Origin: an uncultured Gemmataceae bacterium
GTDB lineage: Bacteria > Planctomycetota > Planctomycetia > Gemmatales > Gemmataceae
Length of the DNA stretch: 64,000 bases
Reading direction: 5' to 3'
Assembly (NCBI GenBank): GCA_963750165.1
Contig: CAVVPN010000011.1
Span: 1,856,001 to 1,920,000, forward strand
Part shown: piece after piece, positions 1 through 64,000 of the stretch
Numbering within the stretch: position 1 is the first letter of the stretch
Layout: each line of letters begins with the position of its first letter
Notes under the pieces: generated by a model
Databases searched by the model: none
Told to the model about the DNA's origin: nothing
What the model saw: only the letters and a program-made list of their open reading frames with translations
Program-made: the position numbers and the translations under genes

Positions 1-1022
1 GCCAGCGTGTGCGCCGTGTCGGGGTGACGCTCGCCGAGCGCCTTGCGGTTCGTCTCCAGCGCCTGCTGGTACAGCGCTTCCGCCTCGGTCAGGTTGCCGC
101 GGGCGCGCTGCACCCAGCCGCGGAAGTTGAGGCTGTGGGCGTACTCGGGGTGCTGCTCGCCGAAGACTGCCTTCAAGATGGCCGCGGCCTGGTCGGCGAG
201 CCGTTTGGCCGCGTCCAGCTTGCCACGGCTGCCGCTCAGGCCCGCCTGCAAGTTCAGGCTGCGGGCCAGCTCTGGATGGGCCGCTCCCAGCCCCCGCCGG
301 GCCAGTTCCTCCGCGCGCCGGGCGTGCCGCTCCGCCTCGTCCAGCCGGCACAGGCAGCCCAGGACGCGGGCCAGCGCGTTGTGACTGCCGGCCAGGTCGG
401 GATGGTCCTCGGCCAGCGCCTGCCGGCGGATCTCCAGGGCCCGCTCGGCCCAGAGCAACGCTTCCTGCAATCGGCCGCGCGAGCACGCCAGCCGGGCCAG
501 CAGGGTCAGGCTCTCGGCGAAGTCCGCGTGTTGTTCGCCCAGCGTGTCACGGCGGATCGCCAGGGCCTGCTCGGCGGTCGCCTCCGCCTCGGCCTCGCGG
601 CCCAGGGCGTGCTGCAGCAGGGCCAGGCTGTGCAGCGACTGCGCGGTGTCGGGGTGCTGCTCGCCCAGGGCCTGGCGACGGATGACCAGCGCCTGCCGCA
701 GCAGCGGCTCGGCCTGGGAGAAGTTGGCCAACGATGCGTAGAGCAGGCCCAGGCCGTGGAGGCTGCGGGCGAAGTCGGGGTGCTCCTTGCCGAGACGGGC
801 GCGACGCAGCGACAGCGCCTGCAGATAAGGCGCCTCGGCTGCGGCGAACTGGGCCAGGTCGCGGTGCAGTTCGGCCTGCTGGTGCAGGGCGGCGGCCCGT
901 TCCAGGTCGTCGGCCTCCGGGGCGGCCGCCGCCCGCTGCGCCAGCGGCAGCGCGTCGCGGTAGCGGCCCTGGCCCGCGAGTCGGGCGGCGTCCTGGATAA
1001 GTGGGCCGATGAGTTCCGGCAT
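1..1022 (-). CDS. Tetratricopeptide-repeat protein (kinesin-light-chain-type TPR), 5' part; runs off the window
   Basis: Manual minus-strand translation from ATG at 1022 (AGGAG upstream): MPELIGPLIQDAARLAGQGRYRDALPLAQRA...AEAPYLQALSLRRARLGKEHPDFARSLHGLGLLY...AEPLLRQALVIRRQALGEQHPDTAQSLHSLALL. The + ORF 9..1037 is its antisense shadow. Confidence 0.9.
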   Translation of the reverse strand, partial: MPELIGPLIQDAARLAGQGRYRDALPLAQRAAAAPEADDLERAAALHQQAELHRDLAQFAAAEAPYLQALSLRRARLGKEHPDFARSLHGLGLLYASLANFSQAEPLLRQALVIRRQALGEQHPDTAQSLHSLALLQHALGREAEAEATAEQALAIRRDTLGEQHADFAESLTLLARLACSRGRLQEALLWAERALEIRRQALAEDHPDLAGSHNALARVLGCLCRLDEAERHARRAEELARRGLGAAHPELARSLNLQAGLSGSRGKLDAAKRLADQAAAILKAVFGEQHPEYAHSLNFRGWVQRARGNLTEAEALYQQALETNRKALGERHPDTAHTL

Positions 1023-1399
1023 CGATGGCACTCCTGACGGGAAGTTCCGGGCGGCGCGGAGACAGCGCCCCTCTCATCATCATAGCGCGCCGTTGCCCGG
1101 TGGGGTGCCCGGCTGCGCCTCCGAAGTGATCCTATCGAGGGGGGATGGGGGAACCAGGGGCAGAGCCAGGCAGCGGCCGGCGCCGGTTGTCACAGCAAGG
1201 GAGCCAAGGGAGCCAAGCAACGCCGAAAACCGCCGGGCGGATTCCGCTGACCTAAGACTAAGATTGACCAGACGTTCGGCAGCCTGGGTGCTCGGGCATC
1301 TGCAAGGGCGGCCGTCCCTTTCCACAATGGGACTATCACACAACCCCAGTGCTTGGAGGGACGGCAAAGACCCAGGCGATGGCAAAGACTCAGGCGACG

Positions 1400-1483
1400 G
1401 CGCCGCGCGTCCGCTTGCGGCGTCTGGGACGTGACCTGGCCGAGGCCCTCCGTCAGTTCTACCGCTGGCGCTGGGAGAACGAG
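1400..1483 (+). pseudogene. Short IS4-superfamily transposase remnant
   Basis: Frame of ORF 1349..1684 reads LAEALRQFYRWRWENE, resembling the Y-(2)-R-W-(2)-E part of the YREK motif. Confidence 0.4.
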
Positions 1484-3037
1484 AGCAACCAGGCGGGCTG
1501 CCGCTCAAGCGGCAGCCTGTACCTCGGCGGCATCGCCGCCGAGAATCGCCGTGTCGGCGTTGCTGCAACTGGCGCAAAGGTGCCAGGCACGCCAGGCCGC
1601 ACGACAAGGAGGTACTCCATGACCGACCACTCCCGGCAACGTGTGCCCCCCCGTCTCCAGCGGAGACCCCGCCGCCACCGGTGAAGCAACTTTGGGATCG
1701 GCTCGCGCCCGGCCAACGACAGGAACTGTGCCAGGTGCTCAGCCTGTTGGTGGCTCGACGTCTCCGGACTCCGCCCGGCACCAGATCCGCATGCCGATTC
1801 GGCCGCTCCACGGCCCGCATCGCGGTCAGCTCGAATGGCATCGCCCCAACCGGGTCACCCTGCAGTACCTGCTGCATCACCCCATTGATGCGGGCTACTA
1901 CCGCGGGGGCCACCGGGCGTGCGACCCGCGGCGCAAGGGGGGCGGTCGTCCGGGCACGAGGCGGACCGTGCGCCCGCTCGCGGAGTGCCTGGTCCTGCTC
2001 GAAGGCCGCTGCCCGGCCTACATCACGGCCGAGCGCTGCTGGGCCAACCAGCAGCGCCTCCAGGCCAACCGCGCCGCCAGCCTCAAGGGCGTGCGCCACG
2101 GCCCTTCGTTGCTGGGCGGCCTGCTCGTCTGTGACCGCTGCGGCCGTCACCTGCTGGTCAGCTACACCAACGCGGGCCGTGGGCTGCGGTACCGTTGCCT
2201 GCGTAACCGCATCGACTACGGCGGGCCGCCGTGTCAGAGCCTATCCGGCCAGCGCCTGGACGCCTGGGTCAGCGCTCAGGTCCTGGACGTCCTGCAGCCG
2301 GCGGCCCTGGAATTGCACCTCGCCGCCGCCGCCGATGTGGCCCAGGAGCGGCGGCGCTTGCACCAGCACTGGCAGCAGCAACTCGAGCGCGCCCGCTGGG
2401 AGACGGATCAGGTCGAGGTGACCATCCGCTGGGCCGGAGGCTTTGTCAGCCGGCATGCCCTGGCGCGTGCCGTGCAACGCTACGAGCAGTTAGCGGACTA
2501 CCCCCGCTTGCGGGCCCGCATCGACGAACTGCGTGCGGCCGGGAAGCCGATGGCCGCGGTGGCGGAGTGCTTGAACCGGGAGGGCTTCCGCCCGCCCAAG
2601 CGGGCGACGCGCTTCACCAGCAGCATGGTGGCGCGGGCTTGTTAGCCAAGGGCGGTCGCAGTGGCCCAAGGCCGGTGGCCCTGTCCGCCACCGGTCTGCT
2701 GCAGAGGGGGGGGAGTGGTTGTTGACGGACCTGGCGCGGCACCTGGGCCTGCCGTCGGCGACCCTGCACCGCTGGCGTCAGGTGGGTTGGGTTCATGCCC
2801 GCAAGCTGCCCGTACCGGGCGGGCATTGGGCGCTGTGGGCCGATGCTGCCGAACGCAAGCGCCTGGCCCGGTTGCGCCGGCATCACCGGGCGCGGCGTGA
2901 CCAACCCCTTCCCACCGAACTGACCACTCCCAAGGCTCGCAAAACCAAGTAACATGGCAGCGTTTCCCCAGGCCCGGCCGGCGCGACGGAGCGCCGGCCG
3001 CGGCCTGCTACAGGCTTCTCTTTCAGGAGGCATTATG
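1484..3037 (+). mobile_element. Decayed IS-like element with two small upstream ORFs and a large serine recombinase
   Basis: Small-ORF remnants (PRIAVSALLQL...; KQLWDRLAPGQRQELCQVLSLLVARRL), then recombinase fragments, ending in GGAGGCATTATG just before a transposase remnant. Left boundary approximate. Confidence 0.6.
1779..2952 (+). pseudogene. Large serine recombinase pseudogene (recombinase domain, Zn ribbon, C-terminal HTH; catalytic N-terminus missing)
   Basis: LLHHPIDAGYY, PAYIT, LLGGLLVCDRCGRHL...YRC Zn ribbon. Abrupt join LERARWE/TDQVEVTIRWAGG suggests an internal deletion. Frameshifted tail LARHLGLPSATLHRWRQVGWVHARK (2719..2952). Confidence 0.85.
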
Positions 3038-3039
3038 GC

Positions 3040-3133
3040 TGGCAGATCGAGGGGCTGTTCCGGGCGAGCAAACAGGTCTTGGACCTGGAAGCACCGCAGC
3101 ACTACAGCCGGGAAGCGGTGGAGAAGGTCGCTG
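3040..3133 (+). pseudogene. IS4/IS701-like DDE transposase fragment
   Basis: Reads WQIEGLFRASKQVLDLEAPQHYSREAVEKVA, matching the W-x-IE-xx-FR-xx-KQ signature. Confidence 0.65.
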
Positions 3134-3168
3134 AACCTCACCTTCGTTGGCGGGCGTTCCTGGCGCAG

Positions 3169-4506
3169 TTACGACGGGAAACACTTGCCGAAGGCCACCA
3201 GCAATTTTGGCGACCCCTGGATGCGGATTTTCCTGCGGAGCAGTGCCCACAAGAGGCTCCGCTCTTTCGCCAGGAAGCCCAGCCACGTCTCACTGTCTGC
3301 GGTCAGGCGCAGGTCGGCGGTGCCCTCGTGGCCGTCCCGGACCTGCACGGTGCCGTTTCGGATCACCACGGTGGCCTGCTGCGGCTCCTTGCCGGTGAAG
3401 GTGAAGTGGTAGACGGCGTTCAGCCCCGCCGCCTTGCCCGGCTGGAACAGCAACTTCAGCCCGAACAGGAAGCCCCGGATGGAGGTCGCCCGGATGCCGC
3501 TGCCAACTCGCTTGACCTTCTTCTTGGGGAAGCGGCGCGGGGCGTACTCCTCCGCATCCGAGCCGGCGATGACGTACACCGTCTCCTCCTTCTCCGTCAG
3601 CGGGCGCAGGGTGTCCTGGAGGAAGGTCTTGCGGTCGTTCAGGAAGGGGCCGATCACGTCCTCGCCAGCGGGGCAGACGGCCAGGCAGTACGCCGCCTTG
3701 TAGTTCGGCCCGAAGGCAAGCGACTGCCACAGCGAGGCCGTCTCTGACAGGCTGACCTTCTCCCGGTAACTCAGGGCCGTGTTGCTCTCGGCCACCTGCT
3801 CGACCCAATCGCTGAAGCCGCTCATGAACTCCCGGTAGTTGTGCGTGGCGCAGTTGGAGAACTGGAAGTCACCTTCCGGCGAGATGGCCCCGACCGGGCA
3901 CGCCGCCACGCACAGCTTGCATTCGAGACAAGGGTTGTAGTCAATGGGCTGGCCGTAGCTCGTCGCCTCGGCGTCGAGCAGCACGGTGCCCAGGACGATA
4001 AAATTACCGAATCTGGAGTGGATGACGTTACGGTGAACGCCCATGCGGCCCAGGCCGGCGGCGACGGCGACCGGCTTGTGCGAGACGACCCAAATCCTGC
4101 CGGGGAAGCGGTCCATCTCCATCGGGAAGCCCGCCGAGGGGTTCAGCGCCCGGACGCCCCGCTGTTCCAGGGCGGCGACGACGTTGCGGGCGACCTCGTT
4201 GGCGTGGTCGTAGCTGGCGTGGAACTCCAGGTTGGAGGCGGAACGGGCGGGGCTGCGGATCGGCCCCCGGTTCATCCGGCAGACGAGGCTGAGGAGCGTT
4301 TTGGCGTGCGGGAAGTAGCGGAGGATGTCGGCCCGCTGGTCGTCCAGGGTCGGGCGGCCAATCTCGACCAGGCCGGCGTCGTCGGCCCCGCAGTCCAGGC
4401 ACAACTGGCGCAGCCAGGCCGCATCAAGCGGTTGCGGCGGCTCGGGGTGGTCGGTGCGGTCGCTCTCACGGAAACGCCGCACGGTCGGGTGTTCAGCCAG
4501 GTTCAT
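3169..4506 (-). CDS. QueG/reductive-dehalogenase-like 4Fe-4S protein with C-terminal SCP2 sterol-binding domain
   Basis: SHKPVAVAAGLGRMG, FGNFIVLGTVL, CLECKLCVAACP and YCLAVCP. C-terminus YHFTFTG...ADLRLTADSETW...LRRKIRIQGSPKLL is SCP2-like. Confidence 0.8.
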   Translation of the reverse strand: MNLAEHPTVRRFRESDRTDHPEPPQPLDAAWLRQLCLDCGADDAGLVEIGRPTLDDQRADILRYFPHAKTLLSLVCRMNRGPIRSPARSASNLEFHASYDHANEVARNVVAALEQRGVRALNPSAGFPMEMDRFPGRIWVVSHKPVAVAAGLGRMGVHRNVIHSRFGNFIVLGTVLLDAEATSYGQPIDYNPCLECKLCVAACPVGAISPEGDFQFSNCATHNYREFMSGFSDWVEQVAESNTALSYREKVSLSETASLWQSLAFGPNYKAAYCLAVCPAGEDVIGPFLNDRKTFLQDTLRPLTEKEETVYVIAGSDAEEYAPRRFPKKKVKRVGSGIRATSIRGFLFGLKLLFQPGKAAGLNAVYHFTFTGKEPQQATVVIRNGTVQVRDGHEGTADLRLTADSETWLGFLAKERSLLWALLRRKIRIQGSPKLLVAFGKCFPS

Positions 4507-4559
4507 GACGACGCCTCTTAATTGCGTATGCAAATATCAGCAGAAAAAACACAGACTGC

Positions 4560-4840
4560 TCATGCTTCGGGCCTGGTCTGTCGCAGCTTCTTCGCCGCCC
4601 GGTCGAGCAGGGCGACTCCCTCGCTTCCCAGCAGTTCGGTGGCCTGGCGCTGGGCCTGCTCCCAGGCCGGCACCGCCTTCTCGATCAGCCGCCTCCCCCG
4701 TGACGTTAGGCGGAAGGGCTGGACACGGGCGTCCGCTTCCGGCACGACCTCCAGCCAGCCGTGGGCCTGCAACGGCTTGACGTTGCGGCTGAGGGTGGAC
4801 GCATCCAGTTGCAGCATCTCGCAGACCTGGGCGGGTCGGC
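4560..4840 (-). pseudogene. MarR-family regulator, 5'-truncated
   Basis: LQLDASTLSRNVKPLQAHGWLEV...FRLTSRGRRLIEKAVPAWEQAQ is the MarR wHTH; the sequence upstream is unrelated. Confidence 0.75.
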
Positions 4841-5095
4841 CTCGTCCCACTTCACGTCGCCCGAAGCCCGTAGATCGCCGGGACCGGCTCGTGCCCGGCC
4901 AGGCGCAGCCACGTCTGTACCTGCGTCCGGTGGTGGCAGGTGTGCATGACTCGCCGCCAGAACACCCAAATCCGTTCCCGCTGCAAACCGCCGAAGAAGG
5001 GCCGCTGTTCCAGCCACCAGGAAGAAGTGCCGGCGGCAAGCTGCGGCAGCCGTTGCTTCACCAGCCAGATGTACTTGTCGGCCGATGCGGATTTG

Positions 5096-5190
5096 GTTCT
5101 GGTCGAACCGGAAGGCGTCGAGGATGACGATAAGTTGAAGGATTGGATCGAACGGGCGGTGCGGTTCGTCGAGACACTGCCGGCGAAGCC
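5096..5190 (+). pseudogene. 3' fragment of a TfoX/Sxy N-terminal-domain protein
   Basis: VLVEPEGVEDDDKLKDWIERAVRFVETLPAK resembles the C-terminus of small TfoX_N proteins; no matching 5' part. Confidence 0.6.
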
Positions 5191-5513
5191 ACGCTGGCTG
5201 ACCAAGCATCGGCCGGCGGAAGAAATCACGTCACGAAGCTGGCCCTTGCCGTTGGTTTCGGTGAGTTGCTGAAACTGATTCAGCCGCCCGACGCTTGGTG
5301 CCGTCCACCGAGCCTCGGTGATGTCTTCACCTGCGTCTACGCCATCGGACCTTACGAGAAGGTACAGTCGCTTTGGGTCATGCAATTCTACGGCAGCATG
5401 TACATCTCGGTCTTCACCACGACCAAGGAGACATCGCTCGTCCCGCCATCTGCATCTTGAGCGAATCCACTTTGGCTGCGAACCCGCTCTGCGGCGAGGG
5501 TGTCCTCCCCTTC

Positions 5514-6320
5514 ATGGACACAAACCTGCTCGACATCAAGTTCGCCCGCATCGGCGCACGGCTGAAGGTTGCTGATCGTCCGTCCCAGCGCAGACGCACG
5601 GCGGGCGTCATCTCCCTGGACGTGCAGGCCGACCGTAAGGGCGAGTTCTTCGAGATCGTCCGGCAGCCGGGGGCCGAGGCCGAGGTCGCCGTCCTCGACG
5701 TGCAGCCCGCCGACCGCCACCTGCTGCTCCTGGTCCGTGAGGGCAAGGACAAGAGCAAGTTCCTGTGCGGCCACGACGAGCGCCACTGGTTCGTCGCCGG
5801 CATTCCCGAAAGCGCCCCGGTCGGCACCGTCCGCCAGGCCAAGGAGGCACTGAAGCCCGCCGAGGTCCAGACCGCCCAGGCACGCCAGCGCCTCAAGGGC
5901 AAGGCCCGCAACCGCCGGAAGAACGCTGCCTTCGTCCGCCAGGGCGAGTGGTTCTTCCTGCCGGTCCCTGGCTTCGTCGTGGAAGAGAAGTTGTTGCTGA
6001 CCAACGAGCCGCTGCGCCGGGGCGACGGTGGTAAGCCACATTGGGCCGAATTCTGTTACCGGACGGGTGGCGAGACGGTCTGCGTCTGCTCCCGACACCC
6101 CAACGGCGTCACCGAGGCGCAGTACAGGGACATCCTGACCGGCAACCCGAAGGCGAAGGGCTGGGGCTGGCGCACCATGCGGCGCAACCCAGGCGTCTAC
6201 GTCCGGGGCCGGGTCCGGCACGCCGACCACGCCACGATCACCCTGCACGGCTGGCACCAAGTCGTGATGAACACCGAGGGGCAGTCGAAGGCCATGCGGA
6301 ACGTGGCCTTCCTCGACTGA
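5514..6320 (+). CDS. Conserved-looking hypothetical protein
   Basis: Clean high-GC3 ORF with motifs FLCGHDERHWFVA, RQGEWFFLP and VRHADHATITL. Start chosen at MDTNLL. Confidence 0.8.
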   Translation: MDTNLLDIKFARIGARLKVADRPSQRRRTAGVISLDVQADRKGEFFEIVRQPGAEAEVAVLDVQPADRHLLLLVREGKDKSKFLCGHDERHWFVAGIPESAPVGTVRQAKEALKPAEVQTAQARQRLKGKARNRRKNAAFVRQGEWFFLPVPGFVVEEKLLLTNEPLRRGDGGKPHWAEFCYRTGGETVCVCSRHPNGVTEAQYRDILTGNPKAKGWGWRTMRRNPGVYVRGRVRHADHATITLHGWHQVVMNTEGQSKAMRNVAFLD

Positions 6321-6471
6321 CGCCTTCGCTGATTGATCGGAACGAGAAGAGACCCGTGGCAGGTTGCGCCTGCTGCGGGCTTTTTCTCTTGATGGAGGCC
6401 AAATCGCCGCCGTTTAACGATATCATTGCATTGAGTCACCACCGCCCGGCCCTTTGCAGGAGTTTCCCGCC

Positions 6472-8592
6472 ATGACACGGCCCCGCCACCTCCTCGCCCT
6501 GCTGCTCGTGGTGCTGCCCGGCCTCGCCGCGGCCCAATCGCCCGCCGACACCAGCCGCGGCGACAAGCAACTCGCCGCCTACTTCGACGCCCAGACCCGG
6601 CAGATCGCCGCCACCTGCCTGGCGGACGTGAAAACGCTTGCCGACTGGCAGAAGAAGCGGCCCGAGCTGCGCCGTCAGTTCCTCGACATGCTCGGCCTGT
6701 GGCCGCTGCCCGCCAGAACCGACCTCAAGGTGAAAGTAACGGGCAAAATTGATGCCGAGCACTACACCCTTGAGAAACTCCATTACCAGTCAAGCCCCGG
6801 ATTGTACGTCAGCGCGAACCTGTATGTGCCGAAGAAGGCGAAATTCCCGGCCCCGGCAGTGCTCTATGTCTGCGGCCACGGCGGCACGAAAATCGACGGC
6901 GTCAATTACGGCAACCACGTCTACTACCAGCACCATCCGGCCTGGTTCGCGGAGCACGGCTACGTCTGCCTGATTTTAGACACACTGCAACTCGGCGAAG
7001 TTCCCGGACTTCACCACGGTACTTTTGCCAACGATAAAGGTCTCTGGTGGTGGCAAACGCTGGGCTACACGCCGGCCGGCATCGAGTGCTGGAACGCCAT
7101 GCGCGCCCTGGATTACCTGGAGTCGCGCAAGGACGTGGACCCGAAGCGCCTGGGCGTGACCGGCCGCAGCGGCGGCGGTGCCACCAGCTGGTGGCTGGCG
7201 GCGGCGGACGAGCGCGTGCAGTGCATCATCCCGGTGGCCGGCATCGCCGACCTGCGGGCGCACCTCGTCGAGGGGGTGGCGCCGCGCTTCCGCAACGGCG
7301 TCATCAGCGGCCACTGCGACTGCATGTACATGGTCAACACCTATCGCTGGGACTTCTCCGTCGTCGCCGCTCTGTGCGCCCCGCGGCCGCTGCTGCTCGG
7401 CAACAGTGACGCAGACGACATTTTCCCCGTGGCGGGCTACCGTCGCCTCGCCGAGCCGGTGCGGCGGATTTACGACCTCTACGGGGCGAAGGAAAAGTTC
7501 GCGCTGCTGGAGACGGCGGGACCGCACAAGGACACGCCCGAGCTGCGCCTGGGGGCGTTCCGCTGGATGAATCGCTGGCTGAAGAACGAACCGGGTGAGG
7601 TGACGGAGGAGAAACGGCCGCTGTGGACGCCGCAGCAACTGAAGGTGTTCGATCGCGCTCCGGAGGACGCCCGTAACGCCTTCATTCATGAGGTGTTCAT
7701 CAAGCCGGCGCGGCCGCTGTTGCCGCAGAGCGCGGAGGTTGTCAAATCATGGTGGCCGGGCAAGCGCCAGGAATGGCTGCAAACGCTCAAGGACCAGGTG
7801 TTCCGCGGCTGGGCGCAGAAGCCGCCGCCGGTGAACGCCCGGCTCGCCGTGGAGGTTGTCAAGCAGGGTGTGCGTCTGCGGGCGTTCGATTTCGTCAGCG
7901 AGCAGGGCGTGGAACTGCGGCTGTTCGTGCTCACGGCGGAGAAGAACGCGAAGCCGAGCGTGACAGTGCTGCACGCCGTCGATGAGGCCGGTTGGCGGGC
8001 GTGGGTGGCGGAACTCGGCCCGGACTTCCGCGCCGCGCTGCAGTTGACACACGAGCCAAAATTCGTCCCGAAGGGCCTGGAGCGCGTCCGGCGGGTGCTG
8101 GAGACGACGAAGTGGGCACTGGCGACGGTGTCGCCGCGCGGCGTCGGGCCGACGCGCTGGAAGGAGGCGGGCACCGCGACCGAGAACCAGGTCAAGCGCC
8201 GCTTCCCGCTGATCGGCCAGACGCTGGATGGCCAGCGTGTCTGGGACGTGCGCCGCAGCCTGGCGGCGCTGCGGCAGGTGCCGGGCCTCAAGGGTGTCCC
8301 CCTCTGGTTGCAGGGCGAGGGCGCCCTGGCTGGCATCGTCCTGTATGCGGCATTGTTCGAATCGGATGTGGCCCGGCTCAAGCTGCGGCACCTGCCGCCG
8401 TCCCACCTGCGCGGGCCGACCTTCCTGAACGTGCGGAAACACTTCGACTTGCCGCAGGCGCTGGCCCTGGCGCTGCCGCGGTCCATCGACCTGACGGTGC
8501 CGACCGCAGACTTTGCCCAGTTTGACTGGGCGCTGCGCTTGCAGAAGTCATTGGGCTTAAATTCTTTAAAAATTCGCACGGCGACCGATTGA
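6472..8592 (+). CDS. Exported alpha/beta hydrolase (acetylxylan esterase/dienelactone hydrolase-like)
   Basis: Signal peptide, VLYVCGHG, nucleophile elbow GVTGRSGGG, CAPRPLL, D..FP, GPH; second degenerate hydrolase module at the C-terminus. Confidence 0.85.
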   Translation: MTRPRHLLALLLVVLPGLAAAQSPADTSRGDKQLAAYFDAQTRQIAATCLADVKTLADWQKKRPELRRQFLDMLGLWPLPARTDLKVKVTGKIDAEHYTLEKLHYQSSPGLYVSANLYVPKKAKFPAPAVLYVCGHGGTKIDGVNYGNHVYYQHHPAWFAEHGYVCLILDTLQLGEVPGLHHGTFANDKGLWWWQTLGYTPAGIECWNAMRALDYLESRKDVDPKRLGVTGRSGGGATSWWLAAADERVQCIIPVAGIADLRAHLVEGVAPRFRNGVISGHCDCMYMVNTYRWDFSVVAALCAPRPLLLGNSDADDIFPVAGYRRLAEPVRRIYDLYGAKEKFALLETAGPHKDTPELRLGAFRWMNRWLKNEPGEVTEEKRPLWTPQQLKVFDRAPEDARNAFIHEVFIKPARPLLPQSAEVVKSWWPGKRQEWLQTLKDQVFRGWAQKPPPVNARLAVEVVKQGVRLRAFDFVSEQGVELRLFVLTAEKNAKPSVTVLHAVDEAGWRAWVAELGPDFRAALQLTHEPKFVPKGLERVRRVLETTKWALATVSPRGVGPTRWKEAGTATENQVKRRFPLIGQTLDGQRVWDVRRSLAALRQVPGLKGVPLWLQGEGALAGIVLYAALFESDVARLKLRHLPPSHLRGPTFLNVRKHFDLPQALALALPRSIDLTVPTADFAQFDWALRLQKSLGLNSLKIRTATD

Positions 8593-8708
8593 AGCGGAGG
8601 GGCGGTCTCCCGATACTACCTGAAACGAAAACCGTTCTGCTCGATGCAGTCGGAACGCCCAGGCAGAACCACCATGGAGTTTGACTTTCAGAAGAAGGAG
8701 AGTGTGCG

Positions 8709-9065
8709 ATGGCCGATGAAACGACCCCCATGACCGCAACGCCGGAGCAACAACCGCAACAGGCACCGCAGTTCCCAACGGACTACACCAGCCTGTCCAC
8801 GGTGTACACGAACTTCTGCCGCGTCAGTGTCACGCCGGAAGAACTGGTGCTCGACTTCGGCCTCAACACCCAGATCGCGCCGAATCCCTCCGAGCCGATC
8901 AAGTTGTCGCACCGCGTTGTCATGAACTTCTACACCGCCAAGCGGCTGATGACGGCGCTGATGAGCGTCGTCAACCAGCACGAGAACGCTTACGGTGTGC
9001 TGGAGCTGGACTTCCAGCGCCGCGCTCGTAACATGCAGCGCCCGTCCACGGGCATCCGGCAGTAG
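8709..9065 (+). CDS. DUF3467-family protein
   Basis: YTNFCRVSVTPEELVLDFG...HRVVMNFYTAKRL...HENAYG; AAGGAG RBS upstream. Confidence 0.85.
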   Translation: MADETTPMTATPEQQPQQAPQFPTDYTSLSTVYTNFCRVSVTPEELVLDFGLNTQIAPNPSEPIKLSHRVVMNFYTAKRLMTALMSVVNQHENAYGVLELDFQRRARNMQRPSTGIRQ

Positions 9066-9140
9066 TGAGGATGAGGGGGTGAGGGGGTGAAGGGGTGAGG
9101 AGGTGACAAAAACCTCGTCTTTTCACCCCTTCACCCCTCA
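9066..9140. repeat. Inverted arrays of 8-9-mer GGGGTGA units between convergent genes (probable terminator)
   Basis: gagggggtgagggggtgaaggggtgagg ... ttcaccccttcacccctca. Confidence 0.6.
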
Positions 9141-9869
9141 CCGCAAACTATAAGGCACCTCCAACCCGTGCGCGTCCATCAGCGCCGAGTCCGCCAGCAG
9201 GGTGCGCGCCGGCCCGTCGGCAGCGAGCCGGCCGCGGTCCAGCACCAGCACCCGGCCGCACGTCTGCAGGATCAACTCCAGGTCGTGCGACGCGATCACT
9301 TTCGTGATCGGCAATGCGTTCAGGAGCGCGATCAGTTCGCGGCGGCCACGCGGGTCGAGGTACATGGACGGCTCGTCCAGCAGCAGGATGTCGGGCTGCA
9401 TGGCCAGCACTCCGGCCAGCGCCACCCGCCGCTTTTCACCACCGGACAGGTGGAACGGCACTCGCTCCTCGAAACCCGTCAGGTCCACTTGCTGGAGTGC
9501 CGCCGACACGCGCCGCCGCACCTCGTCCGCCGGCAGCCCCAGGTTGAGAGGCCCGAACGCCACATCGTCGAAGACCGTCGCGTTGAACAACTGGTCGTCG
9601 CTGTTCTGAAACACGAAGCCGACCTTGGCCGGCAACCGCCGCCGTTCCGCCGCGACGCCCGGGTCCAGGCCGCCCAGCCGGGCCATGCCCGGCTTCACCG
9701 GCAGCACACCGCACAGGCACAGGAACAGGCTCGTCTTGCCGGCGCCGTTCGGCCCGACCAGGCCCACACAGGCGCCTGCGTCCGCCGTGAACGTGACCTC
9801 GGTCAGCGCCTGCACCGCGCCAGGGTAGGCGTAGCTCAATCGATTGACGACGAAGTCGGCGGCCTCCAC
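9138..9869 (-). CDS. cbiO: ECF/cobalt-nickel transporter ATPase (CbiO/EcfA)
   Basis: GPNGAGKT, FQNSDDQLF, LSGGEKRR, LLLDEP, SHD. Confidence 0.9.
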   Translation of the reverse strand: MEAADFVVNRLSYAYPGAVQALTEVTFTADAGACVGLVGPNGAGKTSLFLCLCGVLPVKPGMARLGGLDPGVAAERRRLPAKVGFVFQNSDDQLFNATVFDDVAFGPLNLGLPADEVRRRVSAALQQVDLTGFEERVPFHLSGGEKRRVALAGVLAMQPDILLLDEPSMYLDPRGRRELIALLNALPITKVIASHDLELILQTCGRVLVLDRGRLAADGPARTLLADSALMDAHGLEVPYSLR

Positions 9870-9879
9870 GGCGACCCCT

Positions 9880-10644
9880 TCAAAGAACGAACCGCTCCCA
9901 CGTCAGCAGCGCCGCCGCGGCCCCCACGATGACGGCGAACCCGGCCACGTCGCGCCGCCGGGTCCGGAAGTCCGTCAGCGTGCGGAAGCGGCCATCGAAG
10001 CCGCGACAGCGCATGGCCTGGCCGACCCGCTCCGCCCGTTCGCCACCGCGCACCAGCAGCGTGCCGGTGATCTGGCCCAGGGTGCGGTAACTGTGCAGGT
10101 CGCCGCGCGGCCGGTAGCCGCGCAGCCGCAGGGCGATCCGCAGTCGGCGGAATTCGTCCAGCAACAGGAACAGGTAGCGGTAACTCAGCGCGATCAGTTG
10201 CACGAGCAGCCCGGGCACGCCGACCGCGTGGGCCGCCTTGAAGGTCGCCTCCGGCGGCGCGGTCACCCACAGCACCAGCAGCAGGCTGACGACTGCCAGC
10301 GACTTGAGCACGATGACCACTGCCTGGAGCAACCCGGCGGGCGACACGGCCACCGGGCCGAGCCGCCACGGCTCCTCGCCGGGCCGGGCGGAGAACGGCA
10401 GCAGCACCACGAAGAGCGCCAGGAAGACGGCCACCGCGGTCAGGCGCAGGAGAACCCAGCGCGGCGGCAGCCGGCCGAGCGCCACGAGAGCGCCGGCGCC
10501 GGCGAGCGCGGCCAGGGCGGCGGGCCAGGTGCGCAGGACGCAGACGAGGCCGGCGGCGAGCAGCAGAGCGACCAGCTTCCAGCGGGGGTCGAGCAGGGAC
10601 AGCGGCGACGGGGGCACGCCGGGATGGTCGAAAGCCAGTGTCAT
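9880..10644 (-). CDS. cbiQ: ECF transporter T component (CbiQ)
   Basis: LDPRWKL, SYRYLFLL, LRLRGY, AERVGQAMRCRGFDG; adjacent to the ATPase. Confidence 0.9.
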   Translation of the reverse strand: MTLAFDHPGVPPSPLSLLDPRWKLVALLLAAGLVCVLRTWPAALAALAGAGALVALGRLPPRWVLLRLTAVAVFLALFVVLLPFSARPGEEPWRLGPVAVSPAGLLQAVVIVLKSLAVVSLLLVLWVTAPPEATFKAAHAVGVPGLLVQLIALSYRYLFLLLDEFRRLRIALRLRGYRPRGDLHSYRTLGQITGTLLVRGGERAERVGQAMRCRGFDGRFRTLTDFRTRRRDVAGFAVIVGAAAALLTWERFVL

Positions 10645-10714
10645 GGCGGCAAGGGGAAAGAAAAACCCCCGCCGGCGGCGGCGGGGGCAGGGGGAACCGG
10701 GAGCCCGGTCGCGT

Positions 10715-10933
10715 TCAGCGACGGTGGCCGGGGGAGTGCGTGCCCGACTGGGCGTTCATCTCGGCGTGCAGTTCCCGTTCAGCCTCAAGCCAGTCCTGCT
10801 TGTCATTGCCATGCGGCCGGCCGCGCTTGCACCATTTTTCGAACGCGCGCATGGCAATCTTCTCATGCGGCACCTTGACCGTGCTGACGCTGGCGGTCGG
10901 CGGGCTGTGGGACGGGGTGGCAATTCTGGACAT
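10715..10933 (-). CDS. DUF2934-domain small protein
   Basis: HEKIAMRAFEKWCKRGRPHGNDKQDWLEAERE; AAGGAGG RBS; GC hairpin plus T-run downstream. Confidence 0.85.
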   Translation of the reverse strand: MSRIATPSHSPPTASVSTVKVPHEKIAMRAFEKWCKRGRPHGNDKQDWLEAERELHAEMNAQSGTHSPGHRR

Positions 10934-11230
10934 GTGCAGTCCTCCTTGAAATTGGAAGCAGTCGGGCCCTATGCCCTAACAACTAGCCATTGCATCATAT
11001 TCGGCGGCGATTCGCAAGCAGTTTCCTGGCAAAAGTGAAAAATGCGCTCCCGCATCGGTACAAACGAACAGAAAGGCCGAACGCCAGCAAGGGGATGTCC
11101 GAGCCCGAGCGCCAGCGCGGGGCCAAGCCTGCCCCGCGCTGGCGCTCGGGCTCCGACTTTACCGCTGGCACCCAGTTTGCACTCCATTCCTGGGTCTATC
11201 GACTCGTTCAGGCAAAGGAGGACGCCAACC

Positions 11231-11956
11231 ATGCAGTACGTTGACGAACGCTATCACTTGCGGGTGGACATCACCAGCCGTAACGGCAGCGTGCCGGAGG
11301 ACCAGCTGACGCGGATGCAGCGCTCGCTGGAGCCGCTGGGCCAGGTCGTGGCGGAATATCCCGACCCGGAACTGCGCTTCACCGTCATCCACCACGCCGC
11401 CAGCGGCAAGCATCACGTTGAGGGTCGGTTACGGCTGCCAGGCCGCACGCTGTTCGCCGCCGACCGCGACGACTACCTGGACACGGCCTTCCAGCGCTGC
11501 GTCGGCAAACTGACCCGCCTGGCCGGCGCCTACCAACCGCCCGCCGCCGGGGCCGCGCACGACCGCACGACCCTGGACCGCGACATCGTGGCCCCGGAGG
11601 ATTCCGCCGCCGGGCCGCTCGGCGCCGCCGTGCAGGCCGGCGACTTCCGCCGCTTCCGCACACTGCTGGGCGGTTACGAGGAATGGCTGCGCAAGCGCGT
11701 CGGCCGCTGGGTGCAGCGCTATCCCGCCCTCGAGGCCCGGCTCAACCGCGATCTGGGCATCGCCGACCTGGTCGATGAGGTCTACCTGAACGCCTTCGAA
11801 CAGTTCACCGCCCGGCCGACCGACGTCCGCCTCAGCGACTGGCTCGACGGTCTGCTCGACCCCTCGCTGAAGACGTTGCAGGCCCACCCCGCCGAGGAGA
11901 AGGAGAACATCAACATGGCCCGGACGCTGCTGGAAACGCAGTTACCGCGCAGCTGA
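11231..11956 (+). CDS. HPF/RaiA-like domain fused to a sigma-70 region-2-like domain
   Basis: N-term HVEGRLRLPGRTLFAADRDDYLDTAFQRCVGKL; C-term GDFRRFRTLLGGYEEWL...DLVDEVYLNAF...LSDWL; AAGGAGG RBS. Confidence 0.7.
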   Translation: MQYVDERYHLRVDITSRNGSVPEDQLTRMQRSLEPLGQVVAEYPDPELRFTVIHHAASGKHHVEGRLRLPGRTLFAADRDDYLDTAFQRCVGKLTRLAGAYQPPAAGAAHDRTTLDRDIVAPEDSAAGPLGAAVQAGDFRRFRTLLGGYEEWLRKRVGRWVQRYPALEARLNRDLGIADLVDEVYLNAFEQFTARPTDVRLSDWLDGLLDPSLKTLQAHPAEEKENINMARTLLETQLPRS

Positions 11957-12024
11957 CGATTGCTTTTCGCCCGTCAGCGACATAGCCTGTCTCTGGTAAC
12001 ACCTGGTCCCGGAGGATTCAGATC

Positions 12025-12981
12025 ATGGTTCGGTTCTTCACAGTAGTGTTGGCGGCGCTGGTGCCGCTGTGCCTGGTCATGGCCCAGGCGCCCGGCGGCA
12101 AGCAGGGCGACAAGGAGTTCAAGGTCGAGGGCAAGCTGACCAAGGACGACCCGAAGGACAAGCTGCTCAAGAACAGCCCGAGCAAGGAGTACGACTACAA
12201 GATGAAGTCGAGCACGATCTACGTGATCGACCTCAAAAGCAAGGACTTCGACGCTGTGCTCCGGCTGGAGAACCCGCAGGGCAAGCAGGTGGCCGTCAAC
12301 GACGATGCCCCGGGTGAGAAGACCCTGAACTCGCGCATCGTCTACAAAGCCCCCGCCGACGGCACCTACAAGATTTTCGCCACCTGCCTGAAAGGCGAGA
12401 CGGGCGACTTCGTGCTGACCGTGCGTCGGGGCAACGAGGACGACCTGGGCAAGTACGACCCGCACTACAAGCTGGTCGGCAAACCGGCCCCGGACATCGT
12501 CGGCGCCTTCACGGTGAACGGCCGAACGAAGAAGCTGTCCGACCTCAAGGGCAAGGTCGTGCTGGTCGATTTCTGGGCGGTCTGGTGCGGCCCCTGCATC
12601 GCTACCTTCCCGCACCTGCGGGAGTGGTACAAGGAATACCACAAGGACGGCTTTGAGATCCTGGGCGCGACCACCTACTATGAGCAGCTGACGTTCGACA
12701 AGGAGAAGGGCAACGTCAAGAAGGCGGACATGAACCTGACTGCCGAGCAGGAGCACGCCATGATCAAGGACTTCGCCGAGCACCACAAGCTGCCCTACCA
12801 GCTCATGGTGCTGAGCCAGGACGGCATGAAAAAGGTGGGCGACGAATACGGCGTGCGCGGCATCCCACAGGCAGTGCTGATCGACCGCCAGGGCGTCATC
12901 CGCATGATCCGCGTCGGCTCCGGTGAGGAGAACGCCGCCGCCCTCCAGGAAGAGATTCGCAAGCTGCTTAGGCAAAAATAA
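12025..12981 (+). CDS. Exported TlpA-family thiol:disulfide oxidoreductase with N-terminal PPC-like domain
   Basis: Signal peptide; YVIDLKSKDFDAVLRLE...NDD; KGKVVLVDFWAVWCGPC; YGVRGIP. Confidence 0.9.
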   Translation: MVRFFTVVLAALVPLCLVMAQAPGGKQGDKEFKVEGKLTKDDPKDKLLKNSPSKEYDYKMKSSTIYVIDLKSKDFDAVLRLENPQGKQVAVNDDAPGEKTLNSRIVYKAPADGTYKIFATCLKGETGDFVLTVRRGNEDDLGKYDPHYKLVGKPAPDIVGAFTVNGRTKKLSDLKGKVVLVDFWAVWCGPCIATFPHLREWYKEYHKDGFEILGATTYYEQLTFDKEKGNVKKADMNLTAEQEHAMIKDFAEHHKLPYQLMVLSQDGMKKVGDEYGVRGIPQAVLIDRQGVIRMIRVGSGEENAAALQEEIRKLLRQK

Positions 12982-13123
12982 CGGCCCGGTGCCACTGAGC
13001 GGCCCCGCCCGGATTCACTCCGGGCGGGGCCGCGTGCTTTTGGGTCGCGCCCAAAATCTTGATGCGATCCACCACCTGTCGGTTTATCATGGAGGTGTTT
13101 CGATAACCCGCAGGAGGTGCCCC

Positions 13124-14608
13124 GTGTCGCGTCTTCCCGCTGCCCTTGCCGTCGTCACCCTGCTGTGCGCCGCTGCCGCCGTGTCCGCCGAGCCGCCGCT
13201 GCGTGAAGTCGTTCACCAATCGCCGGTGCAGGCGCTGGCGTGGTCGGCCGACGGCAAACTGCTGGCGACCGGCAGCACCGACGGCGTTGTCCGCGTCACC
13301 GAGTCGGCCACCGGCAAGGAGCGACTCCGCTTCACCAACCAGGGCCCCGTCAAGGCACTGGCGTTCTCGCCGGACGGCAGTCGTCTGTGCGTCAAGACGA
13401 CGGCCGGCGCCCTGGCCCTGTACGAGACCGCCAAGGGGCAGCGCACCGGCATGATTTCGCTGGGCAATTTTCATGCGTACCACCTGGCGTTCTCGCCGGA
13501 CGGCACCCGTCTGGTGGCGGCGGGCGTGGGTGAGTACCTCATCTGGAACCACACCAAGGGCGGCGCCAGCGGCAGTCGCTGGGGCAACATCCCCGATGGC
13601 TACGCGGCGGTGTCACCCGATGGCCGCGTCTCTGCCTGGGCCCGGCTGGACGGCGCCATGCAGATCTTCGACGTGGAGGCCCGCCAGTACCGCACCCTGA
13701 AAGTCGGCCCCTCGACAGCGCTGGCGTTCGGCCCGGAGGCCCGGCTGATGGCCGTCGCCGCCAGGGACAAAAGCGTCCGCCTGTGGGAGTTCGGCCGCGA
13801 CCGCGAACTGCTCAAGCTGGAGGGGCTGACGGAGCCGGCCCGACTGCTCGCCTTCTCAGGCAACGGCAAGACGCTGGCGGCCGCCGGCGCCACGGATCCG
13901 GTGATCCGGGTCTGGGACGTGGACACGGGCCGGCTGCGGCGGCACGTGACCGGCAACCGCGAGGCGGTGACGGCGCTGGCGCTGGCGCCGGACGGCCGTT
14001 CCCTGGCCGTGGCGGGTGCCGGCAACAAGGCACTGGTGTGGAACGTGGCCCTGCGTGAGGTGGTCCGCCCCAACCCGCCGCTGATGCTGGCCGACAAGGA
14101 GATGCAATCGCTCTGGGGGGCGCTGGCGCAGACCGACTACGCGGCGGCGGACGAGGCGTACCAGCGGTTGGCGGCGGCCGGCGACCGGGCGGTGCCGTTC
14201 CTGAAACTGCGGCTGCGCGCGGTGGCAGTGCCGCCGGTCGATTACCAGCGCATCGATAAGCTGGTGAAGGACCTGGACTCGCCGCGTTTCGTGGTGCGCG
14301 ACCGGGCCTCGGCGGAGCTGGCGAAATACGGCGAGTTGGCGGAGAACGCGCTGCGGAAGTTTCTGACACAGAAGCCGGGCCTGGAGCCGCAGCGGCGGGC
14401 GGAGAAGTTGCTAGAGCGCCTGGTCGATCCGCCGCTGACGCCGGAGCGGCTGCGGGCGCTGGAGGCGCTGGCGCTGCTGGAGTCGCTGGCGACACCGGCG
14501 GCGCGGCAGGCGTTGGAGGAAGTCGGCCGTGATGCGCTGCTCCCGTTGCTGCGCCTGGAGGCGTTGGCGGCGCTGGGGCGGCTCAAGGCGGCGAAGGCGA
14601 CACCCTGA
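13124..14608 (+). CDS. WD40 beta-propeller protein with helical C-terminal domain
   Basis: Repeats VQALAWSADGKLLATG, LAFSPDG, VIRVWDV; GTG start after AGGAGGT. Confidence 0.85.
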   Translation: MSRLPAALAVVTLLCAAAAVSAEPPLREVVHQSPVQALAWSADGKLLATGSTDGVVRVTESATGKERLRFTNQGPVKALAFSPDGSRLCVKTTAGALALYETAKGQRTGMISLGNFHAYHLAFSPDGTRLVAAGVGEYLIWNHTKGGASGSRWGNIPDGYAAVSPDGRVSAWARLDGAMQIFDVEARQYRTLKVGPSTALAFGPEARLMAVAARDKSVRLWEFGRDRELLKLEGLTEPARLLAFSGNGKTLAAAGATDPVIRVWDVDTGRLRRHVTGNREAVTALALAPDGRSLAVAGAGNKALVWNVALREVVRPNPPLMLADKEMQSLWGALAQTDYAAADEAYQRLAAAGDRAVPFLKLRLRAVAVPPVDYQRIDKLVKDLDSPRFVVRDRASAELAKYGELAENALRKFLTQKPGLEPQRRAEKLLERLVDPPLTPERLRALEALALLESLATPAARQALEEVGRDALLPLLRLEALAALGRLKAAKATP

Positions 14609-14623
14609 CTGGGGAGACGACAC

Positions 14624-15262
14624 ATGGCGTTCGGGTCTTTCAAGAACCTCGAAGAGGTTGTCGTCACTTACAAGATCACCTTGCAGTCGGCGCCGTTCAT
14701 CCAGCCGCTGCCGCAGCCGGTCCCCGAGGGGTTCCGCAAGCGACTGGAATTATTGCTGGCGAAGGCTCCGGTACGTGCGTCGGAAGAGGCCATCTGTGAG
14801 TTCCTCATTTCCCCCATCCTGCAGGAGGTTTGGCTGCCCTTCATTGACGCGCTAAACATGTGGAGCCATGTCGCCTTGACCCTTGACGAGACCCTGACTG
14901 GGTTCCCGGACTTCTTTTTCGCGAAACGTTCGCCGCTCGGTCCGGTGCGCGATCGGCCGTTTGTTCTGTTCGTGGAAGCCAAGAAGGACGATTTTGACGC
15001 CGGTTGGGGGCAATGCCTGGCGGCCATGCTCGCCGCCCAGCAACTCAACCAGGAACCGAATCAGATGATTTTCGGGGGCGTGTCCAACGGGACCGTTTGG
15101 TATTTCGGCAAACTGGAGGGCACGACGCTGACGCAGGACCCGCGGCCTTTCTCGGTGGCGCACCTGGAGGAGCTGTTCGGAGCACTGCACTACGTCTTTG
15201 AACAGGCGAGCCAACTGGCGCTGGCGGCCTCCCCGTCTTCGGTGAAGCCGGCCGCTACATGA
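14624..15262 (+). CDS. Hypothetical protein, PD-(D/E)xK nuclease-like
   Basis: LTGFPDFF...FVEAKKDDFDAGWGQC...GGVSNGTVWYFG. Confidence 0.7.
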   Translation: MAFGSFKNLEEVVVTYKITLQSAPFIQPLPQPVPEGFRKRLELLLAKAPVRASEEAICEFLISPILQEVWLPFIDALNMWSHVALTLDETLTGFPDFFFAKRSPLGPVRDRPFVLFVEAKKDDFDAGWGQCLAAMLAAQQLNQEPNQMIFGGVSNGTVWYFGKLEGTTLTQDPRPFSVAHLEELFGALHYVFEQASQLALAASPSSVKPAAT

Positions 15263-15893
15263 GCTTTTTCGCCTTGCCCTTGACCGCCGCCTTGAGGTCA
15301 CCCTGCAGCAGCGGCGGCAGCTTGAATTGCAGCCCGGGGAACAGGCCCGGCTCGAACCACACATCGCCGCTGACCTCGGTGCGGCAATCGAAGCGGTCGT
15401 TGACGAGCTGATATTCTTCGAGCACCGGGCGGTCGGGATCGGGTTCGATTGTCCAGTACCAGGACACGCCGTAGCGCTCGTAGTCCGAAAATTTGCGGCC
15501 GCGGATTTTGGGGCGGTCACTCGCGGACAGGATTTCAACGCACAGGTCCGCCGGCCCAAGCATGCGCCCGCGCTGGAGGCGATCGAGGTGTTCCTTGGTG
15601 AGGAACAACACGTCGGGGGCGTAGACCAAATCCTTGAGTTCGTCCAGCACCATGTCAATGTCGTACGACACTTTGCCCAGGTCCAGCGCCCGCGTCCAGC
15701 GCTTCAGCATCTCACCCAGGTCATGTGCCAGATCCTGATGTTGGTCTGTCGGGCGTGGGCACACGACGCGCTCTCCGTAAATGAGTTCGGTCTTGACTTC
15801 GTCCACCGGGCCAGCGAGGTACTCGCGCACGGTGACATGCTTGCGCTTCGGTTGGGCTTTGGCTTTGGCCTTCGAGTCGGGAACGGTCGCCAT
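15255..15893 (-). CDS. Uma2-family endonuclease
   Basis: ELIYGE...HQ...APDVLF...ADLCVEILSASD...KFSDYERYGVSWYWTIEP. Confidence 0.9.
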   Translation of the reverse strand: MATVPDSKAKAKAQPKRKHVTVREYLAGPVDEVKTELIYGERVVCPRPTDQHQDLAHDLGEMLKRWTRALDLGKVSYDIDMVLDELKDLVYAPDVLFLTKEHLDRLQRGRMLGPADLCVEILSASDRPKIRGRKFSDYERYGVSWYWTIEPDPDRPVLEEYQLVNDRFDCRTEVSGDVWFEPGLFPGLQFKLPPLLQGDLKAAVKGKAKKLM

Positions 15894-15917
15894 GGGATCA
15901 CCTCCTTGTCCGGCGCG

Positions 15918-17378
15918 TTATAACGGCGGCCGCCGCGTGTGCCAGTCGGTGGCGCGCTCGAACATGCGGGCGACGCGCAGCAGTTTCTCCTCCGCGAACG
16001 GCGCCGCCAGCAATTGCAGGCCGATCGGCAGCCCCGCCTGCGTGAAGCCGCACGGCACGCTCACGCCCGGCAGTCCCGCCAGGTTGCCGCTGATCGTGTA
16101 GATGTCCGACAGGTACATCGCCAGTGGGTCCGCCGCACGTTCGCCGATTTTGAACGCCGCGGTCGGCGAGGTCGGCCCCGCGATCACGTCACACTCCGCG
16201 AACGCCCGGTCGAAGTCGTCCTTGATGAGCCGCCGCACCTTCAGCGCTTTCAGGTAATAGGCATCCTTGTAGCCGCTGGACAGCGCATAGGTGCCGAGCA
16301 TGATCCGCCGCTTGACCTCGGCCCCGAAGCCCTCGCCGCGGCTGCGGCAGTACATGTCCACAAGGTTGTCGTACTGCGCGGCGCGGTGGCCGAAGTGAAC
16401 GCCGTCGTAGCGGGCCAAATTGCTCGACGCCTCGGCGGTCGCCACCAGGTAATAGGCCGCCACTGCGTACGGGCTGTGCGGCAGCGACACCTCCTTGACC
16501 GTCACGCCCAGGCCGCGGTACACCTGCAGCGCCTCACGCACCGCCCGCTCCACTTCTGCGTCGAGACCAGCGCCGAAGTGCTCGCGGACCACGCCGACCG
16601 TCAGCGGCTTGACCGGCTCCTCGACGGCCTGCGCATAGGGCGGCACGGGGCGGTCCACGCTGGTGCTGTCGCGGCGGTTGTGGCCGGCGATCACGCCCAG
16701 CAGCAGGGCGGCGTCCGTCACGTCATGGCCGAAGGGGCCGATCTGGTCGAGCGAACTGGCGTAGGCGATCAGGCCGTAGCGCGAGACGCGGCCATAGGTC
16801 GGCTTCAGGCCGACGACGCCGCACAGCGCCGCCGGCTGGCGGATCGAGCCGCCCGTGTCGGTGCCCAGCGCCAGCGGCGCCATGCACGCCGCCACCGCCG
16901 CCGCCGAGCCACCGCTGCTGCCGCCGGGGATGCGCTCCAGGTCCCACGGATTGCGCGTCACCTTGTAAGCGCTGTTCTCCGTGGACGAGCCCATCGCGAA
17001 CTCATCGAGGTTCGTCTTGCCGATCAGCACCGCGTCGGCTGCTTGCAGCTTGGTGATGACGTGCGCGTCGTAGGGGGGCCGGAAGTGTTGCAGCATTTTG
17101 CTGCCGCAGGTGGTCGGCTGGCCGCGGACGCAGAGCACGTCCTTGATGGCGACCGGCACGCCCGCCAGCGGTCCCAGCGGTTCGCCGGCCCGGCGCTTCT
17201 CGTCCACGACCACGGCCTGGTCGAGTGCCCGCCGCTCCTCGACGAGCAGGAACGCCTGCACGCGCGGCTCGCGCTCGCGGATACTTTGCAGGAAGGCGGC
17301 GGTCAGCGCCTGGGAAGTGATCTCGCCGCGCGACAGCAGCGACAGCAGTTCGCCGGCAGTGCGTTCGATGAGCTTCAT
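15918..17378 (-). CDS. gatA: Asp/Glu-tRNA amidotransferase subunit A
   Basis: [53 protein letters not shown]. Confidence 0.97.
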
Positions 17379-17386
17379 TGATTTGA

Positions 17387-17453
17387 AGGGATGAGGGATG
17401 AGGGATGAGGGATGAAAAAAGCCCCTCATCCCTCATCCCTCATCCCTCATCCC
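17387..17453. repeat. Inverted heptamer arrays (GGGATGA)n/(TCATCCC)n between gatC and gatA
   Basis: About four units per arm around an A-rich loop; contains the gatC stop codon. Confidence 0.85.
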
Positions 17454-17737
17454 TCCAGAACGGCCGGCACCGCGTAATAGTCGCCGCGCCGCGCCGGTGC
17501 GTTGGCCAGCGCCTCGTCCACCGGCAGCGACGGCGCCGGCTCGTCGGCGCGGAAGACGTTCTCGACCGGCAGCGGGTGGGCCAGCGGTTCGACGCCGTCG
17601 GTGTTGACCTGCTGCAACTGCTGCACGTAGTCCAGGATCGCGCTCAGCTGGCGTGCCATGACGGCCAACTCGGCGTCGCTCAGCTGCAGTCGCGCCAGGT
17701 GCGCGACCGCCCGGACCTCGGCTTCACTCAGGGTCAT
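17447..17737 (-). CDS. gatC: Asp/Glu-tRNA amidotransferase subunit C
   Basis: VAHLARL...ILDYVQQL...VEPLAHP...NVFRADE...NAP...VPAVL. Confidence 0.95.
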   Translation of the reverse strand: MTLSEAEVRAVAHLARLQLSDAELAVMARQLSAILDYVQQLQQVNTDGVEPLAHPLPVENVFRADEPAPSLPVDEALANAPARRGDYYAVPAVLEG

Positions 17738-17742
17738 GGCGG

Positions 17743-18006
17743 TTACACCGTGGGCATGGTGAACGGCTTGCGCTTCACGGGCCGCTGCACCAAACCGCTG
17801 CGGATGGCACGCACACAGACGCGCACCGTCTTGACCGTGCCGTTCTCGTCGATGATCTTGATGCGCTGCAGGTTCGGCTTGAAGCGCCGGATCGATTTGC
17901 CGGTCACCTTGCGCCCGACGCCGCCCAGGTACTTCGCCTTGCCACGCCGCGAATACTTATTGCCCTTGGCCGGCTTCTTGCCGGTGATCGCACACTGCAT
18001 GGTCAT
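17743..18006 (-). CDS. rpmB: 50S ribosomal protein L28
   Basis: CAITGKKP..GN...RRFKPNLQ...VRVCVRAIRSG. Confidence 0.95.
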   Translation of the reverse strand: MTMQCAITGKKPAKGNKYSRRGKAKYLGGVGRKVTGKSIRRFKPNLQRIKIIDENGTVKTVRVCVRAIRSGLVQRPVKRKPFTMPTV

Positions 18007-18190
18007 GACCGAATCCCCACAGGAACCTCAATTCCAAAACCCTCATTGTAGCGGCCGCCGACCACCTGACAAGACGACTGACGCACTCACCCAGAGCCGT
18101 CGAGCGGCGCGGCGTCAGCCTGGAGCGGTTCACGCACGGTTTGCACATACGTGGGCGGGCAGGCACGGGTTGACCACCAGCGGCCTGCAC

Positions 18191-18370
18191 TGCCACAGCA
18201 AGGGGGCCAAGGAGGCCAAGGGGGCCAGCTTTTTCATACGTCGAGAATTGGCGCCCTGGCTCCGTGCGGCTGGCAAGGCGCGACACCAAACGGCGGCGGT
18301 TGCCACAGCAAGGACGCCAAGAACGCCAAGAACGCCAACTTTTTCACACGTCGAGAATCGCCGCCTGGCA
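18191..18370 (+). repeat. Two imperfect ~70-bp direct repeats with internal 9-mer triplets; related copy at 1186-1225
   Basis: tgccacagcaagggggccaaggaggccaagggggccagctttttcatacgtcgagaat (from 18191) vs tgccacagcaaggacgccaagaacgccaagaacgccaactttttcacacgtcgagaat (from 18301). Confidence 0.85.
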
Positions 18371-18429
18371 GCGCCGGCCTGCCGTTCGTGGTCCACGCCA
18401 CTGGGAACCGCACTCGAGCGGTTCCCAGT

Positions 18430-18499
18430 TGGGTGTAGCGGAAGTCGCCAGACTTCCGTCCGGTGCTGCTCGGAAGTCTGGCGACTTCCGCTACACCCA
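18430..18499. repeat. GTAG-type REP doublet (REPIN-like), 29-bp perfect stem
   Basis: tgggtgtagcggaagtcgccagacttccg-N12-cggaagtctggcgacttccgctacaccca. Confidence 0.85.
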
Positions 18500-18513
18500 T
18501 TCGCAATCTGCAA

Positions 18514-18658
18514 TAATGCCCCTCAGTTAAGGTTTTTTCGGCGGTAGCGACGGGCGCCGAAAAATCGGCGCTCGCCGCCAAGTCAATGCGTCTGTGGAGG
18601 TTGCAGCAAAACTGCCCGCCACTGTAATTTCCCTATAATCCTTAACTGACGGGCATTA
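18514..18658. mobile_element. 145-bp MITE with IS4-like terminal inverted repeats
   Basis: Left TAATGCCCCTCAGTTAAGG; right end reverse-complement TAATGCCCGTCAGTTAAGG (18/19 match). Resembles the TAATGCC..TCAGTTAAG ends of IS4. Confidence 0.8.
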
Positions 18659-18712
18659 GGCTGACGCTGCGCCGCTCGCCCCGGGTGTTCTCTCTTTCTC
18701 ACGGGCTCACTC

Positions 18713-19726
18713 ATGGACACCACCCCTCTGTTGACGATGGAACAGCACATCCTCCAGCAGCAGCGCCGCAAGCACCCGGAGGCGACTGGTGAATTTTCCT
18801 GGGTGCTGTCGGGCATCACGTTGTCGGCCAAGATGATTTCGGCTCAGGTCCGCCGCGCCGGCCTGGTGGGCATCCTCGGCAGCGCCGGCGGCAGCAACGT
18901 CCAGGGCGAGACGGTGCAAAAGCTGGACGTGTTCGCCAACCAGGCGCTGCTGCACTGCCTGGGCCGTCGCGGTTGCGTCGCTGTCATGGCGTCGGAGGAG
19001 AACGAGGAGCCGATCGTCGTGCCGTGGGACCGCCGGCAGGGCCGTTACGTCGTCGTCTTCGACCCGCTGGACGGTTCCAGCAACATTGATGTGAACGTCA
19101 GCGTCGGCACCATCTTCGCCATCCTCGGCCGCGACCCGGACGAGACCGGCACCCGCGACCCGCTCGGCGACGTGCTGCAGTGCGGCCTGAAGCAACTCGC
19201 CGCGGGTTACATTGTCTACGGCTCCTCGACGGTGCTGGTCTACACCGCCGGCGAGGGCGTCTTCGCCTTCACGCTCGACCCGAACATTGGCGCGTTCGTC
19301 ATCTGCCACGAGCACATCACCATGCCGCCGGCCGGCAACCTGTACTCGGTCAACGAGGCGAACGCCGACACGTTCCCGCTGGCTTTCCGCACGTTCCTGG
19401 CCCAGCTGCGGGCCGGCCAGCTGGGGCGGACGTACTCGTCGCGCTACATCGGTTCGCTGGTGGCGGATTTTCACCGCACGCTGCTCAAGGGCGGCGTGTT
19501 CCTGTATCCGCCAACGCGGCAGTACCCCGGCGGCAAACTGCGGCTGCTGTACGAGGCCAATCCGATCGCGCTGATCGCGGAGCAGGCTGGCGGCGTCGCC
19601 ACGGACGGCCGCGGTCGCATCCTGGAGATCGCGCCGACGAGCCTGCACCAGCGCGTGCCGCTGCTGGTTGGCAGCCGAGCGGAGATGGAGTTGCTGATGC
19701 GGTTGCTGCGCGATGAAGACGGTTGA
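18713..19726 (+). CDS. fbp: Class 1 fructose-1,6-bisphosphatase
   Basis: QKLDVFAN, SEE, FDPLDGSSNIDVNVSVGTIF, RYIGSLVADFHRTLLKGG, KLRLLYEANP. Confidence 0.97.
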   Translation: MDTTPLLTMEQHILQQQRRKHPEATGEFSWVLSGITLSAKMISAQVRRAGLVGILGSAGGSNVQGETVQKLDVFANQALLHCLGRRGCVAVMASEENEEPIVVPWDRRQGRYVVVFDPLDGSSNIDVNVSVGTIFAILGRDPDETGTRDPLGDVLQCGLKQLAAGYIVYGSSTVLVYTAGEGVFAFTLDPNIGAFVICHEHITMPPAGNLYSVNEANADTFPLAFRTFLAQLRAGQLGRTYSSRYIGSLVADFHRTLLKGGVFLYPPTRQYPGGKLRLLYEANPIALIAEQAGGVATDGRGRILEIAPTSLHQRVPLLVGSRAEMELLMRLLRDEDG

Positions 19727-19822
19727 ACCGCCGTCGGCCGCGGCGTGTCCCAACCTGGAGGCGGTCGCGCACGGCCGCTATACTGGGAGGGGGCAACGAT
19801 TTTCACGAAGGGCGGGCCGGAC

Positions 19823-20902
19823 ATGGCGCGGGTGGTACTGGCGATGAGCGGCGGCGTGGACAGTTCCGTGGCCGCGGTCCTGCTGAAGCGGCAGGGCCAC
19901 GAGGTCATCGGCCTGTTCATGCGCACGGGAGTCCACGCGCCGGCAGACACGGGGCCGGCGCACAAGAAGGGCTGCTGCAGCGCCCTGGACGCCGGCGACG
20001 CCCGCCGCGTCGCCGACCGCCTCGACCTGCCGTTTTACGCGCTGGACTTCGAGCAGGATTTCCAGCGCATCATGGACTACTTCGTCGATGAGTACACCAT
20101 CGGGCGGACGCCGAACCCGTGCGTCGTCTGCAACAACTGGCTGAAGTTCGGCAAACTCTGGTCCTACGGCAAGCAGCTCCAGGCCGACTTTGTCGCCACG
20201 GGGCACTACGCCCAGGTGCTGCGCGACGGTGACGGGTACGCGCTGCACCGCGGCGCCGACCCGGCGAAGGACCAGTCCTATGTGCTGTTCGGACTGCGGC
20301 GGAGCCTGCTGCCGCACTTGCTGTTTCCGATCGGCGGCTATCGCAAGGACGACGTGCGGGCGCTGGCGCGGGAAGCGGGCCTCGGTGTCGCGGACAAGCC
20401 GGACAGCGTCGAAATCTGCTTCGTGCCGGACAACGATCACGCCAGTTTCATTCGCGCCCGCCGCCCGGACCTGAACCGCGCCGGCGCCATCGTGGACACG
20501 GCCGGTAACGTGCTGGCGGAGCACGACGGCATCGAACGCTTCACGGTCGGCCAGCGCAAGGGCCTCGGCTTTGCGGCCGGCGCTCCCCGCTACGTGCTGG
20601 AGATCGTGGCGGAGCGCAACGAGGTCGTCGTCGGCGAACGTGACGAGTTGCTGGCGTCCGGCCTGGTGGCGTCGCGCGTCAACTGGCTGATTGACGCACC
20701 ACAGACGGAACCGCTGACGTGTCAGGCCAAAATCCGCTACCGGGCCACGGCGGCGCCGGCGACGGTGACGGCGACGGCGGACGGTGGGGCGCGGGTGACG
20801 TTCGCAGCGCCGCAGAGCGCCGTGACGCCGGGGCAGGCGGTCGTGTTCTACGACGGCGACCGCGTGCTCGGCGGCGGTTGGATCGAGCAGGCGGTCGATT
20901 GA
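19823..20902 (+). CDS. mnmA: tRNA 2-thiouridine synthase MnmA
   Basis: AMSGGVDSSVAA, TPNPCVVCN, ATGHYA, KDQSY, EICF, TVGQRKGLG, VTPGQAVVFY. Confidence 0.97.
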   Translation: MARVVLAMSGGVDSSVAAVLLKRQGHEVIGLFMRTGVHAPADTGPAHKKGCCSALDAGDARRVADRLDLPFYALDFEQDFQRIMDYFVDEYTIGRTPNPCVVCNNWLKFGKLWSYGKQLQADFVATGHYAQVLRDGDGYALHRGADPAKDQSYVLFGLRRSLLPHLLFPIGGYRKDDVRALAREAGLGVADKPDSVEICFVPDNDHASFIRARRPDLNRAGAIVDTAGNVLAEHDGIERFTVGQRKGLGFAAGAPRYVLEIVAERNEVVVGERDELLASGLVASRVNWLIDAPQTEPLTCQAKIRYRATAAPATVTATADGGARVTFAAPQSAVTPGQAVVFYDGDRVLGGGWIEQAVD

Positions 20903-20926
20903 ATCAACCAGAAGGCGGGCGCGGCG

Positions 20927-21355
20927 ATGGACATTCTCAACGACGTGTTCGGCCGCCTGACATGGGACGACCATGCCGGCTGCTGGTTCGGCGAAATCGC
21001 CTGGCCGCCGGGCCTGCACACGGAGGTGGTGTTGTGTCAGCCGGACGCCGACGTGGCCGCGGGGTTGCGCACGGCCCGCGCCAGCCTGGACTGGCTGCAA
21101 GGCCACGACGAGGACGCCCTGCGCTGCGTGGCGGAACAATTGACGCACGTTTACAACACCGCCTGGCGCGAGGAGGCGGTGCCGATCACGCAGGACGAGT
21201 TCATCGGCCGGCTCACACCAGTGCGGATCGTATTCGGCGAGGACGGGGCGCTGCTCGTCACCTACGACGGCGGCGAGGAGATGTTCGACGGCCAGTACAT
21301 TGACGCGGAGTTCGGCTCCGACGGCGCCTTCCGCGGCGCCAAACTCGTGGATTGA
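20927..21355 (+). CDS. DUF2262/DUF6985-like protein
   Basis: DVFGRLTWD...YNTAW...ITQDEFIGRL...YDGGEEMFDGQYI. Confidence 0.65.
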   Translation: MDILNDVFGRLTWDDHAGCWFGEIAWPPGLHTEVVLCQPDADVAAGLRTARASLDWLQGHDEDALRCVAEQLTHVYNTAWREEAVPITQDEFIGRLTPVRIVFGEDGALLVTYDGGEEMFDGQYIDAEFGSDGAFRGAKLVD

Positions 21356-21438
21356 GTTTGGGCGAGCGGCGCGGCGTCAGCCCGCCGTATCAGAGACGGC
21401 ACGGCGGGCTGACGCCGCGCCGCTCGCCCAAACTCAAT
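21351..21438. repeat. 38-bp-stem palindrome between convergent genes; same family at 40681-40748
   Basis: attgagtttgggcgagcggcgcggcgtcagcccgccgt-N12-acggcgggctgacgccgcgccgctcgcccaaactcaat; the arms include both TGA stops. Confidence 0.9.
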
Positions 21439-22234
21439 ACTTCGCCATCTCGGCGCGCGGCTTCTGGACGCCGACCAGCTTCTGCGTGATCTCCGCGACG
21501 CCATTGAGCATCATCTTCAACTCACTGCCGATGGCGATGAACTGCCAGCCCTCCGCGATGCGGAAGTTGGCCTCGTCGGCGTTCGCGACGTGGATTCCCG
21601 CCGGCACCTTGTGCTTCTTGCACGTCTCCAGAATGTGCTTCAGCGCCTGCGTGGTCGCCTCACCGCTCGGGCCCTTGCCGTCCTTGCTGCGCATGCTCGC
21701 GGCCAGATCATTCGGGCCGACGAAAATCGCGTCGATGCCCGGCACCGAGAAAATTTTGTCCGCGTCCTCGACCGCCTGGATGTGCTCGCACTGGAGCACG
21801 ACCAGCAGTTCCTCGTTGGCGCGGGCGTAATACTCGTTGGCGGTGGCCTGGAAGTTCAGCGCGTGAGCGCTGCCGCCGACGCTGCGGGTGCCGTGCGGCG
21901 GATACAGCATCGCGGACACCGCCGCCTCGGCCTCGGCCCGACTGTTTACCATCGGCACCACGACGCCGTGAGCGCCGTTGTCGAGCACACGCTTGATGTG
22001 GTCGTGACGGTTGCTCGGCACCCGGGCCAGGGCGACGCAGCCGGCGTCCGCGATGGACGCGAACATGTGCGTCGCCGTCTCCCAGTCCACCAGGCTGTGC
22101 TCGATGTCCACCGTCAGCCAGGCGAAGCCCGCCCGGGCCATGAACCGCGTCGCCGTGATGCTGCCCAGCGACAGCCAGGTGCCGACCGCGGGGTGTCCGT
22201 CCTTCAGTGCTCGTTTGACCGGGTTGGGTCGCAT
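21434..22234 (-). CDS. HpcH/HpaI aldolase-family protein
   Basis: GFAWLTVDIEHS, KRVLDNGAHGVVVPMV, YPPHGTRS, QCE, DAIFVGPNDL. Confidence 0.92.
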   Translation of the reverse strand: MRPNPVKRALKDGHPAVGTWLSLGSITATRFMARAGFAWLTVDIEHSLVDWETATHMFASIADAGCVALARVPSNRHDHIKRVLDNGAHGVVVPMVNSRAEAEAAVSAMLYPPHGTRSVGGSAHALNFQATANEYYARANEELLVVLQCEHIQAVEDADKIFSVPGIDAIFVGPNDLAASMRSKDGKGPSGEATTQALKHILETCKKHKVPAGIHVANADEANFRIAEGWQFIAIGSELKMMLNGVAEITQKLVGVQKPRAEMAKY

Positions 22235-22268
22235 CTTTTATCCTTGGTCATTAGTCATCAGCCATTAG

Positions 22269-22463
22269 TCAATCGTCACGGTATCGGGGCGGCCGCGGCG
22301 GTGGTTTGCACGGGCCCTTGCCCGGGCTGACTGGGAGGTGGTGCCGCGATTGAGCGTTGTCGGCCTGAAGGTCCAGGTCGTCATCGTCGTGGTAGTGCGG
22401 GTCTTCGTTTTCCACGGGCGGCCGCGCCCGCGACTCGGTGGGGTTGGGGGGAGATTCATTCAT
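22269..22463 (-). CDS. Small Pro/Asp-rich hypothetical protein
   Basis: MNESPP...HYHDDDD...PPPRPPRYRDD; GAGG upstream of the ATG. Confidence 0.45.
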   Translation of the reverse strand: MNESPPNPTESRARPPVENEDPHYHDDDDLDLQADNAQSRHHLPVSPGKGPCKPPPRPPRYRDD

Positions 22464-22588
22464 GTGTACGCCTCGACGGGATACCTTGTTCTCCACAACG
22501 TGGGGGATGCACCTCGGGCTTGGTGGTATTATAACTACGCAGGGCTTCTGGTTCACCGACGAATTTTCGACTTTCCGCGGGGAGCGCG

Positions 22589-23578
<990 letters not shown>

Positions 23579-23623
23579 GCAGAAGTCAGAGGTCAGCGCT
23601 GTCGTTCTGCCGCTTGCGGCTTA

Positions 23624-23722
23624 GGAGGCGCCGAACAACAACTTCGTAGGACGGCTCTCCAGAGCCGTCCCGACGGCTCTGGAGAGCCGTCCTACTCTTG
23701 GAAGTTGTTGTTCGGCGCCTCC
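23624..23722. mobile_element. 99-bp MITE with 22-bp perfect TIRs and TTA target duplication, containing a GTAG REP doublet
   Basis: TIR GGAGGCGCCGAACAACAACTTC at 23624-23645 and 23701-23722; TTA at 23621-23623 and 23723-23725; inner palindrome at 23646-23695. Confidence 0.85.
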
Positions 23723-23837
23723 TTAGCGCTGACTTCTGACCTCTGACCTCTGACCACCTGGCATTGTCCGCCGCGGCGCCGTTGGGTATCCTGACAATGC
23801 GCCCATTCCATCCCCTCACGGTTTCAAAACACCATCT

Positions 23838-24932
23838 ATGTGCCAGGTGCTTTTTTCGATTCCTCTCAACGCCATCAACGATGCCTGGCCCGCGATCCCC
23901 ATCTACGGCTACGGCTTCATGCTGTTCCTGGCGTTCGTGCTGTGTACCGTCCTGGCAGCGCGGCTGGCGGCGCGCGAGGGGGTGCCGCGCGAGGCCATCC
24001 AGGATCTGGCGATCTGGCTGTTCATCGCCGGTATCATCGGTGCGCGCATCACCTTCATGATCCAGTACCGCGACCAGATCAGCGGCAACTGGCTACTGGC
24101 CTTCTTCCGCATCTGGGAGGGCGGCCTGGTCTTCTACGGCTCGGCCATCGGCGGCGTGGTCGGCTACTTCCTGGCGTATCGCTTCGTGCTGAGCAAGTAC
24201 AAGATTTCGCACTGGAAGATGGCGGACATCATCGCGCCGTGCGTGGCCCTGGGCCTGTGCCTGGGCCGCGTCGGCTGCCTGCTCAACGGCTGCTGTTACG
24301 GCAACGTCGCCTGCCCGGACTGCCCACAGGTCGCCTATCCGCTGTCCAGCCAGCTTCGCTTCGTCATGGTCACCAAGGGCTATCAGACCGTGGCCGGCTT
24401 CACGTTCGCCGAGGAGAGCGCGCGCAAGGTCGAGGTCGGCGCCGTCGAGCCGGATTCGCCAGCGGCCCAGGCGGGTCTGCAGCCCGGCGACATCATCGTC
24501 AAGGTTGGCGACCGGGAAGTCTTCCAGCAGGGTGACGTGGCTCACTGGCTCACCCCCCGCGAATGGCCGAAGAGCAAAAACGACCTGCAGTTGACCGTGC
24601 GCCGCGGCCACGAGGAAAAGGTGCTGCCGGCCTTCGCGCCCTGGACCATCGGCCTGCACCCGACGCAGATTTACGAGTCGATCAGCATGGCCCTGGTGCT
24701 GTGGCTGCTACTGGCGTTCTATCCCTACCGCCGCCGGGACGGCGAGGTCATGGTGCTGTTCATGTTCTGCTACGCCCTGCACCGCTTCCTGGACGAGATT
24801 CTGCGCATCGACACCGATCCAGTGTTCCTCAACATGACGCTGTCGCAGAACGGCAGCATCCTGGTGCTCATCGCGGCGGTGGTGCTGCTGCTGATTCTGT
24901 GGCGGCGGCCGGTGCAGTACCGCCCGGTGTGA
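23838..24932 (+). CDS. lgt: Prolipoprotein diacylglyceryl transferase with inserted PDZ domain
   Basis: YGFM, IGARI, IWEGGLVFYG, GRVGCLLNGCCYG, HPTQIYE; insert VGAVEPDSPAAQAGLQPGDIIVKV. Confidence 0.9.
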   Translation: MCQVLFSIPLNAINDAWPAIPIYGYGFMLFLAFVLCTVLAARLAAREGVPREAIQDLAIWLFIAGIIGARITFMIQYRDQISGNWLLAFFRIWEGGLVFYGSAIGGVVGYFLAYRFVLSKYKISHWKMADIIAPCVALGLCLGRVGCLLNGCCYGNVACPDCPQVAYPLSSQLRFVMVTKGYQTVAGFTFAEESARKVEVGAVEPDSPAAQAGLQPGDIIVKVGDREVFQQGDVAHWLTPREWPKSKNDLQLTVRRGHEEKVLPAFAPWTIGLHPTQIYESISMALVLWLLLAFYPYRRRDGEVMVLFMFCYALHRFLDEILRIDTDPVFLNMTLSQNGSILVLIAAVVLLLILWRRPVQYRPV

Positions 24933-25338
24933 GCCCCGCAACGCCGGCGCACCACCATCGCCAGGCGGCGAGCAGTCCCAGGGCGATGCCGATCTGGTCA
25001 ATCACCACGTCGCTGAGCAGGCCGCTGCGGTACACCAGTTGTTCCTGGATCAGTTCGGTCGCGGTGGCGTGCGCCATCAGCAGGAAGAGCAGCCACAGAC
25101 GCCGCGGGGGAGCCAGCTGCAGCCAGCCGGTCAGGACGGTCAGCAGGGCGTACGCGGAAACGTGAACCGCCTTGGACACCAGGAAACGCAGGCTGATGTC
25201 GCCAAAACCGACGTTGTTCAGCCCGGGCGTTTCCGGCACCGGCGCGATCAGGGCCGTCGTCCAGGCAACCACGTACAGGCCCCAGATACACCAGCGCCAG
25301 GGGGGCGGCAGGTCGATCACTCGGCCGAACCAGTGCAT
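24868..25338 (-). CDS. VanZ-like membrane protein (3' end uncertain; overlaps lgt)
   Basis: SKAVHVSAYALL...ATELIQ...RSGLLSDVVIDQIG in the distal part of ORF 24868..26751. Confidence 0.75.
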   Translation of the reverse strand: MHWFGRVIDLPPPWRWCIWGLYVVAWTTALIAPVPETPGLNNVGFGDISLRFLVSKAVHVSAYALLTVLTGWLQLAPPRRLWLLFLLMAHATATELIQEQLVYRSGLLSDVVIDQIGIALGLLAAWRWWCAGVAGLTPGGTAPAAATESAAAPPPR

Positions 25339-25445
25339 CAAACTCGCGCTCCCCGCTAAGCCGCAAGCGGCAGAACCCCGACGCGGACGGCGCCACCGCT
25401 TTCGCTCCGGCGCTTGCGGCTCAGCGCTCCGCCTCGCACCGGCCC

Positions 25446-27422
25446 TCACGTCGCCGCCGCCAACTCCGCGGCGGGGGCGGCCAGCACCTCGTGCAGCGTC
25501 GTCAGCAGCTGGTCGGCCGTGAACGGCTTGAGCAGCACGCCGCGCACTCCGAGTTCGGCCGCCACGTCCCGCCTCTCCGGCCGCTCGGCGCTCATGGCGA
25601 CGACCACCACCTGCGGGTCGAGTTGCTGCAGTGCCCGGATGGTCGCTGGGCCGTCCATGACCGGCATCAGCATGTCCACCAGCACCAACCGCACGGCGCC
25701 GCGCCGCGCCGCGAATAGCGCCGCCGCCTCGGCGCCGTCCTGGGCCGTCAGCACCCGGTAGCCGGACGCCTCCAGGGCGTTGCGCGTGATCTCGCGGATG
25801 GCCCCCTCGTCCTCGACCACCAAAATCAGTTCGCCGCGGCCCTCCGGCAGCGGCCGCCCCAGGGCCTCCAGGGCGCACGGCACCGCCGCCTCCACCGCCG
25901 GCAGGTACACCGCGAAGCGGCTGCCGCGCTGCAGTTCGCTGGCGACCTCGATGAAGCCGTCGTGCTTCTTGACGATGTTCGCCACCGTGGACAGGCCCAG
26001 CCCTGTCCCCTGGCCGACCTCCTTGGTCGTGAACAACGGGTCGAAGATGCGCCCCAGGTGGTCCGGGGCGATGCCGGTGCCGGTGTCCTCCACGGTCAGC
26101 ACGACGTAGCGCCCGGGCTGCGTCCCGCGCCGGGCCGCCTCGTCCGCGTCCACGGCACGGTTGCCGCCGCGGATGGTCAGAGTGCCGCCCTGCGGCATCG
26201 CGTCCCGGGCGTTGATGCACAGATTCATTAAAACCTGGTACAGCTGCGTCACGTCGGCGTTGACTGGCCACAGGTCCGGCGCTGCCGCCAACCGCACCTG
26301 GACCGTCGGGGGGAAGGTCTTCGCGATCAGGTTGACGACCTCGCCGAGGAACGGCGGCAGCAGCAGTTCGCGGCGCTGCTCGTCGGAGCCGCGCACGAAC
26401 GTCAGGATTTGCTTGACCAGTTCGGTGCCGCACTGGGCGCTGAGCCGCATCGTTTCCAGCATGGCCTGGGCCGTGGGGTCGGGCACGGTGCGGCGCAGCA
26501 GACCGACGCCCATGAGGATCGGCGTCATCATGTTGTTGAGGTCGTGGGCGACGCCGCCGGCCAGGGCGCCGACGCTCTCCATGCGCTGGGCGCGCTGCAG
26601 CTGCTTCTCCAGTGACTTTTCCGCGGTCACGTCGCTGTTGATGGCGAACAGCGCCCGTGGCCGGCCCTCGTCGTCGGCCACCAGGGTAACGCGACTCTGC
26701 ACGATCAGTTCCCGGCCGTCGCGGTGGTAGTGCCGCAGTTCGCCGTGCCATTCCTTCTTCTGGACCAGCTCACGCCGCGGCAGCAATCCCTCTTCGCGGC
26801 CGCGCGCAGCAGCTCGTCGGCCGACTGGTCCAGCGCCTCGTCGGCGGCCCAGCCGTAGAGCCGCTCGGCTCCCTGGTTCCAGTAGAGAATGCGGTCGTTC
26901 AGGTCGCGGACGATCATGGCGTCGCTGGCCAGGTCCATCAGGCTGGCCTGCTCGCGCAGCGTCGCGCGTGCGCTCGCGCACGATCCGCTCCAGGGCCTGG
27001 TTCTGCGCTTGCAACTGCAGGTACAGGAAGCGCGTCTCCAGCAGGTTGTGGATGCGCAACAGCACTTCCAGGTTGTCGAGCGGTTTGCTGAGGAAATCGC
27101 AGGCGCCGGCAGCCAGGGCGCGGCGTTTCGACTCGGGGTTGATGTCCGCGGTCAGGATAACGATGGGCAGGTAAGTGCCGGGCGCCAGCAGCGGTTGCAG
27201 TTGCTCCATGACCTCAATGCCGTCGAGGTAGGGCATCATCAGGTCGAGCAGAATCAGGTCCGGCTGGAAGTCGCGGAACTGGACGGCGACGGTGCGCGGG
27301 TCGGTGACGCTGCGAAAGTTGGCGTAGCCGCCCTGCTTCAGGACGCGCTCCAGCAGGCGGATGTTGAACTCCTGATCGTCCACGATCAACACGCGCGCGT
27401 GCGAATAGGCGGTGGTGTTCAT
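25446..27422 (-). CDS. Hybrid sensor kinase REC-PAS-HisKA-HATPase-REC with compensating frameshifts in the PAS domain
   Basis: VLIVDD...DLMMP; GGVAHDLNN; QVLMNLCINARDAM; DTGTG; GTGLGL; C-terminal receiver. The first half of the PAS domain (SDAMIVRDLNDRILYWNQGAERLYGW) lies in another frame (26705..26938). Confidence 0.9.
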   Translation of the reverse strand: MNTTAYSHARVLIVDDQEFNIRLLERVLKQGGYANFRSVTDPRTVAVQFRDFQPDLILLDLMMPYLDGIEVMEQLQPLLAPGTYLPIVILTADINPESKRRALAAGACDFLSKPLDNLEVLLRIHNLLETRFLYLQLQAQNQALERIVRERTRDAARAGQPDGPGQRRHDRPRPERPHSLLEPGSRAALRLGRRRGAGPVGRRAAARGREEGLLPRRELVQKKEWHGELRHYHRDGRELIVQSRVTLVADDEGRPRALFAINSDVTAEKSLEKQLQRAQRMESVGALAGGVAHDLNNMMTPILMGVGLLRRTVPDPTAQAMLETMRLSAQCGTELVKQILTFVRGSDEQRRELLLPPFLGEVVNLIAKTFPPTVQVRLAAAPDLWPVNADVTQLYQVLMNLCINARDAMPQGGTLTIRGGNRAVDADEAARRGTQPGRYVVLTVEDTGTGIAPDHLGRIFDPLFTTKEVGQGTGLGLSTVANIVKKHDGFIEVASELQRGSRFAVYLPAVEAAVPCALEALGRPLPEGRGELILVVEDEGAIREITRNALEASGYRVLTAQDGAEAAALFAARRGAVRLVLVDMLMPVMDGPATIRALQQLDPQVVVVAMSAERPERRDVAAELGVRGVLLKPFTADQLLTTLHEVLAAPAAELAAAT

Positions 27423-27927
27423 GCAATACGTCCTCGTCCCGGGGCGCCGACCGCGCGAACCCCAACCGGGGCGCACTCCGGTCAGGGTTCGTCGGGCAGC
27501 TTTTGTGATAATACCTAATCGGCGCAGGAAATCGAAGCCCGCGCGCAAAAAACCACCCGGGTCTCTAGGGAATCCGCAGAGGAAGGCCGGTATCTGGCCG
27601 CCCGGCACCGGCCGGAGGAGGCGCCAGCGGGTGTTCAGGGTCGTTCGCTGCTGGCTTTGCGTCAGGTTGTAGATGGGGAATGAGCGCGTCCCCTGGGGCA
27701 GTCAGGGGGGTCTGTGAGATGAAACGAGACGAAAGCCCTCCCTGGCACCTATTGATATTGTACCGCCCAGCCTGCTCCCAGGGAAGCGCGCCGCCTGCTG
27801 ACCTCCTCGCCGAGTGCGAGAACCTACCAACCTTGTATCCGCGGTTCGTTTCGGCGAAAAGTATCTCCACGCGAGGCGTAATAATCTTGACAGGGTGAAC
27901 CCCACCCAGGATGCGAGGGTCTTACCG

Positions 27928-29064
27928 ATGACACAGCAGACACCACCCCTCACGGAAGAAGCGAGCCTCATGCAGCCCTTCACTCAGCGTGTGGAACCGC
28001 GACCGTATCAGCAGCGCATCGTCGAGAAGACGGTGGCGTACCTGAGCGGTGGCGACCAGTCGGTGCTGATCGAGAGCCCGACCGGCTCCGGCAAGAGCGT
28101 GATGGGTCTGCTCATCGGCAAGCAGATGCAGGAGCGGCACGGCTATCGTGTCGGCTGGGTCGCCAACCGCCGTTACCTCCTCGCCCAGGCCGCCGCCGAG
28201 AACGTCAACAAAAACATCGGCATCGACAACCTGCGGCTGATTTCGATGTTTGACAAGCAGCCGCCCGCGGACGTGGACCTGCTCATCGTGGACGAGTGCC
28301 AGCACGACGCCGCCGACAGCATGGCCCACATCCACAGCGTCGTGAAGCCGAAGCGAATCCTTGGTTTGACCGCGACGCCGTTCCGCACCGACCGCGTGAA
28401 GCTGTGCTTCCAGAAGGTCATCAAGGACGCCGGCATTCACCAGCTAATTCAGGACGGCTACCTGAGCCAGTACCACCACTACACGATGCCGAGCTTCACG
28501 CCGCTGGACGTGGCCGAGTTCTACGCCCGTGAGCCGGAGAAGTGGGGCAAGACGCTGTTGTTCTTCCACACACTCCAGCAATGCGCCGAGGCGAAGGCGG
28601 AGTTGAAGCGGCGCGGCATCGTCAGCGATGTGGTGACCGGCAGCAGCAACCGCGAGGAGCAGCTGGAGGCGTTCATCACAGGCAAAATCAATCTGCTCAT
28701 CAACTGCATGGTCCTCACAGAAGGCTTCGACTGCCCGGACCTGCAAACGGTGTTCATCCGGCCGAGCTGCAAGGGACCGACGATCCAGATGGGCGGCCGG
28801 GCGTTCCGCAAACACCCGCGCTATCCCATCAAGCAGATCGTGCAGTGCAAGAACTCCGCCTGGCCAATGACACGCACCGCCCAGCCGCTGGAACAGTATC
28901 TGTGGATGGGCGGCGAATGGCGGACGCTGAAGGTCAACCCGCACCTGAACGCCATCAACGCCCGCGCCCGGCTGGCCATCGCCCGCACCGAGGTGACGCT
29001 ACCGAAGCTTGTCGCCAAAAACTTGAACAAGCGCCGCCTCTTCGCGGGCCGCTCTGAGTTTTAA
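27928..29064 (+). CDS. Stand-alone SF2 (DEAD/DEAH, ResIII-like) helicase
   Basis: PRPYQ, SPTGSGKS, IVDECQH, LGLTATPFRTD, LTEGFDCP, QMGGRAFR. Confidence 0.9.
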   Translation: MTQQTPPLTEEASLMQPFTQRVEPRPYQQRIVEKTVAYLSGGDQSVLIESPTGSGKSVMGLLIGKQMQERHGYRVGWVANRRYLLAQAAAENVNKNIGIDNLRLISMFDKQPPADVDLLIVDECQHDAADSMAHIHSVVKPKRILGLTATPFRTDRVKLCFQKVIKDAGIHQLIQDGYLSQYHHYTMPSFTPLDVAEFYAREPEKWGKTLLFFHTLQQCAEAKAELKRRGIVSDVVTGSSNREEQLEAFITGKINLLINCMVLTEGFDCPDLQTVFIRPSCKGPTIQMGGRAFRKHPRYPIKQIVQCKNSAWPMTRTAQPLEQYLWMGGEWRTLKVNPHLNAINARARLAIARTEVTLPKLVAKNLNKRRLFAGRSEF

Positions 29065-29211
29065 GCATTAGCCACTCTCGCCCCGTTGTGGCCCGGTCAG
29101 AAGACCGGCCACAACCTGTGAGATTTGACCTTCAACCATCCATTGACCTCATTGCCATCGCCGGCCGCGTCCGGCGTGAGCGCGGCCCTGAAAGGAAAAG
29201 GAGAACCTCCG

Positions 29212-30330
29212 ATGATGAAGTTCGAGTACGGCTCGCTGGCCCTGCAAGACCTCAGCGTGGACGTGACCACCCACCCGAAGACCGGCAAGCGCGCCGTCAA
29301 GGAACTGCGGCTCAAGGGTGAGCCCGTCACGCCCAGCAAACGCTTCTGGACGAGCCTGCAAATTTACTACCGTTTCTCGGACAACATCTTCAACTACTTC
29401 GACCCCTCGGAAGTTTTCCAGCGCATCGCCGAACGCAAGCCGAACGACAAGATGCGCTACTGCGTCCAGCGCGACGGCGACGGCCACGGCACTCTGCTCG
29501 CCGTCACCGGTCTGAACAAGGCCGTCATTCACTACGACGCCCTGATGAACACTCTCAAGCAGTATGAGACAGAAAAGATCGCCTACACCAACGGTGTGCT
29601 GTCCTCGACGCACTCTCCGATGCGCGGCGGCGGTCTGTTCCAGATCAAGGGCGAAACCTTCGAGCGCCGCTTCGTCATGGACACGCCGGTGGACGGTTTC
29701 GGCCGGCCCAACATCTTTCTGTCACTGCTGCGGCAGGTCTGCACCAACGGCGCCATCGGCTACGCCAAGGCGTTTCGCACCGAGTTGCGTGTCGGCCGCG
29801 GCAACGATGATGTGCGCTACGCCATCGTGCGGGCGCTGGACAACTTCGGCAACGACGAGGGCTTCGCGGCGCTGCGGCAGCGCTTCGAGTCCGCGGCGGA
29901 CAGCTGGGCCAGCGTCGCGGAGTGCAACCGCCTGTACCGCGACCTGCTCCGTCTGCATACCTCCCGCCACATCGGCCACGGAGAAGCGACCCAACCGGCG
30001 AAGAAGGTCGGCACCGATGGCGCCGCGCTCGGCGACGTGTCCGGCTGCAAGATTATGAACCGTTTCCACGACCTGACGGGCGACCTGGTGCGGCTGTACG
30101 GCGTGGCCCAGATCGACGCGCTGTCGATCAAGCGCCAGCGAACGCTACCGGCGAAGTGCATGGTGTACGACCTGCTCAACTTCGCGACGGAGGTGGCGAC
30201 GCACCACGCCACGGACCTCGGCTCCAAGGCGCTGCAGGCGTACGTCGGCACCCTGGTCAGTCAGGAGTACGACATGGAGGGCACCGCCATTCAGTCGAAG
30301 GACTTCAACGACTTTTTCTTGAACAACTGA
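29212..30330 (+). CDS. DUF932-like protein
   Basis: LLRQVCTNGAIG (R-x-x-C-x-N-G) and C-terminal YDLLNFATEVATH; AGGAG RBS; GC hairpin plus T-run after the stop. Confidence 0.65.
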   Translation: MMKFEYGSLALQDLSVDVTTHPKTGKRAVKELRLKGEPVTPSKRFWTSLQIYYRFSDNIFNYFDPSEVFQRIAERKPNDKMRYCVQRDGDGHGTLLAVTGLNKAVIHYDALMNTLKQYETEKIAYTNGVLSSTHSPMRGGGLFQIKGETFERRFVMDTPVDGFGRPNIFLSLLRQVCTNGAIGYAKAFRTELRVGRGNDDVRYAIVRALDNFGNDEGFAALRQRFESAADSWASVAECNRLYRDLLRLHTSRHIGHGEATQPAKKVGTDGAALGDVSGCKIMNRFHDLTGDLVRLYGVAQIDALSIKRQRTLPAKCMVYDLLNFATEVATHHATDLGSKALQAYVGTLVSQEYDMEGTAIQSKDFNDFFLNN

Positions 30331-30405
30331 GGCGCCGGGCCGTACACTCAAAACACGCGCCGCGCCGGGCGCCCACCGGCGCGGCGCTGTTTTGGGAGAA
30401 CCCCT

Positions 30406-30909
30406 ATGTCCCGTGCCGCCGCCGTCATCGCATACCTCCAGCTGCAACCGCACCCGAAAGAGGGCGGTTTCTTCCGTGAAACCTACCGCGCCGCCGAGAC
30501 GCTGAGCGCCGCCCAGTTGCCCGCTCGCTACGGCGGCGACCGCTGTTTCAGCACCGCCATCTATTACCTGCTCACGCCCGACACCTTCTCCGAACTGCAC
30601 CGCCTGGCCAGCGATGAGGTCTTCCACTTCTACGCCGGCGCCCCGGTGCGGATGCTGCACCTGTTCCCCGACGGCCACGGTCAGGAGGTGGTGCTCGGCC
30701 CAGACGTGCTCGCGGGGCAGCAACCGCAGGTTGTGGTGCCGCGCGGCGTCTGGCAGGGCAGTCTACTGGAGCCCGGCGGCGACTTCGCGCTGCTGGGCTG
30801 CACAGTAGCTCCCGGCTTCGACTACGCCGACTACGAGGCCGGCGACCGCGCCATCCTGCTCGCCCAGTATCCGCAGCACCGCGGACTCATCGAACGACTC
30901 ACCCACTGA
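30406..30909 (+). CDS. Cupin_5 (DUF985) protein
   Basis: LQPHPKEGGFFRET, STAIYYLL, HRLASDEVFHFYAG, GCTVAPGFDY. Confidence 0.92.
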   Translation: MSRAAAVIAYLQLQPHPKEGGFFRETYRAAETLSAAQLPARYGGDRCFSTAIYYLLTPDTFSELHRLASDEVFHFYAGAPVRMLHLFPDGHGQEVVLGPDVLAGQQPQVVVPRGVWQGSLLEPGGDFALLGCTVAPGFDYADYEAGDRAILLAQYPQHRGLIERLTH

Positions 30910-30926
30910 GGCCGGCGGGCGAACCC

Positions 30927-31322
30927 ATGCGACACGCGCAAGTCCTGGTCTGCGAAAGTGACGGCCGCCTGGCCGAGTTGCTGCGGCCGCGCGCCGAGGT
31001 CGGCCGCTGGCGCCTGCGCGAGTTGCGCCACCTCGACGCCGTGCCGGGCTTGCTGCAGCGCGGCGGCGGCTGCGTTCTGGTGCTCCGGGTCGGTCGCGAC
31101 CTCGAACAGGAGCTGACGCTGCTCGACCGTATCGGCCGCCGCTTCCCGGACGTGCCGGTCGTTGCCGTCGGCGACACCGACCACCCCGCGCTCGCCGGCC
31201 TGCTCTGGGACCTCGGCGCCCGCTGCGTGCTGTTCCCGCCGCTGCGGCGCGACCTGTTGCCGGACGTGATCGCCGGTCTGCTCGGCACGCCGCCCGCTCC
31301 CCCGGCGGAGACCGACGCATGA
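30927..31322 (+). CDS. Degenerate receiver-domain-like protein
   Basis: VLVCESD...FPDVPVVAVG...DLGARCVLFPP; no clear phospho-acceptor Asp. Confidence 0.6.
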   Translation: MRHAQVLVCESDGRLAELLRPRAEVGRWRLRELRHLDAVPGLLQRGGGCVLVLRVGRDLEQELTLLDRIGRRFPDVPVVAVGDTDHPALAGLLWDLGARCVLFPPLRRDLLPDVIAGLLGTPPAPPAETDA

Positions 31323-31513
31323 CCGCGCTGCCGCTGCCCGTCCTGGATGAGACGCGCTGCACCGGCTGCGGCGATTGCGTGCGCGTGTGCCCGACGGACT
31401 GCCTGGCTCTGGCCGGCCCACTGCCCTGGCTGCCGCGGCCCGCCGACTGCGTCAGCTGCAGCGCCTGCGCCCTGGTTTGCCCCGCGGATGCGCTCCGCCT
31501 GGCCGACGCCTGA
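31319..31513 (+). CDS. 2[4Fe-4S] ferredoxin
   Basis: CTGCGDCVRVCP and CVSCSACALVCP; ATGA overlap with the upstream gene. Confidence 0.9.
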   Translation: MTALPLPVLDETRCTGCGDCVRVCPTDCLALAGPLPWLPRPADCVSCSACALVCPADALRLADA

Positions 31514-31520
31514 AAATGAA

Positions 31521-31548
31521 GAAACCCGCGGGCGCGCCCGCGGGTTTC
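31521..31548. terminator. Palindrome between convergent genes (probable bidirectional terminator)
   Basis: gaaacccgcgggcgcgcccgcgggtttc. Confidence 0.6.
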
Positions 31549-31576
31549 GGCTGACGGACAATCGACCTTGGGGAGA

Positions 31577-32395
31577 TCAGTCCTTTACGGCCTGGACGGC
31601 GACCGTGGTGGCGGCGCCCAGGTCGGAGAACGCCGCCCGCACTTCCTGGTTGGGCCGCAGGATCACGCGGGCCGTTTCGATCTTCTTCTGGCCGTCGCGG
31701 ATCACTTCGGCGCGGAGGATGTAGTAGTACGTCTGGCCGGGCTGCAGTTCCGGCGTCTGGAAGACGCGGGTGGCCGATGTGGTCTTCATCAGCTGGTCGT
31801 CAATGTACAGCTTGGCGTCCGCCGGCAGCTGGACGATGACGCGCGCCCGGTTGAGGCTCGTCTGTCCGTCTTTCGCTTTGTCTTTATCCTTCTTCGGCAG
31901 CGGCACTTCTTCCGGCTTCTTTTCCCCGCCGGTCCCCGGCGTCGTGCCGGTCCCCGGCGTCGTGCCATAGGCCGGCGCGACCATCGGATAGGGGTTCATG
32001 TACGGGACGCCGTAGCCGCCGTAGCCGCCGTAGCCGCCATAGCAGCCGACGCACGTCCAGCCGCCATAGCCGCCATAGCCGCCGTAGCAGCCATACGAAA
32101 TGGGCGCGTAGTTGCCGTACCAGCCGGACGCCGGGCTGATGCCGCCGTAGCAGCCGGCATAGCCGCCCCAGCTGGGGCCGCCGCCGTAGCAGCCGTAGCC
32201 GTAGTGGCCGCCGCCGTAGCAGCCGCCGTAGCAGCCCTGGGGACTGCCCCACGCACCCCACGCACCGCCCCACCCGCCGTAGCCGCCGCCGTAACAACCC
32301 CACCCACCGTAGCCGTAGCAGCCGCCGCGGAAGCAGTGGAAATCCGGGGCTGCGCTGCCCGTCGTCAGGGCAGCCATCAAGACAACGCTGTACAT
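31577..32395 (-). CDS. TIGR03000-domain protein with Gly/Tyr/Cys-rich low-complexity N-terminus
   Basis: MYSVVLMAAL leader; GCYGG/GYGG repeats; ARVIVQLPADAKLYIDD...RVFQTPELQPGQTYYYILRAE. Confidence 0.88.
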   Translation of the reverse strand: MYSVVLMAALTTGSAAPDFHCFRGGCYGYGGWGCYGGGYGGWGGAWGAWGSPQGCYGGCYGGGHYGYGCYGGGPSWGGYAGCYGGISPASGWYGNYAPISYGCYGGYGGYGGWTCVGCYGGYGGYGGYGVPYMNPYPMVAPAYGTTPGTGTTPGTGGEKKPEEVPLPKKDKDKAKDGQTSLNRARVIVQLPADAKLYIDDQLMKTTSATRVFQTPELQPGQTYYYILRAEVIRDGQKKIETARVILRPNQEVRAAFSDLGAATTVAVQAVKD

Positions 32396-32580
32396 CCCAC
32401 TACCCTCCCTTTGCCAAGGCAGAACTCTGTACCGCAACACTCCCCGGCAAATGCCGAAGAATCGGTTCATTTTGCCAGTCTGGGGTAAATGTTAAATTTA
32501 GGCAAGCTTTTAGTCAAACCCAAAATTGAGGGGATAGCGAAAAGAAAGTGTCTCGGTCACCGTTACGACCGGAATGGTCT

Positions 32581-32653
32581 GTCGTCCGTTGCCGGATGGG
32601 TTCCAGCGCCCGGATGACCGCTCAGCACTTCAACCCATCCGGCAACGGACGAC
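32581..32653. repeat. 22-bp-stem inverted repeat in a divergent intergenic region
   Basis: gtcgtccgttgccggatgggtt ... aacccatccggcaacggacgac, followed by ACGGTCC heptamers. Confidence 0.75.
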
Positions 32654-32868
32654 GGTCCACGGTCCACGAACAACGGACGAAAAATTGATGAAGACCTTGA
32701 CTTCGGGCATCGGTTACTTGCAAGGACGTTCAGGGCCTTGGTAATATGGTGGGGACTCGAACCCGGGAGCGCCGCGGCGCGTCTTACTGGCGAGCACGTC
32801 GCGGACCGACTTCTCCGGCCGAGGCCAGAGGTCCGGCGTCGCGCAACACTGATGGGAAAGGGGGCTGT

Positions 32869-33504
32869 ATGCAGTCCAACGCCAGCTCGGCTCTTGAGGC
32901 CAGCGTCCTGGTGCTCAACAAGTTGTTCATGGCAATCCACATCATCTCCGTGCGGCGGGCATTCGTCCTGCTGTGCAAGGACCTGGCCGAAGTGGTCCAC
33001 CTGGAGGACGGCCAGTTCGCCACGTACAACTTCGAGACCTGGCGTGAGGTGAGTGAGTATCGGTCCCGGCTCTTTCGCCAGCAGGATGACGACTGGGTGC
33101 GCACCGCCCATAGCGAAATCCAGGTCCCGCGGGTCATCCGGCTGTTGACTTACGAGAAGTTGCCCAAGCAGACGGTGAAGTTCAATCGCCGCAACATCTT
33201 CGCGCGCGACAACAACCAGTGTCAGTACTGCGGCCGGAAGTTCCCGACCACGGAACTGAGCCTGGACCATGTGATGCCGCGCAGCCAGGGCGGCCAGAGC
33301 ACGTGGGAGAACATCGTCTGCGCCTGCGTGGCCTGCAACGTCCGCAAGGGCGGCCGCACGCCCAAGCAGGCCCACATGAGCCTCATCCGCAAGCCGGAGA
33401 AGCCCAAGCGCAGCCCCATGCTCAACCTGAAAATGACGCTCAGCAAATACCAGTCGTGGCGCTCCTTCCTGGAGAACGCCTACTGGTCTGTCGAGTTGAA
33501 ATAA
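32869..33504 (+). CDS. HNH endonuclease (McrA-like)
   Basis: VLVLN, VPRVIRL, NRRNIFARD..CQYCG, LDHVMPRSQGG.STWENIVCACVACNVRKG. Confidence 0.92.
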   Translation: MQSNASSALEASVLVLNKLFMAIHIISVRRAFVLLCKDLAEVVHLEDGQFATYNFETWREVSEYRSRLFRQQDDDWVRTAHSEIQVPRVIRLLTYEKLPKQTVKFNRRNIFARDNNQCQYCGRKFPTTELSLDHVMPRSQGGQSTWENIVCACVACNVRKGGRTPKQAHMSLIRKPEKPKRSPMLNLKMTLSKYQSWRSFLENAYWSVELK

Positions 33505-33509
33505 ACAAA

Positions 33510-33606
33510 GGTTCACCACAAAGACACCAAGAGCACAAAGAAGACAACAAGAATTGCTAAATCAATCTTCTGTCTTCTTTGTGCTCTGTGTCTTTGTGGT
33601 GAACCC
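33510..33606. repeat. AT-rich inverted repeat with 9-mer periodicity between convergent genes
   Basis: ggttcaccacaaagacaccaagagcacaaagaagac ... gtcttctttgtgctctgtgtctttgtggtgaacc. Confidence 0.8.
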
Positions 33607-33608
33607 GG

Positions 33609-35723
33609 TTACATGCGATCCAGGGTTTCAATCCACATCGCCAGCTTCGACAGCGTGGCCTCATCGAAGTATTCACGGCCGCGGTCGGGCAACTCGAGAT
33701 ACCATGTGGGGAAGCGGCGCTCGATCAGAACCTTCAGGCGGTCACGCAACGCCCGCACGATTGGGTCGCGGCCGCCGCAGGCGATGAAAAACGACAGCCG
33801 CTGGTTGGCCACGTTGTTGCCCGGCTCCAGCGGCGGCACGGCTCCGGTGGTGGCCACGCCGCGGAACAGGTCGCGAGCGCCGAATCCCAGGCTGATCGCC
33901 ATCTGACCGCCGACGCCCATGCCGTGCGCCACGATCCGCTGCCGGTCAATGTTGTACGTCGCCAGCACGTCACGCACCGCCGCGGTCACGATCTCCTGCT
34001 CGCTCGGCACCCAACCGGCGTCCGCCTCGGACTTCGGCCCCAGCACGATGCAGTGGTTGTCGTTGCAAAAGTCCTCCCACATGTCCTTGACTTTCTCGTT
34101 TTCCTCGTCGGTGTACTTGCCCGGCTGGTGCAGCCAGACTACCAGCGCATAGGAGATGTTCGGGTCGTACTTCGGCGGCACGTAGACCCAGTACGGGTGG
34201 TTGCCCGCGGCGTTGGTCCGCTTGAGGAAACCGGTCTTGGGATCCTTCGGCAACGGCTCCTGCTTTTGCGGCTTGATGTTCGGCCCGCTCGTCTTCAGCG
34301 GCGCCTGGGCCTTCATGAGCGTTGTCGGCTCCGGCACCTCCTTCGGCACCACGTACACGCTGGTCAGCGTCGAGCCCGGCATGCCGTCCAGCTGTCCGGT
34401 CAGCACCGCCTTTTGCTTGGCCGCCTTGCGAATCACGTCCAACTTGATTTCCTGGCCGGGCATGGCCGCGTTGAGCCAGTCCAGCATCTGGGCCTGGCCG
34501 CGCTTCTCGCCGGTGAACGCCAGCGCCTTGCCGGCGATGGTGACCTTCGTGATCTGGTCGCCCGCCTTCAGGCCCATCTTGTCGGCCGGGCTTTTCGGAT
34601 AGACGTAGCGCACCAGCACGCCCAGCTCAGGGTCGTCGCGCACCGGCAGGATGCCGAGGTACGGGTGCTGGTACACCGTCTTGTCGCTGACCAGATCGAA
34701 GGTCAATGGCAGCGTGTCGTTGCCGCGCTTCACCTTGAGCGTCACCGAGTCGCCCTCGTACTTGGTGCCGATGGCGTGGCGGATCTGTGCCAGGTTAATG
34801 ACCGCCTTGCCGTCCACCTCCAGGATGGTGTCGCCGGTCTTGACGCCGCCGCGCACCGCCGCGGAGCCCGCCTGCACCGCCGCGACCACCGGGACCGCCC
34901 CGATCTCGTCGCCCTGGTTCTTCAGGGCGACGCCCAGTTCGCCCTTGTGCATGTCCTTGCCCTCCTTGAGCCGCGGCAGCATGGCCAGTACGTCCTCCAT
35001 TGGCACGGCGAAGCCGATGCCGCTGTCGTACCACTCGAAGCCGGCGGTCTCGCCCTCGGTGCGCGGCGAGGCCGGCACGAGGATGCCCTGGACGCGGCCG
35101 CGGATATCGACGAGGGGGCCACCGTAGTTGACCGGCGAAACCTTGGCGTCGGTCTGCACTGCCTTGCCCCAGATGCGATTCAGGGCGCTGATGATGCCGA
35201 TGCTGATCGACGGCGGCGAATCCTTCTTGAGCTTGGCGTCCAGGGTGCGGCCGAGGGCGATGGCCCACTGGCCGACCTTGATGTCCTTCTTGGGGACCAC
35301 CGCCGGCACGGGCAGGCCAGTCTTCTTGACCTTGAGCAGCGTCAGCATGCGCGAGCGGTCGGTGGCGATGCGCTCGGCGACGAGCGGTTCCTCGCCGGGG
35401 ATGATGACCTGAATGGTCTTGGGGTTGTTGATGAAGTTGAAGGCGCTGGAGATGATGTAGCCGTCGGCGCTGACGATGACGCCGGTGGTCGGGCCGATGG
35501 CCTTGGAGAAGGTGACGCCCTTCTTGGCGTCAATGACGACGCGGTCGGTGCCGCCCTGCGTGGTGATCTGCACGACGCTGGGAGCGACCTTGCGCGCCGC
35601 CGCCTTGATCCTGTTTTGGTGCTGCTCGTTGCTGCCGCTGGGCGGCTGGGCCGTCAGCGGCGCCGCTGCCCACAGGCTCGCCAGCAGCAGCCCCAGGGTG
35701 AGTGCGCGTGGCCGGATGAACAT
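33609..35723 (-). CDS. Exported HtrA-like pseudoprotease with two PDZ domains and a C-terminal esterase-like domain
   Basis: Trypsin fold with ISSAFNF / RSRMLTLLK / SPVNYGGP (triad absent); two PDZ; YWVYVPPKYDP...LVVWLH...HGMGVGG. Confidence 0.85.
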   Translation of the reverse strand: MFIRPRALTLGLLLASLWAAAPLTAQPPSGSNEQHQNRIKAAARKVAPSVVQITTQGGTDRVVIDAKKGVTFSKAIGPTTGVIVSADGYIISSAFNFINNPKTIQVIIPGEEPLVAERIATDRSRMLTLLKVKKTGLPVPAVVPKKDIKVGQWAIALGRTLDAKLKKDSPPSISIGIISALNRIWGKAVQTDAKVSPVNYGGPLVDIRGRVQGILVPASPRTEGETAGFEWYDSGIGFAVPMEDVLAMLPRLKEGKDMHKGELGVALKNQGDEIGAVPVVAAVQAGSAAVRGGVKTGDTILEVDGKAVINLAQIRHAIGTKYEGDSVTLKVKRGNDTLPLTFDLVSDKTVYQHPYLGILPVRDDPELGVLVRYVYPKSPADKMGLKAGDQITKVTIAGKALAFTGEKRGQAQMLDWLNAAMPGQEIKLDVIRKAAKQKAVLTGQLDGMPGSTLTSVYVVPKEVPEPTTLMKAQAPLKTSGPNIKPQKQEPLPKDPKTGFLKRTNAAGNHPYWVYVPPKYDPNISYALVVWLHQPGKYTDEENEKVKDMWEDFCNDNHCIVLGPKSEADAGWVPSEQEIVTAAVRDVLATYNIDRQRIVAHGMGVGGQMAISLGFGARDLFRGVATTGAVPPLEPGNNVANQRLSFFIACGGRDPIVRALRDRLKVLIERRFPTWYLELPDRGREYFDEATLSKLAMWIETLDRM

Positions 35724-35742
35724 GGGAAAACCCTCGAAAAAA

Positions 35743-35800
35743 GGATGAAGGATGAAGGATGAAGGATGGCTTTTATTTCATCCTTCATCCTTCATCCTTT
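35743..35800. repeat. Inverted heptamer arrays (GATGAAG)n/(TTCATCC)n
   Basis: ggatgaaggatgaaggatgaaggatg ... tcatccttcatccttcatcc. Confidence 0.85.
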
Positions 35801-35804
35801 TGTT

Positions 35805-36920
35805 TTATGGCGCCTTCGGCTTGGGCTGCGCGCGCAGCTTGAGCCGCACCGTCTCCAGCCGTTCGCCGCGCTGCACCTCCAGAACGACCTCGGTGCCTGG
35901 CCGCGCCGCCCCCATGATGTCGCGGAAGGCGCGGATGCTCGGCACCAGTTCGCCGTCGATGTACACGATCAAATCGTCCGGCCGCAGGCCCTTCTCGGCG
36001 GCCGGCGAACCGGGGATCACTTCCTCGATGTACGGCGGCGTGACGCTGACGGAGTTCGGCACCAGCACGATGCCGTGGAAGCCGCCCGCGTTCTTGTCGC
36101 GGGCCTTGACGCCGCTGCTCTGGCGATACTTGCCCGCGATGGCCTCCTTGACAAAGGTCGGGATGTCCACCGTCGCCTTGACCAGTTCGCCCTTGTCGTT
36201 TTCGCGGGTGATCTCGGTTTTGGCCTGGATGGGCACCGCGTAGTTGATCCAGGTGTTGGACAACGTGTGCTTCAGTTCACGGCCGATGATGCCAAGCAGT
36301 TCGCCCTTGTACGTGGTCACGACGCCGCCGGCAGCGCCGGGGTTGCACATCACCGTGTCGATGAAGTAAACGTCGCCCATGTACGGCGCATCGAAGGCAC
36401 CGCGCTGGCTGCGCAGGTCGGTGTGCGCCGCGACGACGCCGCGCTGCACCGACATCGCCTCGTTGCGTTCGCCGATCTTGAACTGATTGCTGAACGCCAG
36501 CACCCAGTCGCCGGGCTCGGCCATTTTGTTCTTGGCCAGTTTCGGGATGTCGAAGTATTTGAGGAAGCTGACCTCGCCGTCAATCTTGAGCATGGCCACG
36601 TCGAGTTCCGGCTCGCGGGCGGTGACCTTGGCCGAGTAAATCCGGCCGTCCGAAAGGTGGACCTTGAGGTCGGTGGTGCCCAGGATGTGGTTGTTGACGG
36701 TGAGGATGTGGCCTTCCTTGGAGACGAGGATGCCGGTGCCGTAGGCGGGCAGGCCCTTGAAGCCGCCGGCGCCGAACAGCTTGACCATGCGCTGGTTGAC
36801 CACCTCGGCGGCTGGCGTGAACGCCTCCTGAGCCGCCAGGGGCCGCGGTGCCACGGCGAAGGCGAGGGCGCTCGCCGCCACGGCCAGCAGGGCCCGTGCC
36901 AGGGGGGAAGGTCGGATCAT
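35805..36920 (-). CDS. Exported HtrA-like protein with one PDZ; catalytic Ser replaced by Ala
   Basis: GILVSKEGHILTVNNH, ELDVAMLK, NPGAAGG; PDZ PGSPAAEKGLRPDDLI. Confidence 0.85.
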   Translation of the reverse strand: MIRPSPLARALLAVAASALAFAVAPRPLAAQEAFTPAAEVVNQRMVKLFGAGGFKGLPAYGTGILVSKEGHILTVNNHILGTTDLKVHLSDGRIYSAKVTAREPELDVAMLKIDGEVSFLKYFDIPKLAKNKMAEPGDWVLAFSNQFKIGERNEAMSVQRGVVAAHTDLRSQRGAFDAPYMGDVYFIDTVMCNPGAAGGVVTTYKGELLGIIGRELKHTLSNTWINYAVPIQAKTEITRENDKGELVKATVDIPTFVKEAIAGKYRQSSGVKARDKNAGGFHGIVLVPNSVSVTPPYIEEVIPGSPAAEKGLRPDDLIVYIDGELVPSIRAFRDIMGAARPGTEVVLEVQRGERLETVRLKLRAQPKPKAP

Positions 36921-37044
36921 GGGAGGGTCGTCCTTATGTTGAGGCGGTCCAACTGTTTTCTGCCGCTGGCGGCTTGTGCGCTGCAACCCATCGAACGTGA
37001 GCAGGGTATCAGAGCGCTAAGCCGCAAGCGGCAGAAAAGACTAC

Positions 37045-38910
37045 TCACGGATTCATCGTAACCTTGGTGACGTTCAACGTGCCGTAGTGGCGGGCGCGAC
37101 CGGGGTTGGCCTGGTCGCCGTAGTACACCTGAATGCGGTGCGGCACCTGCCGGCCGCCGACGGCGCGGTAGTCGGACAGGTACACCTCACACGGATCCTC
37201 ATTCTCCTTGAGCCGCGCTTCGAAGCCGGCCAGTTTGCCGTCCTTGCGGTCGAAGAACCACTTGACCAGGTGGGTGCCGATGCCGGTGTTGAGCACGTCG
37301 GTGTCGCCGGGCAACCGCAGCGCCTTGAGGCTCTTCGGCGTGCTGTTGTCGGTGGGCGGCGGATAGAACGGCTCGATGCCGCCGTAGTCGAATTTGCTCT
37401 CGAAGCCCTTGAGGCCCTGGGTCAGCAGCCGTTGATACAGGCTCATGGCCGCGAGCAGACCGCCGCTCTCCTTCGGCTGTTTCAGCACGTCGTCCTGGTT
37501 GGCGTTGAACGGCGCCAGGAAGTATTCCGTTTTCTTGCCCGACTCGATGGTCAGGCGCACGACCGGGACGGGGGTGTTGCCCTGGCCCTCGACCAGTTCC
37601 TTGCCGATCTTCAGCACAAAGACCGACGGCGTGTTGGCCTTGAACAGGTTGATGGTCCCTTCGAGCGTCCAGTTGTCGCCGGTGCCGGCGAAGTTGCCGT
37701 GCTTGCCGAACGCCTCCAGCACGCGGTCGCGCTGTTGCTGGTTGAAGTAATAATTGGCGAACCCCGCTTTGGCCACGTAGAACTTGGCCGCCGGCGAACC
37801 GGCCACGGGCGGCACGGGCGGCGCCGGTTTCTGACCGGGCGTCAGGTCCTTGCGCTGAATGCCCATGAGCCGCACGAGAATTTCCTTGTCCTTCATGCCC
37901 GCCTTGGCGTCCGGCCGGCGGTACTCCAGCGGCACGCGCCAGCCGCGCGGATACAGCCCCATGACGTTCTTGAAGTGGTTGACGCTCGACAGCACCCGGC
38001 CGTCGAGAGACAGCACCTCGTCATCAACGTCCACGCCGCGGCGGAAGACATCGGAGTCTTCCAGAATCGACTGCACCGTCATCTTGGCGAAGCCGTTCTT
38101 GTCGGTCTGCGACACCAGCAGAGCGCCGAGGCTGGCGTGGTCGCTATCGAGGCCGCCGTGCAGGTGGCCGAGGAAGTTCTTGATCTGGTTGATCGAGATG
38201 GCATAGCCGACGCCGGAGTTGATGCGGGCGCGCTTATCGAACGAGCCGCGGCCGTTGATGCCGATGAGTTCGCCTTGCATGTTGAACAGCGGGCCGCCGG
38301 AGTTGCCCGGGTTGATGCTCGTGTCGATCTGGATGCAGTCGGTGTATTCCAGCAGGATACCGGACGGCGGCTGATAACGGTGGACGCCGCTGATGAGGCC
38401 GTAGGTGACGGTTGGCGTGAAGTCGGTGGCCAGCAGGAACGGATTGCCCATCGCCAGCGACCAGTGCCCCTCGCGCACCTTGTCGCTGTCGCCGAGCGGC
38501 GCGAAGGGGAATTGTTGCCCCTCCTTCTTGGGCAGCAGCTTGATGAGCGCCACGTCGCCAACCTTGTCGAGGCCGACGAGCACGGCGTCATAGAGGACGC
38601 CGTCGGGCAGGCCGCACTGCATGGTGGGGCCGGTCGGGGCGACGACGTGGAAGTTGGTCAGGGCGTAGCCGTCCGCGCTGATGAGCACGCCGGAGCCGCC
38701 GCCCTTCTTGCGGTCGTGGGCGAAGACGGCGACGACGGCCGGCCTGACCTTCTCGATAACGGCGACGCGCTCGGCCTCGGCCTTGAGGATGGCGTCGTCG
38801 CCGTCCTGCTGCGTCACCGACCCTTCGGCCAGGCCCAACAGCAGCAGGGCCGTCACGGCAAGGAACAGCGGCAACGTCCAGCGTCCGCGGAATAGCTTGG
38901 TGATGCGCAT
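37045..38910 (-). CDS. Exported HtrA/DegP-like serine protease with intact triad, PDZ and C-terminal extension
   Basis: GSGVLIS..GYALTNFHVV, GDVALIK, IDTSINPGNSGGPL. Confidence 0.9.
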   Translation of the reverse strand: MRITKLFRGRWTLPLFLAVTALLLLGLAEGSVTQQDGDDAILKAEAERVAVIEKVRPAVVAVFAHDRKKGGGSGVLISADGYALTNFHVVAPTGPTMQCGLPDGVLYDAVLVGLDKVGDVALIKLLPKKEGQQFPFAPLGDSDKVREGHWSLAMGNPFLLATDFTPTVTYGLISGVHRYQPPSGILLEYTDCIQIDTSINPGNSGGPLFNMQGELIGINGRGSFDKRARINSGVGYAISINQIKNFLGHLHGGLDSDHASLGALLVSQTDKNGFAKMTVQSILEDSDVFRRGVDVDDEVLSLDGRVLSSVNHFKNVMGLYPRGWRVPLEYRRPDAKAGMKDKEILVRLMGIQRKDLTPGQKPAPPVPPVAGSPAAKFYVAKAGFANYYFNQQQRDRVLEAFGKHGNFAGTGDNWTLEGTINLFKANTPSVFVLKIGKELVEGQGNTPVPVVRLTIESGKKTEYFLAPFNANQDDVLKQPKESGGLLAAMSLYQRLLTQGLKGFESKFDYGGIEPFYPPPTDNSTPKSLKALRLPGDTDVLNTGIGTHLVKWFFDRKDGKLAGFEARLKENEDPCEVYLSDYRAVGGRQVPHRIQVYYGDQANPGRARHYGTLNVTKVTMNP

Positions 38911-38925
38911 GGGTATCCTTCTCTT

Positions 38926-39440
38926 TTAGTCATTAGTCATTAGTCATTAGTTTCAGTTGGCGGATTCCTCAAATCAGTCCGGTCGCTGTTGTTGGTGTTG
39001 CCGACGGATTTTAAATAGGAGTTCAGTTGGGGGCAGAGGTTATCAACGAGCGGTTTCAATTGAGAAATCTGTTCTGACGACAGCAATTTTCGTCGAAAAG
39101 CACGACGAAGCCAGTGCCGGGTCTCGTAAAGCGAACCGCGAGCGATCCGAATGTAGCGCCGGTTGTCCTGATAAGACCCTCGCCCCGTGCCTTCTGCAAT
39201 GTTGGCGCCAACGCTGTCGGCGGCACGGATGAGTTGCTTTCCAACGGTATCCCGTGGCAAAGAAGCCCACGTAATCACGATGTTCCAAACCGCATCAGCT
39301 AATTCCTCAGCCAAGCCATACACACGTAACTCCTCAAACGACTTTCCGGCCATGCCAGCCTCCTCGTGCCAGGCCTCCTTCTCTGATCCGAATATTTAGT
39401 GCCTGATGCCTAATGACTAATGACTAATGACTAATGACTA
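38926..39440. mobile_element. Candidate cassette: four-helix-bundle gene bounded by inverted (TTAGTCA)n/(TGACTAA)n arrays
   Basis: Arrays at 38926-38950 and 39410-39440; a gene-less copy of the same arrays lies at 51957-52035. Confidence 0.6.
38940..39353 (-). CDS. Four-helix-bundle protein (23S rRNA IVP/S23-like family)
   Basis: FEELRVYGLA, QLIRAADSVGANIAEG.GR, IARGSLYET..WL; visibly more AT-rich than its neighbours. Confidence 0.92.
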   Translation of the reverse strand: MAGKSFEELRVYGLAEELADAVWNIVITWASLPRDTVGKQLIRAADSVGANIAEGTGRGSYQDNRRYIRIARGSLYETRHWLRRAFRRKLLSSEQISQLKPLVDNLCPQLNSYLKSVGNTNNSDRTDLRNPPTETND

Positions 39441-40640
39441 CTGGGTCACCTTGGCGTCCGCCAGCGTCACATTATCATACAGGTCGAGCAGGTTGGACGA
39501 GCTAACGATGATGCGCAGGCGCTGGACGCCCTCGACGTTGAGGTCGAGCGGCACCGCGTCCTTGGCGGTGATGACCTTGGAGAATTTCTTGGCCCCGTCC
39601 AGCTCGATGGTGACGTGCGGCTGATAGACGCCGGCCTGCTCGGACTCCGGCGGCGGCAGGACCGCCAGCACCGCCTTGAACTTCTTGTACTTGCCGCCCA
39701 GGTCGTACTCCACGTCGGTGTACGCCCGCAGCGTCAGGCCCTTGGCGAACGGCGTGCCATTCACCTTGATGTCCTCGTTGTCCAGCGTCTTGTCCCTGCG
39801 CAGCTCCTCGCTGAACGTGTCGAAGACCCCCGCGCGCGACTTGCGCACCGGATCCCGAGCGGGCCGCAGGTCGGACAGGTACGTCAGTTTGCCCATGTTG
39901 TAGTCGAAGCGGGCGATGTTCTTGGAGTCATAGGTCAGCTGGACGCCGCCGGCCGTGGTGACAGTGAAGGTGTTGCCTTTCACGGCCACCTTGCTCGCCG
40001 CCAGACGGTTGCCCTGTTCGTCGATCACCTGACAGACGACGTTCTCGGGCACCTTCTCCTCGCGGTAGAAGATGATGCCCTTCACGTTGGCGAGCGACCG
40101 CGTCAGTTCCTTGTCGCCCAGACGGAACGTGACGTTCTCGCCCTTGGCGTCCACCGCCTTGATGGTCACCTCCAACGATTTCAACTCGTCGTTGGCCACG
40201 ACCAGCAGCCGGTCGCGCTTGGGCCGGTTGGTCAGCAGCGCCTCCCAGTCCTTGCGGACCTCCGTCTTGTGAGCGTCCTGCAGGAAGGTTACCACCTTGT
40301 CGAGGTCCACCTTCACGTCCTGGCCGGTCAGCAGTTTCAACTCCGCCTGCTTGCCCTTGACGGACACCTTCGCGCAGCGGAGGACCGACTGATCGACGAG
40401 GCGAACCTCGGCGTACTCGGTGCCGGCGGGCACGCCCTTGACCTCGTGGAGGTCCAGCGCCAGGATGTCGGCCAGCGGCGTGGTCACGTCGCCGGTTTCG
40501 GTCTTGAGCGTGACCGCCTTGTCGGTGACGGCGGTGATGGTGCCCTTGATGGTTTTGCCGCTGAGGGTGCGTAGCTCGTCGGCCTGGGCCAGCGCGGTGG
40601 CGCAGAACAGCAGGGCGAGGGAGGTGCGGAAGACAGGCAT
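39438..40640 (-). CDS. Exported protein with C-terminal NPCBM/NEW2 domain
   Basis: Signal peptide; YLSDL...RDKTLD..I..NG..FAKGL...YDLGGKYKKFKA...LNVEGVQRLRI...LADAKV. Confidence 0.85.
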   Translation of the reverse strand: MPVFRTSLALLFCATALAQADELRTLSGKTIKGTITAVTDKAVTLKTETGDVTTPLADILALDLHEVKGVPAGTEYAEVRLVDQSVLRCAKVSVKGKQAELKLLTGQDVKVDLDKVVTFLQDAHKTEVRKDWEALLTNRPKRDRLLVVANDELKSLEVTIKAVDAKGENVTFRLGDKELTRSLANVKGIIFYREEKVPENVVCQVIDEQGNRLAASKVAVKGNTFTVTTAGGVQLTYDSKNIARFDYNMGKLTYLSDLRPARDPVRKSRAGVFDTFSEELRRDKTLDNEDIKVNGTPFAKGLTLRAYTDVEYDLGGKYKKFKAVLAVLPPPESEQAGVYQPHVTIELDGAKKFSKVITAKDAVPLDLNVEGVQRLRIIVSSSNLLDLYDNVTLADAKVTQ

Positions 40641-40680
40641 GGAAACCTCGGCTCTCAACGCTCAACAGTCAAACGGATGG

Positions 40681-40748
40681 GGCGAGCGGCGCGGCGTCAG
40701 CCCGCCGTGCAGTCCCCAACACGGCGGGCTGACGCCGCGCCGCTCGCC
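40681..40748. repeat. 29-bp-stem palindromic repeat (same family as 21351-21438)
   Basis: ggcgagcggcgcggcgtcagcccgccgtg-N10-cacggcgggctgacgccgcgccgctcgcc. Confidence 0.9.
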
Positions 40749-40832
40749 ACGGGGAAACCAAAAACCGGGCTGTGGCCGCGTCGCGAGGCGGGGCCACAGC
40801 CCGGGTGGGCGTCGGACAGGGCGGGCCGCTTA

Positions 40833-41939
40833 CTACTTGCGCTGCAACTCAGCGTCGCGAATCCGCCGGAAGTAATCCTCGAACACCTGGCGGTGCTGCG
40901 GGCTCATGCCGTCGATCAGGTCGTAAATCTCACGACTGATGCGCTCCTGCTCGGCCGCCGGCAGGTTGCCCCAGCCGTCGATCATCTTGCGGACGCGGGC
41001 CGGATCGACCTTGCCCTTGCCGCTCTGACCGCCCAGCTTGCTATCCTTCATCGGCGATTTCGGCTGACCGGCCTGGTTGCCGGGCTGGTCGCCGTCGCCG
41101 GGCTGGCTGCCGTCGGGGCACTGGCCGCCGTTGGGCTGACCGGGCTGGCCCTGGCTCTGCGACTTGGCCTTGTTTTCCATCTCCTTGATGAGTTCGTCCA
41201 GGCGAGCGATGATGTCGCGCTGGATTTCCTGGGTCTGCGGGCCGCCGCGGGCCAGCTCCAGCCGCCGCTCGACGTTATCCATCTTGCGCGCGATGGCCGA
41301 CAGGTCCTTTTCCTTCCAGGTCTGCATATCCAGCAGCATCAGCGCCCCGACCGTCTTGAAACGTTCGGGAGCGTCAATGGCCTGGCCGAGCAGCCGCAGG
41401 ATGGTCCCGCGGGCCTCGTTCTTCTGCAGCAGGGCGTGCTCGCAGACGGCGCGGTGGAACAGGTACGCGGCCGGATCGACCACACCATTCACATCGACGG
41501 TCTTGAGCAGGTCCAGCGCCTCCTCATGAACGCGGCGGTTCGACAGCGACCGCGCATAGGCCAGCGCCAGGTTGTCGCGGAAGAACTTGTCGGCCTTGGC
41601 GTTCTTGAAGAATGGATCGACCTCCTTGGGAGCCGGCGCCTGCGCGTCGCGGGCCTCGGCCAGCAGGCGGGCCGCCGTGGCGTCACCGGCCTCGAAGGTC
41701 GCGGCCATCCGTTCCAGAACGGTGGCGTCCTGGTTCTTCCAGATGGTCGCGAACTGTTGCAGCTTGGCGGCGTTGTTGCCAACCGCCGCCTTGAACCACG
41801 TTTGTGCCTTGGCCTGGGCGACCTCGGGGCTCATCCCCTCCAGAGCCCGGAAGGCGGGCTTCCTGGCGTCCTGAGCCGAAGTGACCCCGCCCAGCAGGGC
41901 GAGGACGGCCAGGCTCGCGAGCCTGTAGTGCAGCTTCAC
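40833..41939 (-). CDS. Exported helical hypothetical protein with Q/G/P-rich linker
   Basis: Signal peptide; YLFHRAVCEH; MDNVERRLEL; WGNLP...FEDYFRRI. Confidence 0.85.
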   Translation of the reverse strand: MKLHYRLASLAVLALLGGVTSAQDARKPAFRALEGMSPEVAQAKAQTWFKAAVGNNAAKLQQFATIWKNQDATVLERMAATFEAGDATAARLLAEARDAQAPAPKEVDPFFKNAKADKFFRDNLALAYARSLSNRRVHEEALDLLKTVDVNGVVDPAAYLFHRAVCEHALLQKNEARGTILRLLGQAIDAPERFKTVGALMLLDMQTWKEKDLSAIARKMDNVERRLELARGGPQTQEIQRDIIARLDELIKEMENKAKSQSQGQPGQPNGGQCPDGSQPGDGDQPGNQAGQPKSPMKDSKLGGQSGKGKVDPARVRKMIDGWGNLPAAEQERISREIYDLIDGMSPQHRQVFEDYFRRIRDAELQRK

Positions 41940-41942
41940 TGG

Positions 41943-44138
41943 TCAGTCTCCCTTGGCAATGCGGTTAGTGATTTCGAAAATCCGTTCCTGACGGTTGGAG
42001 AGTTCACGCAGATCGCGGCGGATGGGCGAAGTGTCAGCCTGTTCGCCCTCGTAGGTCTTGCCATACAGCTCGGTGCGGGCGTTGACACGCACCTGCATGG
42101 CCCGGACCATCTTCAACTCCTGGATCTTGTTCAGGAGTTTCGGGTCCGCCTGGGGCGGCGGCTGGCCGTTGGACGGCGGCGACGGCTTCTGCTCCTTCTG
42201 CTTCAGTTCTTTCTGCAGCGCCTTGATCATTTCGTCGAGCGTGTCAATGATGTCCTGTTCGATGGCGATGGTGATGCGCATATCCTTCTCGATCAGCTTC
42301 GCCTCCTTGCGCGGGTCCATCGACTTCAGCTTGCGTGCCACACTCTTCATGTCCTCGCGCACCTGCTGGAAGACTTCGGGGAACGCCACCGCGGAGCCTT
42401 CCGCTTCGAGCAACTCAATCGCCTTGGTCGCCTCGACAACAATCTTCATCTCATCGTCGGACTGCTTGAGCAGATCGAGGGTGTCGGTGCGATCCGGTTT
42501 CTTGTCGTTATGGCTATCAATGGACAGGGCGGACGCCTTGGTTTCCTTCTGCACGTCCTCCTGCATCTTCTTCATCTGCTTGCAGCGCGCGATCAGGGTT
42601 TCGAGCAGTTGCTTCTGCTCCTCCTCGCGCAGTTGCCGCAACAATTCTTCCAGCTTCTGCTTGGCGAGCTTCAGGTTATCGACGGCCTTGTCAATGTCGT
42701 CCTTGGCCGGCTTCTTGTCGTTCTTGCCAAGTTTCTTCTCGGCGTCCTTCTGCTTGACGATGGCGTCATCGACGTGCCGCTGCGGATCCTTCTTCTGCGG
42801 CTGCTGGTTGTCGGCCTTGGGGCTGTCCTTCTTGCTGGAGCCCTGGTCGTCCTGGCTCTCGCCACCGGGCTTGGGCTGGCCCTGACCCTGGCTGCTCTTG
42901 CCGCTCTTGGCCTGGCCCTGGCTGCTCTTGCTGGCCTTGCTGTCGCCGCTCTTGGACTGCGACTGCTGGCTTTTCTTATCGCCGCCCTGCTGGCCCTGCT
43001 TCGCGGAGCCTTGCTTCTTGTCGCCCCCCTGCTGGCCTTCCTTCGCCGAGCCTTCCTTCTTGTTCTTGTCGCCGTCGCCGGCCTTCTTCTCATCCTGCTT
43101 GGTCTTCAGGCTGCTCTTCTGCTCATCGCCTTCCTTCTTCTTGCCACCGTCCTTGGCCTCGCCCTCCTTGCCGTTGCCGTTCTTGCTCTCCTTGGACTGG
43201 CCGCTCTTGCTCTCGGAGCCCTTGCCGTCCTTGGACTGGCCGGACTTGCTCTCGGAGCCCTTGCTGCTCTTGCTGTCGCCGGGCTTGCTCTCCTTGCCGG
43301 GCTTGCTGTCCTTGCCGCCCTGCTTCGACTGGCCCGGTTTGCTGTCTTTTTTATCGCCCTGGTTCTTGGCGTCGCCGGGCTTGGACTCGCCGGACTTGTT
43401 CTCCTTGCCGGCGTCCTTCGACTGGCCCTTATCGCCATCGCCCTTGGCCTCCTTGGCCTGGCTCTTGTCGTTCTTGGCCTCGTTGCCCTGGCCGTTCTTG
43501 TCGTTCTTATCGCCCTTGTCGCCCTTCTTTTCGTTGGCGAGCTTCTTGGCGAATTCCTTGGTGGCCTGGGTCACCTCACGCTGGTTCTCCTGGATCTGCT
43601 TCGGGTCGAGGCCGATTTCCACCTGGCCCTTGACGACCTGCTCCTTGCGGATCAGCCGGTCGAGTTCCTTGATCTTCGCCTCCAGGCTTAGCTTCTCTTC
43701 CCTGTGGTTGACGAGCTTCTTGCCGCCGCCTTCGAGCAGGTCCAGCACCTCTTGCAGGTCGCGGGCCAGCTCCTGGCTCTGCTTGATGAGGTCGCCGAAC
43801 TGGCCATCCTTGACGTTGCCGCCCAGGGCCTTGGCGAACTTGGCGAAACGCTCGGTGACGGTGCCTTCGACGCTGCGGTCGAGGGCGGCCTTGAGCTTGG
43901 CGGCGCGTTCCTTGTCAGCGGCACTGCCGCCGGCGAGGCGGTCGTGCAGCCCCTGCAGCGCCTCCTCGAACTTGCGGTAGCGCTCCTGCAGGACTTTTTG
44001 CCGCTGCGACAGTTCGCGCAACTGCTGGGCGCTTAATGGCTGCTTGTCTTTGGTCTGGCGCGGTTCGCCGGCGTTCAGGGCTGCCGCGACCGTCACGGCC
44101 GCCAACCCCAGGGTCAGGAAACATAAACGACGCAACAT
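41943..44138 (-). CDS. Exported coiled-coil protein with long K/G/S/D/Q low-complexity insert (DUF4175-like)
   Basis: Signal peptide; heptad-rich halves; central ~270-aa GESKPG/GQSK repeats; LLRQLREEE, AVAFPEV, ELKMVRAMQVRVN.RT. Confidence 0.85.
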   Translation of the reverse strand: MLRRLCFLTLGLAAVTVAAALNAGEPRQTKDKQPLSAQQLRELSQRQKVLQERYRKFEEALQGLHDRLAGGSAADKERAAKLKAALDRSVEGTVTERFAKFAKALGGNVKDGQFGDLIKQSQELARDLQEVLDLLEGGGKKLVNHREEKLSLEAKIKELDRLIRKEQVVKGQVEIGLDPKQIQENQREVTQATKEFAKKLANEKKGDKGDKNDKNGQGNEAKNDKSQAKEAKGDGDKGQSKDAGKENKSGESKPGDAKNQGDKKDSKPGQSKQGGKDSKPGKESKPGDSKSSKGSESKSGQSKDGKGSESKSGQSKESKNGNGKEGEAKDGGKKKEGDEQKSSLKTKQDEKKAGDGDKNKKEGSAKEGQQGGDKKQGSAKQGQQGGDKKSQQSQSKSGDSKASKSSQGQAKSGKSSQGQGQPKPGGESQDDQGSSKKDSPKADNQQPQKKDPQRHVDDAIVKQKDAEKKLGKNDKKPAKDDIDKAVDNLKLAKQKLEELLRQLREEEQKQLLETLIARCKQMKKMQEDVQKETKASALSIDSHNDKKPDRTDTLDLLKQSDDEMKIVVEATKAIELLEAEGSAVAFPEVFQQVREDMKSVARKLKSMDPRKEAKLIEKDMRITIAIEQDIIDTLDEMIKALQKELKQKEQKPSPPSNGQPPPQADPKLLNKIQELKMVRAMQVRVNARTELYGKTYEGEQADTSPIRRDLRELSNRQERIFEITNRIAKGD

Positions 44139-44477
44139 GAGAACGGTCCTCCCGAGACCGGGGCGTTCGCGTCAGGCGCCCGGGGTTGATCTGCCCCGGT
44201 GGCCACTGGCGCCCCCATAATTTGCTGCATTCGCCAGGTGGTCGGCTCGCAGGCTGCCCCCCATGGGATGGGATCCTGCGGCCCACCGCTCACGCCGCTT
44301 GGATTCCTCCCGCCGCGTAAGCCTACGTCCCTTAAGACGAACCGCCTTACCCTTCCCAACATCTTAACCCCTGGAACGGCGGTTTGTCACGGCTGAAGTC
44401 AACTTTTCTGTTTTTCCTTGCAACTCCGGCGCACGGACGCGGCCCGCGCGAAACGTAAACGGGGTCAGCTGGGACTT

Positions 44478-44616
44478 CGTTGTGGCTTGGTCTCCGGACC
44501 AAGCGACGGCCCCAGACCGAAGGTCTCCCGGCTGCAACCAAGAGGAGACCGTGCCACAACGAGCGTCCGCGGGCCGGGCGGCACGGTCAGGAGACCGTGC
44601 CACAACGAGCGTCCGC
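44478..44616. repeat. REP-like cluster: two 28-bp direct copies and one inverted copy
   Basis: aggagaccgtgccacaacgagcgtccgc at 44543-44570 and 44589-44616; cgttgtggcttggtctcc at about 44478-44497. Confidence 0.8.
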
Positions 44617-44637
44617 CAGCTCTTTGTCCGGCAGCGC

Positions 44638-47600
44638 TTATTTGCCCTCCAGAATCTTCAAGATTTCCTCCTCGCGCTGCCGCCGCGCCCGATCAACTGC
44701 CGGCGTCGCCTCGCGCTGGCTCTCCACGATCTGCCGCAGCGCCTGGATCAGGGCCCGGTCGTCCTCCAGGTCCTTCATGGCAGTGAGCACGGCGGTCAAC
44801 TTTTTGGACAGGTCGTTGACCCGGGCGCTGGCGAGTTCGGCGCGCTGGCGGTACAGCGGCAGGTTCTTGCCGATCTCCTTATCCCACAAATCGCCCTCGT
44901 CCTTGCCAACCTTCTTGAGCGCCGCCTGCAGCGCGTCGCGGAAGTCGGTCAGCACGATGCCCGTCTTGGCCGCCTCGCCGCCCGGCCGTTCCGACAGCTT
45001 GCCCGTCAACTGCTCGTCCAGCAGGGCGCCGAGGTCGTCCCGGGTCAGCCGCTGGTTGCACACCGACCGCAGCGGGAAGATGATCTTTTCCTTCTCGTCG
45101 GTCTGGCGCTTGTCGGTGAAGTTGTTGATCTCCATCTCTTCCAGGATGCCCTCGCAGCCGGCCAGCACGCCGCGGGCCACGTCACCCGCCTCGCGCACAT
45201 GGGCGATGGCCTGGTCGAGCCGGGCCAGCGTCGCCGCCACATCCGGCCGCGACCCCTCCTTCAGGGCTGCCGCCTCGCTGTCCAGGTTGACGCGGCGATC
45301 CTCCAGCCGGTCCACGACCTCCTTGAGCGACCGCCGCATCTCGCTCTTCTTGAGCAGCATCAGGTCGTACAACTCCGTCTCGGAGATGATGAGGAACGTG
45401 AACGGCCCGGCGTCCGGCGTGCCGCGGGCGCCCGGCTCAACGTTGCTATCCTTGGCCCGGATGGACAGTTTCAGTTCGTAGTGCAGCTCTTCCTTCTCAA
45501 CCTTCAGGCCGAACTGGGCCACGTTGAAGGGGGGCTCGTTCTCCAGGTCGTGCTGCTTGAACTTGTCCAGGACGAACTGCGGCCGCTTGCCCAGTGCCTT
45601 GCTCAACTGGGCCTTCTCGTCCGTCTTGCCGTCAAGGCGGATGAGCAGGTCGGCCAGCACGGGCAACGGCTCCTTGCGCAGCCGCTTCTCCAGCTCGTCG
45701 CGCTGGCCCTTGGCCACGCTGCTGACGGCCAGCACGTCGCGGGTGAACGCCCGGAACTTCTCGGCGGTCTGGAGGTTGTCCAGGCTGCCTTTTTTCACGT
45801 CGTCGAACACCGTCTGGATCACGATCTGTGCCGGCGCCAGCTTCGCCTTCAGGGCGGTGAGCTTTTCCGCATCGTCGCTGACCTCGTGGTAGCGCCCGGC
45901 CACGTCGCGGAGCTGATCGGCGCTGATGTTGGCGGCCAGCAGCCGGTCCAGCAGCAACCGGTGGTCCGGGTGGACCTGGAGCAGCAGCGCCAGTTCCCCG
46001 GCGGTCACGTCGTCCGCATATTTTTCGGTGTAGATGCGCTTGAAGGTCGGCATCTCCTGGATGCCCTTGCCCTTGATGACGGCCCGGCGATAGGTCATGT
46101 TGGCCAGCCACGCCAGTTCGTTGAAGGCGTAGCCCGGCGGCGCGGGCGGAGTGCGCAGGAAGATGCGGCCCACGCGGCCCACGGCCTCCTTGACCTTCTC
46201 CACATCGGTCAGTTTCTGCGGCTCCTTATCCTTGCCCGGGTCCTTGGCTTCAGGCTCGACGCTCGCCACCTTGGACTTCGGCGTCTCGATCTCGCGCTCC
46301 TCGTACTCGTAGATCCAGGCGGCGCTGGTCAGGCAGCGGTCGTCGCTGAGCTTGCCCTTCCACGGGAAACTGGCCTTGGCGGTGATGAGGCGGCGGTTCG
46401 GGCTCTTGGGGTCGTGCCGCAACCGCGGCGGCAGCGCCACATCGGTCACCAGCGCGGGGCTGTCATCGACCGGCAACAGGATGAAGCGACGCTTGCCCTT
46501 GACGCCATCGACATCGCGGAACACGAAGTCGATTTCCGTCTTCTGCGTCACATCGTTCAGCCGGGCCTCGAAGGTGCGGCTGTCCAGCAACCGGACCTTC
46601 GGCAGCACCGCCAGCACGGCACCCTCGGGCTTCTCATCCTGAACGATCTTCACGGAGTCGCGCAGGTCGCGGGCGGCCGTGCCGCGGATGACGACGTTGC
46701 TGCCGGATGCCAGGTTGATGGTGCTCTCGGTGCCGCCCCTGGACACCGGCACGCCGCGCAGGATTTGCCGCTGGCCGGCCAGCTGCTCCTCCTTGCCGAC
46801 CAGGCGGTAATACAGATACGCCGGCTCCTCCTTGTCGGCGACGATCAAATCAAGGTCGGGCGGCGCCAGCAGCGTGATCTGCTTGCCGGGCGTATAGAAG
46901 TCCTCGGCGTTGAAGCTGAGGCGCGACGACTCCTTGAGAGCGTTGAGGTTCAGGGTGTACTTGTTGAACTCCTTGCGTGCCAGGCCCTTGGTGAGCTTGT
47001 TCTGCTTGCCGCGGGCGATGGCGGTGACCTCGCTGGGCGGTTCCAACTCGCGCAGCGTCCGCTCCATGCCGGGGTCAGCGGCGGTGGTGCTCACCGCGTC
47101 GAACAGAGCCTTGAAGGCGCGATACTGCGGCTCGTGGCGGTCGATCAGCGCTCGTTTGACGGTCTTGTGATCGACCTGCAACTCGATCTTGTCGAGCGTC
47201 CAGGTGTGCCAGTCGAGCAACTCGTCGATGGCCTCGCGCAGCTGCACGTCACGGCCGCGGGGGCTGTCGAGCAGGGCCCGGACCTCCGGCATGCTGAGTT
47301 CGGCGCGGATCTGGCTGCTGGTCTTGCCCTGCCAGTTCCACTCGGCGGGGATCATGCCGTTGGGCACGCGGGCGGGCAGGTCGTCCAGGTCGAAGTACCA
47401 GTGGCCCCAGTCGCGCGGCAGGTCCACCGCCAGGACGCTGGCGTCAACCAGGTTGCTGTCCTGCAAATCCTTGTATTTCAGGGCCCGCCAGCCGATCGGG
47501 GCGTCGCGGTCGGCGATGACGTAGCGGATCGAGCGCACGATCACGTCGGGCCGCGGTTCCTCGGCGGTGTAGTCGCGCGACACGCGCACCTCACCGTCAC

Positions 47601-48357
47601 GGTTGGCCTGCAACCGGACGAACTCCAGGTGGGCGTTGCGCGGCCAGTAGGTGTCCATGAGCAGCAGGTTGCGCTCGGCCCAGATGGCCGCGGTGTGGTT
47701 GAAGCGGATGAAGTAATGGCCGACCGGCTGCCCCTCGGCGGCGCAGACGGCCGTGAGCGTGACGAGGTAGACGATCAGGGTGCAGGCCAACACGAAGACG
47801 CCGAGCCAGATCAGGCGGCCCCAGTTGAAGACGCCGCCGACGGGCAGTGTTTCGACGCGCTCGGCGGCCTCGCGGATGGTCTGGTCGATCATGCCTTGCG
47901 AGAAGCCGTAGCGCTCGGCGATCTTCGGGTCGGCCATCTCGACGGCGGTGATAAGGCGGTCGCCCAGTTCGCGCGGGAAGCGGCGCTGCAGCACCAGGGC
48001 CAGGGCGGTATCGCGGAATTCGCGGAGCAGCCGCAGCAGGATTTTCGTGACCACCAGGGCGAGCAGGGCGCCGACGAGCACGACCAGGATGGCGACGCGC
48101 AGCACGTTGGCGGTGCCGCCGCCGGTGGCCTCGTTGAGTTCGTAGGTCCAGTCGAAGGCGAAGAGACGGAAGGCGCCGTAGTCGAGCGCCAGGCCGATCC
48201 AGAACCACAGCGCCAGGAACAGCAGGGCGACGGCGGCGCCCTCCAGCGTGACGTACGTGCGGATGTAGCCGCGCAGTTTTTGCAGCGGATGGCGGACGCG
48301 CAGGTCGGCGTCGCTGCGGTTGAGGATCTTCGGGGGCGGAGTGGTCACGGTCGCCAT
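44638..48357 (-). CDS. Large membrane-anchored protein (3 N-terminal TM, beta-rich middle, coiled-coil tail; DUF4175-like)
   Basis: LQKLRGYIRTYV.LEG, LDY, ALVLQRRFPRELGDRLITAVE, WPR, D.DG, SDD. Start at MATVTT after GGAG. Confidence 0.85.
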   Translation of the reverse strand: MATVTTPPPKILNRSDADLRVRHPLQKLRGYIRTYVTLEGAAVALLFLALWFWIGLALDYGAFRLFAFDWTYELNEATGGGTANVLRVAILVVLVGALLALVVTKILLRLLREFRDTALALVLQRRFPRELGDRLITAVEMADPKIAERYGFSQGMIDQTIREAAERVETLPVGGVFNWGRLIWLGVFVLACTLIVYLVTLTAVCAAEGQPVGHYFIRFNHTAAIWAERNLLLMDTYWPRNAHLEFVRLQANRDGEVRVSRDYTAEEPRPDVIVRSIRYVIADRDAPIGWRALKYKDLQDSNLVDASVLAVDLPRDWGHWYFDLDDLPARVPNGMIPAEWNWQGKTSSQIRAELSMPEVRALLDSPRGRDVQLREAIDELLDWHTWTLDKIELQVDHKTVKRALIDRHEPQYRAFKALFDAVSTTAADPGMERTLRELEPPSEVTAIARGKQNKLTKGLARKEFNKYTLNLNALKESSRLSFNAEDFYTPGKQITLLAPPDLDLIVADKEEPAYLYYRLVGKEEQLAGQRQILRGVPVSRGGTESTINLASGSNVVIRGTAARDLRDSVKIVQDEKPEGAVLAVLPKVRLLDSRTFEARLNDVTQKTEIDFVFRDVDGVKGKRRFILLPVDDSPALVTDVALPPRLRHDPKSPNRRLITAKASFPWKGKLSDDRCLTSAAWIYEYEEREIETPKSKVASVEPEAKDPGKDKEPQKLTDVEKVKEAVGRVGRIFLRTPPAPPGYAFNELAWLANMTYRRAVIKGKGIQEMPTFKRIYTEKYADDVTAGELALLLQVHPDHRLLLDRLLAANISADQLRDVAGRYHEVSDDAEKLTALKAKLAPAQIVIQTVFDDVKKGSLDNLQTAEKFRAFTRDVLAVSSVAKGQRDELEKRLRKEPLPVLADLLIRLDGKTDEKAQLSKALGKRPQFVLDKFKQHDLENEPPFNVAQFGLKVEKEELHYELKLSIRAKDSNVEPGARGTPDAGPFTFLIISETELYDLMLLKKSEMRRSLKEVVDRLEDRRVNLDSEAAALKEGSRPDVAATLARLDQAIAHVREAGDVARGVLAGCEGILEEMEINNFTDKRQTDEKEKIIFPLRSVCNQRLTRDDLGALLDEQLTGKLSERPGGEAAKTGIVLTDFRDALQAALKKVGKDEGDLWDKEIGKNLPLYRQRAELASARVNDLSKKLTAVLTAMKDLEDDRALIQALRQIVESQREATPAVDRARRQREEEILKILEGK

Positions 48358-48402
48358 GTCAGCTGCTCCAGGGGGCAGGTCAATGTCTCGAGATTCTCTG
48401 TT

Positions 48403-48447
48403 CTGCCGCTTGCGGCTCGTGGGGCAGACAGGAATGTCTGCCCCACG
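48403..48447. repeat. CTGCCGCTTGCGGCT repeat fused to the palindrome cgtggggcagacaggaatgtctgccccacg (second copy at 59250-59279)
   Basis: Identical 30-mers at 48418-48447 and 59250-59279. Confidence 0.85.
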
Positions 48448-48455
48448 ATCAGGTG

Positions 48456-51400
48456 TTACGCCAGTTTCATCAGTTTGCGCATCAACCACTCCAGCGACAG
48501 CAGGCCGACGACCGCCAGCAGCACCCACGACATGTGCAGCGGCAGCAGGGCCCATTCGGGCTGGTAGATGTTGTTGGCCAGGTACAGGCCCAGCGAATAC
48601 ACGCCGGTGAGGGCCACGGTCACGATGGCGGCGATCCAGCGGCCGATCACCAGCAGGATCAGCACCGCCACCGCCGCCACCACGGCCGGCACCAGCAGCA
48701 GCACGTTGTAAGCCGACATCACCATGTACAGTTCCAGGTCGCCGTTCAGGCCCCAGATGGAGGCGACGACGATCAGCAGCGCCAGCGTCACCGCCAGGGT
48801 GGCGCCGCCAACGACCGCCAGCGCCTGCCAGCGGCCGCTGATGAGCAGCAGCAGACACATGAAGCCGCCCAGCACCGCCGGGATCAGCAGCAGGCCCCAC
48901 GCCGGCACAAACACCGGCTCATCGGCTGCAGGCCGCCAGCCCTCGTCCCACATCTCCTTGAAGGCCCCCTTCGTCTCCTGCCGCTCGGGCGCCTGCTTTT
49001 CGATGAACTCGTACAGGTTCCGGGCCTGCTCCTCGTCGAGGAACAGCCGATCCGCCGCCGACACCTTGCCGGGGTCCACGTTGTCGATGCGCCGCTGCGA
49101 CTCCTGCAATATCTGCTCCAGCCTGGCCTTCTTGGCGGCCTTGACCTCCTTGTCGCCGGACAGCCCTTCGAGCAGCGAACGGTAGTCCGTGGACATCTGG
49201 TACAGGCTGTAGAAGTTCGGCCGCGGATTGCCGGTCTCGACGTTGAGCGGCAGCACCACGAACGAGTGGCTGATCTTCTCGCGCTCGCCGTCGGGCACCT
49301 GAATGTCCACGACGTAGACGCCGGGGGTCTTGACCTCCAGGGTGTTCGTGAAGATGCCGTCGTCGGTACTGGCGTCCTTGGCGGTCAGGTTGAACGGCAC
49401 GCCGTCCTTCTTGCCTGCCTCGGCCGGCGCGTCCAGCCGGCGCAGGGTGCCCTGCGGCCGGATGAGCCGCTTGACCAGCTGGCCGGCGGCGTCGCGCACC
49501 TCGGCCTCGATCTTGACGGGGCCGACGAGGTACTCCTCGGCCATGAAAATCTTGCCCTGCTTGCGCGTCTCGCTGCTGGTGCTGACGAAGGCCGCCAGCC
49601 GCAGCCAGAATTTTTGGTGGAACTGGGCGCTCAGGTGCCGCAGTCGCCACGACTCCTCGGAGCCGATGTAGAACGACTTGCCCTTGCCCTGCGGCTGGCC
49701 GTAGACGAAGTACGGCATACCGCCCTCGTGCTCGAACTCGGCGACCACCTTGGCGAAGGCGCTCTTCTCCATGATCGGCTGCGCCCGATAGAAGCCGCGC
49801 TTCTCGTCCGGGTCGGCCGGATGGAAGAACTGATCCCAGCTCTTGTCGCCGTCGAGGTAGATGAACGGATAGTCCTTGGAGTTGAGGAAGAACAGCGGCT
49901 GCGGCGTGACGCGCTGCACGGGCGGCTTGCCCTTGAAGACGCGGTCGGCGTCCTCATCGCGGCTGTCCTTGAGGGTGACCGGCAGCAGCGACAGCAGCGG
50001 CTTGAGCTTCTCGGCGTCCTCGCCGGGCGTGGCCAGCTTGTCGGTGTTGGTGTCGCCGGCCACGAAGATGAGGCCACCCTTGTCCTCGGTCGCCCAGCGG
50101 TGCAGCAACTCGATCTGCCGCGCCTCCAGCGCCGCCCAGTTGAAGTCGAAGGCGATGATGAGGTCGTAGCGCTTCAGGTTGTACGGGTCGGTGACCTCGG
50201 AGCGGTCGGTGTCCTTTTTGTCCTTTTCCTTGTCGCCGCCAGTCTTCTTGGGCGCCTCGAACTTGTTGGGGAACTGCGTCAACAGGTTCTGCGGGTCGAT
50301 ATCCTGGTTGATGTCCTCGCCGTCGGCGCCCTGCAGGTAGATGGCCAACTTGACGCGCTCGGCCTGGTGCTCGCGGTAGAACATGGTGCGCGTGAACTGG
50401 TAGTCCTTGGACGGGCCGCCGGCGATCATGAGGATCGACAGCCGTTTGTCGGAGATTTGCACGACCTTGCCCGGTTCGGTGACGTGCTCGGGGTCCGCGA
50501 AGTTCTCGCGCGGGTGGCGTGGCACCTTGACGATGAAACGCCACTGCCCCTGCAGCTTGCCCTCGTGGTCGGCCTTGATGTCCGCGACGTTGACCAGTTT
50601 GGCCAGTTCGGTGAGCGGCACATTGAACTCGACCTCCGCGGCCGGGAACTCGCCGGTGCTCAGCTTGACCTTCTGCGAGGCGATGGGCAGCGGCTTGACG
50701 GCGGGGTCCTTGACCATGGCGCCCTTGGGGTCGCGGATGGGCTCGCCGGTGTTGGGGTCGCGCAGGTGTTCGAGGTCATTCTGATACTTGTCGGCGATCT
50801 TCGTGACGAACAGCTGGACGGTGATGGTTTCGCCGGGCAGGCGGTCGCCGAAGATGGGCGCGATCACCTTGAAACTCTCGTCGTCGGGCCGCACGGTGGT
50901 CGGAGCGCGGAGCGGGTTGAGGCGGATGCGCGTCGGCTGATTGTATTCGCCGATGCCGACGGTCCAGACCGGCACCAGCTTGCGCGGGTTGTTGGCCAGG
51001 TTGACAATCTGCCGGTACGCTTCCTCGCTGCCCTTGTTGTTCTGGCCGTCGCCGATGACGATGACGGCCTGGACGTTGTTATTGCTCTCGCGCTGCATGA
51101 GCCGCAGCACGGCACCGTAGTCGGTGCCGTTGAGCATCTGCTCGTAGCGGACCTTGCGCTCGGCGATGTACTGCTCGCGCTCGGCGCCCTTGAGGTCGTC
51201 GCGCGGCCGGATGGTGCGGGGGTCGAGCGTCAGCCAGCGCTTCCAGTCCGCGGCGGCCCAGGTGTGATTACCCTGGAAGGTGACGCTTTCCTCGTCGGCG
51301 ACGCCGCCGAAGCGGTAGGCGACCAGCGGCGCCCTGCCCTCGAGACGCTGCACCAGGCTGAGCTTCTTGCCGCTCTTGTCGGCGAAGGGCGTGGTCAGGA

Positions 51401-51944
51401 GCTTGACGACCTTTTCCTGGCGCGTGGGCCGGAGGTTCGGGTTCTGACCGGGCTGGGGCAGGTCGTCCTGGTGGTTCATGCTGGCGGACACGTCGAACAG
51501 CAGGAGGATGCGGGCGGGCGTCTCGTAGCTGTTGTAGTATTGCCAGCCTGGCAGCAGGAACACCAGGGCGAGGATGGCGTAGACGCAGCAGCGCAGCAGG
51601 CCGAGGAAGGCCGCCAGCACGGGGTGGATGGTCTGGGCGTCGCGCTTGTACATCAGGACGATGTAGACGAACGCCACGGCCAGGACCGGGGCGAGGATGA
51701 GCCACCAGCCGAACAGGTCCTTGAACAGGTAGCCGAGGGCGAGGTAGGGCACCGCCAGGACGAGGACGACGCCGCCAAAGATGCCGAGGGTGGCCAACCT
51801 GTTTTCGCGACGGAACAGGACAATCAGGCCGACGACCGCCAGCGCGAACAGCACCGGGAACAACAACTCCCAGCCGCCGAGGCCTTCCTGCAGACGGCGG
51901 AAGAGAAATTCACTGCTCTGGGTGGTCTTGGTATCGGATAACAT
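48456..51944 (-). CDS. Membrane protein with vWA domain and glutamine-amidotransferase-like domain
   Basis: N-terminal TMs; MIDAS FDVSASM...TD...IGDG; YDLII.FD, GGLIFVAG, LLPV, ESWR, FW; C-terminal TMs ending EWLMRKLMKLA. Confidence 0.88.
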   Translation of the reverse strand: MLSDTKTTQSSEFLFRRLQEGLGGWELLFPVLFALAVVGLIVLFRRENRLATLGIFGGVVLVLAVPYLALGYLFKDLFGWWLILAPVLAVAFVYIVLMYKRDAQTIHPVLAAFLGLLRCCVYAILALVFLLPGWQYYNSYETPARILLLFDVSASMNHQDDLPQPGQNPNLRPTRQEKVVKLLTTPFADKSGKKLSLVQRLEGRAPLVAYRFGGVADEESVTFQGNHTWAAADWKRWLTLDPRTIRPRDDLKGAEREQYIAERKVRYEQMLNGTDYGAVLRLMQRESNNNVQAVIVIGDGQNNKGSEEAYRQIVNLANNPRKLVPVWTVGIGEYNQPTRIRLNPLRAPTTVRPDDESFKVIAPIFGDRLPGETITVQLFVTKIADKYQNDLEHLRDPNTGEPIRDPKGAMVKDPAVKPLPIASQKVKLSTGEFPAAEVEFNVPLTELAKLVNVADIKADHEGKLQGQWRFIVKVPRHPRENFADPEHVTEPGKVVQISDKRLSILMIAGGPSKDYQFTRTMFYREHQAERVKLAIYLQGADGEDINQDIDPQNLLTQFPNKFEAPKKTGGDKEKDKKDTDRSEVTDPYNLKRYDLIIAFDFNWAALEARQIELLHRWATEDKGGLIFVAGDTNTDKLATPGEDAEKLKPLLSLLPVTLKDSRDEDADRVFKGKPPVQRVTPQPLFFLNSKDYPFIYLDGDKSWDQFFHPADPDEKRGFYRAQPIMEKSAFAKVVAEFEHEGGMPYFVYGQPQGKGKSFYIGSEESWRLRHLSAQFHQKFWLRLAAFVSTSSETRKQGKIFMAEEYLVGPVKIEAEVRDAAGQLVKRLIRPQGTLRRLDAPAEAGKKDGVPFNLTAKDASTDDGIFTNTLEVKTPGVYVVDIQVPDGEREKISHSFVVLPLNVETGNPRPNFYSLYQMSTDYRSLLEGLSGDKEVKAAKKARLEQILQESQRRIDNVDPGKVSAADRLFLDEEQARNLYEFIEKQAPERQETKGAFKEMWDEGWRPAADEPVFVPAWGLLLIPAVLGGFMCLLLLISGRWQALAVVGGATLAVTLALLIVVASIWGLNGDLELYMVMSAYNVLLLVPAVVAAVAVLILLVIGRWIAAIVTVALTGVYSLGLYLANNIYQPEWALLPLHMSWVLLAVVGLLSLEWLMRKLMKLA

Positions 51945-51956
51945 GCGTTCCTCACA

Positions 51957-52035
51957 TAGTCATTAGTCATCAGTCATTAGTCATTAGTTTCAAAGAACCT
52001 TCCTTCGGCCGGTTCTTGCTAATGACTAATGACTA
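51957..52035. repeat. Gene-less inverted (TTAGTCA)n heptamer element
   Basis: tagtcattagtcatcagtcattagtcattag-tttca...-ctaatgactaatgacta. Confidence 0.85.
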
Positions 52036-55000
52036 CGCGGCACGCGCCTCCGTTTTGGCGACCTGGGCGGGCAGCTCCGCCTCGTTATTACGCAGGTGGA
52101 AGCTCAGGTGAACGGCCAGCGCCTGCTCGGCGATCAGCACTGCCAGGAAGAACAGGAAGAACCACGGCGTCTGCGACAGATCCTGCGGCCGCGCTACCAG
52201 GGACTCACCGCTGTCGTCCGGGCCGATGAAGTAGATCGCCTTCTGCTCGGGCCGGCGGCCCTGGTTGGCCTCGCGCAACAGGTTGCCCTCCATCTCGTCC
52301 TGCGACACGCGCGTCAGGTTGCCCTCGCGGCGCGCGTCCACGTTGTACACCTGACTGATCTCCTCGAGCGATTTGACGTCGCCGCGGTTGGCCTTGGTGA
52401 AGCGCTTCAGCGTGGCCTCGTCGAGGCCCTTCAACTGGGCCTCGTCGAAGACCTCCACCAGCGCGAAGCCGGGCTCCGGCGTGTTCTTGAACTCGAACAC
52501 CCGGGACGGCTTCTCCGTGGCATCCTTGTCGTCCTTCTTGTCGTCCTTCTTGGGTTCGCGCCGGACGATGACCTCCCTGGCCCACTCCGAGTCGAGTTCC
52601 TTTTCGGGCTGGCCCGACTCGGGGCGGTAGAACGAGCGGAGCACACGCAGGTTCGTCACGCCGGGGGGCAGGTGGGCGGGGTCCACGCTGACGGTGGCGC
52701 CCGGCCCGAGCAAGCGGGCGTTGCTGCCGCCCTGGCTGGCGAGGTAGTTCTGCATCTCGAACAGCATCGGCGCGTAAATGCCAGTACTGGCCCACGGGTT
52801 CCATTCGTTGCCGGCCGTGCTCATCCACGCCGCCACGCGGCCCTTGCCGTATTCCTTGACGACCAGCATCGGATGGCTGTAACGCAGTTGCTGCCGCACC
52901 GCCACCACCTGCTCGCGCAGCGCGCTGATCTTCGGGTCCGGCAGGTTCCAGAATTCGACCAGGTTCGGGTGGTTCGCCAGGTCCGCGACCTGGCCGCGGT
53001 CGTTCAGCAGGGCGCCGAGCACGTCCGCCACCTCGTAGGCCGGCCGCTCGTCCACCTGCAGACCCGTTTTGGCCGGCTTCTCCTCGCCGTCCTTCTTGTC
53101 CTCGTCCTTCTTCTCCACAGGGACGACCGCCGCATTCACGTCGGTCAACAGCAGCAGGTCGTCGCTGTAGCGCTTCAGCCCCGGCCGGTACGACTTGTAG
53201 CGCGCGTCCACCGCGTTGATGGCACGGGCCAGTTCGCGCACCTCGTCGATATACACGCGCTTGCTCTGGCCCTTGACCGTGAAGAATTTGCCGATGGGGT
53301 CCGTGTTGGGCCGGGTGAGGATCTCCTTGACCTTGCCCGTGGCGCTGGACCAGTGCTGCCGATCCAGGGCGGGGAAGTAGCGATCCACGGCGCCACCTTG
53401 AGCCAGCCGATCTGGTTCTTGTTCTGCCGCAGCAGCGGCCCGAAGATCAGCACCTGGTCCTCGCTGGGGGCCAGGTCCTCGCGCAGCAGCAGCTGGAACT
53501 GGAAGGGGTCGCGGCGCGGCACAACGTTGCCCTTTTTCGCCTCGTCCCCCGTCGGGAAGGTGTCGCCAGCGAGCGGCACCGGGAACAGGCCCTCGCCCTT
53601 TTTGTACAGGTTTTCGTTGTAATAACCGACGTTGACGTTCGGCCCCAGGAAGAAGGCGACGCCGCCGCCGTTCTGCACATACTTCTCCAGCCGTGCCAGC
53701 TGCTCCTTCTCCAGACTGGGCACGTCCATCAGGATGATGCTCTGATACCTGTCCAGGTCGGGGCTGGTCAGCACGGTGCGGGCGTCTCCACCGACCGCCA
53801 ACTCGTGCTTGTAGCCGAGAACCGCCTTGTAAATGGGCCGGGCCGTCTTCTTGATCGGGTCGATGATCTCGCGTTCGACGGCGCTGCTCACGGCCAGGCT
53901 GTCCCCGGCCCGCTTGTCCGGGATGTCGAGTTTGACTATGCGGAGCAGTTTGCCGGACATGTCATACACGGGCCGCTCGAGGACCGGTTCGAGTTTCATG
54001 CCCGCAGCGCCGCGGCTGTCCACGAGCAGGATGGGCACCTGGTCGCGCAGCTCGACGCTGGCGTGGCGGACGTTGTCCTCGGCGATGCCGTCGTTCTTGA
54101 GGGTGGTGCGGTCGGGGCTGACCAGGTGGGCCGACAGGCGAGCGTAGATGGTCTCCTGGTCCTCACCGGCACCCTCCTCGAAGCGGCCGGTGGGCGTGGC
54201 GAAGCGGGCGGTGGCGGTGCCCATGGCCGGCACGACCAGCGGCATGCGATCGAGGAAATCGCCCTCGTCGATCACCTTGCCGGTTTTGTCGTCGTGGACG
54301 ACCAGGCGGACGGACGCCTCACTGGTGCTGTAGTTGGCGACGGTGATGCGGAACTCAGCCCGACGGCTGCGCGGCACCACACGGTTGGTGGCCTGGAAAT
54401 CGACGATGGCCAGGTTGTCGCGGGCGGTGGGCACGCCGCCCTGGCCCTCGACGCGGTTGGGGGCGACCGTGTCGATCAGCCGCACGGTGACGCCGCGCTT
54501 GTTATCGACGGTCATTTTGAGGAGGGCCTGGTGCAGACCGCGGGCCCGCGCCCCGGTCCAGTCGTCCTTGCGGAAGTCGCTCAGAACGTGGACCACGACC
54601 TTGCTTTCGGGGTTCTCGCGAATGAGGTCGTTGGCCTTGTTGAGGCCGTGCAGCAGTTCGACGTGCAGCCTGGTCGGTTGCAGTTCCGCCAGGTCCTTGT
54701 TGATCTTATCAACGGTGTCGCGCTCGCCGAGGTCGCCGTAGGTCTTGAACTTGTAGTCCGGCTCGGTGACCAGTTTTGAGAGCGGAATGATGGTCAGGCG
54801 CTCGATGCCGTTGGACTGTTTGAGGTTATCGACGATCTTTTTAGTGATGACATCCTTGGCGACCTTGAAGCAGGTGGGGGCGCCATCCTTGTCCTGCTTG
54901 TCGGTCATGCTGAGGGTGTCGTCGAGCAGGACAACGTGCAGGGTTTCCTGATCGGCGGTGGAGCCGAAGGAGAAGCCCAGGAAGCGGCCCACGAGCAAGG

Positions 55001-55217
55001 CGGTGAGCAGCACCAGCAGGCAGCGCAGCGCCAGCAGCAGCAGTTGCTCGATGATGAGCCGGCGGCGGCTGCGCTTCTGGGCCTTGAGCAGGAACTCCAT
55101 CGCGGCCCAGCGCAGCCGCTTGAAGCGCATGCGGTTAATCAGGTGGATGATGATCGGCGCACTGATGAGCGCGCCGCCGGCCGCGACGTATCCGGGATTT
55201 GTGAATAACTCAATCAT
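52033..55217 (-). CDS. BatA-N/vWA membrane protein, frameshifted near 53390
   Basis: PIIIHLINR.RFKRLRWAAMEFL...LLLALRCL; LDDTLSM...LSDF; GGGVAFFLG. Continues in ORF 52033..53388 (GKGRV, NVD.REGNL, LIAEQALA). Confidence 0.85.
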
Positions 55218-55324
55218 GGGTCGTCCGTTCAGGAAGCGGGCAGGAGCGCAAATCGATTCAGTTGGTTCAGGATGTTCACGAGACGATCCGCCTTCTTTTC
55301 TGCCGCTTGCGGCAGCACCAGCCA

Positions 55325-56251
55325 TCAAGCGCGTGCCTTCGCCGCTTTCGAGATCGCCATGCGGTGGTGCAGGAACTTGGCCAGCACCGCGTCGAGGTAT
55401 TCGCCGGTGTGGACCAGGGCGTAGTCGATGCCCTGCCGTGAACAACCGCGGCGCACCTCCACGAGATACTCCTCCAGCGCCTCGATGTAGCCGTCACGCA
55501 GCGCCCGCGGGTCGCAGAGCACGTGCTGCAGCTCCTCCATGCCCTCGAAGCGTGTGGTGCCGCTGAAGGGGAACTTCAGCTCGTCGTCGTCCATGACGTG
55601 GAAGACGAGCACGTCATGGCGACGGTGCCGCAGCATTTCGAGACCGCGGAACAGCGATTCGCGGTCCACCAGCAGATCGGAAATCAGCACGACCATGCCG
55701 CGCGACGGCATGCTCTCGGCGACGCGCTTGAGGATCTTTTCCGGGTCGGTCTTGTCACGCGGCCGGCTGACGTCCATGGCCTTGACCAGGGCGTCGATGT
55801 GCGTATTAGCACTGCGCGGCGGGATGACCTGGCGGACATTCTCGTCGAAGGTAATCAGGCCGCAGGAGTCCTGCTGGCGCAGCAGCAGGAAGGCGAGGCA
55901 GGCGGCGATGGTGCAGCCGTAGTCGTACTTGTTCATCGGGCCGCGGCCGTAGTGCATCGAGTTGCTGACATCCACGACCAACGTGGTGCGCAGGTTGGTC
56001 TCTTCCTCGAACTGCTTGATGTAATACTTGTCGGTCTTGGACCAGACCTTCCAGTCGAGGTGGCGGATGTCGTCGCCAGGGGTGTAGTCGCGGTGCTGCA
56101 CGAACTCGACGCTGTGGCCGAAGAACGGGCTGCGGTGCATACCAGAGATGAAGCCCTCGACCACCTGGCGGGCGCGCAGGTCGAGCCGGGAGATGCGCGC
56201 GATGGTCGTGGGGTGCAGGAAGCGGCGGGGGTCGTCGGTTTTTACGGCCAC
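55325..56251 (-). CDS. DUF58 (vWA-like) MoxR-associated protein
   Basis: G.HRSPFFG.SVEF.QHR.Y.PGDDIR.LDWK...KQFEEETN...DVSNSM...ISDL. Confidence 0.95.
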   Translation of the reverse strand: MAVKTDDPRRFLHPTTIARISRLDLRARQVVEGFISGMHRSPFFGHSVEFVQHRDYTPGDDIRHLDWKVWSKTDKYYIKQFEEETNLRTTLVVDVSNSMHYGRGPMNKYDYGCTIAACLAFLLLRQQDSCGLITFDENVRQVIPPRSANTHIDALVKAMDVSRPRDKTDPEKILKRVAESMPSRGMVVLISDLLVDRESLFRGLEMLRHRRHDVLVFHVMDDDELKFPFSGTTRFEGMEELQHVLCDPRALRDGYIEALEEYLVEVRRGCSRQGIDYALVHTGEYLDAVLAKFLHHRMAISKAAKARA

Positions 56252-56297
56252 GGGTGTGGGTTCCTTGTTGCGTGCGTGGGGCGCGGGTCAATCGTCG

Positions 56298-56765
56298 TCA
56301 CGGGCCTGTTTGCTGGAGGGAATGCGGCACGGGTTCTTCCTGGGCGTGCGCTGGCGCCACCTGCACGGGCACCGGGGTGATCGTGAAGTGGTGCTCCGAG
56401 GGCGTATTCATGAAGGACACCTTCCAGGACTGCGGACACACCTCCGGGTGCGTGTTCTCGTTCAAGAGGATGAGCCCTTCGCCTCCGTAAAGCGTTCCTT
56501 GCAGGCTGCCGCTTTCGGTGCAGAGAACACTTAACCGAGCACAGAGCATCCGCAACTTGGTTTTGGCCCTGCCTAACGGTGCCACCCAGGCCGGTTGGCC
56601 CGTTGTTTCGAAACGCAATCCGGTATCAGCGTCGCGAGTGCCACGGACTTCCCCAACTTCCCCAGACAGGGCCAACAAGTCATCAAGGAAACGCACCAGG
56701 CCGCCTTGATGATCGTCGGCCAGGTGCGTCAGCACCAACTCGCGGATTCGGCTCTCGGCGTTCAT
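56298..56765 (-). CDS. Hypothetical protein resembling a stand-alone GspE/PilB N2 (PAS-like) domain
   Basis: VRFLDDLL...LRFETTG...LCARLSVLC...GEG...WKVSFMNT; ATGA overlap with the upstream gene. Confidence 0.6.
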   Translation of the reverse strand: MNAESRIRELVLTHLADDHQGGLVRFLDDLLALSGEVGEVRGTRDADTGLRFETTGQPAWVAPLGRAKTKLRMLCARLSVLCTESGSLQGTLYGGEGLILLNENTHPEVCPQSWKVSFMNTPSEHHFTITPVPVQVAPAHAQEEPVPHSLQQTGP

Positions 56766-57123
56766 GGAACCACGATCCTCCTGGGCAGCGTTGGCCAGAG
56801 GGTAAGGAGTTCTTCCAGCCCAAACCCGGGCTCAAACCGGATCTCCCCAACACCTCTGCCTTTTGTGCGAGCGACTCAGGCACCGCAACCTCGATTATGG
56901 CAGGTCCACCCTCATTCGGGAACAGCAACGCCTTCGCGGCCGCAACATCTGCCGGTTCACCGCACAGGCACGGCTCACCAATTCGGGCGGTCGAGAACCC
57001 TTCTGCGGTATCCGGGACACCTGGTTCCTTGAAGTCCGGGTCTGGCCCATGGTCGAGGATCGCCTCCGCTCGTCTCATCGTGGTCCCGTGTCTGAGCCAA
57101 ACGAAGGGTTCGTCGGAAGCCAT
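56762..57123 (-). CDS. Small putative ADP-ribosyltransferase-like protein, frameshift near 56848
   Basis: LRHGTT...AEAI...GFST...GGPAIIEV.VP. Shifted frame gives GEIRFEPGFGLEELLTLWPTLPRRIVVP* with its TGA overlapping the next ATG. Confidence 0.55.
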
Positions 57124-57176
57124 CGCTGTTCACTCGCATCCATGACGATCGCGCAAACAACCATGTGCCATGCCCC

Positions 57177-57912
57177 TCAGCTTCGACTGCGACTCGCCTT
57201 GAACGAGCCGGCCGTCTTGCCAGACCTTTTGGCCGGGATGTCGTCGTCAAAGTCCCGATCCGGCAGCGGGCGTTTCTTCTTCTTTTTCGGGGCGTTGTTC
57301 TTCAGCACCATCCAGATGACGCCGCCGGTGATGCCCGCGATGGCGAGGAACACTACCACGCCGGCCACAATGATGATCGCCAGGGTGCCGCCGCTCGGGC
57401 CGCTATCGGCGACTTGAGGTGCTGCCCCGACCCCTGTTGGCGTCGTTGCCCACCGGGCCAATGACCAGTTTGTCGCCGCCGGCTTTCTTCTCGGGCTGTC
57501 GCTGCGGCGGATTGTTGTTCACTACCGGGTTGCCGCCGCCGATGCCGTTCATGATCCGGGCGCCACAGCTCGGGCAGGTGGCCGGCGGGAACGCGCCGGT
57601 GCCCATGACCGCGTTGCACCGGCTGCACTTCCAGACGCTCTGCATCTGGGGCATCTGGATTGGCGGCGGCGGTTTGAACTGCGGCGGCTGCATGATGGGC
57701 GGTTGTTTGAACTGCGGCGGCTGCATGATGGGCGGTTGTTTGAACTGCGGCGGCTGCATGATGGGCGGTTGTTTGAACTGCGGCGGTTGCATGACGGGCG
57801 GCGGGTTGAACTTCTGCTGCGCTTCCAGGCCGCCGCCGACGAAAATGACCAGCGCGGGGAGCGCGAGCGCGAAGGCGATTCCGAGACGCCGTAGATTCGG
57901 ACAACGCTGCAT
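57177..57912 (-). CDS. Membrane protein with 11-aa PPQFKQPPIMQ repeats and Zn ribbon, frameshifted near 57430
   Basis: Signal-like N-term, 33-bp tandem repeats, CSRC...CPSC; TM helix and KKKKK tail in ORF 57177..57461. Confidence 0.7.
57662..57805. repeat. 33-bp coding tandem repeat (about 4 copies)
   Basis: gggcggttgtttgaactgcggcggctgcatgat units. Confidence 0.9.
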
Positions 57913-57965
57913 GACACACCCAGGAGAGTTAGGTAACACTCGGCAACCAATCACCACGCTGTTTC

Positions 57966-58009
57966 CGCCGTTGGCGGCGTAGCGCGCTGCCGCTACGCCG
58001 CCAACGGCG
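57966..58009. terminator. 19-bp-stem hairpin just downstream of MoxR
   Basis: cgccgttggcggcgtagcg-N6-cgctacgccgccaacggcg. Confidence 0.6.
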
Positions 58010-58017
58010 CGTCCAAA

Positions 58018-59133
<1,116 letters not shown>

Positions 59134-59306
59134 GCGGGTCTCATCTCGTTGAAGGAAAAACTAACAAGAACCCACCACGTCCGGCGCCCACTGCGCCGGA
59201 CGTTGGGGTTTTAATCCTGGCGGGGTTTGGGGTGTTGCCAGCGTTCTTCCGTGGGGCAGACAGGAATGTCTGCCCCACGGAAGAACGCTGCAGTCGCATC
59301 AGTTCT

Positions 59307-60444
59307 TTATCTTTGATAGATAGGCAAGGTGCCCTTGTCCAGTTGCAGGATGGTGCAGTAAATAGCGGTGGAGTACACCGGGCCGACACCGAAGCCGCCC
59401 TGCTGGCTGGTCCAGCTACCGTCCTTGTTCTGCGCCTTGACCAGGTCGTCGAACATCTTGTTGCGGTATTCGGTCCAGGTCAGCTTGGCGCCGCCCTCGC
59501 CGGGGAACAGTTTCTCCCAGCCCTTGTCGCCGAGCGTGTAAATGCTCTGGGCGAAGTAGTAGTGCGTGTACTCGTCGTGGCCGATGCGGATGCCGCCGTT
59601 GCCCAGGCCCAGGCCAATCGGGATGCGCTCCTGACACGCCTTGAGCCACTTCTTGGCGTACTCGTCCTTGTATTCGCCGGAGTTGAACAGGCAGGCCACG
59701 GCGGCGGCGGTAATGGCCGGCCGCTCGATCTTCTGGTTGAAGCTGTAATAGACCTGGCCGGACGGGCTGGTGCAGTCCTTGAGGTACTTCTGAGCCTTGA
59801 CGATCGCGTCCTTGGGCACGGGAATGCCGGCGTTGCGCCGCCCGCAGCGCCTGCACCTGGGTGATGGTCACGGAGCCCTCGTCGTTGTCGCCGCCCTCGG
59901 CGCGCGAGGTGTAGTACCAGCCGCCCTTGCTCGACTGGGCGTTAATCATGTACTTGACGCCGCGCGTCAGGATGTCGCGCAGCTCGGCGCGGCGCTTGGC
60001 GTTGCCCTCGTCGCCGTAGACACAGGCCAGAAACATCAACCCGAAACCGTGGCCGTACATGTAGCGGATGGCCTCGTTCTGCTCGGTGGTGTCGCCGATC
60101 AGGCCGTCGCGCTGGTTGCCCTTCTGCGACTTCTTCATCAGCCAGGTGACCGCCCGCTCGATCTGCTTGGCGTACTTGCCCTCCTTGGGAGTGCTGCCCT
60201 CCATGAGCAGGGCCATGCCGGCCAGCGCGGTCATGGCGACCGGATACTGGCCGCCGTTGGCGGCCCAGTGGCCCTCCTTCTTGTCGTCGGAGACGATCTG
60301 TTTTTCGACGAGCCATTTCAGCCCGTCGTTGATGGTCTGGCGATATTTCTTGGGGATCTCGTCAGCCCGGGCGCGCGGGGCGGGGCCGACGGTCAGCGCC
60401 GCCAGGGCGGTCAGGGACGCCACAACCACGGTCAAGCGAAACAT
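59307..60444 (-). CDS. Exported prenyltransferase/squalene-oxidase-repeat protein, frameshifted near 59838
   Basis: GLKWL, MTALAGMALL.EGST, YMYGHGF, QSSKGGWYY, DEGSVT. ALRAA(RNAG) is broken by a 2-bp loss; continues in ORF 59307..59819 (HDEYTHYY, QNKDGSW, LPIYQR). Confidence 0.88.
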
Positions 60445-60509
60445 GCGCTGAACTCCTCCAAGGGCGAAAGGCCGCCGGGCCGGGGAGAGGCACGGCCCGG
60501 CGGCTTGGT

Positions 60510-61628
60510 TCATCGTCCGCCATCCATCGGAACGTCGTTTTCCAGTTGCAAGATGGTCAAATAAACCGCGGTCGAATACACCGGGCCGAGGGTGAAGCCG
60601 TTCTGCACGCTCCAGGAACCGTCCGTGGCCTGGGTCTGCACCAGTTCGTCGAAAATCTTGGCCCGATAGCCCGACCAGGTGAGGCGGTCGGCGGCGTCCG
60701 CGCCGAACATCCGATCCCAACCCCGGTCGCCCAGGATGAAGGCCGCCCGGGCGTAGAAATAGTGGGTGAATTCCTCATAACCCTGGCGGGCCTGGTTGTT
60801 GGCCAAACCCAGGCTCAGCGGGGTCCGCTGCCGGCAATACTGTAACCACTTCTGCACGTGCTCATCTTTTTGCTCGGCGAAGTTCAGCACCGCGACCACG
60901 GCGCCCGCGGTCAGGCCGGGCCGTTCGTGCTTCGCCGTGCTGGAGTAGTAGACGCCACCATTCGGCCCGGTGTTGTTGCGCAGGTAAGCCTGGGCTTTCT
61001 TGAGCAACTCTCGGGACACGGGGATGCCGGCGTTGCGGGTGGCCCGCAGCCCGTAAATCTGGGTGATGGTGATGGCACCCTCGTCCTGGTCGAAGCCCGG
61101 TTGCCAGGCGTAGTGCCAGCCGCCCTTGCTCGACTGCGTGCGCTCCAGGTACTTGACGGCCCGGGTGAGCACGTCCTTGCTTTTGTCGCGCGACTCGCGT
61201 TTCGGGTCGTCGCCGTAGGCTCGTGCCAGGAACTCCAGCGCCTGGCCGTGGCCGAACATGGGCCGCGGGTCACGGTCGGGGTTGCCGATGAGCCCGTCGT
61301 GCTCGCCGCCCTTCTGGCTCTGCCGGAGCAGGAAGGCGATGGCTTTTTGCAGATGCCTGGCGTATTTGCCTTCGTGAACCGTGCTGCCCTCCAGCGCCAG
61401 GGCGGTGCCGGCCAGCGCGGTCAGCGGGACCTTGTATTGGCCCTTGACGTCCCAGCTGCCGTCCGCACCCTGCTGCGCCGCCAGCCATTCCAGCCCCCTG
61501 GCGGTGGCCCGGCGGGCCTTGTCCTGCTCGTTCTGGGCCTGAAGGCGCGGTACGACGACGGCCAGCGCCAGCAGCGCGGCGGTCGTGACGACAGCGGTCT
61601 TCAGGAGGGACACCGGGGGAAACTCCAC
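60510..61628 (-). CDS. Exported prenyltransferase/squalene-oxidase-repeat protein (divergent paralogue)
   Basis: GLEWLAAQQGADGSW, MFGHG, QSSKGGWHY, DEGAIT, LRATRNAG, QATDGSW. Confidence 0.9.
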   Translation of the reverse strand: MEFPPVSLLKTAVVTTAALLALAVVVPRLQAQNEQDKARRATARGLEWLAAQQGADGSWDVKGQYKVPLTALAGTALALEGSTVHEGKYARHLQKAIAFLLRQSQKGGEHDGLIGNPDRDPRPMFGHGQALEFLARAYGDDPKRESRDKSKDVLTRAVKYLERTQSSKGGWHYAWQPGFDQDEGAITITQIYGLRATRNAGIPVSRELLKKAQAYLRNNTGPNGGVYYSSTAKHERPGLTAGAVVAVLNFAEQKDEHVQKWLQYCRQRTPLSLGLANNQARQGYEEFTHYFYARAAFILGDRGWDRMFGADAADRLTWSGYRAKIFDELVQTQATDGSWSVQNGFTLGPVYSTAVYLTILQLENDVPMDGGR

Positions 61629-61651
61629 CTTGATAAAACTCGATTGATCCT

Positions 61652-61703
61652 GGCGCGAAACGATAAATCAAGAGTAATGAGGCTCGATTTATCGTTTCGC
61701 GCC
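61652..61703. repeat. 18-bp-stem AT-rich hairpin between paralogues
   Basis: ggcgcgaaacgataaatc-N16-gatttatcgtttcgcgcc. Confidence 0.75.
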
Positions 61704-61711
61704 GGCTGGGT

Positions 61712-62861
61712 TCAGCGCTGGTATATCGGCAGTGTGCCCTTGTCGAGTTGCATCACTGTCAGGTACAGCGCCGTCGTGTAGACCGGGCCGATGCCGTAGC
61801 CGCCCTGCGACCAGCTGCCGTCCTTGGACTGCATCTGAACCAGGCGGTCGAACAGCTGGGCGCGGTAGGCCGTCCAGGTGACCTTCTCGTCACCCTTGCC
61901 CTGGCCGAACAGCTTCTCCCAACCGGTGTCGCCAAGCATGTACACCGCCTGGGCGTAGTAGTAGTGCGTGTACTCATCGTGGCCGAAGCGGACGCCGCCG
62001 CCGTTGATCGGGATGGCGTCCTTGCAGTACTTGAACCACTTGATGACGTACTCGTTGTTCTCCTTCTTGAAGTCGCCGGCGCTGAAGAAGCAGGCGATGG
62101 CGGCGGCGGTCAGCGGCGGTCGTTCGCCGCCCGCGGGGGCCTTCATGCCGCCGCGACCCAGGCTGTACACCACGCCGCCGCGCTCCGTCGTCGAGTGCTT
62201 CAGGTAGTCCTGCGCCTTCTTGACAAAGTCGCGTGGCACCGGAATGCCGGCGTTGCGGGCGGCACGCAGCGCCTGCATCTGCGTCACTGTCACGGAGCCC
62301 TCGTCGCTGTCGTGACCGTCGGCCTTGGAGGTGTAGTACCAGCCGCCCTGCGTCGATTGGGCGTTGCCGATGTACTTCACGCCGCGGGCGATCACGTCCT
62401 TCAGTTCGGCGCGGCGTTTGGCGTTGCCCTCGTCGCCGTAGACCGACGCCAGGAACATCACCGCGAAGCCGTGGCCGTACATGTAGCGCGTCGCCTCATC
62501 GCGGTTCTCGAAGTCGGCGATCAGGCCGTCGCGCTGGTTGCCCTTCTGGCTCATGCGCATCAGGAAGTTGACCGCCCGCTCGATCTGCTTGGAATACTTG
62601 CCGTCCTTGATGGTGCTGCCCTCCATGAGCAGCGCCATGCCAGCCAGGGCGGTCATGGCGACCTTGTGCTGGGCGCCGCCGGCGCTCCAGTAGCCTTCCT
62701 TCTTGTCGTCGCTGACGGTCTGCTTCTCGGCCAGCCACTTCAGGCCGGCTTCCACGTTGGGGCGATATTTCTTGGGGATCTCGTCCGCCCGCGCGCGGCG
62801 TGCTCGCCAGCAGCACCGCCACGCCGCACGCCAGAACCGCACTCCACGCCTTGGTCTTCAT
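61712..62861 (-). CDS. Exported prenyltransferase/squalene-oxidase-repeat protein; frameshift in the signal-peptide region near 62790
   Basis: ATG at 62861 after GAGGAG gives MKTKAWSAVLACGVAVLLAS, then shifts to RADEIPKKY...LPIYQR. Confidence 0.88.
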
Positions 62862-63038
62862 GTGTCCGTTACTCCTCGAACCACGTTCCCGGAACGAGAA
62901 CCTATCCCCTTCTGGTATGACGAACCACTGAACATTTCCTGACCAGTGATCTGCACGAAAATGTTCGGCCCCGTTTCTCTGCCGCTTGCGGCTTGGCGCA
63001 TGGAGCGCGCCAAGCCGCAAGTGGCGGAACAGACGGGT

Positions 63039-64000
63039 TCAGCGCTTCAGCGCCCGCATGAGGCGTGCTCCCCCGCCGGGCGCCGCGACGCCCTGCAGGG
63101 CCGCCGGTTGACCGCCGCCCTGCGGGGCCAGTGCCGCGTTGTCCTTGCGGCCGTCGTCGAGGTAAATTTGCTCGACGAACCCGTTGCCGACCAGGTTGAT
63201 GGTGCCCGCCTTCACGTCCACCGTGAAGGCGTTGAACTTGGAGAGAGTGGTATTGGGGGCAGTCTCCGTCTTGGCCGGCCAGGAGATGGTCCGGCCGTCG
63301 TCCGTCTTGCTGAAGACCGCCGTCTGCCAGACGCCCTGCTGACCTGGTTGGATCGGCTGGTTCGGCTGGAACGGCCGCACGTAGCGCGAACTGAAGACCA
63401 GCACCGGCAGGCTGCGGAACTGCTCCACCACAATCATCTGGTTCTGGACCTCTTCGCACAGGTGCCAGAGGAACTCGCCCTTGCCATCGATGCAGCAGAA
63501 CCAACCGTTGACCAGGTGGCAGCGCACGCCGTTGTTGAAGTTCGACGACACCACGCCGCCAGCGACCCGCCGCGTGTCGATCGGCTGGTTGAGCGCCACG
63601 TAGAAGTGCTCGGCGTCTCGCAGCAACAGCGGCCTGTGCAGGGTCTTGATGACCTCCGGCGTCACCTTGAACTGGACGAGGTTGCTCTTGACCAGCTCGC
63701 GCCGCGCTTTCAGGTCGATGACCGTCAGCACGCCCTTGGGGTTGATGACGCCGGCCAGGTATGGGTCTTCCGTCTCGCACACCACGGTGCCGTTGTCGAA
63801 CACCTGCTTGTACAGGTCCTGGCCGGTGAGCACGTCGTACAGCCGCAGCGTCAGGCCGTTGTTCGGGTCGGCCACCACCAGAGTGCGGCCGAGAATCCGC
63901 AGCCGATGCTTGAACATCGGCCCAAAATCCTTGACCTCAACAGGTGCGCCGTCCACCGCTCGCACCGCCCGACCGGGGCCGGCCACCAGGCCGCCGGGCG
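63039..64000 (-). CDS. 3' part of a large beta-rich protein (possibly PQQ-like beta-propeller)
   Basis: Open to the window edge; LRLYDVLTGQDLY, LTVIDLKA, CIDGKGEFLW. Confidence 0.65.
   Translation of the reverse strand, partial: PGGLVAGPGRAVRAVDGAPVEVKDFGPMFKHRLRILGRTLVVADPNNGLTLRLYDVLTGQDLYKQVFDNGTVVCETEDPYLAGVINPKGVLTVIDLKARRELVKSNLVQFKVTPEVIKTLHRPLLLRDAEHFYVALNQPIDTRRVAGGVVSSNFNNGVRCHLVNGWFCCIDGKGEFLWHLCEEVQNQMIVVEQFRSLPVLVFSSRYVRPFQPNQPIQPGQQGVWQTAVFSKTDDGRTISWPAKTETAPNTTLSKFNAFTVDVKAGTINLVGNGFVEQIYLDDGRKDNAALAPQGGGQPAALQGVAAPGGGARLMRALKR

Follow-up and report, generated by a model that had tools for sequence, protein, structure and literature searches.

A conserved 13-gene planctomycete locus with a Bat-type MoxR/DUF58/vWA core and three HtrA-type proteins, two of them predicted pseudoproteases

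Gene content of the locus

The locus occupies positions 33609..64000 of the window, by which we mean the whole 64,000-nucleotide stretch, and its host is a planctomycete near Gemmataceae. It carries 19 open reading frames on the minus strand, made up of a 13-gene core, two extra copies of an alpha/alpha-barrel gene and four inserts. Number, strand and order all agree with the initial annotation, which had listed about 19 co-oriented genes, and its claim that most products possess a signal peptide or a transmembrane anchor is in line with our own predictions, made by a hydropathy heuristic only. The first gene in transcription order (63039..64000; all features are on the minus strand) had been described as a beta-rich protein, and a gene is indeed present there, but what lies in the window is the 3' end, encoding the last 320 residues, of an exported 1,674-residue scaffold protein of TPR-propeller-TPR-propeller layout, whose gene runs on to about position 68,063, beyond the window end. 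The protein matches PQQ_2 with 53.8 bits, but it cannot be regarded as a PQQ dehydrogenase, since it scores 23.1 bits against a model cut-off of 26.7 and an alignment of 12 sequences showed no conserved catalytic signature.

The three genes that follow, previously listed as prenyltransferase-repeat proteins, are all present, but the triplication is a local expansion, which had gone unrecognized: toroid 1 (61712..62861) is an exported (alpha/alpha)6-barrel, toroid 2 (60510..61628) a divergent local copy with 47% identity to it and without the LPIYQR end, and toroid 3 (59307..60444) another local copy of toroid 1, while among ten relatives with a toroid in the block two have two copies (G009 and G151) and the others one. 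The conserved motifs are DEGS, RP, GH and a C-terminal LPIYQR, and the model of toroid 1 (pLDDT 88) matches only generic barrels, with TM scores of about 0.6. The catalytic motif of class II terpene cyclases of the squalene-hopene type is DxDD, and an identity of the toroids as such cyclases can be rejected, as they have an invariant DEG-T where DxDD is expected and the fold matches are generic.

Frameshifts interrupt toroid 1 (near 62,790, in the signal-peptide region), toroid 3 (near 59,837) and BatA (near 53,390). Elsewhere in the assembly, 29 well-conserved loci were checked and 3 of them are also broken, a fourth flagged row being a paralogue artefact, so that the frameshifts are probably indel errors of the assembly. 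The reading as true pseudogenes was rejected.

The MoxR/DUF58/vWA core

MoxR (58018..59133) is an MRP-type AAA+ ATPase in which both Walker motifs, A and B, are present, matching AAA_3 with 213.6 bits as against 44.1 bits for bpMoxR. It is separated from DUF58 by three lineage-specific inserts outside the conserved core (56298..57912; a frameshifted Pro-rich/CxxC/TM protein and ORFs of 146 and 155 residues), whereas the two genes are directly adjacent in the relatives shown. The DUF58 protein (55325..56251; 165 bits) is a vWA protein predicted to be cytoplasmic, with an intact MIDAS motif whose residues D94, S96, S98, T168 and D192 are invariant in 16 of 16 sequences. BatA (52033..55217) consists of a two-helix anchor, a vWA domain, Ig/CARDB-like and GATase-like regions and a C-terminal helix, a glutamate preceding helix 2 in 25 of 27 aligned rows, and vWA2 (48456..51944) is a membrane protein with vWA, Ig, GATase-like and MG2-like parts and an intact MIDAS. 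A two-helix-anchored vWA protein next to a second membrane vWA protein is what characterizes MRP-type Bat-like loci, and we can conclude that the core is an MRP-type MoxR/DUF58/BatA module with intact MIDAS motifs; its likeness to Bat-type operons had been recognized from the outset. It is not a BatA-E operon in the strict sense, there being no Pfam or NCBIfam match to BatD or BatE on the locus.

Membrane, helical and NPCBM proteins

The next product is a three-helix membrane protein (44638..48357) with a conserved LERRFP motif in a predicted-cytoplasmic loop, a predicted Ig-like region, for which a weak PKD/Ig-type match was found (E 0.012), and a helical C-terminus; a Pfam match was obtained for none of its 22 members. 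Between this gene and the following one lies a 499-base gap with a promoter-like site at 44,390, which makes a single transcript for the block doubtful, and it should also be mentioned that matches in sigma-70 promoter and terminator scans at the locus are near chance. Downstream of the gap are an exported helical protein of 731 residues (41943..44138), with a long K/G/S/Q/D-rich linker, and an exported all-helical TPR-like protein of 368 residues (40833..41939), which has a single copy in the genome. The two have a helical repeat in common (hhalign probability 96.5), and the model of the shorter one (pLDDT 82) gives weak TPR-like structure matches, none at E <= 0.001. They are followed by an exported protein that ends in a domain of the NPCBM (CBM51-like) type (39438..40640; 67 bits), the profile of which matches CBM51 structures. 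One histidine column, which we take to be the glycan binding-site histidine of CBM51/NPCBM domains, is kept in 16 of 23 orthologues and lost in the remaining 7, including that of the present genome, and the coupling to glycan binding that had been proposed is therefore a weak proposition. A four-helix-bundle insert (TIGR02436; 38940..39353), with 7-base tandem repeats on its flanks and likewise outside the core, separates the NPCBM gene from the first HtrA gene.

The HtrA trio

All three HtrA-like proteins that had been annotated are present, but the catalytic triad is found in HtrA1 only, a distinction missed at first. HtrA1 (37045..38910) has its triad, LD loop and L3 arginine intact. HtrA2 (35805..36920) keeps the LD loop and an NPG oxyanion loop and is without the catalytic serine and the L3 arginine. 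HtrA3 (33609..35723) has two PDZ domains as well as a degenerate domain of the alpha/beta-hydrolase type (GxSxG in 1 of 15 long orthologues); tyrosine stands in place of its serine, and it keeps only the L3 arginine. This arginine is presumably the "sender" arginine of DegS, as judged from alignment; a literature search for the DegS arginine by residue number found nothing.

The same pattern recurs among orthologues, whose relatedness means that the counts are not independent. The triad of HtrA1 is complete in 24 of 24 sequences, and in a larger set the serine is present in 48 of 48, the full triad was scored in 46 and the L3 arginine and LD loop are both kept in all 48. HtrA2 has the full triad in 0/42, the LD loop in 42/42 and the L3 arginine in 3/42, and HtrA3 has the full triad in 0/42, the tyrosine and the L3 arginine in 42/42 each and the LD loop in 0/42; that all three could be active proteases is thus rejected. 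Thinning to below 80% identity leaves HtrA2 with the LD loop in 38/38 and the arginine in 3/38, and HtrA3 with 0/35 and 35/35, respectively. A metagenome scan gave 4 loci of the HtrA1 type and 76 ordinary HtrAs; in the 75 of the latter that were used as controls, the L3 arginine occurs in 73 and the LD loop in 68. Furthermore, HtrA1, HtrA2 and HtrA3 each form a clade of their own spanning classes, with support of 100/99 or better.

Judging by these residues, HtrA2 and HtrA3 are conserved pseudoproteases whose losses are reciprocal, the L3 "sender" arginine being all that HtrA3 has retained and the LD "receiver" loop being left to HtrA2. According to a published account (PMC11252331), the target of L3 is the LD loop of the neighbouring protomer, and the reciprocal losses accordingly suggest that the three proteins likely assemble into one mixed trimer of ordered 1:1:1 composition, although the L3 arginine may also act within its own subunit.

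Conservation of the locus

The order was compared in 40 selected planctomycete genomes, 10 of the same order, 19 of the same class and 11 of other classes. The full set of 13 genes is found within 40 kb in 8 of the 40 (5/10, 0/19 and 3/11, respectively). Of the 19 genomes of the same class, 10 keep the 11 genes from MoxR to HtrA3 together, one of them in two divergent blocks, and the three HtrA genes are grouped in 28 of the 40 genomes. The gene order is thus found again in other classes of the phylum, far beyond chance, and the belief that similar clusters recur in planctomycetes was well founded. As for single genes, vWA2 has one clear orthologue in 71/71 genomes of one family (f3), the 368-residue helical gene is kept in 28 of 31 close genomes, and the HtrA3 type is present in 14/14 same-class and 21/187 other-class genomes, no orthologue having been found in the other 166 with five candidates scored per genome.

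The block does break in relatives, namely between the three-helix and the 731-residue gene (G001, G020, G030), between vWA2 and the three-helix gene (G033, G233, G267, G271) and between BatA and vWA2 (G065, G213), and the 368-residue helical gene is isolated from it in G013, G119 and G150. The genome also carries paralogous modules, which had been overlooked: C1 has an NPCBM gene with an HtrA nearby, and C3 has no HtrA, so that the protease is not needed by every module. A classical Bat-like cluster (C12) lies elsewhere in the genome.

The list of essential genes of Planctopirus limnophila (PMC10632474) includes a run of this kind, Plim_2312-2315, as well as a squalene-cyclase-like gene, Plim_0306, and a pair of MoxR and DUF58 genes, Plim_1689-1690, but shows no adjacent HtrA trio; these essential genes may belong to this module or to a paralogue, as domain content does not separate orthologues from paralogues. 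Among relatives, a module adjacent to pdxJ was seen in G272 only, and it is a paralogue. A search on six P. limnophila locus tags found no paper, supplements on V. spinosum gave 0 matches, and, in agreement with the initial remark that no functional description was known, our literature search found no paper on the cluster, although a 2012 planctomycete comparative-genomics paper might describe it.

A possible function and its alternatives

What was observed directly is the content and order of the genes, the intactness of the MoxR motifs and of MIDAS, and which residues each of the three HtrAs retains. The initial inference of a membrane-anchored periplasmic machine, powered or assembled by a cytoplasmic AAA+ and coupled to glycan binding and proteolysis, is supported in part. 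Beyond these observations, we give about an even chance to the notion that the block, a conserved 13-gene planctomycete module, is an ATP-driven trans-inner-membrane machine that matures or proof-reads periplasmic proteins, probably with a 1:1:1 HtrA trimer as its protease. DUF58 would be held by a MoxR hexamer, as NorD is by NorQ, and the membrane subunits would offer its MIDAS an acidic residue to grip on their cytoplasmic side, for which the glutamate preceding helix 2 of BatA is a candidate. An ATP-driven pull could then be transmitted via BatA, vWA2 and the three-helix membrane protein to two periplasmic MIDAS domains, which might grip and release clients or load metal, in the manner of MxaRSACKL acting on methanol dehydrogenase. 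A periplasmic scaffold would be made up of the TPR/propeller protein together with both helical proteins, and the co-encoded barrel enzyme is the first candidate client. In the putative trimer, the L3 arginine of HtrA3 would send an activating signal to HtrA1, the sole cutting subunit, while HtrA2 would receive the signal of HtrA1 and bind peptide without cutting. We propose more tentatively, and with the odds against it, that this is a near-housekeeping ancestral envelope machine of planctomycetes, whose cytoplasmic MoxR motor works vWA grippers in the periplasm from across the membrane and feeds an obligate HtrA heterotrimer of fixed order, HtrA3 activating HtrA1 and HtrA1 signalling to HtrA2, with a single active site.

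The breaks at several junctions, the 499-base gap with its promoter-like site and the C3 module devoid of HtrA could alternatively mean that two systems are co-located, one a Bat-type membrane module that extends from MoxR as far as the helical proteins, the other an HtrA trio together with NPCBM, with shared regulation and no contact. This is however unlikely, since the trio is found after NPCBM across several classes and the C1 paralogue has NPCBM with HtrA nearby as well. Assembly or export of a surface structure, with the helical proteins as a periplasm-spanning stalk moved by MoxR and the HtrA trimer processing subunits, would agree with long helical proteins bearing flexible linkers, with near-universal retention in the class and with the essentiality of a module of like kind in P. 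limnophila, but is less likely still, given that no outer-membrane channel, pilin or secretion family is found among the products and that known MoxR/vWA systems remodel single targets. A relay resembling that of DegS, with the NPCBM protein as glycan sensor and an anti-sigma factor as substrate of the HtrA trimer, might account for the NPCBM domain and for a single active site accompanied by regulatory partners and several PDZ domains; it is quite improbable, as the block has no sigma or anti-sigma gene, the NPCBM histidine is lost in this genome among others and the MoxR/vWA half is left unexplained. Finally, a MoxR-vWA-beta-propeller conflict (defence) system, brought to mind by the adjoining MoxR, vWA and beta-propeller genes and a weak bpMoxR match (44 bits), is highly improbable and was rejected, since AAA_3 scores 214 bits, the bpX models have no match, most products are predicted to be exported and the genes are single-copy and stably kept rather than patchily distributed.

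If the machine proposed here is real, it would include a bacterial HtrA ring to which three genes contribute, with allosteric roles divided among them and coupled indirectly to cytoplasmic ATP. The trio makes for a sharp and cheap prediction, namely that the products of three genes form one ring with a single active site that is activated in one direction only, and offers a natural dissection of HtrA allostery. That the class has kept the module almost without exception suggests a core component of the unusual envelope of planctomycetes. The role of MoxR/DUF58/Bat operons has been open for about 25 years, and the question is now testable, because this version comes with a fixed set of partners in the periplasm, its hosts are amenable to genetics and P. 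limnophila cannot do without a module of this kind.

Comparison with known systems

The Rhizobium operon RL3499-RL3502 is reportedly of the same MRP-type MoxR/DUF58/vWA kind. Among the systems closest to the locus are the MRP-type Bat operons of Bacteroides, Leptospira and Riemerella, in which MoxR comes first, followed by DUF58, a vWA protein with a BatA anchor and another vWA protein of the membrane, and for which a periplasmic complex has been proposed (PMC3557215, PMC11834572). The present locus differs in lacking matches to BatD and BatE and in that both vWA proteins carry Ig and GATase-like domains, and it adds the TPR/propeller giant, the barrel, the three-helix membrane protein, the two helical proteins, NPCBM and three HtrAs. 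Membrane proteins of the DUF4175/TIGR02302 type, with three N-terminal helices, helical repeats and low-complexity linkers, are in our estimation similar to it; DUF4175 (PF13779) has no Pfam match on the locus, and the only one in the genome is below cut-off and in the C3 paralogue.

The MxaR/S/A/C/K/L proteins of methylotrophs likewise combine MoxR with three vWA proteins that act beyond the inner membrane, and their cluster also encodes a beta-propeller protein (PMC12276312). Unlike there, the propeller protein here is a 1,674-residue TPR/propeller scaffold, and no co-encoded PQQ/Ca2+ dehydrogenase client, the mark of an MxaRSACKL-type system, was seen at the locus. NorQ/NorD, described as a MoxR hexamer together with a MIDAS-bearing vWA adaptor, the latter binding to acidic residues of a membrane protein (PMC9976466), has served as the template for the first two steps of the proposed machine. 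It has however two components and a known enzyme target, whereas the membrane partners here themselves bear periplasmic vWA domains.

As regards the HtrA proteins, chloroplast Deg5/Deg8 are said to provide another case of an HtrA with a degenerate partner. An active HtrA is also found beside a catalytically degenerate one in MamE/MamO (PMC4794232). Our literature search found no comparable HtrA trio with reciprocal L3/LD loss, and unlike MamE/MamO and Deg5/Deg8, the present locus holds three old tandem clades in which the L3 arginine and the LD loop are lost reciprocally.

Gene content and conservation of the locus

The window lies within contig C11 of a 9.6-Mb genome, and the marker gene's nearest named relatives belong mostly to Gemmataceae and other planctomycete assemblies. 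We find 19 ORFs on the minus strand, from 63,039 down to 33,609, in the order in which the initial annotation had listed about 19 consecutive genes, and its naming of MoxR, DUF58, BatA, NPCBM, three HtrA-like and three prenyltransferase-repeat proteins agrees with Pfam and NCBIfam, which match MoxR (AAA_3), DUF58, BatA, NPCBM, three trypsin/PDZ and three squalene-cyclase-repeat proteins. The first gene, which reaches 4 kb past the window end, encodes an exported TPR/propeller protein of 1,674 aa. Together with one squalene-cyclase-repeat protein (the barrel), MoxR, DUF58, BatA-vWA, a second membrane vWA protein with Ig and GATase-like domains (vWA2), a three-helix membrane protein, helical proteins of 731 and 368 aa, the NPCBM protein and HtrA1, HtrA2 and HtrA3, it forms a core of 13 genes. 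Local additions to this core are the three small ORFs that separate MoxR from DUF58, the gene for a four-helix bundle, and two barrel genes out of three. Three core genes carry frameshifts, and assembly error is the likely cause, since 3 of 29 well-conserved loci outside the block are also broken when tested with relatives' proteins (one further flagged row is a paralogue artefact) and breaks are present in the paralogous modules too.

Several smaller features accompany the block. A 146-aa insert (56,683-57,123, minus strand) starts with an H-G-T motif resembling one known from ADP-ribosyltransferase-like folds. Next to it comes a 155-aa ORF (56,298-56,765, minus strand); neither has a Pfam match, and the two are possibly a small mobile pair. 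Tandem repeats of 7 bases stand on either side of the four-helix-bundle insert (38,926-38,951 and 39,406-39,440), the same heptamer recurs between BatA and vWA2 where there is no insert (51,957-52,035), and an inverted pair lies between HtrA2 and HtrA3 (35,741-35,799); these are possibly traces of a small mobile element. An HNH nuclease gene (32,746-33,504, plus strand) converges with the block end, and a similar-looking ORF follows HtrA3 in the relative genome G001.

Neighbourhoods of 30-40 kb around the marker were surveyed in 40 genomes, a non-random sample whose members had to have long contigs and a marker match, and since same-class genomes supplied the training set of the HMMs, the 11 genomes from other classes form the independent test. 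All 13 core genes occur together in 5/10 same-order, 0/19 same-class and 3/11 other-class genomes (G107, G112 and G134; the HtrA2/HtrA3 order listed for G107 stems from an overlapping ORF start), and these 8 of 40 bear out the earlier expectation that similar clusters recur in planctomycetes. The gene order recurs in other classes of the phylum, with several junctions broken in relatives. The genes from MoxR to HtrA3 are together in 10/19 same-class genomes, G033 having two divergent blocks, and where this block is present the barrel gene is relocated yet retained (5/5 tested), while the orthologue of the propeller gene cannot be told clearly from its paralogues. In 28/40 genomes the three HtrA genes lie side by side, and the other-class genomes G031, G082 and G212 contain weak modules only, which are probably paralogous. 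In unbiased draws the 368-aa gene was matched in 28/31 close genomes and in 59/201 genomes of the phylum, many of these latter matches being weak; HtrA3-type matches (at least 337 bits, other HtrAs reaching at most 250) were found in 14/14 same-class and 21/187 other-class genomes, and vWA2 has one match of at least 37% identity in 71/71 genomes of family f3, with paralogues at 31% or below. The module is near-universal within the class and patchy outside it. This cluster of planctomycetes is also present, at 48-54% identity, in four records titled 'uncultured Alcaligenaceae' (L072, L075, L076 and L078), whose titles therefore seem to be wrong.

The HtrA trio

HtrA1, HtrA2 and HtrA3 form separate clades, each spanning classes. 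The catalytic triad is present in 24/24 HtrA1 sequences, whereas in a larger set, from which two HtrA2 fragments and one HtrA1 fragment were dropped, the full triad is missing from 42/42 HtrA2 (one has the serine but no histidine) and tyrosine replaces the serine in 42/42 HtrA3. A conserved arginine of loop L3 was located by alignment, and its role is presumably that known from DegS and DegP work. Within an HtrA trimer, L3 from one protomer positions the LD loop of its neighbour, and this sets the active site (PMC11252331). Ordinary HtrAs keep the L3 arginine in 73/75 and the LD motif in 68/75 cases, and HtrA1 keeps both in 48/48. HtrA2 retains the LD motif (42/42) and the NPG loop but the arginine in just 3/42, while HtrA3 retains the arginine in 42/42 and the LD motif in 0/42. 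Dead subunits that could only send or only receive would make little sense as separate homotrimers, and the pattern fits a ring running from HtrA3 to HtrA1 to HtrA2; judging by these alignments of related sequences, it seems fairly probable that the three form a heterotrimer, although the L3 arginine could also be structural in role.

In class Planctomycetia HtrA3 bears a degenerate alpha/beta-hydrolase domain (33,609-34,300, minus strand) with GxSxG in 1/15 sequences; the aligned orthologues of other classes are without it. The last residues of the domain are LDR followed by a hydrophobic one, which might serve as a ligand for a PDZ domain.

Membrane, helical and barrel proteins

A simple hydropathy scan, used rather than SignalP or DeepTMHMM, predicts for BatA two N-terminal helices flanking a basic loop and a further helix at the C-terminus. 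For vWA2 it predicts two or more N-terminal helices, and for the large membrane protein three. If the positive-inside rule is applied, the vWA, Ig and GATase-like domains would be periplasmic. DUF58 has invariant MIDAS residues (16/16), and those of the two membrane vWA proteins are conserved as well. A glutamate directly before BatA helix 2 (25/27 printed rows, absent from one paralogue) is a candidate for the residue that a MIDAS would bind, by comparison with D220/E222 of NorB (PMC9976466).

A repeat is common to both helical proteins (probability 96.5), and the 368-aa protein is modelled as all-helical with only weak TPR-like matches. The barrel is modelled with confidence as an (alpha/alpha)6 fold, in which polar residues are conserved; alignment revealed no DxDD motif and fold comparison no specific structural match, and the Atlas clusters of this kind that were listed are all planctomycete-dominated. 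Most orthologues and the paralogous modules preserve the barrel's LPIYQR-like C-terminal end (61,712-61,730, minus strand), which the divergent local copy, toroid 2, has lost.

Possible function and relation to known systems

The best reading, to which we give an even chance, is that the MoxR/vWA half and the HtrA half act jointly: MoxR would pull DUF58, which in turn would pull the membrane subunits, the periplasmic MIDAS domains would grip clients or load metal into them, and the HtrA trimer would cut or clear substrates. Against a single unit stand the broken junctions in relatives, a 499-base gap in the block and a paralogous module that lacks HtrA. The source genome has 7 BatA genes, one in a classical-looking Bat cluster (contig C12 near 739 kb) and two in modules of the same plan, of which that on C1 (near 129-153 kb) has MoxR/DUF58/BatA with a propeller, barrel, NPCBM and HtrA nearby, but that on C3 (near 3.31-3.33 Mb) has MoxR/DUF58/BatA without HtrA. 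Two co-regulated systems are a rather unlikely explanation, and a motor assembling a surface structure is less likely again. A glycan-sensing relay is improbable; the coupling to glycan binding proposed in the initial annotation appears weak, because only 16/23 orthologues have the histidine column of NPCBM and the source genome has lost it. A conflict system is very improbable.

Genetic evidence comes from TraDIS data for Planctopirus limnophila. There the four adjacent genes Plim_2312-2315, the first two annotated vWA + COG1572 and vWA + COG5426, have insertion indices between 0.003 and 0.009, where most neighbours have about 0.1, and the study lists MoxR Plim_1689, DUF58 Plim_1690 and the squalene-cyclase-like Plim_0306 as essential (PMC10632474). 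On these indices and listings a module of this kind, either the window type or a paralogue, is essential in P. limnophila. The only pdxJ-adjacent module seen in a relative (G272), judged a paralogue, is a weak clue that the essential one is a paralogue, and the essential list names no adjacent HtrA trio (PMC10632474). Deleting bat genes in Leptospira gave no phenotype (PMC3557215). The literature searched, largely outside subscription papers, contained no account of the cluster or the HtrA trio, in line with the initial annotation, to which no functional description was known.

Among known systems, loading calcium into methanol dehydrogenase requires each of MxaR, S, A, C, K and L (PMC12276312), and the proposed grip or metal-loading step is modelled on these proteins. 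Judged by sequence, the cluster is real and conserved and, with a predicted function, is a new variant among MoxR/DUF58/Bat systems.

Follow-up and report, generated by a model that had tools for sequence, protein, structure and literature searches.

HtrA proteases of the DegS/DegP/DegQ type (MEROPS S1C) combine a chymotrypsin-type domain and PDZ with an N-terminal export-like stretch, and are described as homo-oligomers, each trimer having three active sites; in the words of a 2024 review, this holds for every HtrA protein characterised to date (PMC11642142), and mixed HtrA trimers are reported as having so far been made artificially (PMC9852955). Activation of DegS and HTRA1 is described as passing between subunits, an L3 arginine of the adjacent subunit acting on the LD loop and thereby turning the active site on (PMC11642142, PMC5666011). 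In magnetotactic bacteria the active HtrA MamE and the conserved HtrA pseudoprotease MamO are encoded within one gene cluster, a type of pairing that arose several times; the protease domain of MamO is monomeric in its crystal structure and binds metal, and by itself is insufficient to activate MamE (PMC4794232). Plant DEG7 and fungal Ynm3 are reported to hold an active and a degenerate HtrA domain in one chain, and in DEG7 the dead domain, though fused, is described as taking part in an assembly of another kind (PMC3194040). MoxR-vWA-peptidase operons, in which MoxR AAA+ and vWA genes are linked to a peptidase, have been proposed to encode a membrane-proximal degradation system (PMC3495828). 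Here we describe three linked HtrA genes in a 64,000-nucleotide stretch of DNA (the window) from an uncultured Gemmataceae bacterium; our literature search found no paper on this planctomycete trio.

Three linked HtrA paralogues and their neighbours

A first-pass annotation had proposed one active and two catalytically dead HtrA paralogues in tandem, and the three open reading frames were found on the minus strand as it described: subunit A (37045..38910, 621 aa), subunit B (35805..36920, 371 aa) and subunit C (33609..35723, 704 aa). Its assignment of the catalytic residues also held on alignment to E. coli DegS and DegQ and to HtrAs of solved structure. A retains His88, Asp119 and Ser204; B has Ala197 in place of the nucleophilic serine, with His78 and Asp107 present; and C is without all three triad residues, with Phe95 or Asn96 at the histidine position (depending on a one-residue gap in the alignment), Met126, and Tyr200 as the nucleophile counterpart. 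In each protein the Trypsin_2 domain scored above the curated cut-off of the Pfam profile and the best solved-structure matches were HtrAs, so that all three carry the chymotrypsin-type domain of the HtrA/Deg (S1C) family. In each protein a single hydrophobic stretch is found, at the N-terminus, which we read as a candidate signal peptide; orthologues are entered as SP(Sec/SPI) in Table S3 of PMC8567305.

Outside the protease domain the three proteins differ. PDZ domains scored above cut-off in B (one) and C (two); the single, divergent PDZ of A reached 23.1 bits, below the 27-bit cut-off, and alignments of A to DegP extend through the PDZ1 region. C ends in an alpha/beta-hydrolase-like domain (NCBIfam NF050058, E 2e-13, below cut-off) with Gly603 at the nucleophile-elbow position, a column in which serine is outside the five commonest residues among 128 sequences. 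The first-pass annotation recorded neither this domain nor the second PDZ of C. The 250-aa tail of A has no Pfam match (best E 0.029) and no match among solved sequences (best E 0.66); in the Atlas its lead, a weak one at a score of 0.90, was a lipoprotein-sorting-like cluster with DUF6503 in 18% of members, and an Atlas query with C returned generic trypsin clusters, with no range.

The three proteins scored below the curated NCBIfam cut-offs of the DegP/DegQ/DegS equivalogs: 188, 115 and 157 bits against TIGR02037 (cut-off 416), and at most 105 bits against TIGR02038 (cut-off 423). A keeps the triad and activation-cluster residues of DegS; unlike DegS, DegP and DegQ, however, two of the three linked paralogues are dead, and between them these two have kept the activation cluster in complementary halves. 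MamE and MamO are two partners where the trio has three, the NCBIfam MamE and MamO scores of the trio are far below cut-off (for the MamO profile NF040961, 46.5 bits at best with a cut-off of 800), and Pfam profiles detected no TauE domain in A, B or C. DEG7 and Ynm3, which A+B fusions (see below) resemble, are eukaryotic chains carrying a pair of protease domains and four PDZ, described as homotrimers formed via the dead domains and with no third paralogue in that account (PMC3194040), whereas the window has three separate genes.

The same-strand (minus) cluster is headed by vWA-like, BatA-like, DUF58 and MoxR AAA+ genes and three prenyltransferase/squalene-cyclase-like genes (48456..62842). 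Upstream of the trio lie also three conserved genes of 368, 731 and about 1230 aa (40833..48330, minus strand), which scored above cut-off against no Pfam or NCBIfam profile and whose homologues keep the same order in related loci, and the gene of an NPCBM-domain protein (PF08305; 39438..40640, minus strand), the usual upstream neighbour of A, present in 32 A-holding loci. A four-helix-bundle gene (TIGR02436; 38940..39353, minus strand) flanked by 7-nt tandem repeats separates the NPCBM gene from A; in related loci (e.g. L005, L014, L065, L071) the two adjoin directly, and we read the four-helix-bundle gene as an insertion outside the HtrA system. Genes GMBLW1_00830-00710 of Tuwongella immobilis, as entered in Table S3 of PMC8567305, have a matching order. 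The resemblance to MoxR-vWA-peptidase operons has its limits: the peptidase described there is a membrane transglutaminase-like domain (PMC3495828), here it is an HtrA trio of predicted export, and a trio of a second clade has no MoxR cluster nearby.

Activation residues, gene fusions and a proposed heterotrimer

Residues were counted in planctomycete loci, leaving out L008 (frameshifted) and L015-L022, L088 and L092 (not orthologues), and in a set of 389 homologue-search proteins, leaving out P0001 and P0011 (resembling frameshifted gene calls), P0016 (an unrelated multi-PDZ protein) and 18 cluster members (P0280-P0297). His-Asp-Ser is present in A at 46 of 46 loci and in 126-127 of 127 proteins of the larger set. 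A test named by the first-pass annotation came out in its favour, in that the dead copies do not regain GNSGG: the nucleophilic serine occurs in 0/49 B and 0/47 C at the loci, and in 4/136 B and 0/265 C in the larger set. At this position C has tyrosine in all 47 loci, and tyrosine (262) or phenylalanine (3) in the 265 proteins. His78 and Asp107 of the window's B are not kept across the B family, and restored catalysis through them was rejected because the histidine is present in only 14 of 50 B.

The residues that pass activation between subunits, numbered by reference to E. coli DegS, divide differently. The L3 sender residues Arg/Gln occur in 46/44 of 46 A, 47/47 of 47 C and 6/1 of 49 B, and the receiver residues Asn160 and Gly199 in 46/46 A, 49/49 B and 0/47 C, a pattern repeated in 127 A, 136 B and 265 C proteins. 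C thus has a sender set (Arg, Gln and Ser on a fixed six-residue L3 loop; Arg183 and Gln190 in the window) whose Arg and Gln are invariant in 265/265 proteins, has lost its own LD/L1 receiver, and carries the most canonical PDZ ligand loop of the trio. B retains the LD/L1 receiver residues, the LD loop and an oxyanion loop with Asn-Pro-Gly, and is without the sender Gln and a fixed Arg; an arginine is nevertheless frequent near its L3 (at the exact column in 40/136, two residues earlier in 94/136), so that the statement that B cannot send is not a clean one. A keeps both sender (L3 Arg178 in the window) and receiver, and could therefore still form a homotrimer. As far as residue patterns go, the activation residues appear to have been lost complementarily, which fits a ring running from C to A to B.

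Among the 389 proteins we found 123 A+B, 10 B+C and 4 A+B+C fusions. Five of 47 loci have A and B fused, and no fusion occurs at the four junctions between upstream genes (0 of 19-32). The linkers of the triple fusions contain no signal-like stretch. Three of the four are single-member clusters on short contigs, and the nearest relatives of one triple fusion, P0013, among seven compared are A+B only. Long open frames of 1255-1395 aa were considered as further triple fusions and rejected; the 20 genome loci fetched comprised six A+B fusions and 14 with separate genes, and no triple fusion was found in them. In three loci (L100, L104, L105) B and C are joined by a short linker with no PDZ separating the protease domains. 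AlphaFold2, given an alignment set chosen after local tests, folded P0013 (1071 aa, one PDZ per protease domain) with a pLDDT of 83.8 and a pTM of 0.84, values from this one chain alone and from a program whose training data include HtrA trimers; having seen many HtrA homotrimers, it may arrange three linked HtrA domains of whatever kind in this way. A single solved chain covered the P0013 query with a TM-score of only 0.25. Folded from its sequence alone, the B+C fusion P0012 reached a pLDDT of 33.6 and a pTM of 0.21, which is uninformative either way.

We consider it probable that A, B and C form a 1:1:1 trimer containing only one active site, as the first-pass annotation suggested; the triple fusions, the confident single-chain model and the complementary residue loss all point, indirectly, to such an assembly. 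Weighing against it are the ease with which neighbouring genes fuse, DEG7, where the fused dead domain has another role in assembly, and MamO, whose dead protease domain is monomeric and insufficient to activate its partner. The trimer would be periplasmic, with C predicted to switch A on in a ring that residue patterns would run from C to A to B and back to C. C, having kept the sender set and a canonical PDZ loop and lost its receiver, would be activator and ligand sensor for A; B, with its LD and oxyanion loops and no sender Gln, would receive the signal of A and may hold substrate uncut; the link from B to C would have both partners missing. Its purpose might be limited cleavage of an envelope substrate by a gated protease of low abundance; this substrate would probably be either made by the adjoining MoxR/vWA/BatA-type cluster or one of its clients. 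We lean, by a little over even chances, to the fuller reading of an obligate, directional heterotrimer, with A as catalyst, C as trans-activator and PDZ sensor and B as substrate-holding receiver, by which a three-site quality-control protease would have become a single-site gated processing enzyme; the natural A+B+C fusions would, as part of this reading and with the same slight preference, be its single-chain versions.

Such a trimer would be an exception to the homo-oligomer rule for HtrA proteases, and one retained in a large part of a bacterial phylum. The passage of activation between HtrA subunits would also become directly testable: mutations in a homotrimer alter all three links together, whereas in the trio evolution appears to have taken away single links, and the natural A+B+C fusions would let each be mutated singly. 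The trio may further offer a way into an extensive envelope gene cluster of planctomycetes that has so far gone unstudied.

It could instead be that A is an ordinary homotrimeric protease, and that B and C form oligomers of their own and work alongside it on shared envelope clients, as chaperones or holdases that do not cleave, in the manner of inactive DegP variants. Every residue required for a homotrimer is present in A, inactive HtrAs are described as suppressing aggregation and all characterised HtrAs as homo-oligomers (PMC11642142), and shared clients would likewise account for co-retention and operon order. We nevertheless regard this arrangement as unlikely, since it leaves unexplained why C keeps an invariant sender without its own receiver and B a receiver without the sender Gln, and since A+B+C single chains and the short-linker B+C fusions fit three separate trimers badly.

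Alternative roles and spread across planctomycetes

B and C might also have been repurposed as binding modules, acting as monomers in a sensor or scaffold role and touching A or other proteins of the cluster at surfaces away from the canonical trimer interface. Precedents are MamO, with its monomeric, metal-binding protease domain and activation of MamE via a TauE domain (PMC4794232), and DEG7, reported to trimerise via its dead domain (PMC3194040); the invariant aromatic residue at the nucleophile position of C could be a ligand site, as could its nucleophile-less hydrolase domain, present in many genomes. We find this improbable: B and C have conserved matching halves of the canonical L3-LD interface; the partners number three in both clades; and many lineages keep the trio while lacking the additional domains of A and C.

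The second clade argues in the same direction as the first for the 1:1:1 trimer. In 12 of the 16 loci picked, its genes run B-C-A; they lie among unrelated neighbours and show a similar sender/receiver pattern. Counting against the trimer, its C keeps Asn197 in 13/16 and Gly199 in 12/16 loci, and in 4/16 retains the serine, without the histidine.

That B and C are functionless, decaying duplicates can be set aside as very improbable, for although they evolve faster than A (longer branches in a quick tree; mean column identity 37% and 42% against 44%), the dN/dS of closest pairs (0.04, 0.10 and 0.21 for B; 0.09 and 0.19 for C) indicates purifying selection, again favourable to the first-pass annotation, which had named this test. 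Decay is also contradicted by residues invariant within each family, by the age of the trio, which spans the phylum, by its retention where the operon has broken up, and by the mass-spectrometry detection of the T. immobilis orthologues (trio GMBLW1_00730, GMBLW1_00720 and GMBLW1_00710) listed in Table S3 of PMC8567305.

The order A-B-C is found in 44 of 52 planctomycete loci; five of the remaining eight are cut by contig ends, and three belong to genomes with the missing genes located elsewhere. Because the same pattern recurs across the phylum, these comparisons indicate that it is not the product of chance or decay, and that the trio is old and selected. A, B and C are all retained despite a split operon in three genomes (G141, G108, G189), and C is retained elsewhere in the genome in three more (G295, G365, G413), which again favours the trimer. 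Against it, in G425, 92% complete, C is present and neither A nor B was found. Across 301 genomes of the class of G107, A occurs in 48 and C in 50, and all 48 carry both, in single copy each.

Three tandem HtrA-like genes and the fate of their catalytic residues

Three neighbouring HtrA-like genes lie on the minus strand, A (37045-38910; 621 aa), B (35805-36920; 371 aa) and C (33609-35723; 704 aa), each encoding a Trypsin_2 domain, a PDZ match and one N-terminal hydrophobic stretch. The first-pass annotation had read A as an active protease and B and C as dead paralogues, and alignment with E. coli DegS, E. coli DegQ and solved HtrAs bears this out: A keeps the triad (His88-Asp119-Ser204), B has exchanged Ser for Ala (His78-Asp107-Ala197) and C is left without any triad residue, having Phe95/Asn96, Met126 and Tyr200 at those places. 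None of the three reached the NCBIfam cut-offs for DegP, DegQ, DegS, MamE or MamO, and they are not the genome's sole HtrA-like genes, since it holds 22 Trypsin_2 matches (19 over the cut-off). The 250-aa tail of A (window 37045-37800) has no match in Pfam, gives a weak Atlas lead to outer-membrane lipoprotein-sorting-like proteins and is absent from some lineages; this tail, like C's hydrolase domain without a nucleophile, is an addition specific to certain lineages.

The loci nearest to the trio come from MAGs of Gemmataceae and other Planctomycetota. Our conservation set comprised 52 loci (51 in addition to the window, with 11 more excluded as frameshifted or non-orthologous), and the A-B-C order is complete in 44 of them; five of the eight incomplete loci are truncated by contig ends, while G141, G108 and G189 hold the missing genes elsewhere in the genome. 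The triad of A is intact in 46/46 orthologues. Its loss from the other two genes is equally persistent: Ser is missing from 49/49 B, where Ala, Gln, Tyr, Gly, Pro, Phe or Asn stands in its place, with His retained in only 14/50, and Tyr occupies the nucleophile position in 47/47 C. Among proteins from homologue searches, in which the A and B rows come entirely from fusions and are thus a biased sample, Ser was present in 4/136 B and 0/265 C, and the two Ser-bearing B whose His region was inspected lack His. Nei-Gojobori dN/dS for the closest pairs was 0.058, 0.078 and 0.059 for A, 0.044, 0.104 and 0.21 for B and, in the two pairs common to all three genes, 0.093 and 0.193 for C; it rose to 0.68 in more distant pairs, where high-GC saturation lowers dS. 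The closest-pair values indicate that the dead copies are under purifying rather than relaxed selection, somewhat weaker than that on A. The trio is real and conserved.

Distribution of activation-cluster residues

According to the accessible text of PMC11642142, L3 Arg178 of one DegS subunit acts on the LD loop of its neighbour (Pro161, Tyr162, Leu164), with Thr167 and Gln191 taking part in the contact, and the L1 loop is thereby ordered; HTRA1 requires the same L3 Arg, as stated in the portion available of PMC5666011. We refer to the L3 Arg/Gln as sender and to the LD/L1 residues of the adjoining subunit as receiver. In columns numbered by, and checked on, DegS, Arg178 is present in 46/46 A and 47/47 C and in 6/49 B, and Gln191 in 44/46 A and 47/47 C and in 1/49 B. 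Asn160 and Gly199 each occur in all A (46/46) and B (49/49) and in no C (0/47), and residue 162 is aromatic in 45/46 A and 48/49 B. The larger set agrees, Arg and Gln being found in 265/265 C, where their spacing is six residues in 264/265, as against 15-17 in most A. The first-PDZ loop G/P-x-hydrophobic-G-hydrophobic was found in 36/47 C, 4/48 B and 0/46 A.

Judged by these residues, in a C homotrimer senders would face no receivers and in a B homotrimer receivers would face no senders, while a ring C -> A -> B would employ every conserved part, its B -> C link being empty on both sides. The loss of the sender from B should be read with the caveat that an Arg stands near the column in many B (40/136 exactly, 94/136 two residues earlier). 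Alternatively, folding could be the reason that C retains its Arg and Gln. In a second clade with gene order B-C-A, the counterpart of B lacks Gln191, and the counterpart of C has Arg (15/16) and Gln (16/16) and lacks Asn160, yet carries Gly199 in 12/16. Overall, we regard assembly of A, B and C into a 1:1:1 heterotrimer with one active site as probable, and we incline, by a narrower measure, towards its directional form.

Co-occurrence, the second clade and natural fusions

Among 201 genomes drawn from the phylum, many of which built the search profiles so that the count is partly circular, C matches of at least 364 bits were found in 40 (next best 253) and A matches of at least 410 bits in 39 (next best 325); the same genomes bear both, save G159, whose A is truncated by contig ends. 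A second and mostly independent sample, 301 genomes of the class to which genome G107 belongs, gave A in 48 and C in 50, in single copy each, and both in all 48. In G266, which has C without A, B-C lies at the start of a contig, and in G425 (92% complete; C present) neither A nor B was found. Two genomes (G295, G365) carry an A+B fusion without an adjoining C and retain C elsewhere. All these counts include kin, which are not independent of one another.

The second clade was sampled as 16 loci chosen for weaker A and C matches side by side; 12 show B-C-A, one is truncated after C-A, and three have A followed by a B+C fusion. No homologues of the window's MoxR cluster were found in these loci, and 48 scanned neighbour genes shared no family. 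A quick tree built on 98 domains grouped the A, B and C domains of both clades by type (SH-aLRT 98, 89 and 99, respectively), each separate from 11 further HtrA-like domains taken from the genome of the window. Thus the three-way division predates the split of the two clades and, given the unrelated neighbours, the trio moves as a unit. One genome (G114) holds two separate B-C-A copies (L097, L098). The trio of L014 (3803-13036), a record titled Candidatus Kuenenia stuttgartiensis, groups with Gemmataceae, and this contig is possibly mis-binned or mislabelled. Other tandem HtrA-like arrangements, some of them dead and active pairs, occur at L088, L092, L019 and L020, outside the tree.

Searches for longer relatives returned 389 proteins, including 123 A+B, 10 B+C and four A+B+C fusions: P0013 (1071 aa), P0164, P0183 and P0165 (partial; named Phycisphaerae, 6 members). 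The linkers of the triple fusions contain no signal-like stretch. Their A domains share 46-61% mutual identity, and two proteins that are A+B only reach 73-75% identity to P0013, figures suggesting that the triple fusion arose more than once. Counting against these proteins, three are single records whose contigs span 5-6.5 kb, and 20 genome loci retrieved in the search for a triple fusion contained six A+B fusions and none of the triple kind. Within the conservation loci, 5/47 A|B junctions and 0/47 B|C junctions are fused, and fusion is absent from the four upstream junctions; two of the fused A domains adjoin unfused relatives on starred branches of the quick tree. Two A+B fusions (L053 8282-12847, L056 1-3471) run into a long repeat region, HEAT-like by eye, and a B+C fusion (P0300), which lies on a 7.4 Mb contig and carries an annotation to the dinoflagellate Cladocopium goreaui, is probably bacterial sequence inside that assembly.

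AlphaFold2 modelled P0013 from a 47-row alignment with pLDDT 83.8 and pTM 0.84, and the best solved chains span a single unit of the model (TM-score 0.25 by query length), from which we infer confident packing among the three units. The predicted structure is supportive of the heterotrimer, discounted because solved structures are rich in HtrA trimers and the pTM is uncontrolled.

Relation to known systems, proposed mechanism and gene cluster

The nearest known systems, from the text accessible to us, are DegS-type HtrAs, MamE/MamO (PMC4794232) and DEG7 (PMC3194040). The main caution for a heterotrimer comes from MamO, whose dead protease domain fails to activate MamE (PMC4794232), and the word 'hetero' is absent from the available part of a paper on Deg5/Deg8 (PMC3640471). 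A search of literature that takes in few subscription journals turned up no paper on this gene trio and none on an HtrA heterotrimer occurring in nature; in the papers found, this variant of the HtrA kind goes undescribed.

The trio is the last part of a long cluster of genes on one strand, which runs from prenyltransferase-like genes through MoxR AAA+, DUF58, BatA-like and vWA-like genes to three genes of unknown family and an NPCBM-domain gene. Tuwongella immobilis has the same order in the part of PMC8567305 Table S3 available, where GMBLW1_00730/00720/00710 match A/B/C on size, Pfam content and position and are all entered as Sec signal-peptide proteins. Their intensities are low and depart from zero in just 1 or 2 of 9 runs apiece, as against about 1e9 for the DegQ-like protein of greatest abundance (PMC8567305), so that on these data the three proteins are made, at low level.

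We propose that A, B and C would be exported and joined in one trimer with a single active site, in which the PDZ of C would bind a ligand or substrate end, the short L3 loop of C would keep the LD loop of A in its active form, and B would close the ring and may hold substrate with an oxyanion loop that is still intact. Low abundance and a single site would fit the limited processing of a substrate in the envelope better than bulk degradation. Linkage of the trio with the MoxR/BatA cluster suggests that the substrate is one of that cluster's clients, although the second clade lacks the cluster.

Within the cluster, the stretch that separates the NPCBM gene from A (window 38926-39440) contains a four-helix-bundle gene (TIGR02436) with oppositely oriented 7-nt tandem arrays on its flanks, and two short, facing 7-nt tandem arrays, which could form a hairpin, fill the B/C gap (window 35741-35799). 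The BatA-like gene (window 52033-55211) is split across two reading frames by a frameshift or assembly error, its T. immobilis counterpart being one 102 kDa protein. At the cluster head (window 59416-62842) stand three prenyltransferase/squalene-cyclase-like genes in tandem, the one closest to MoxR appearing frameshifted near its end. Elsewhere, at window 27814-30330, a gene of 401 aa without a Pfam match comes after a helicase-like gene that has ResIII/DEAD matches.
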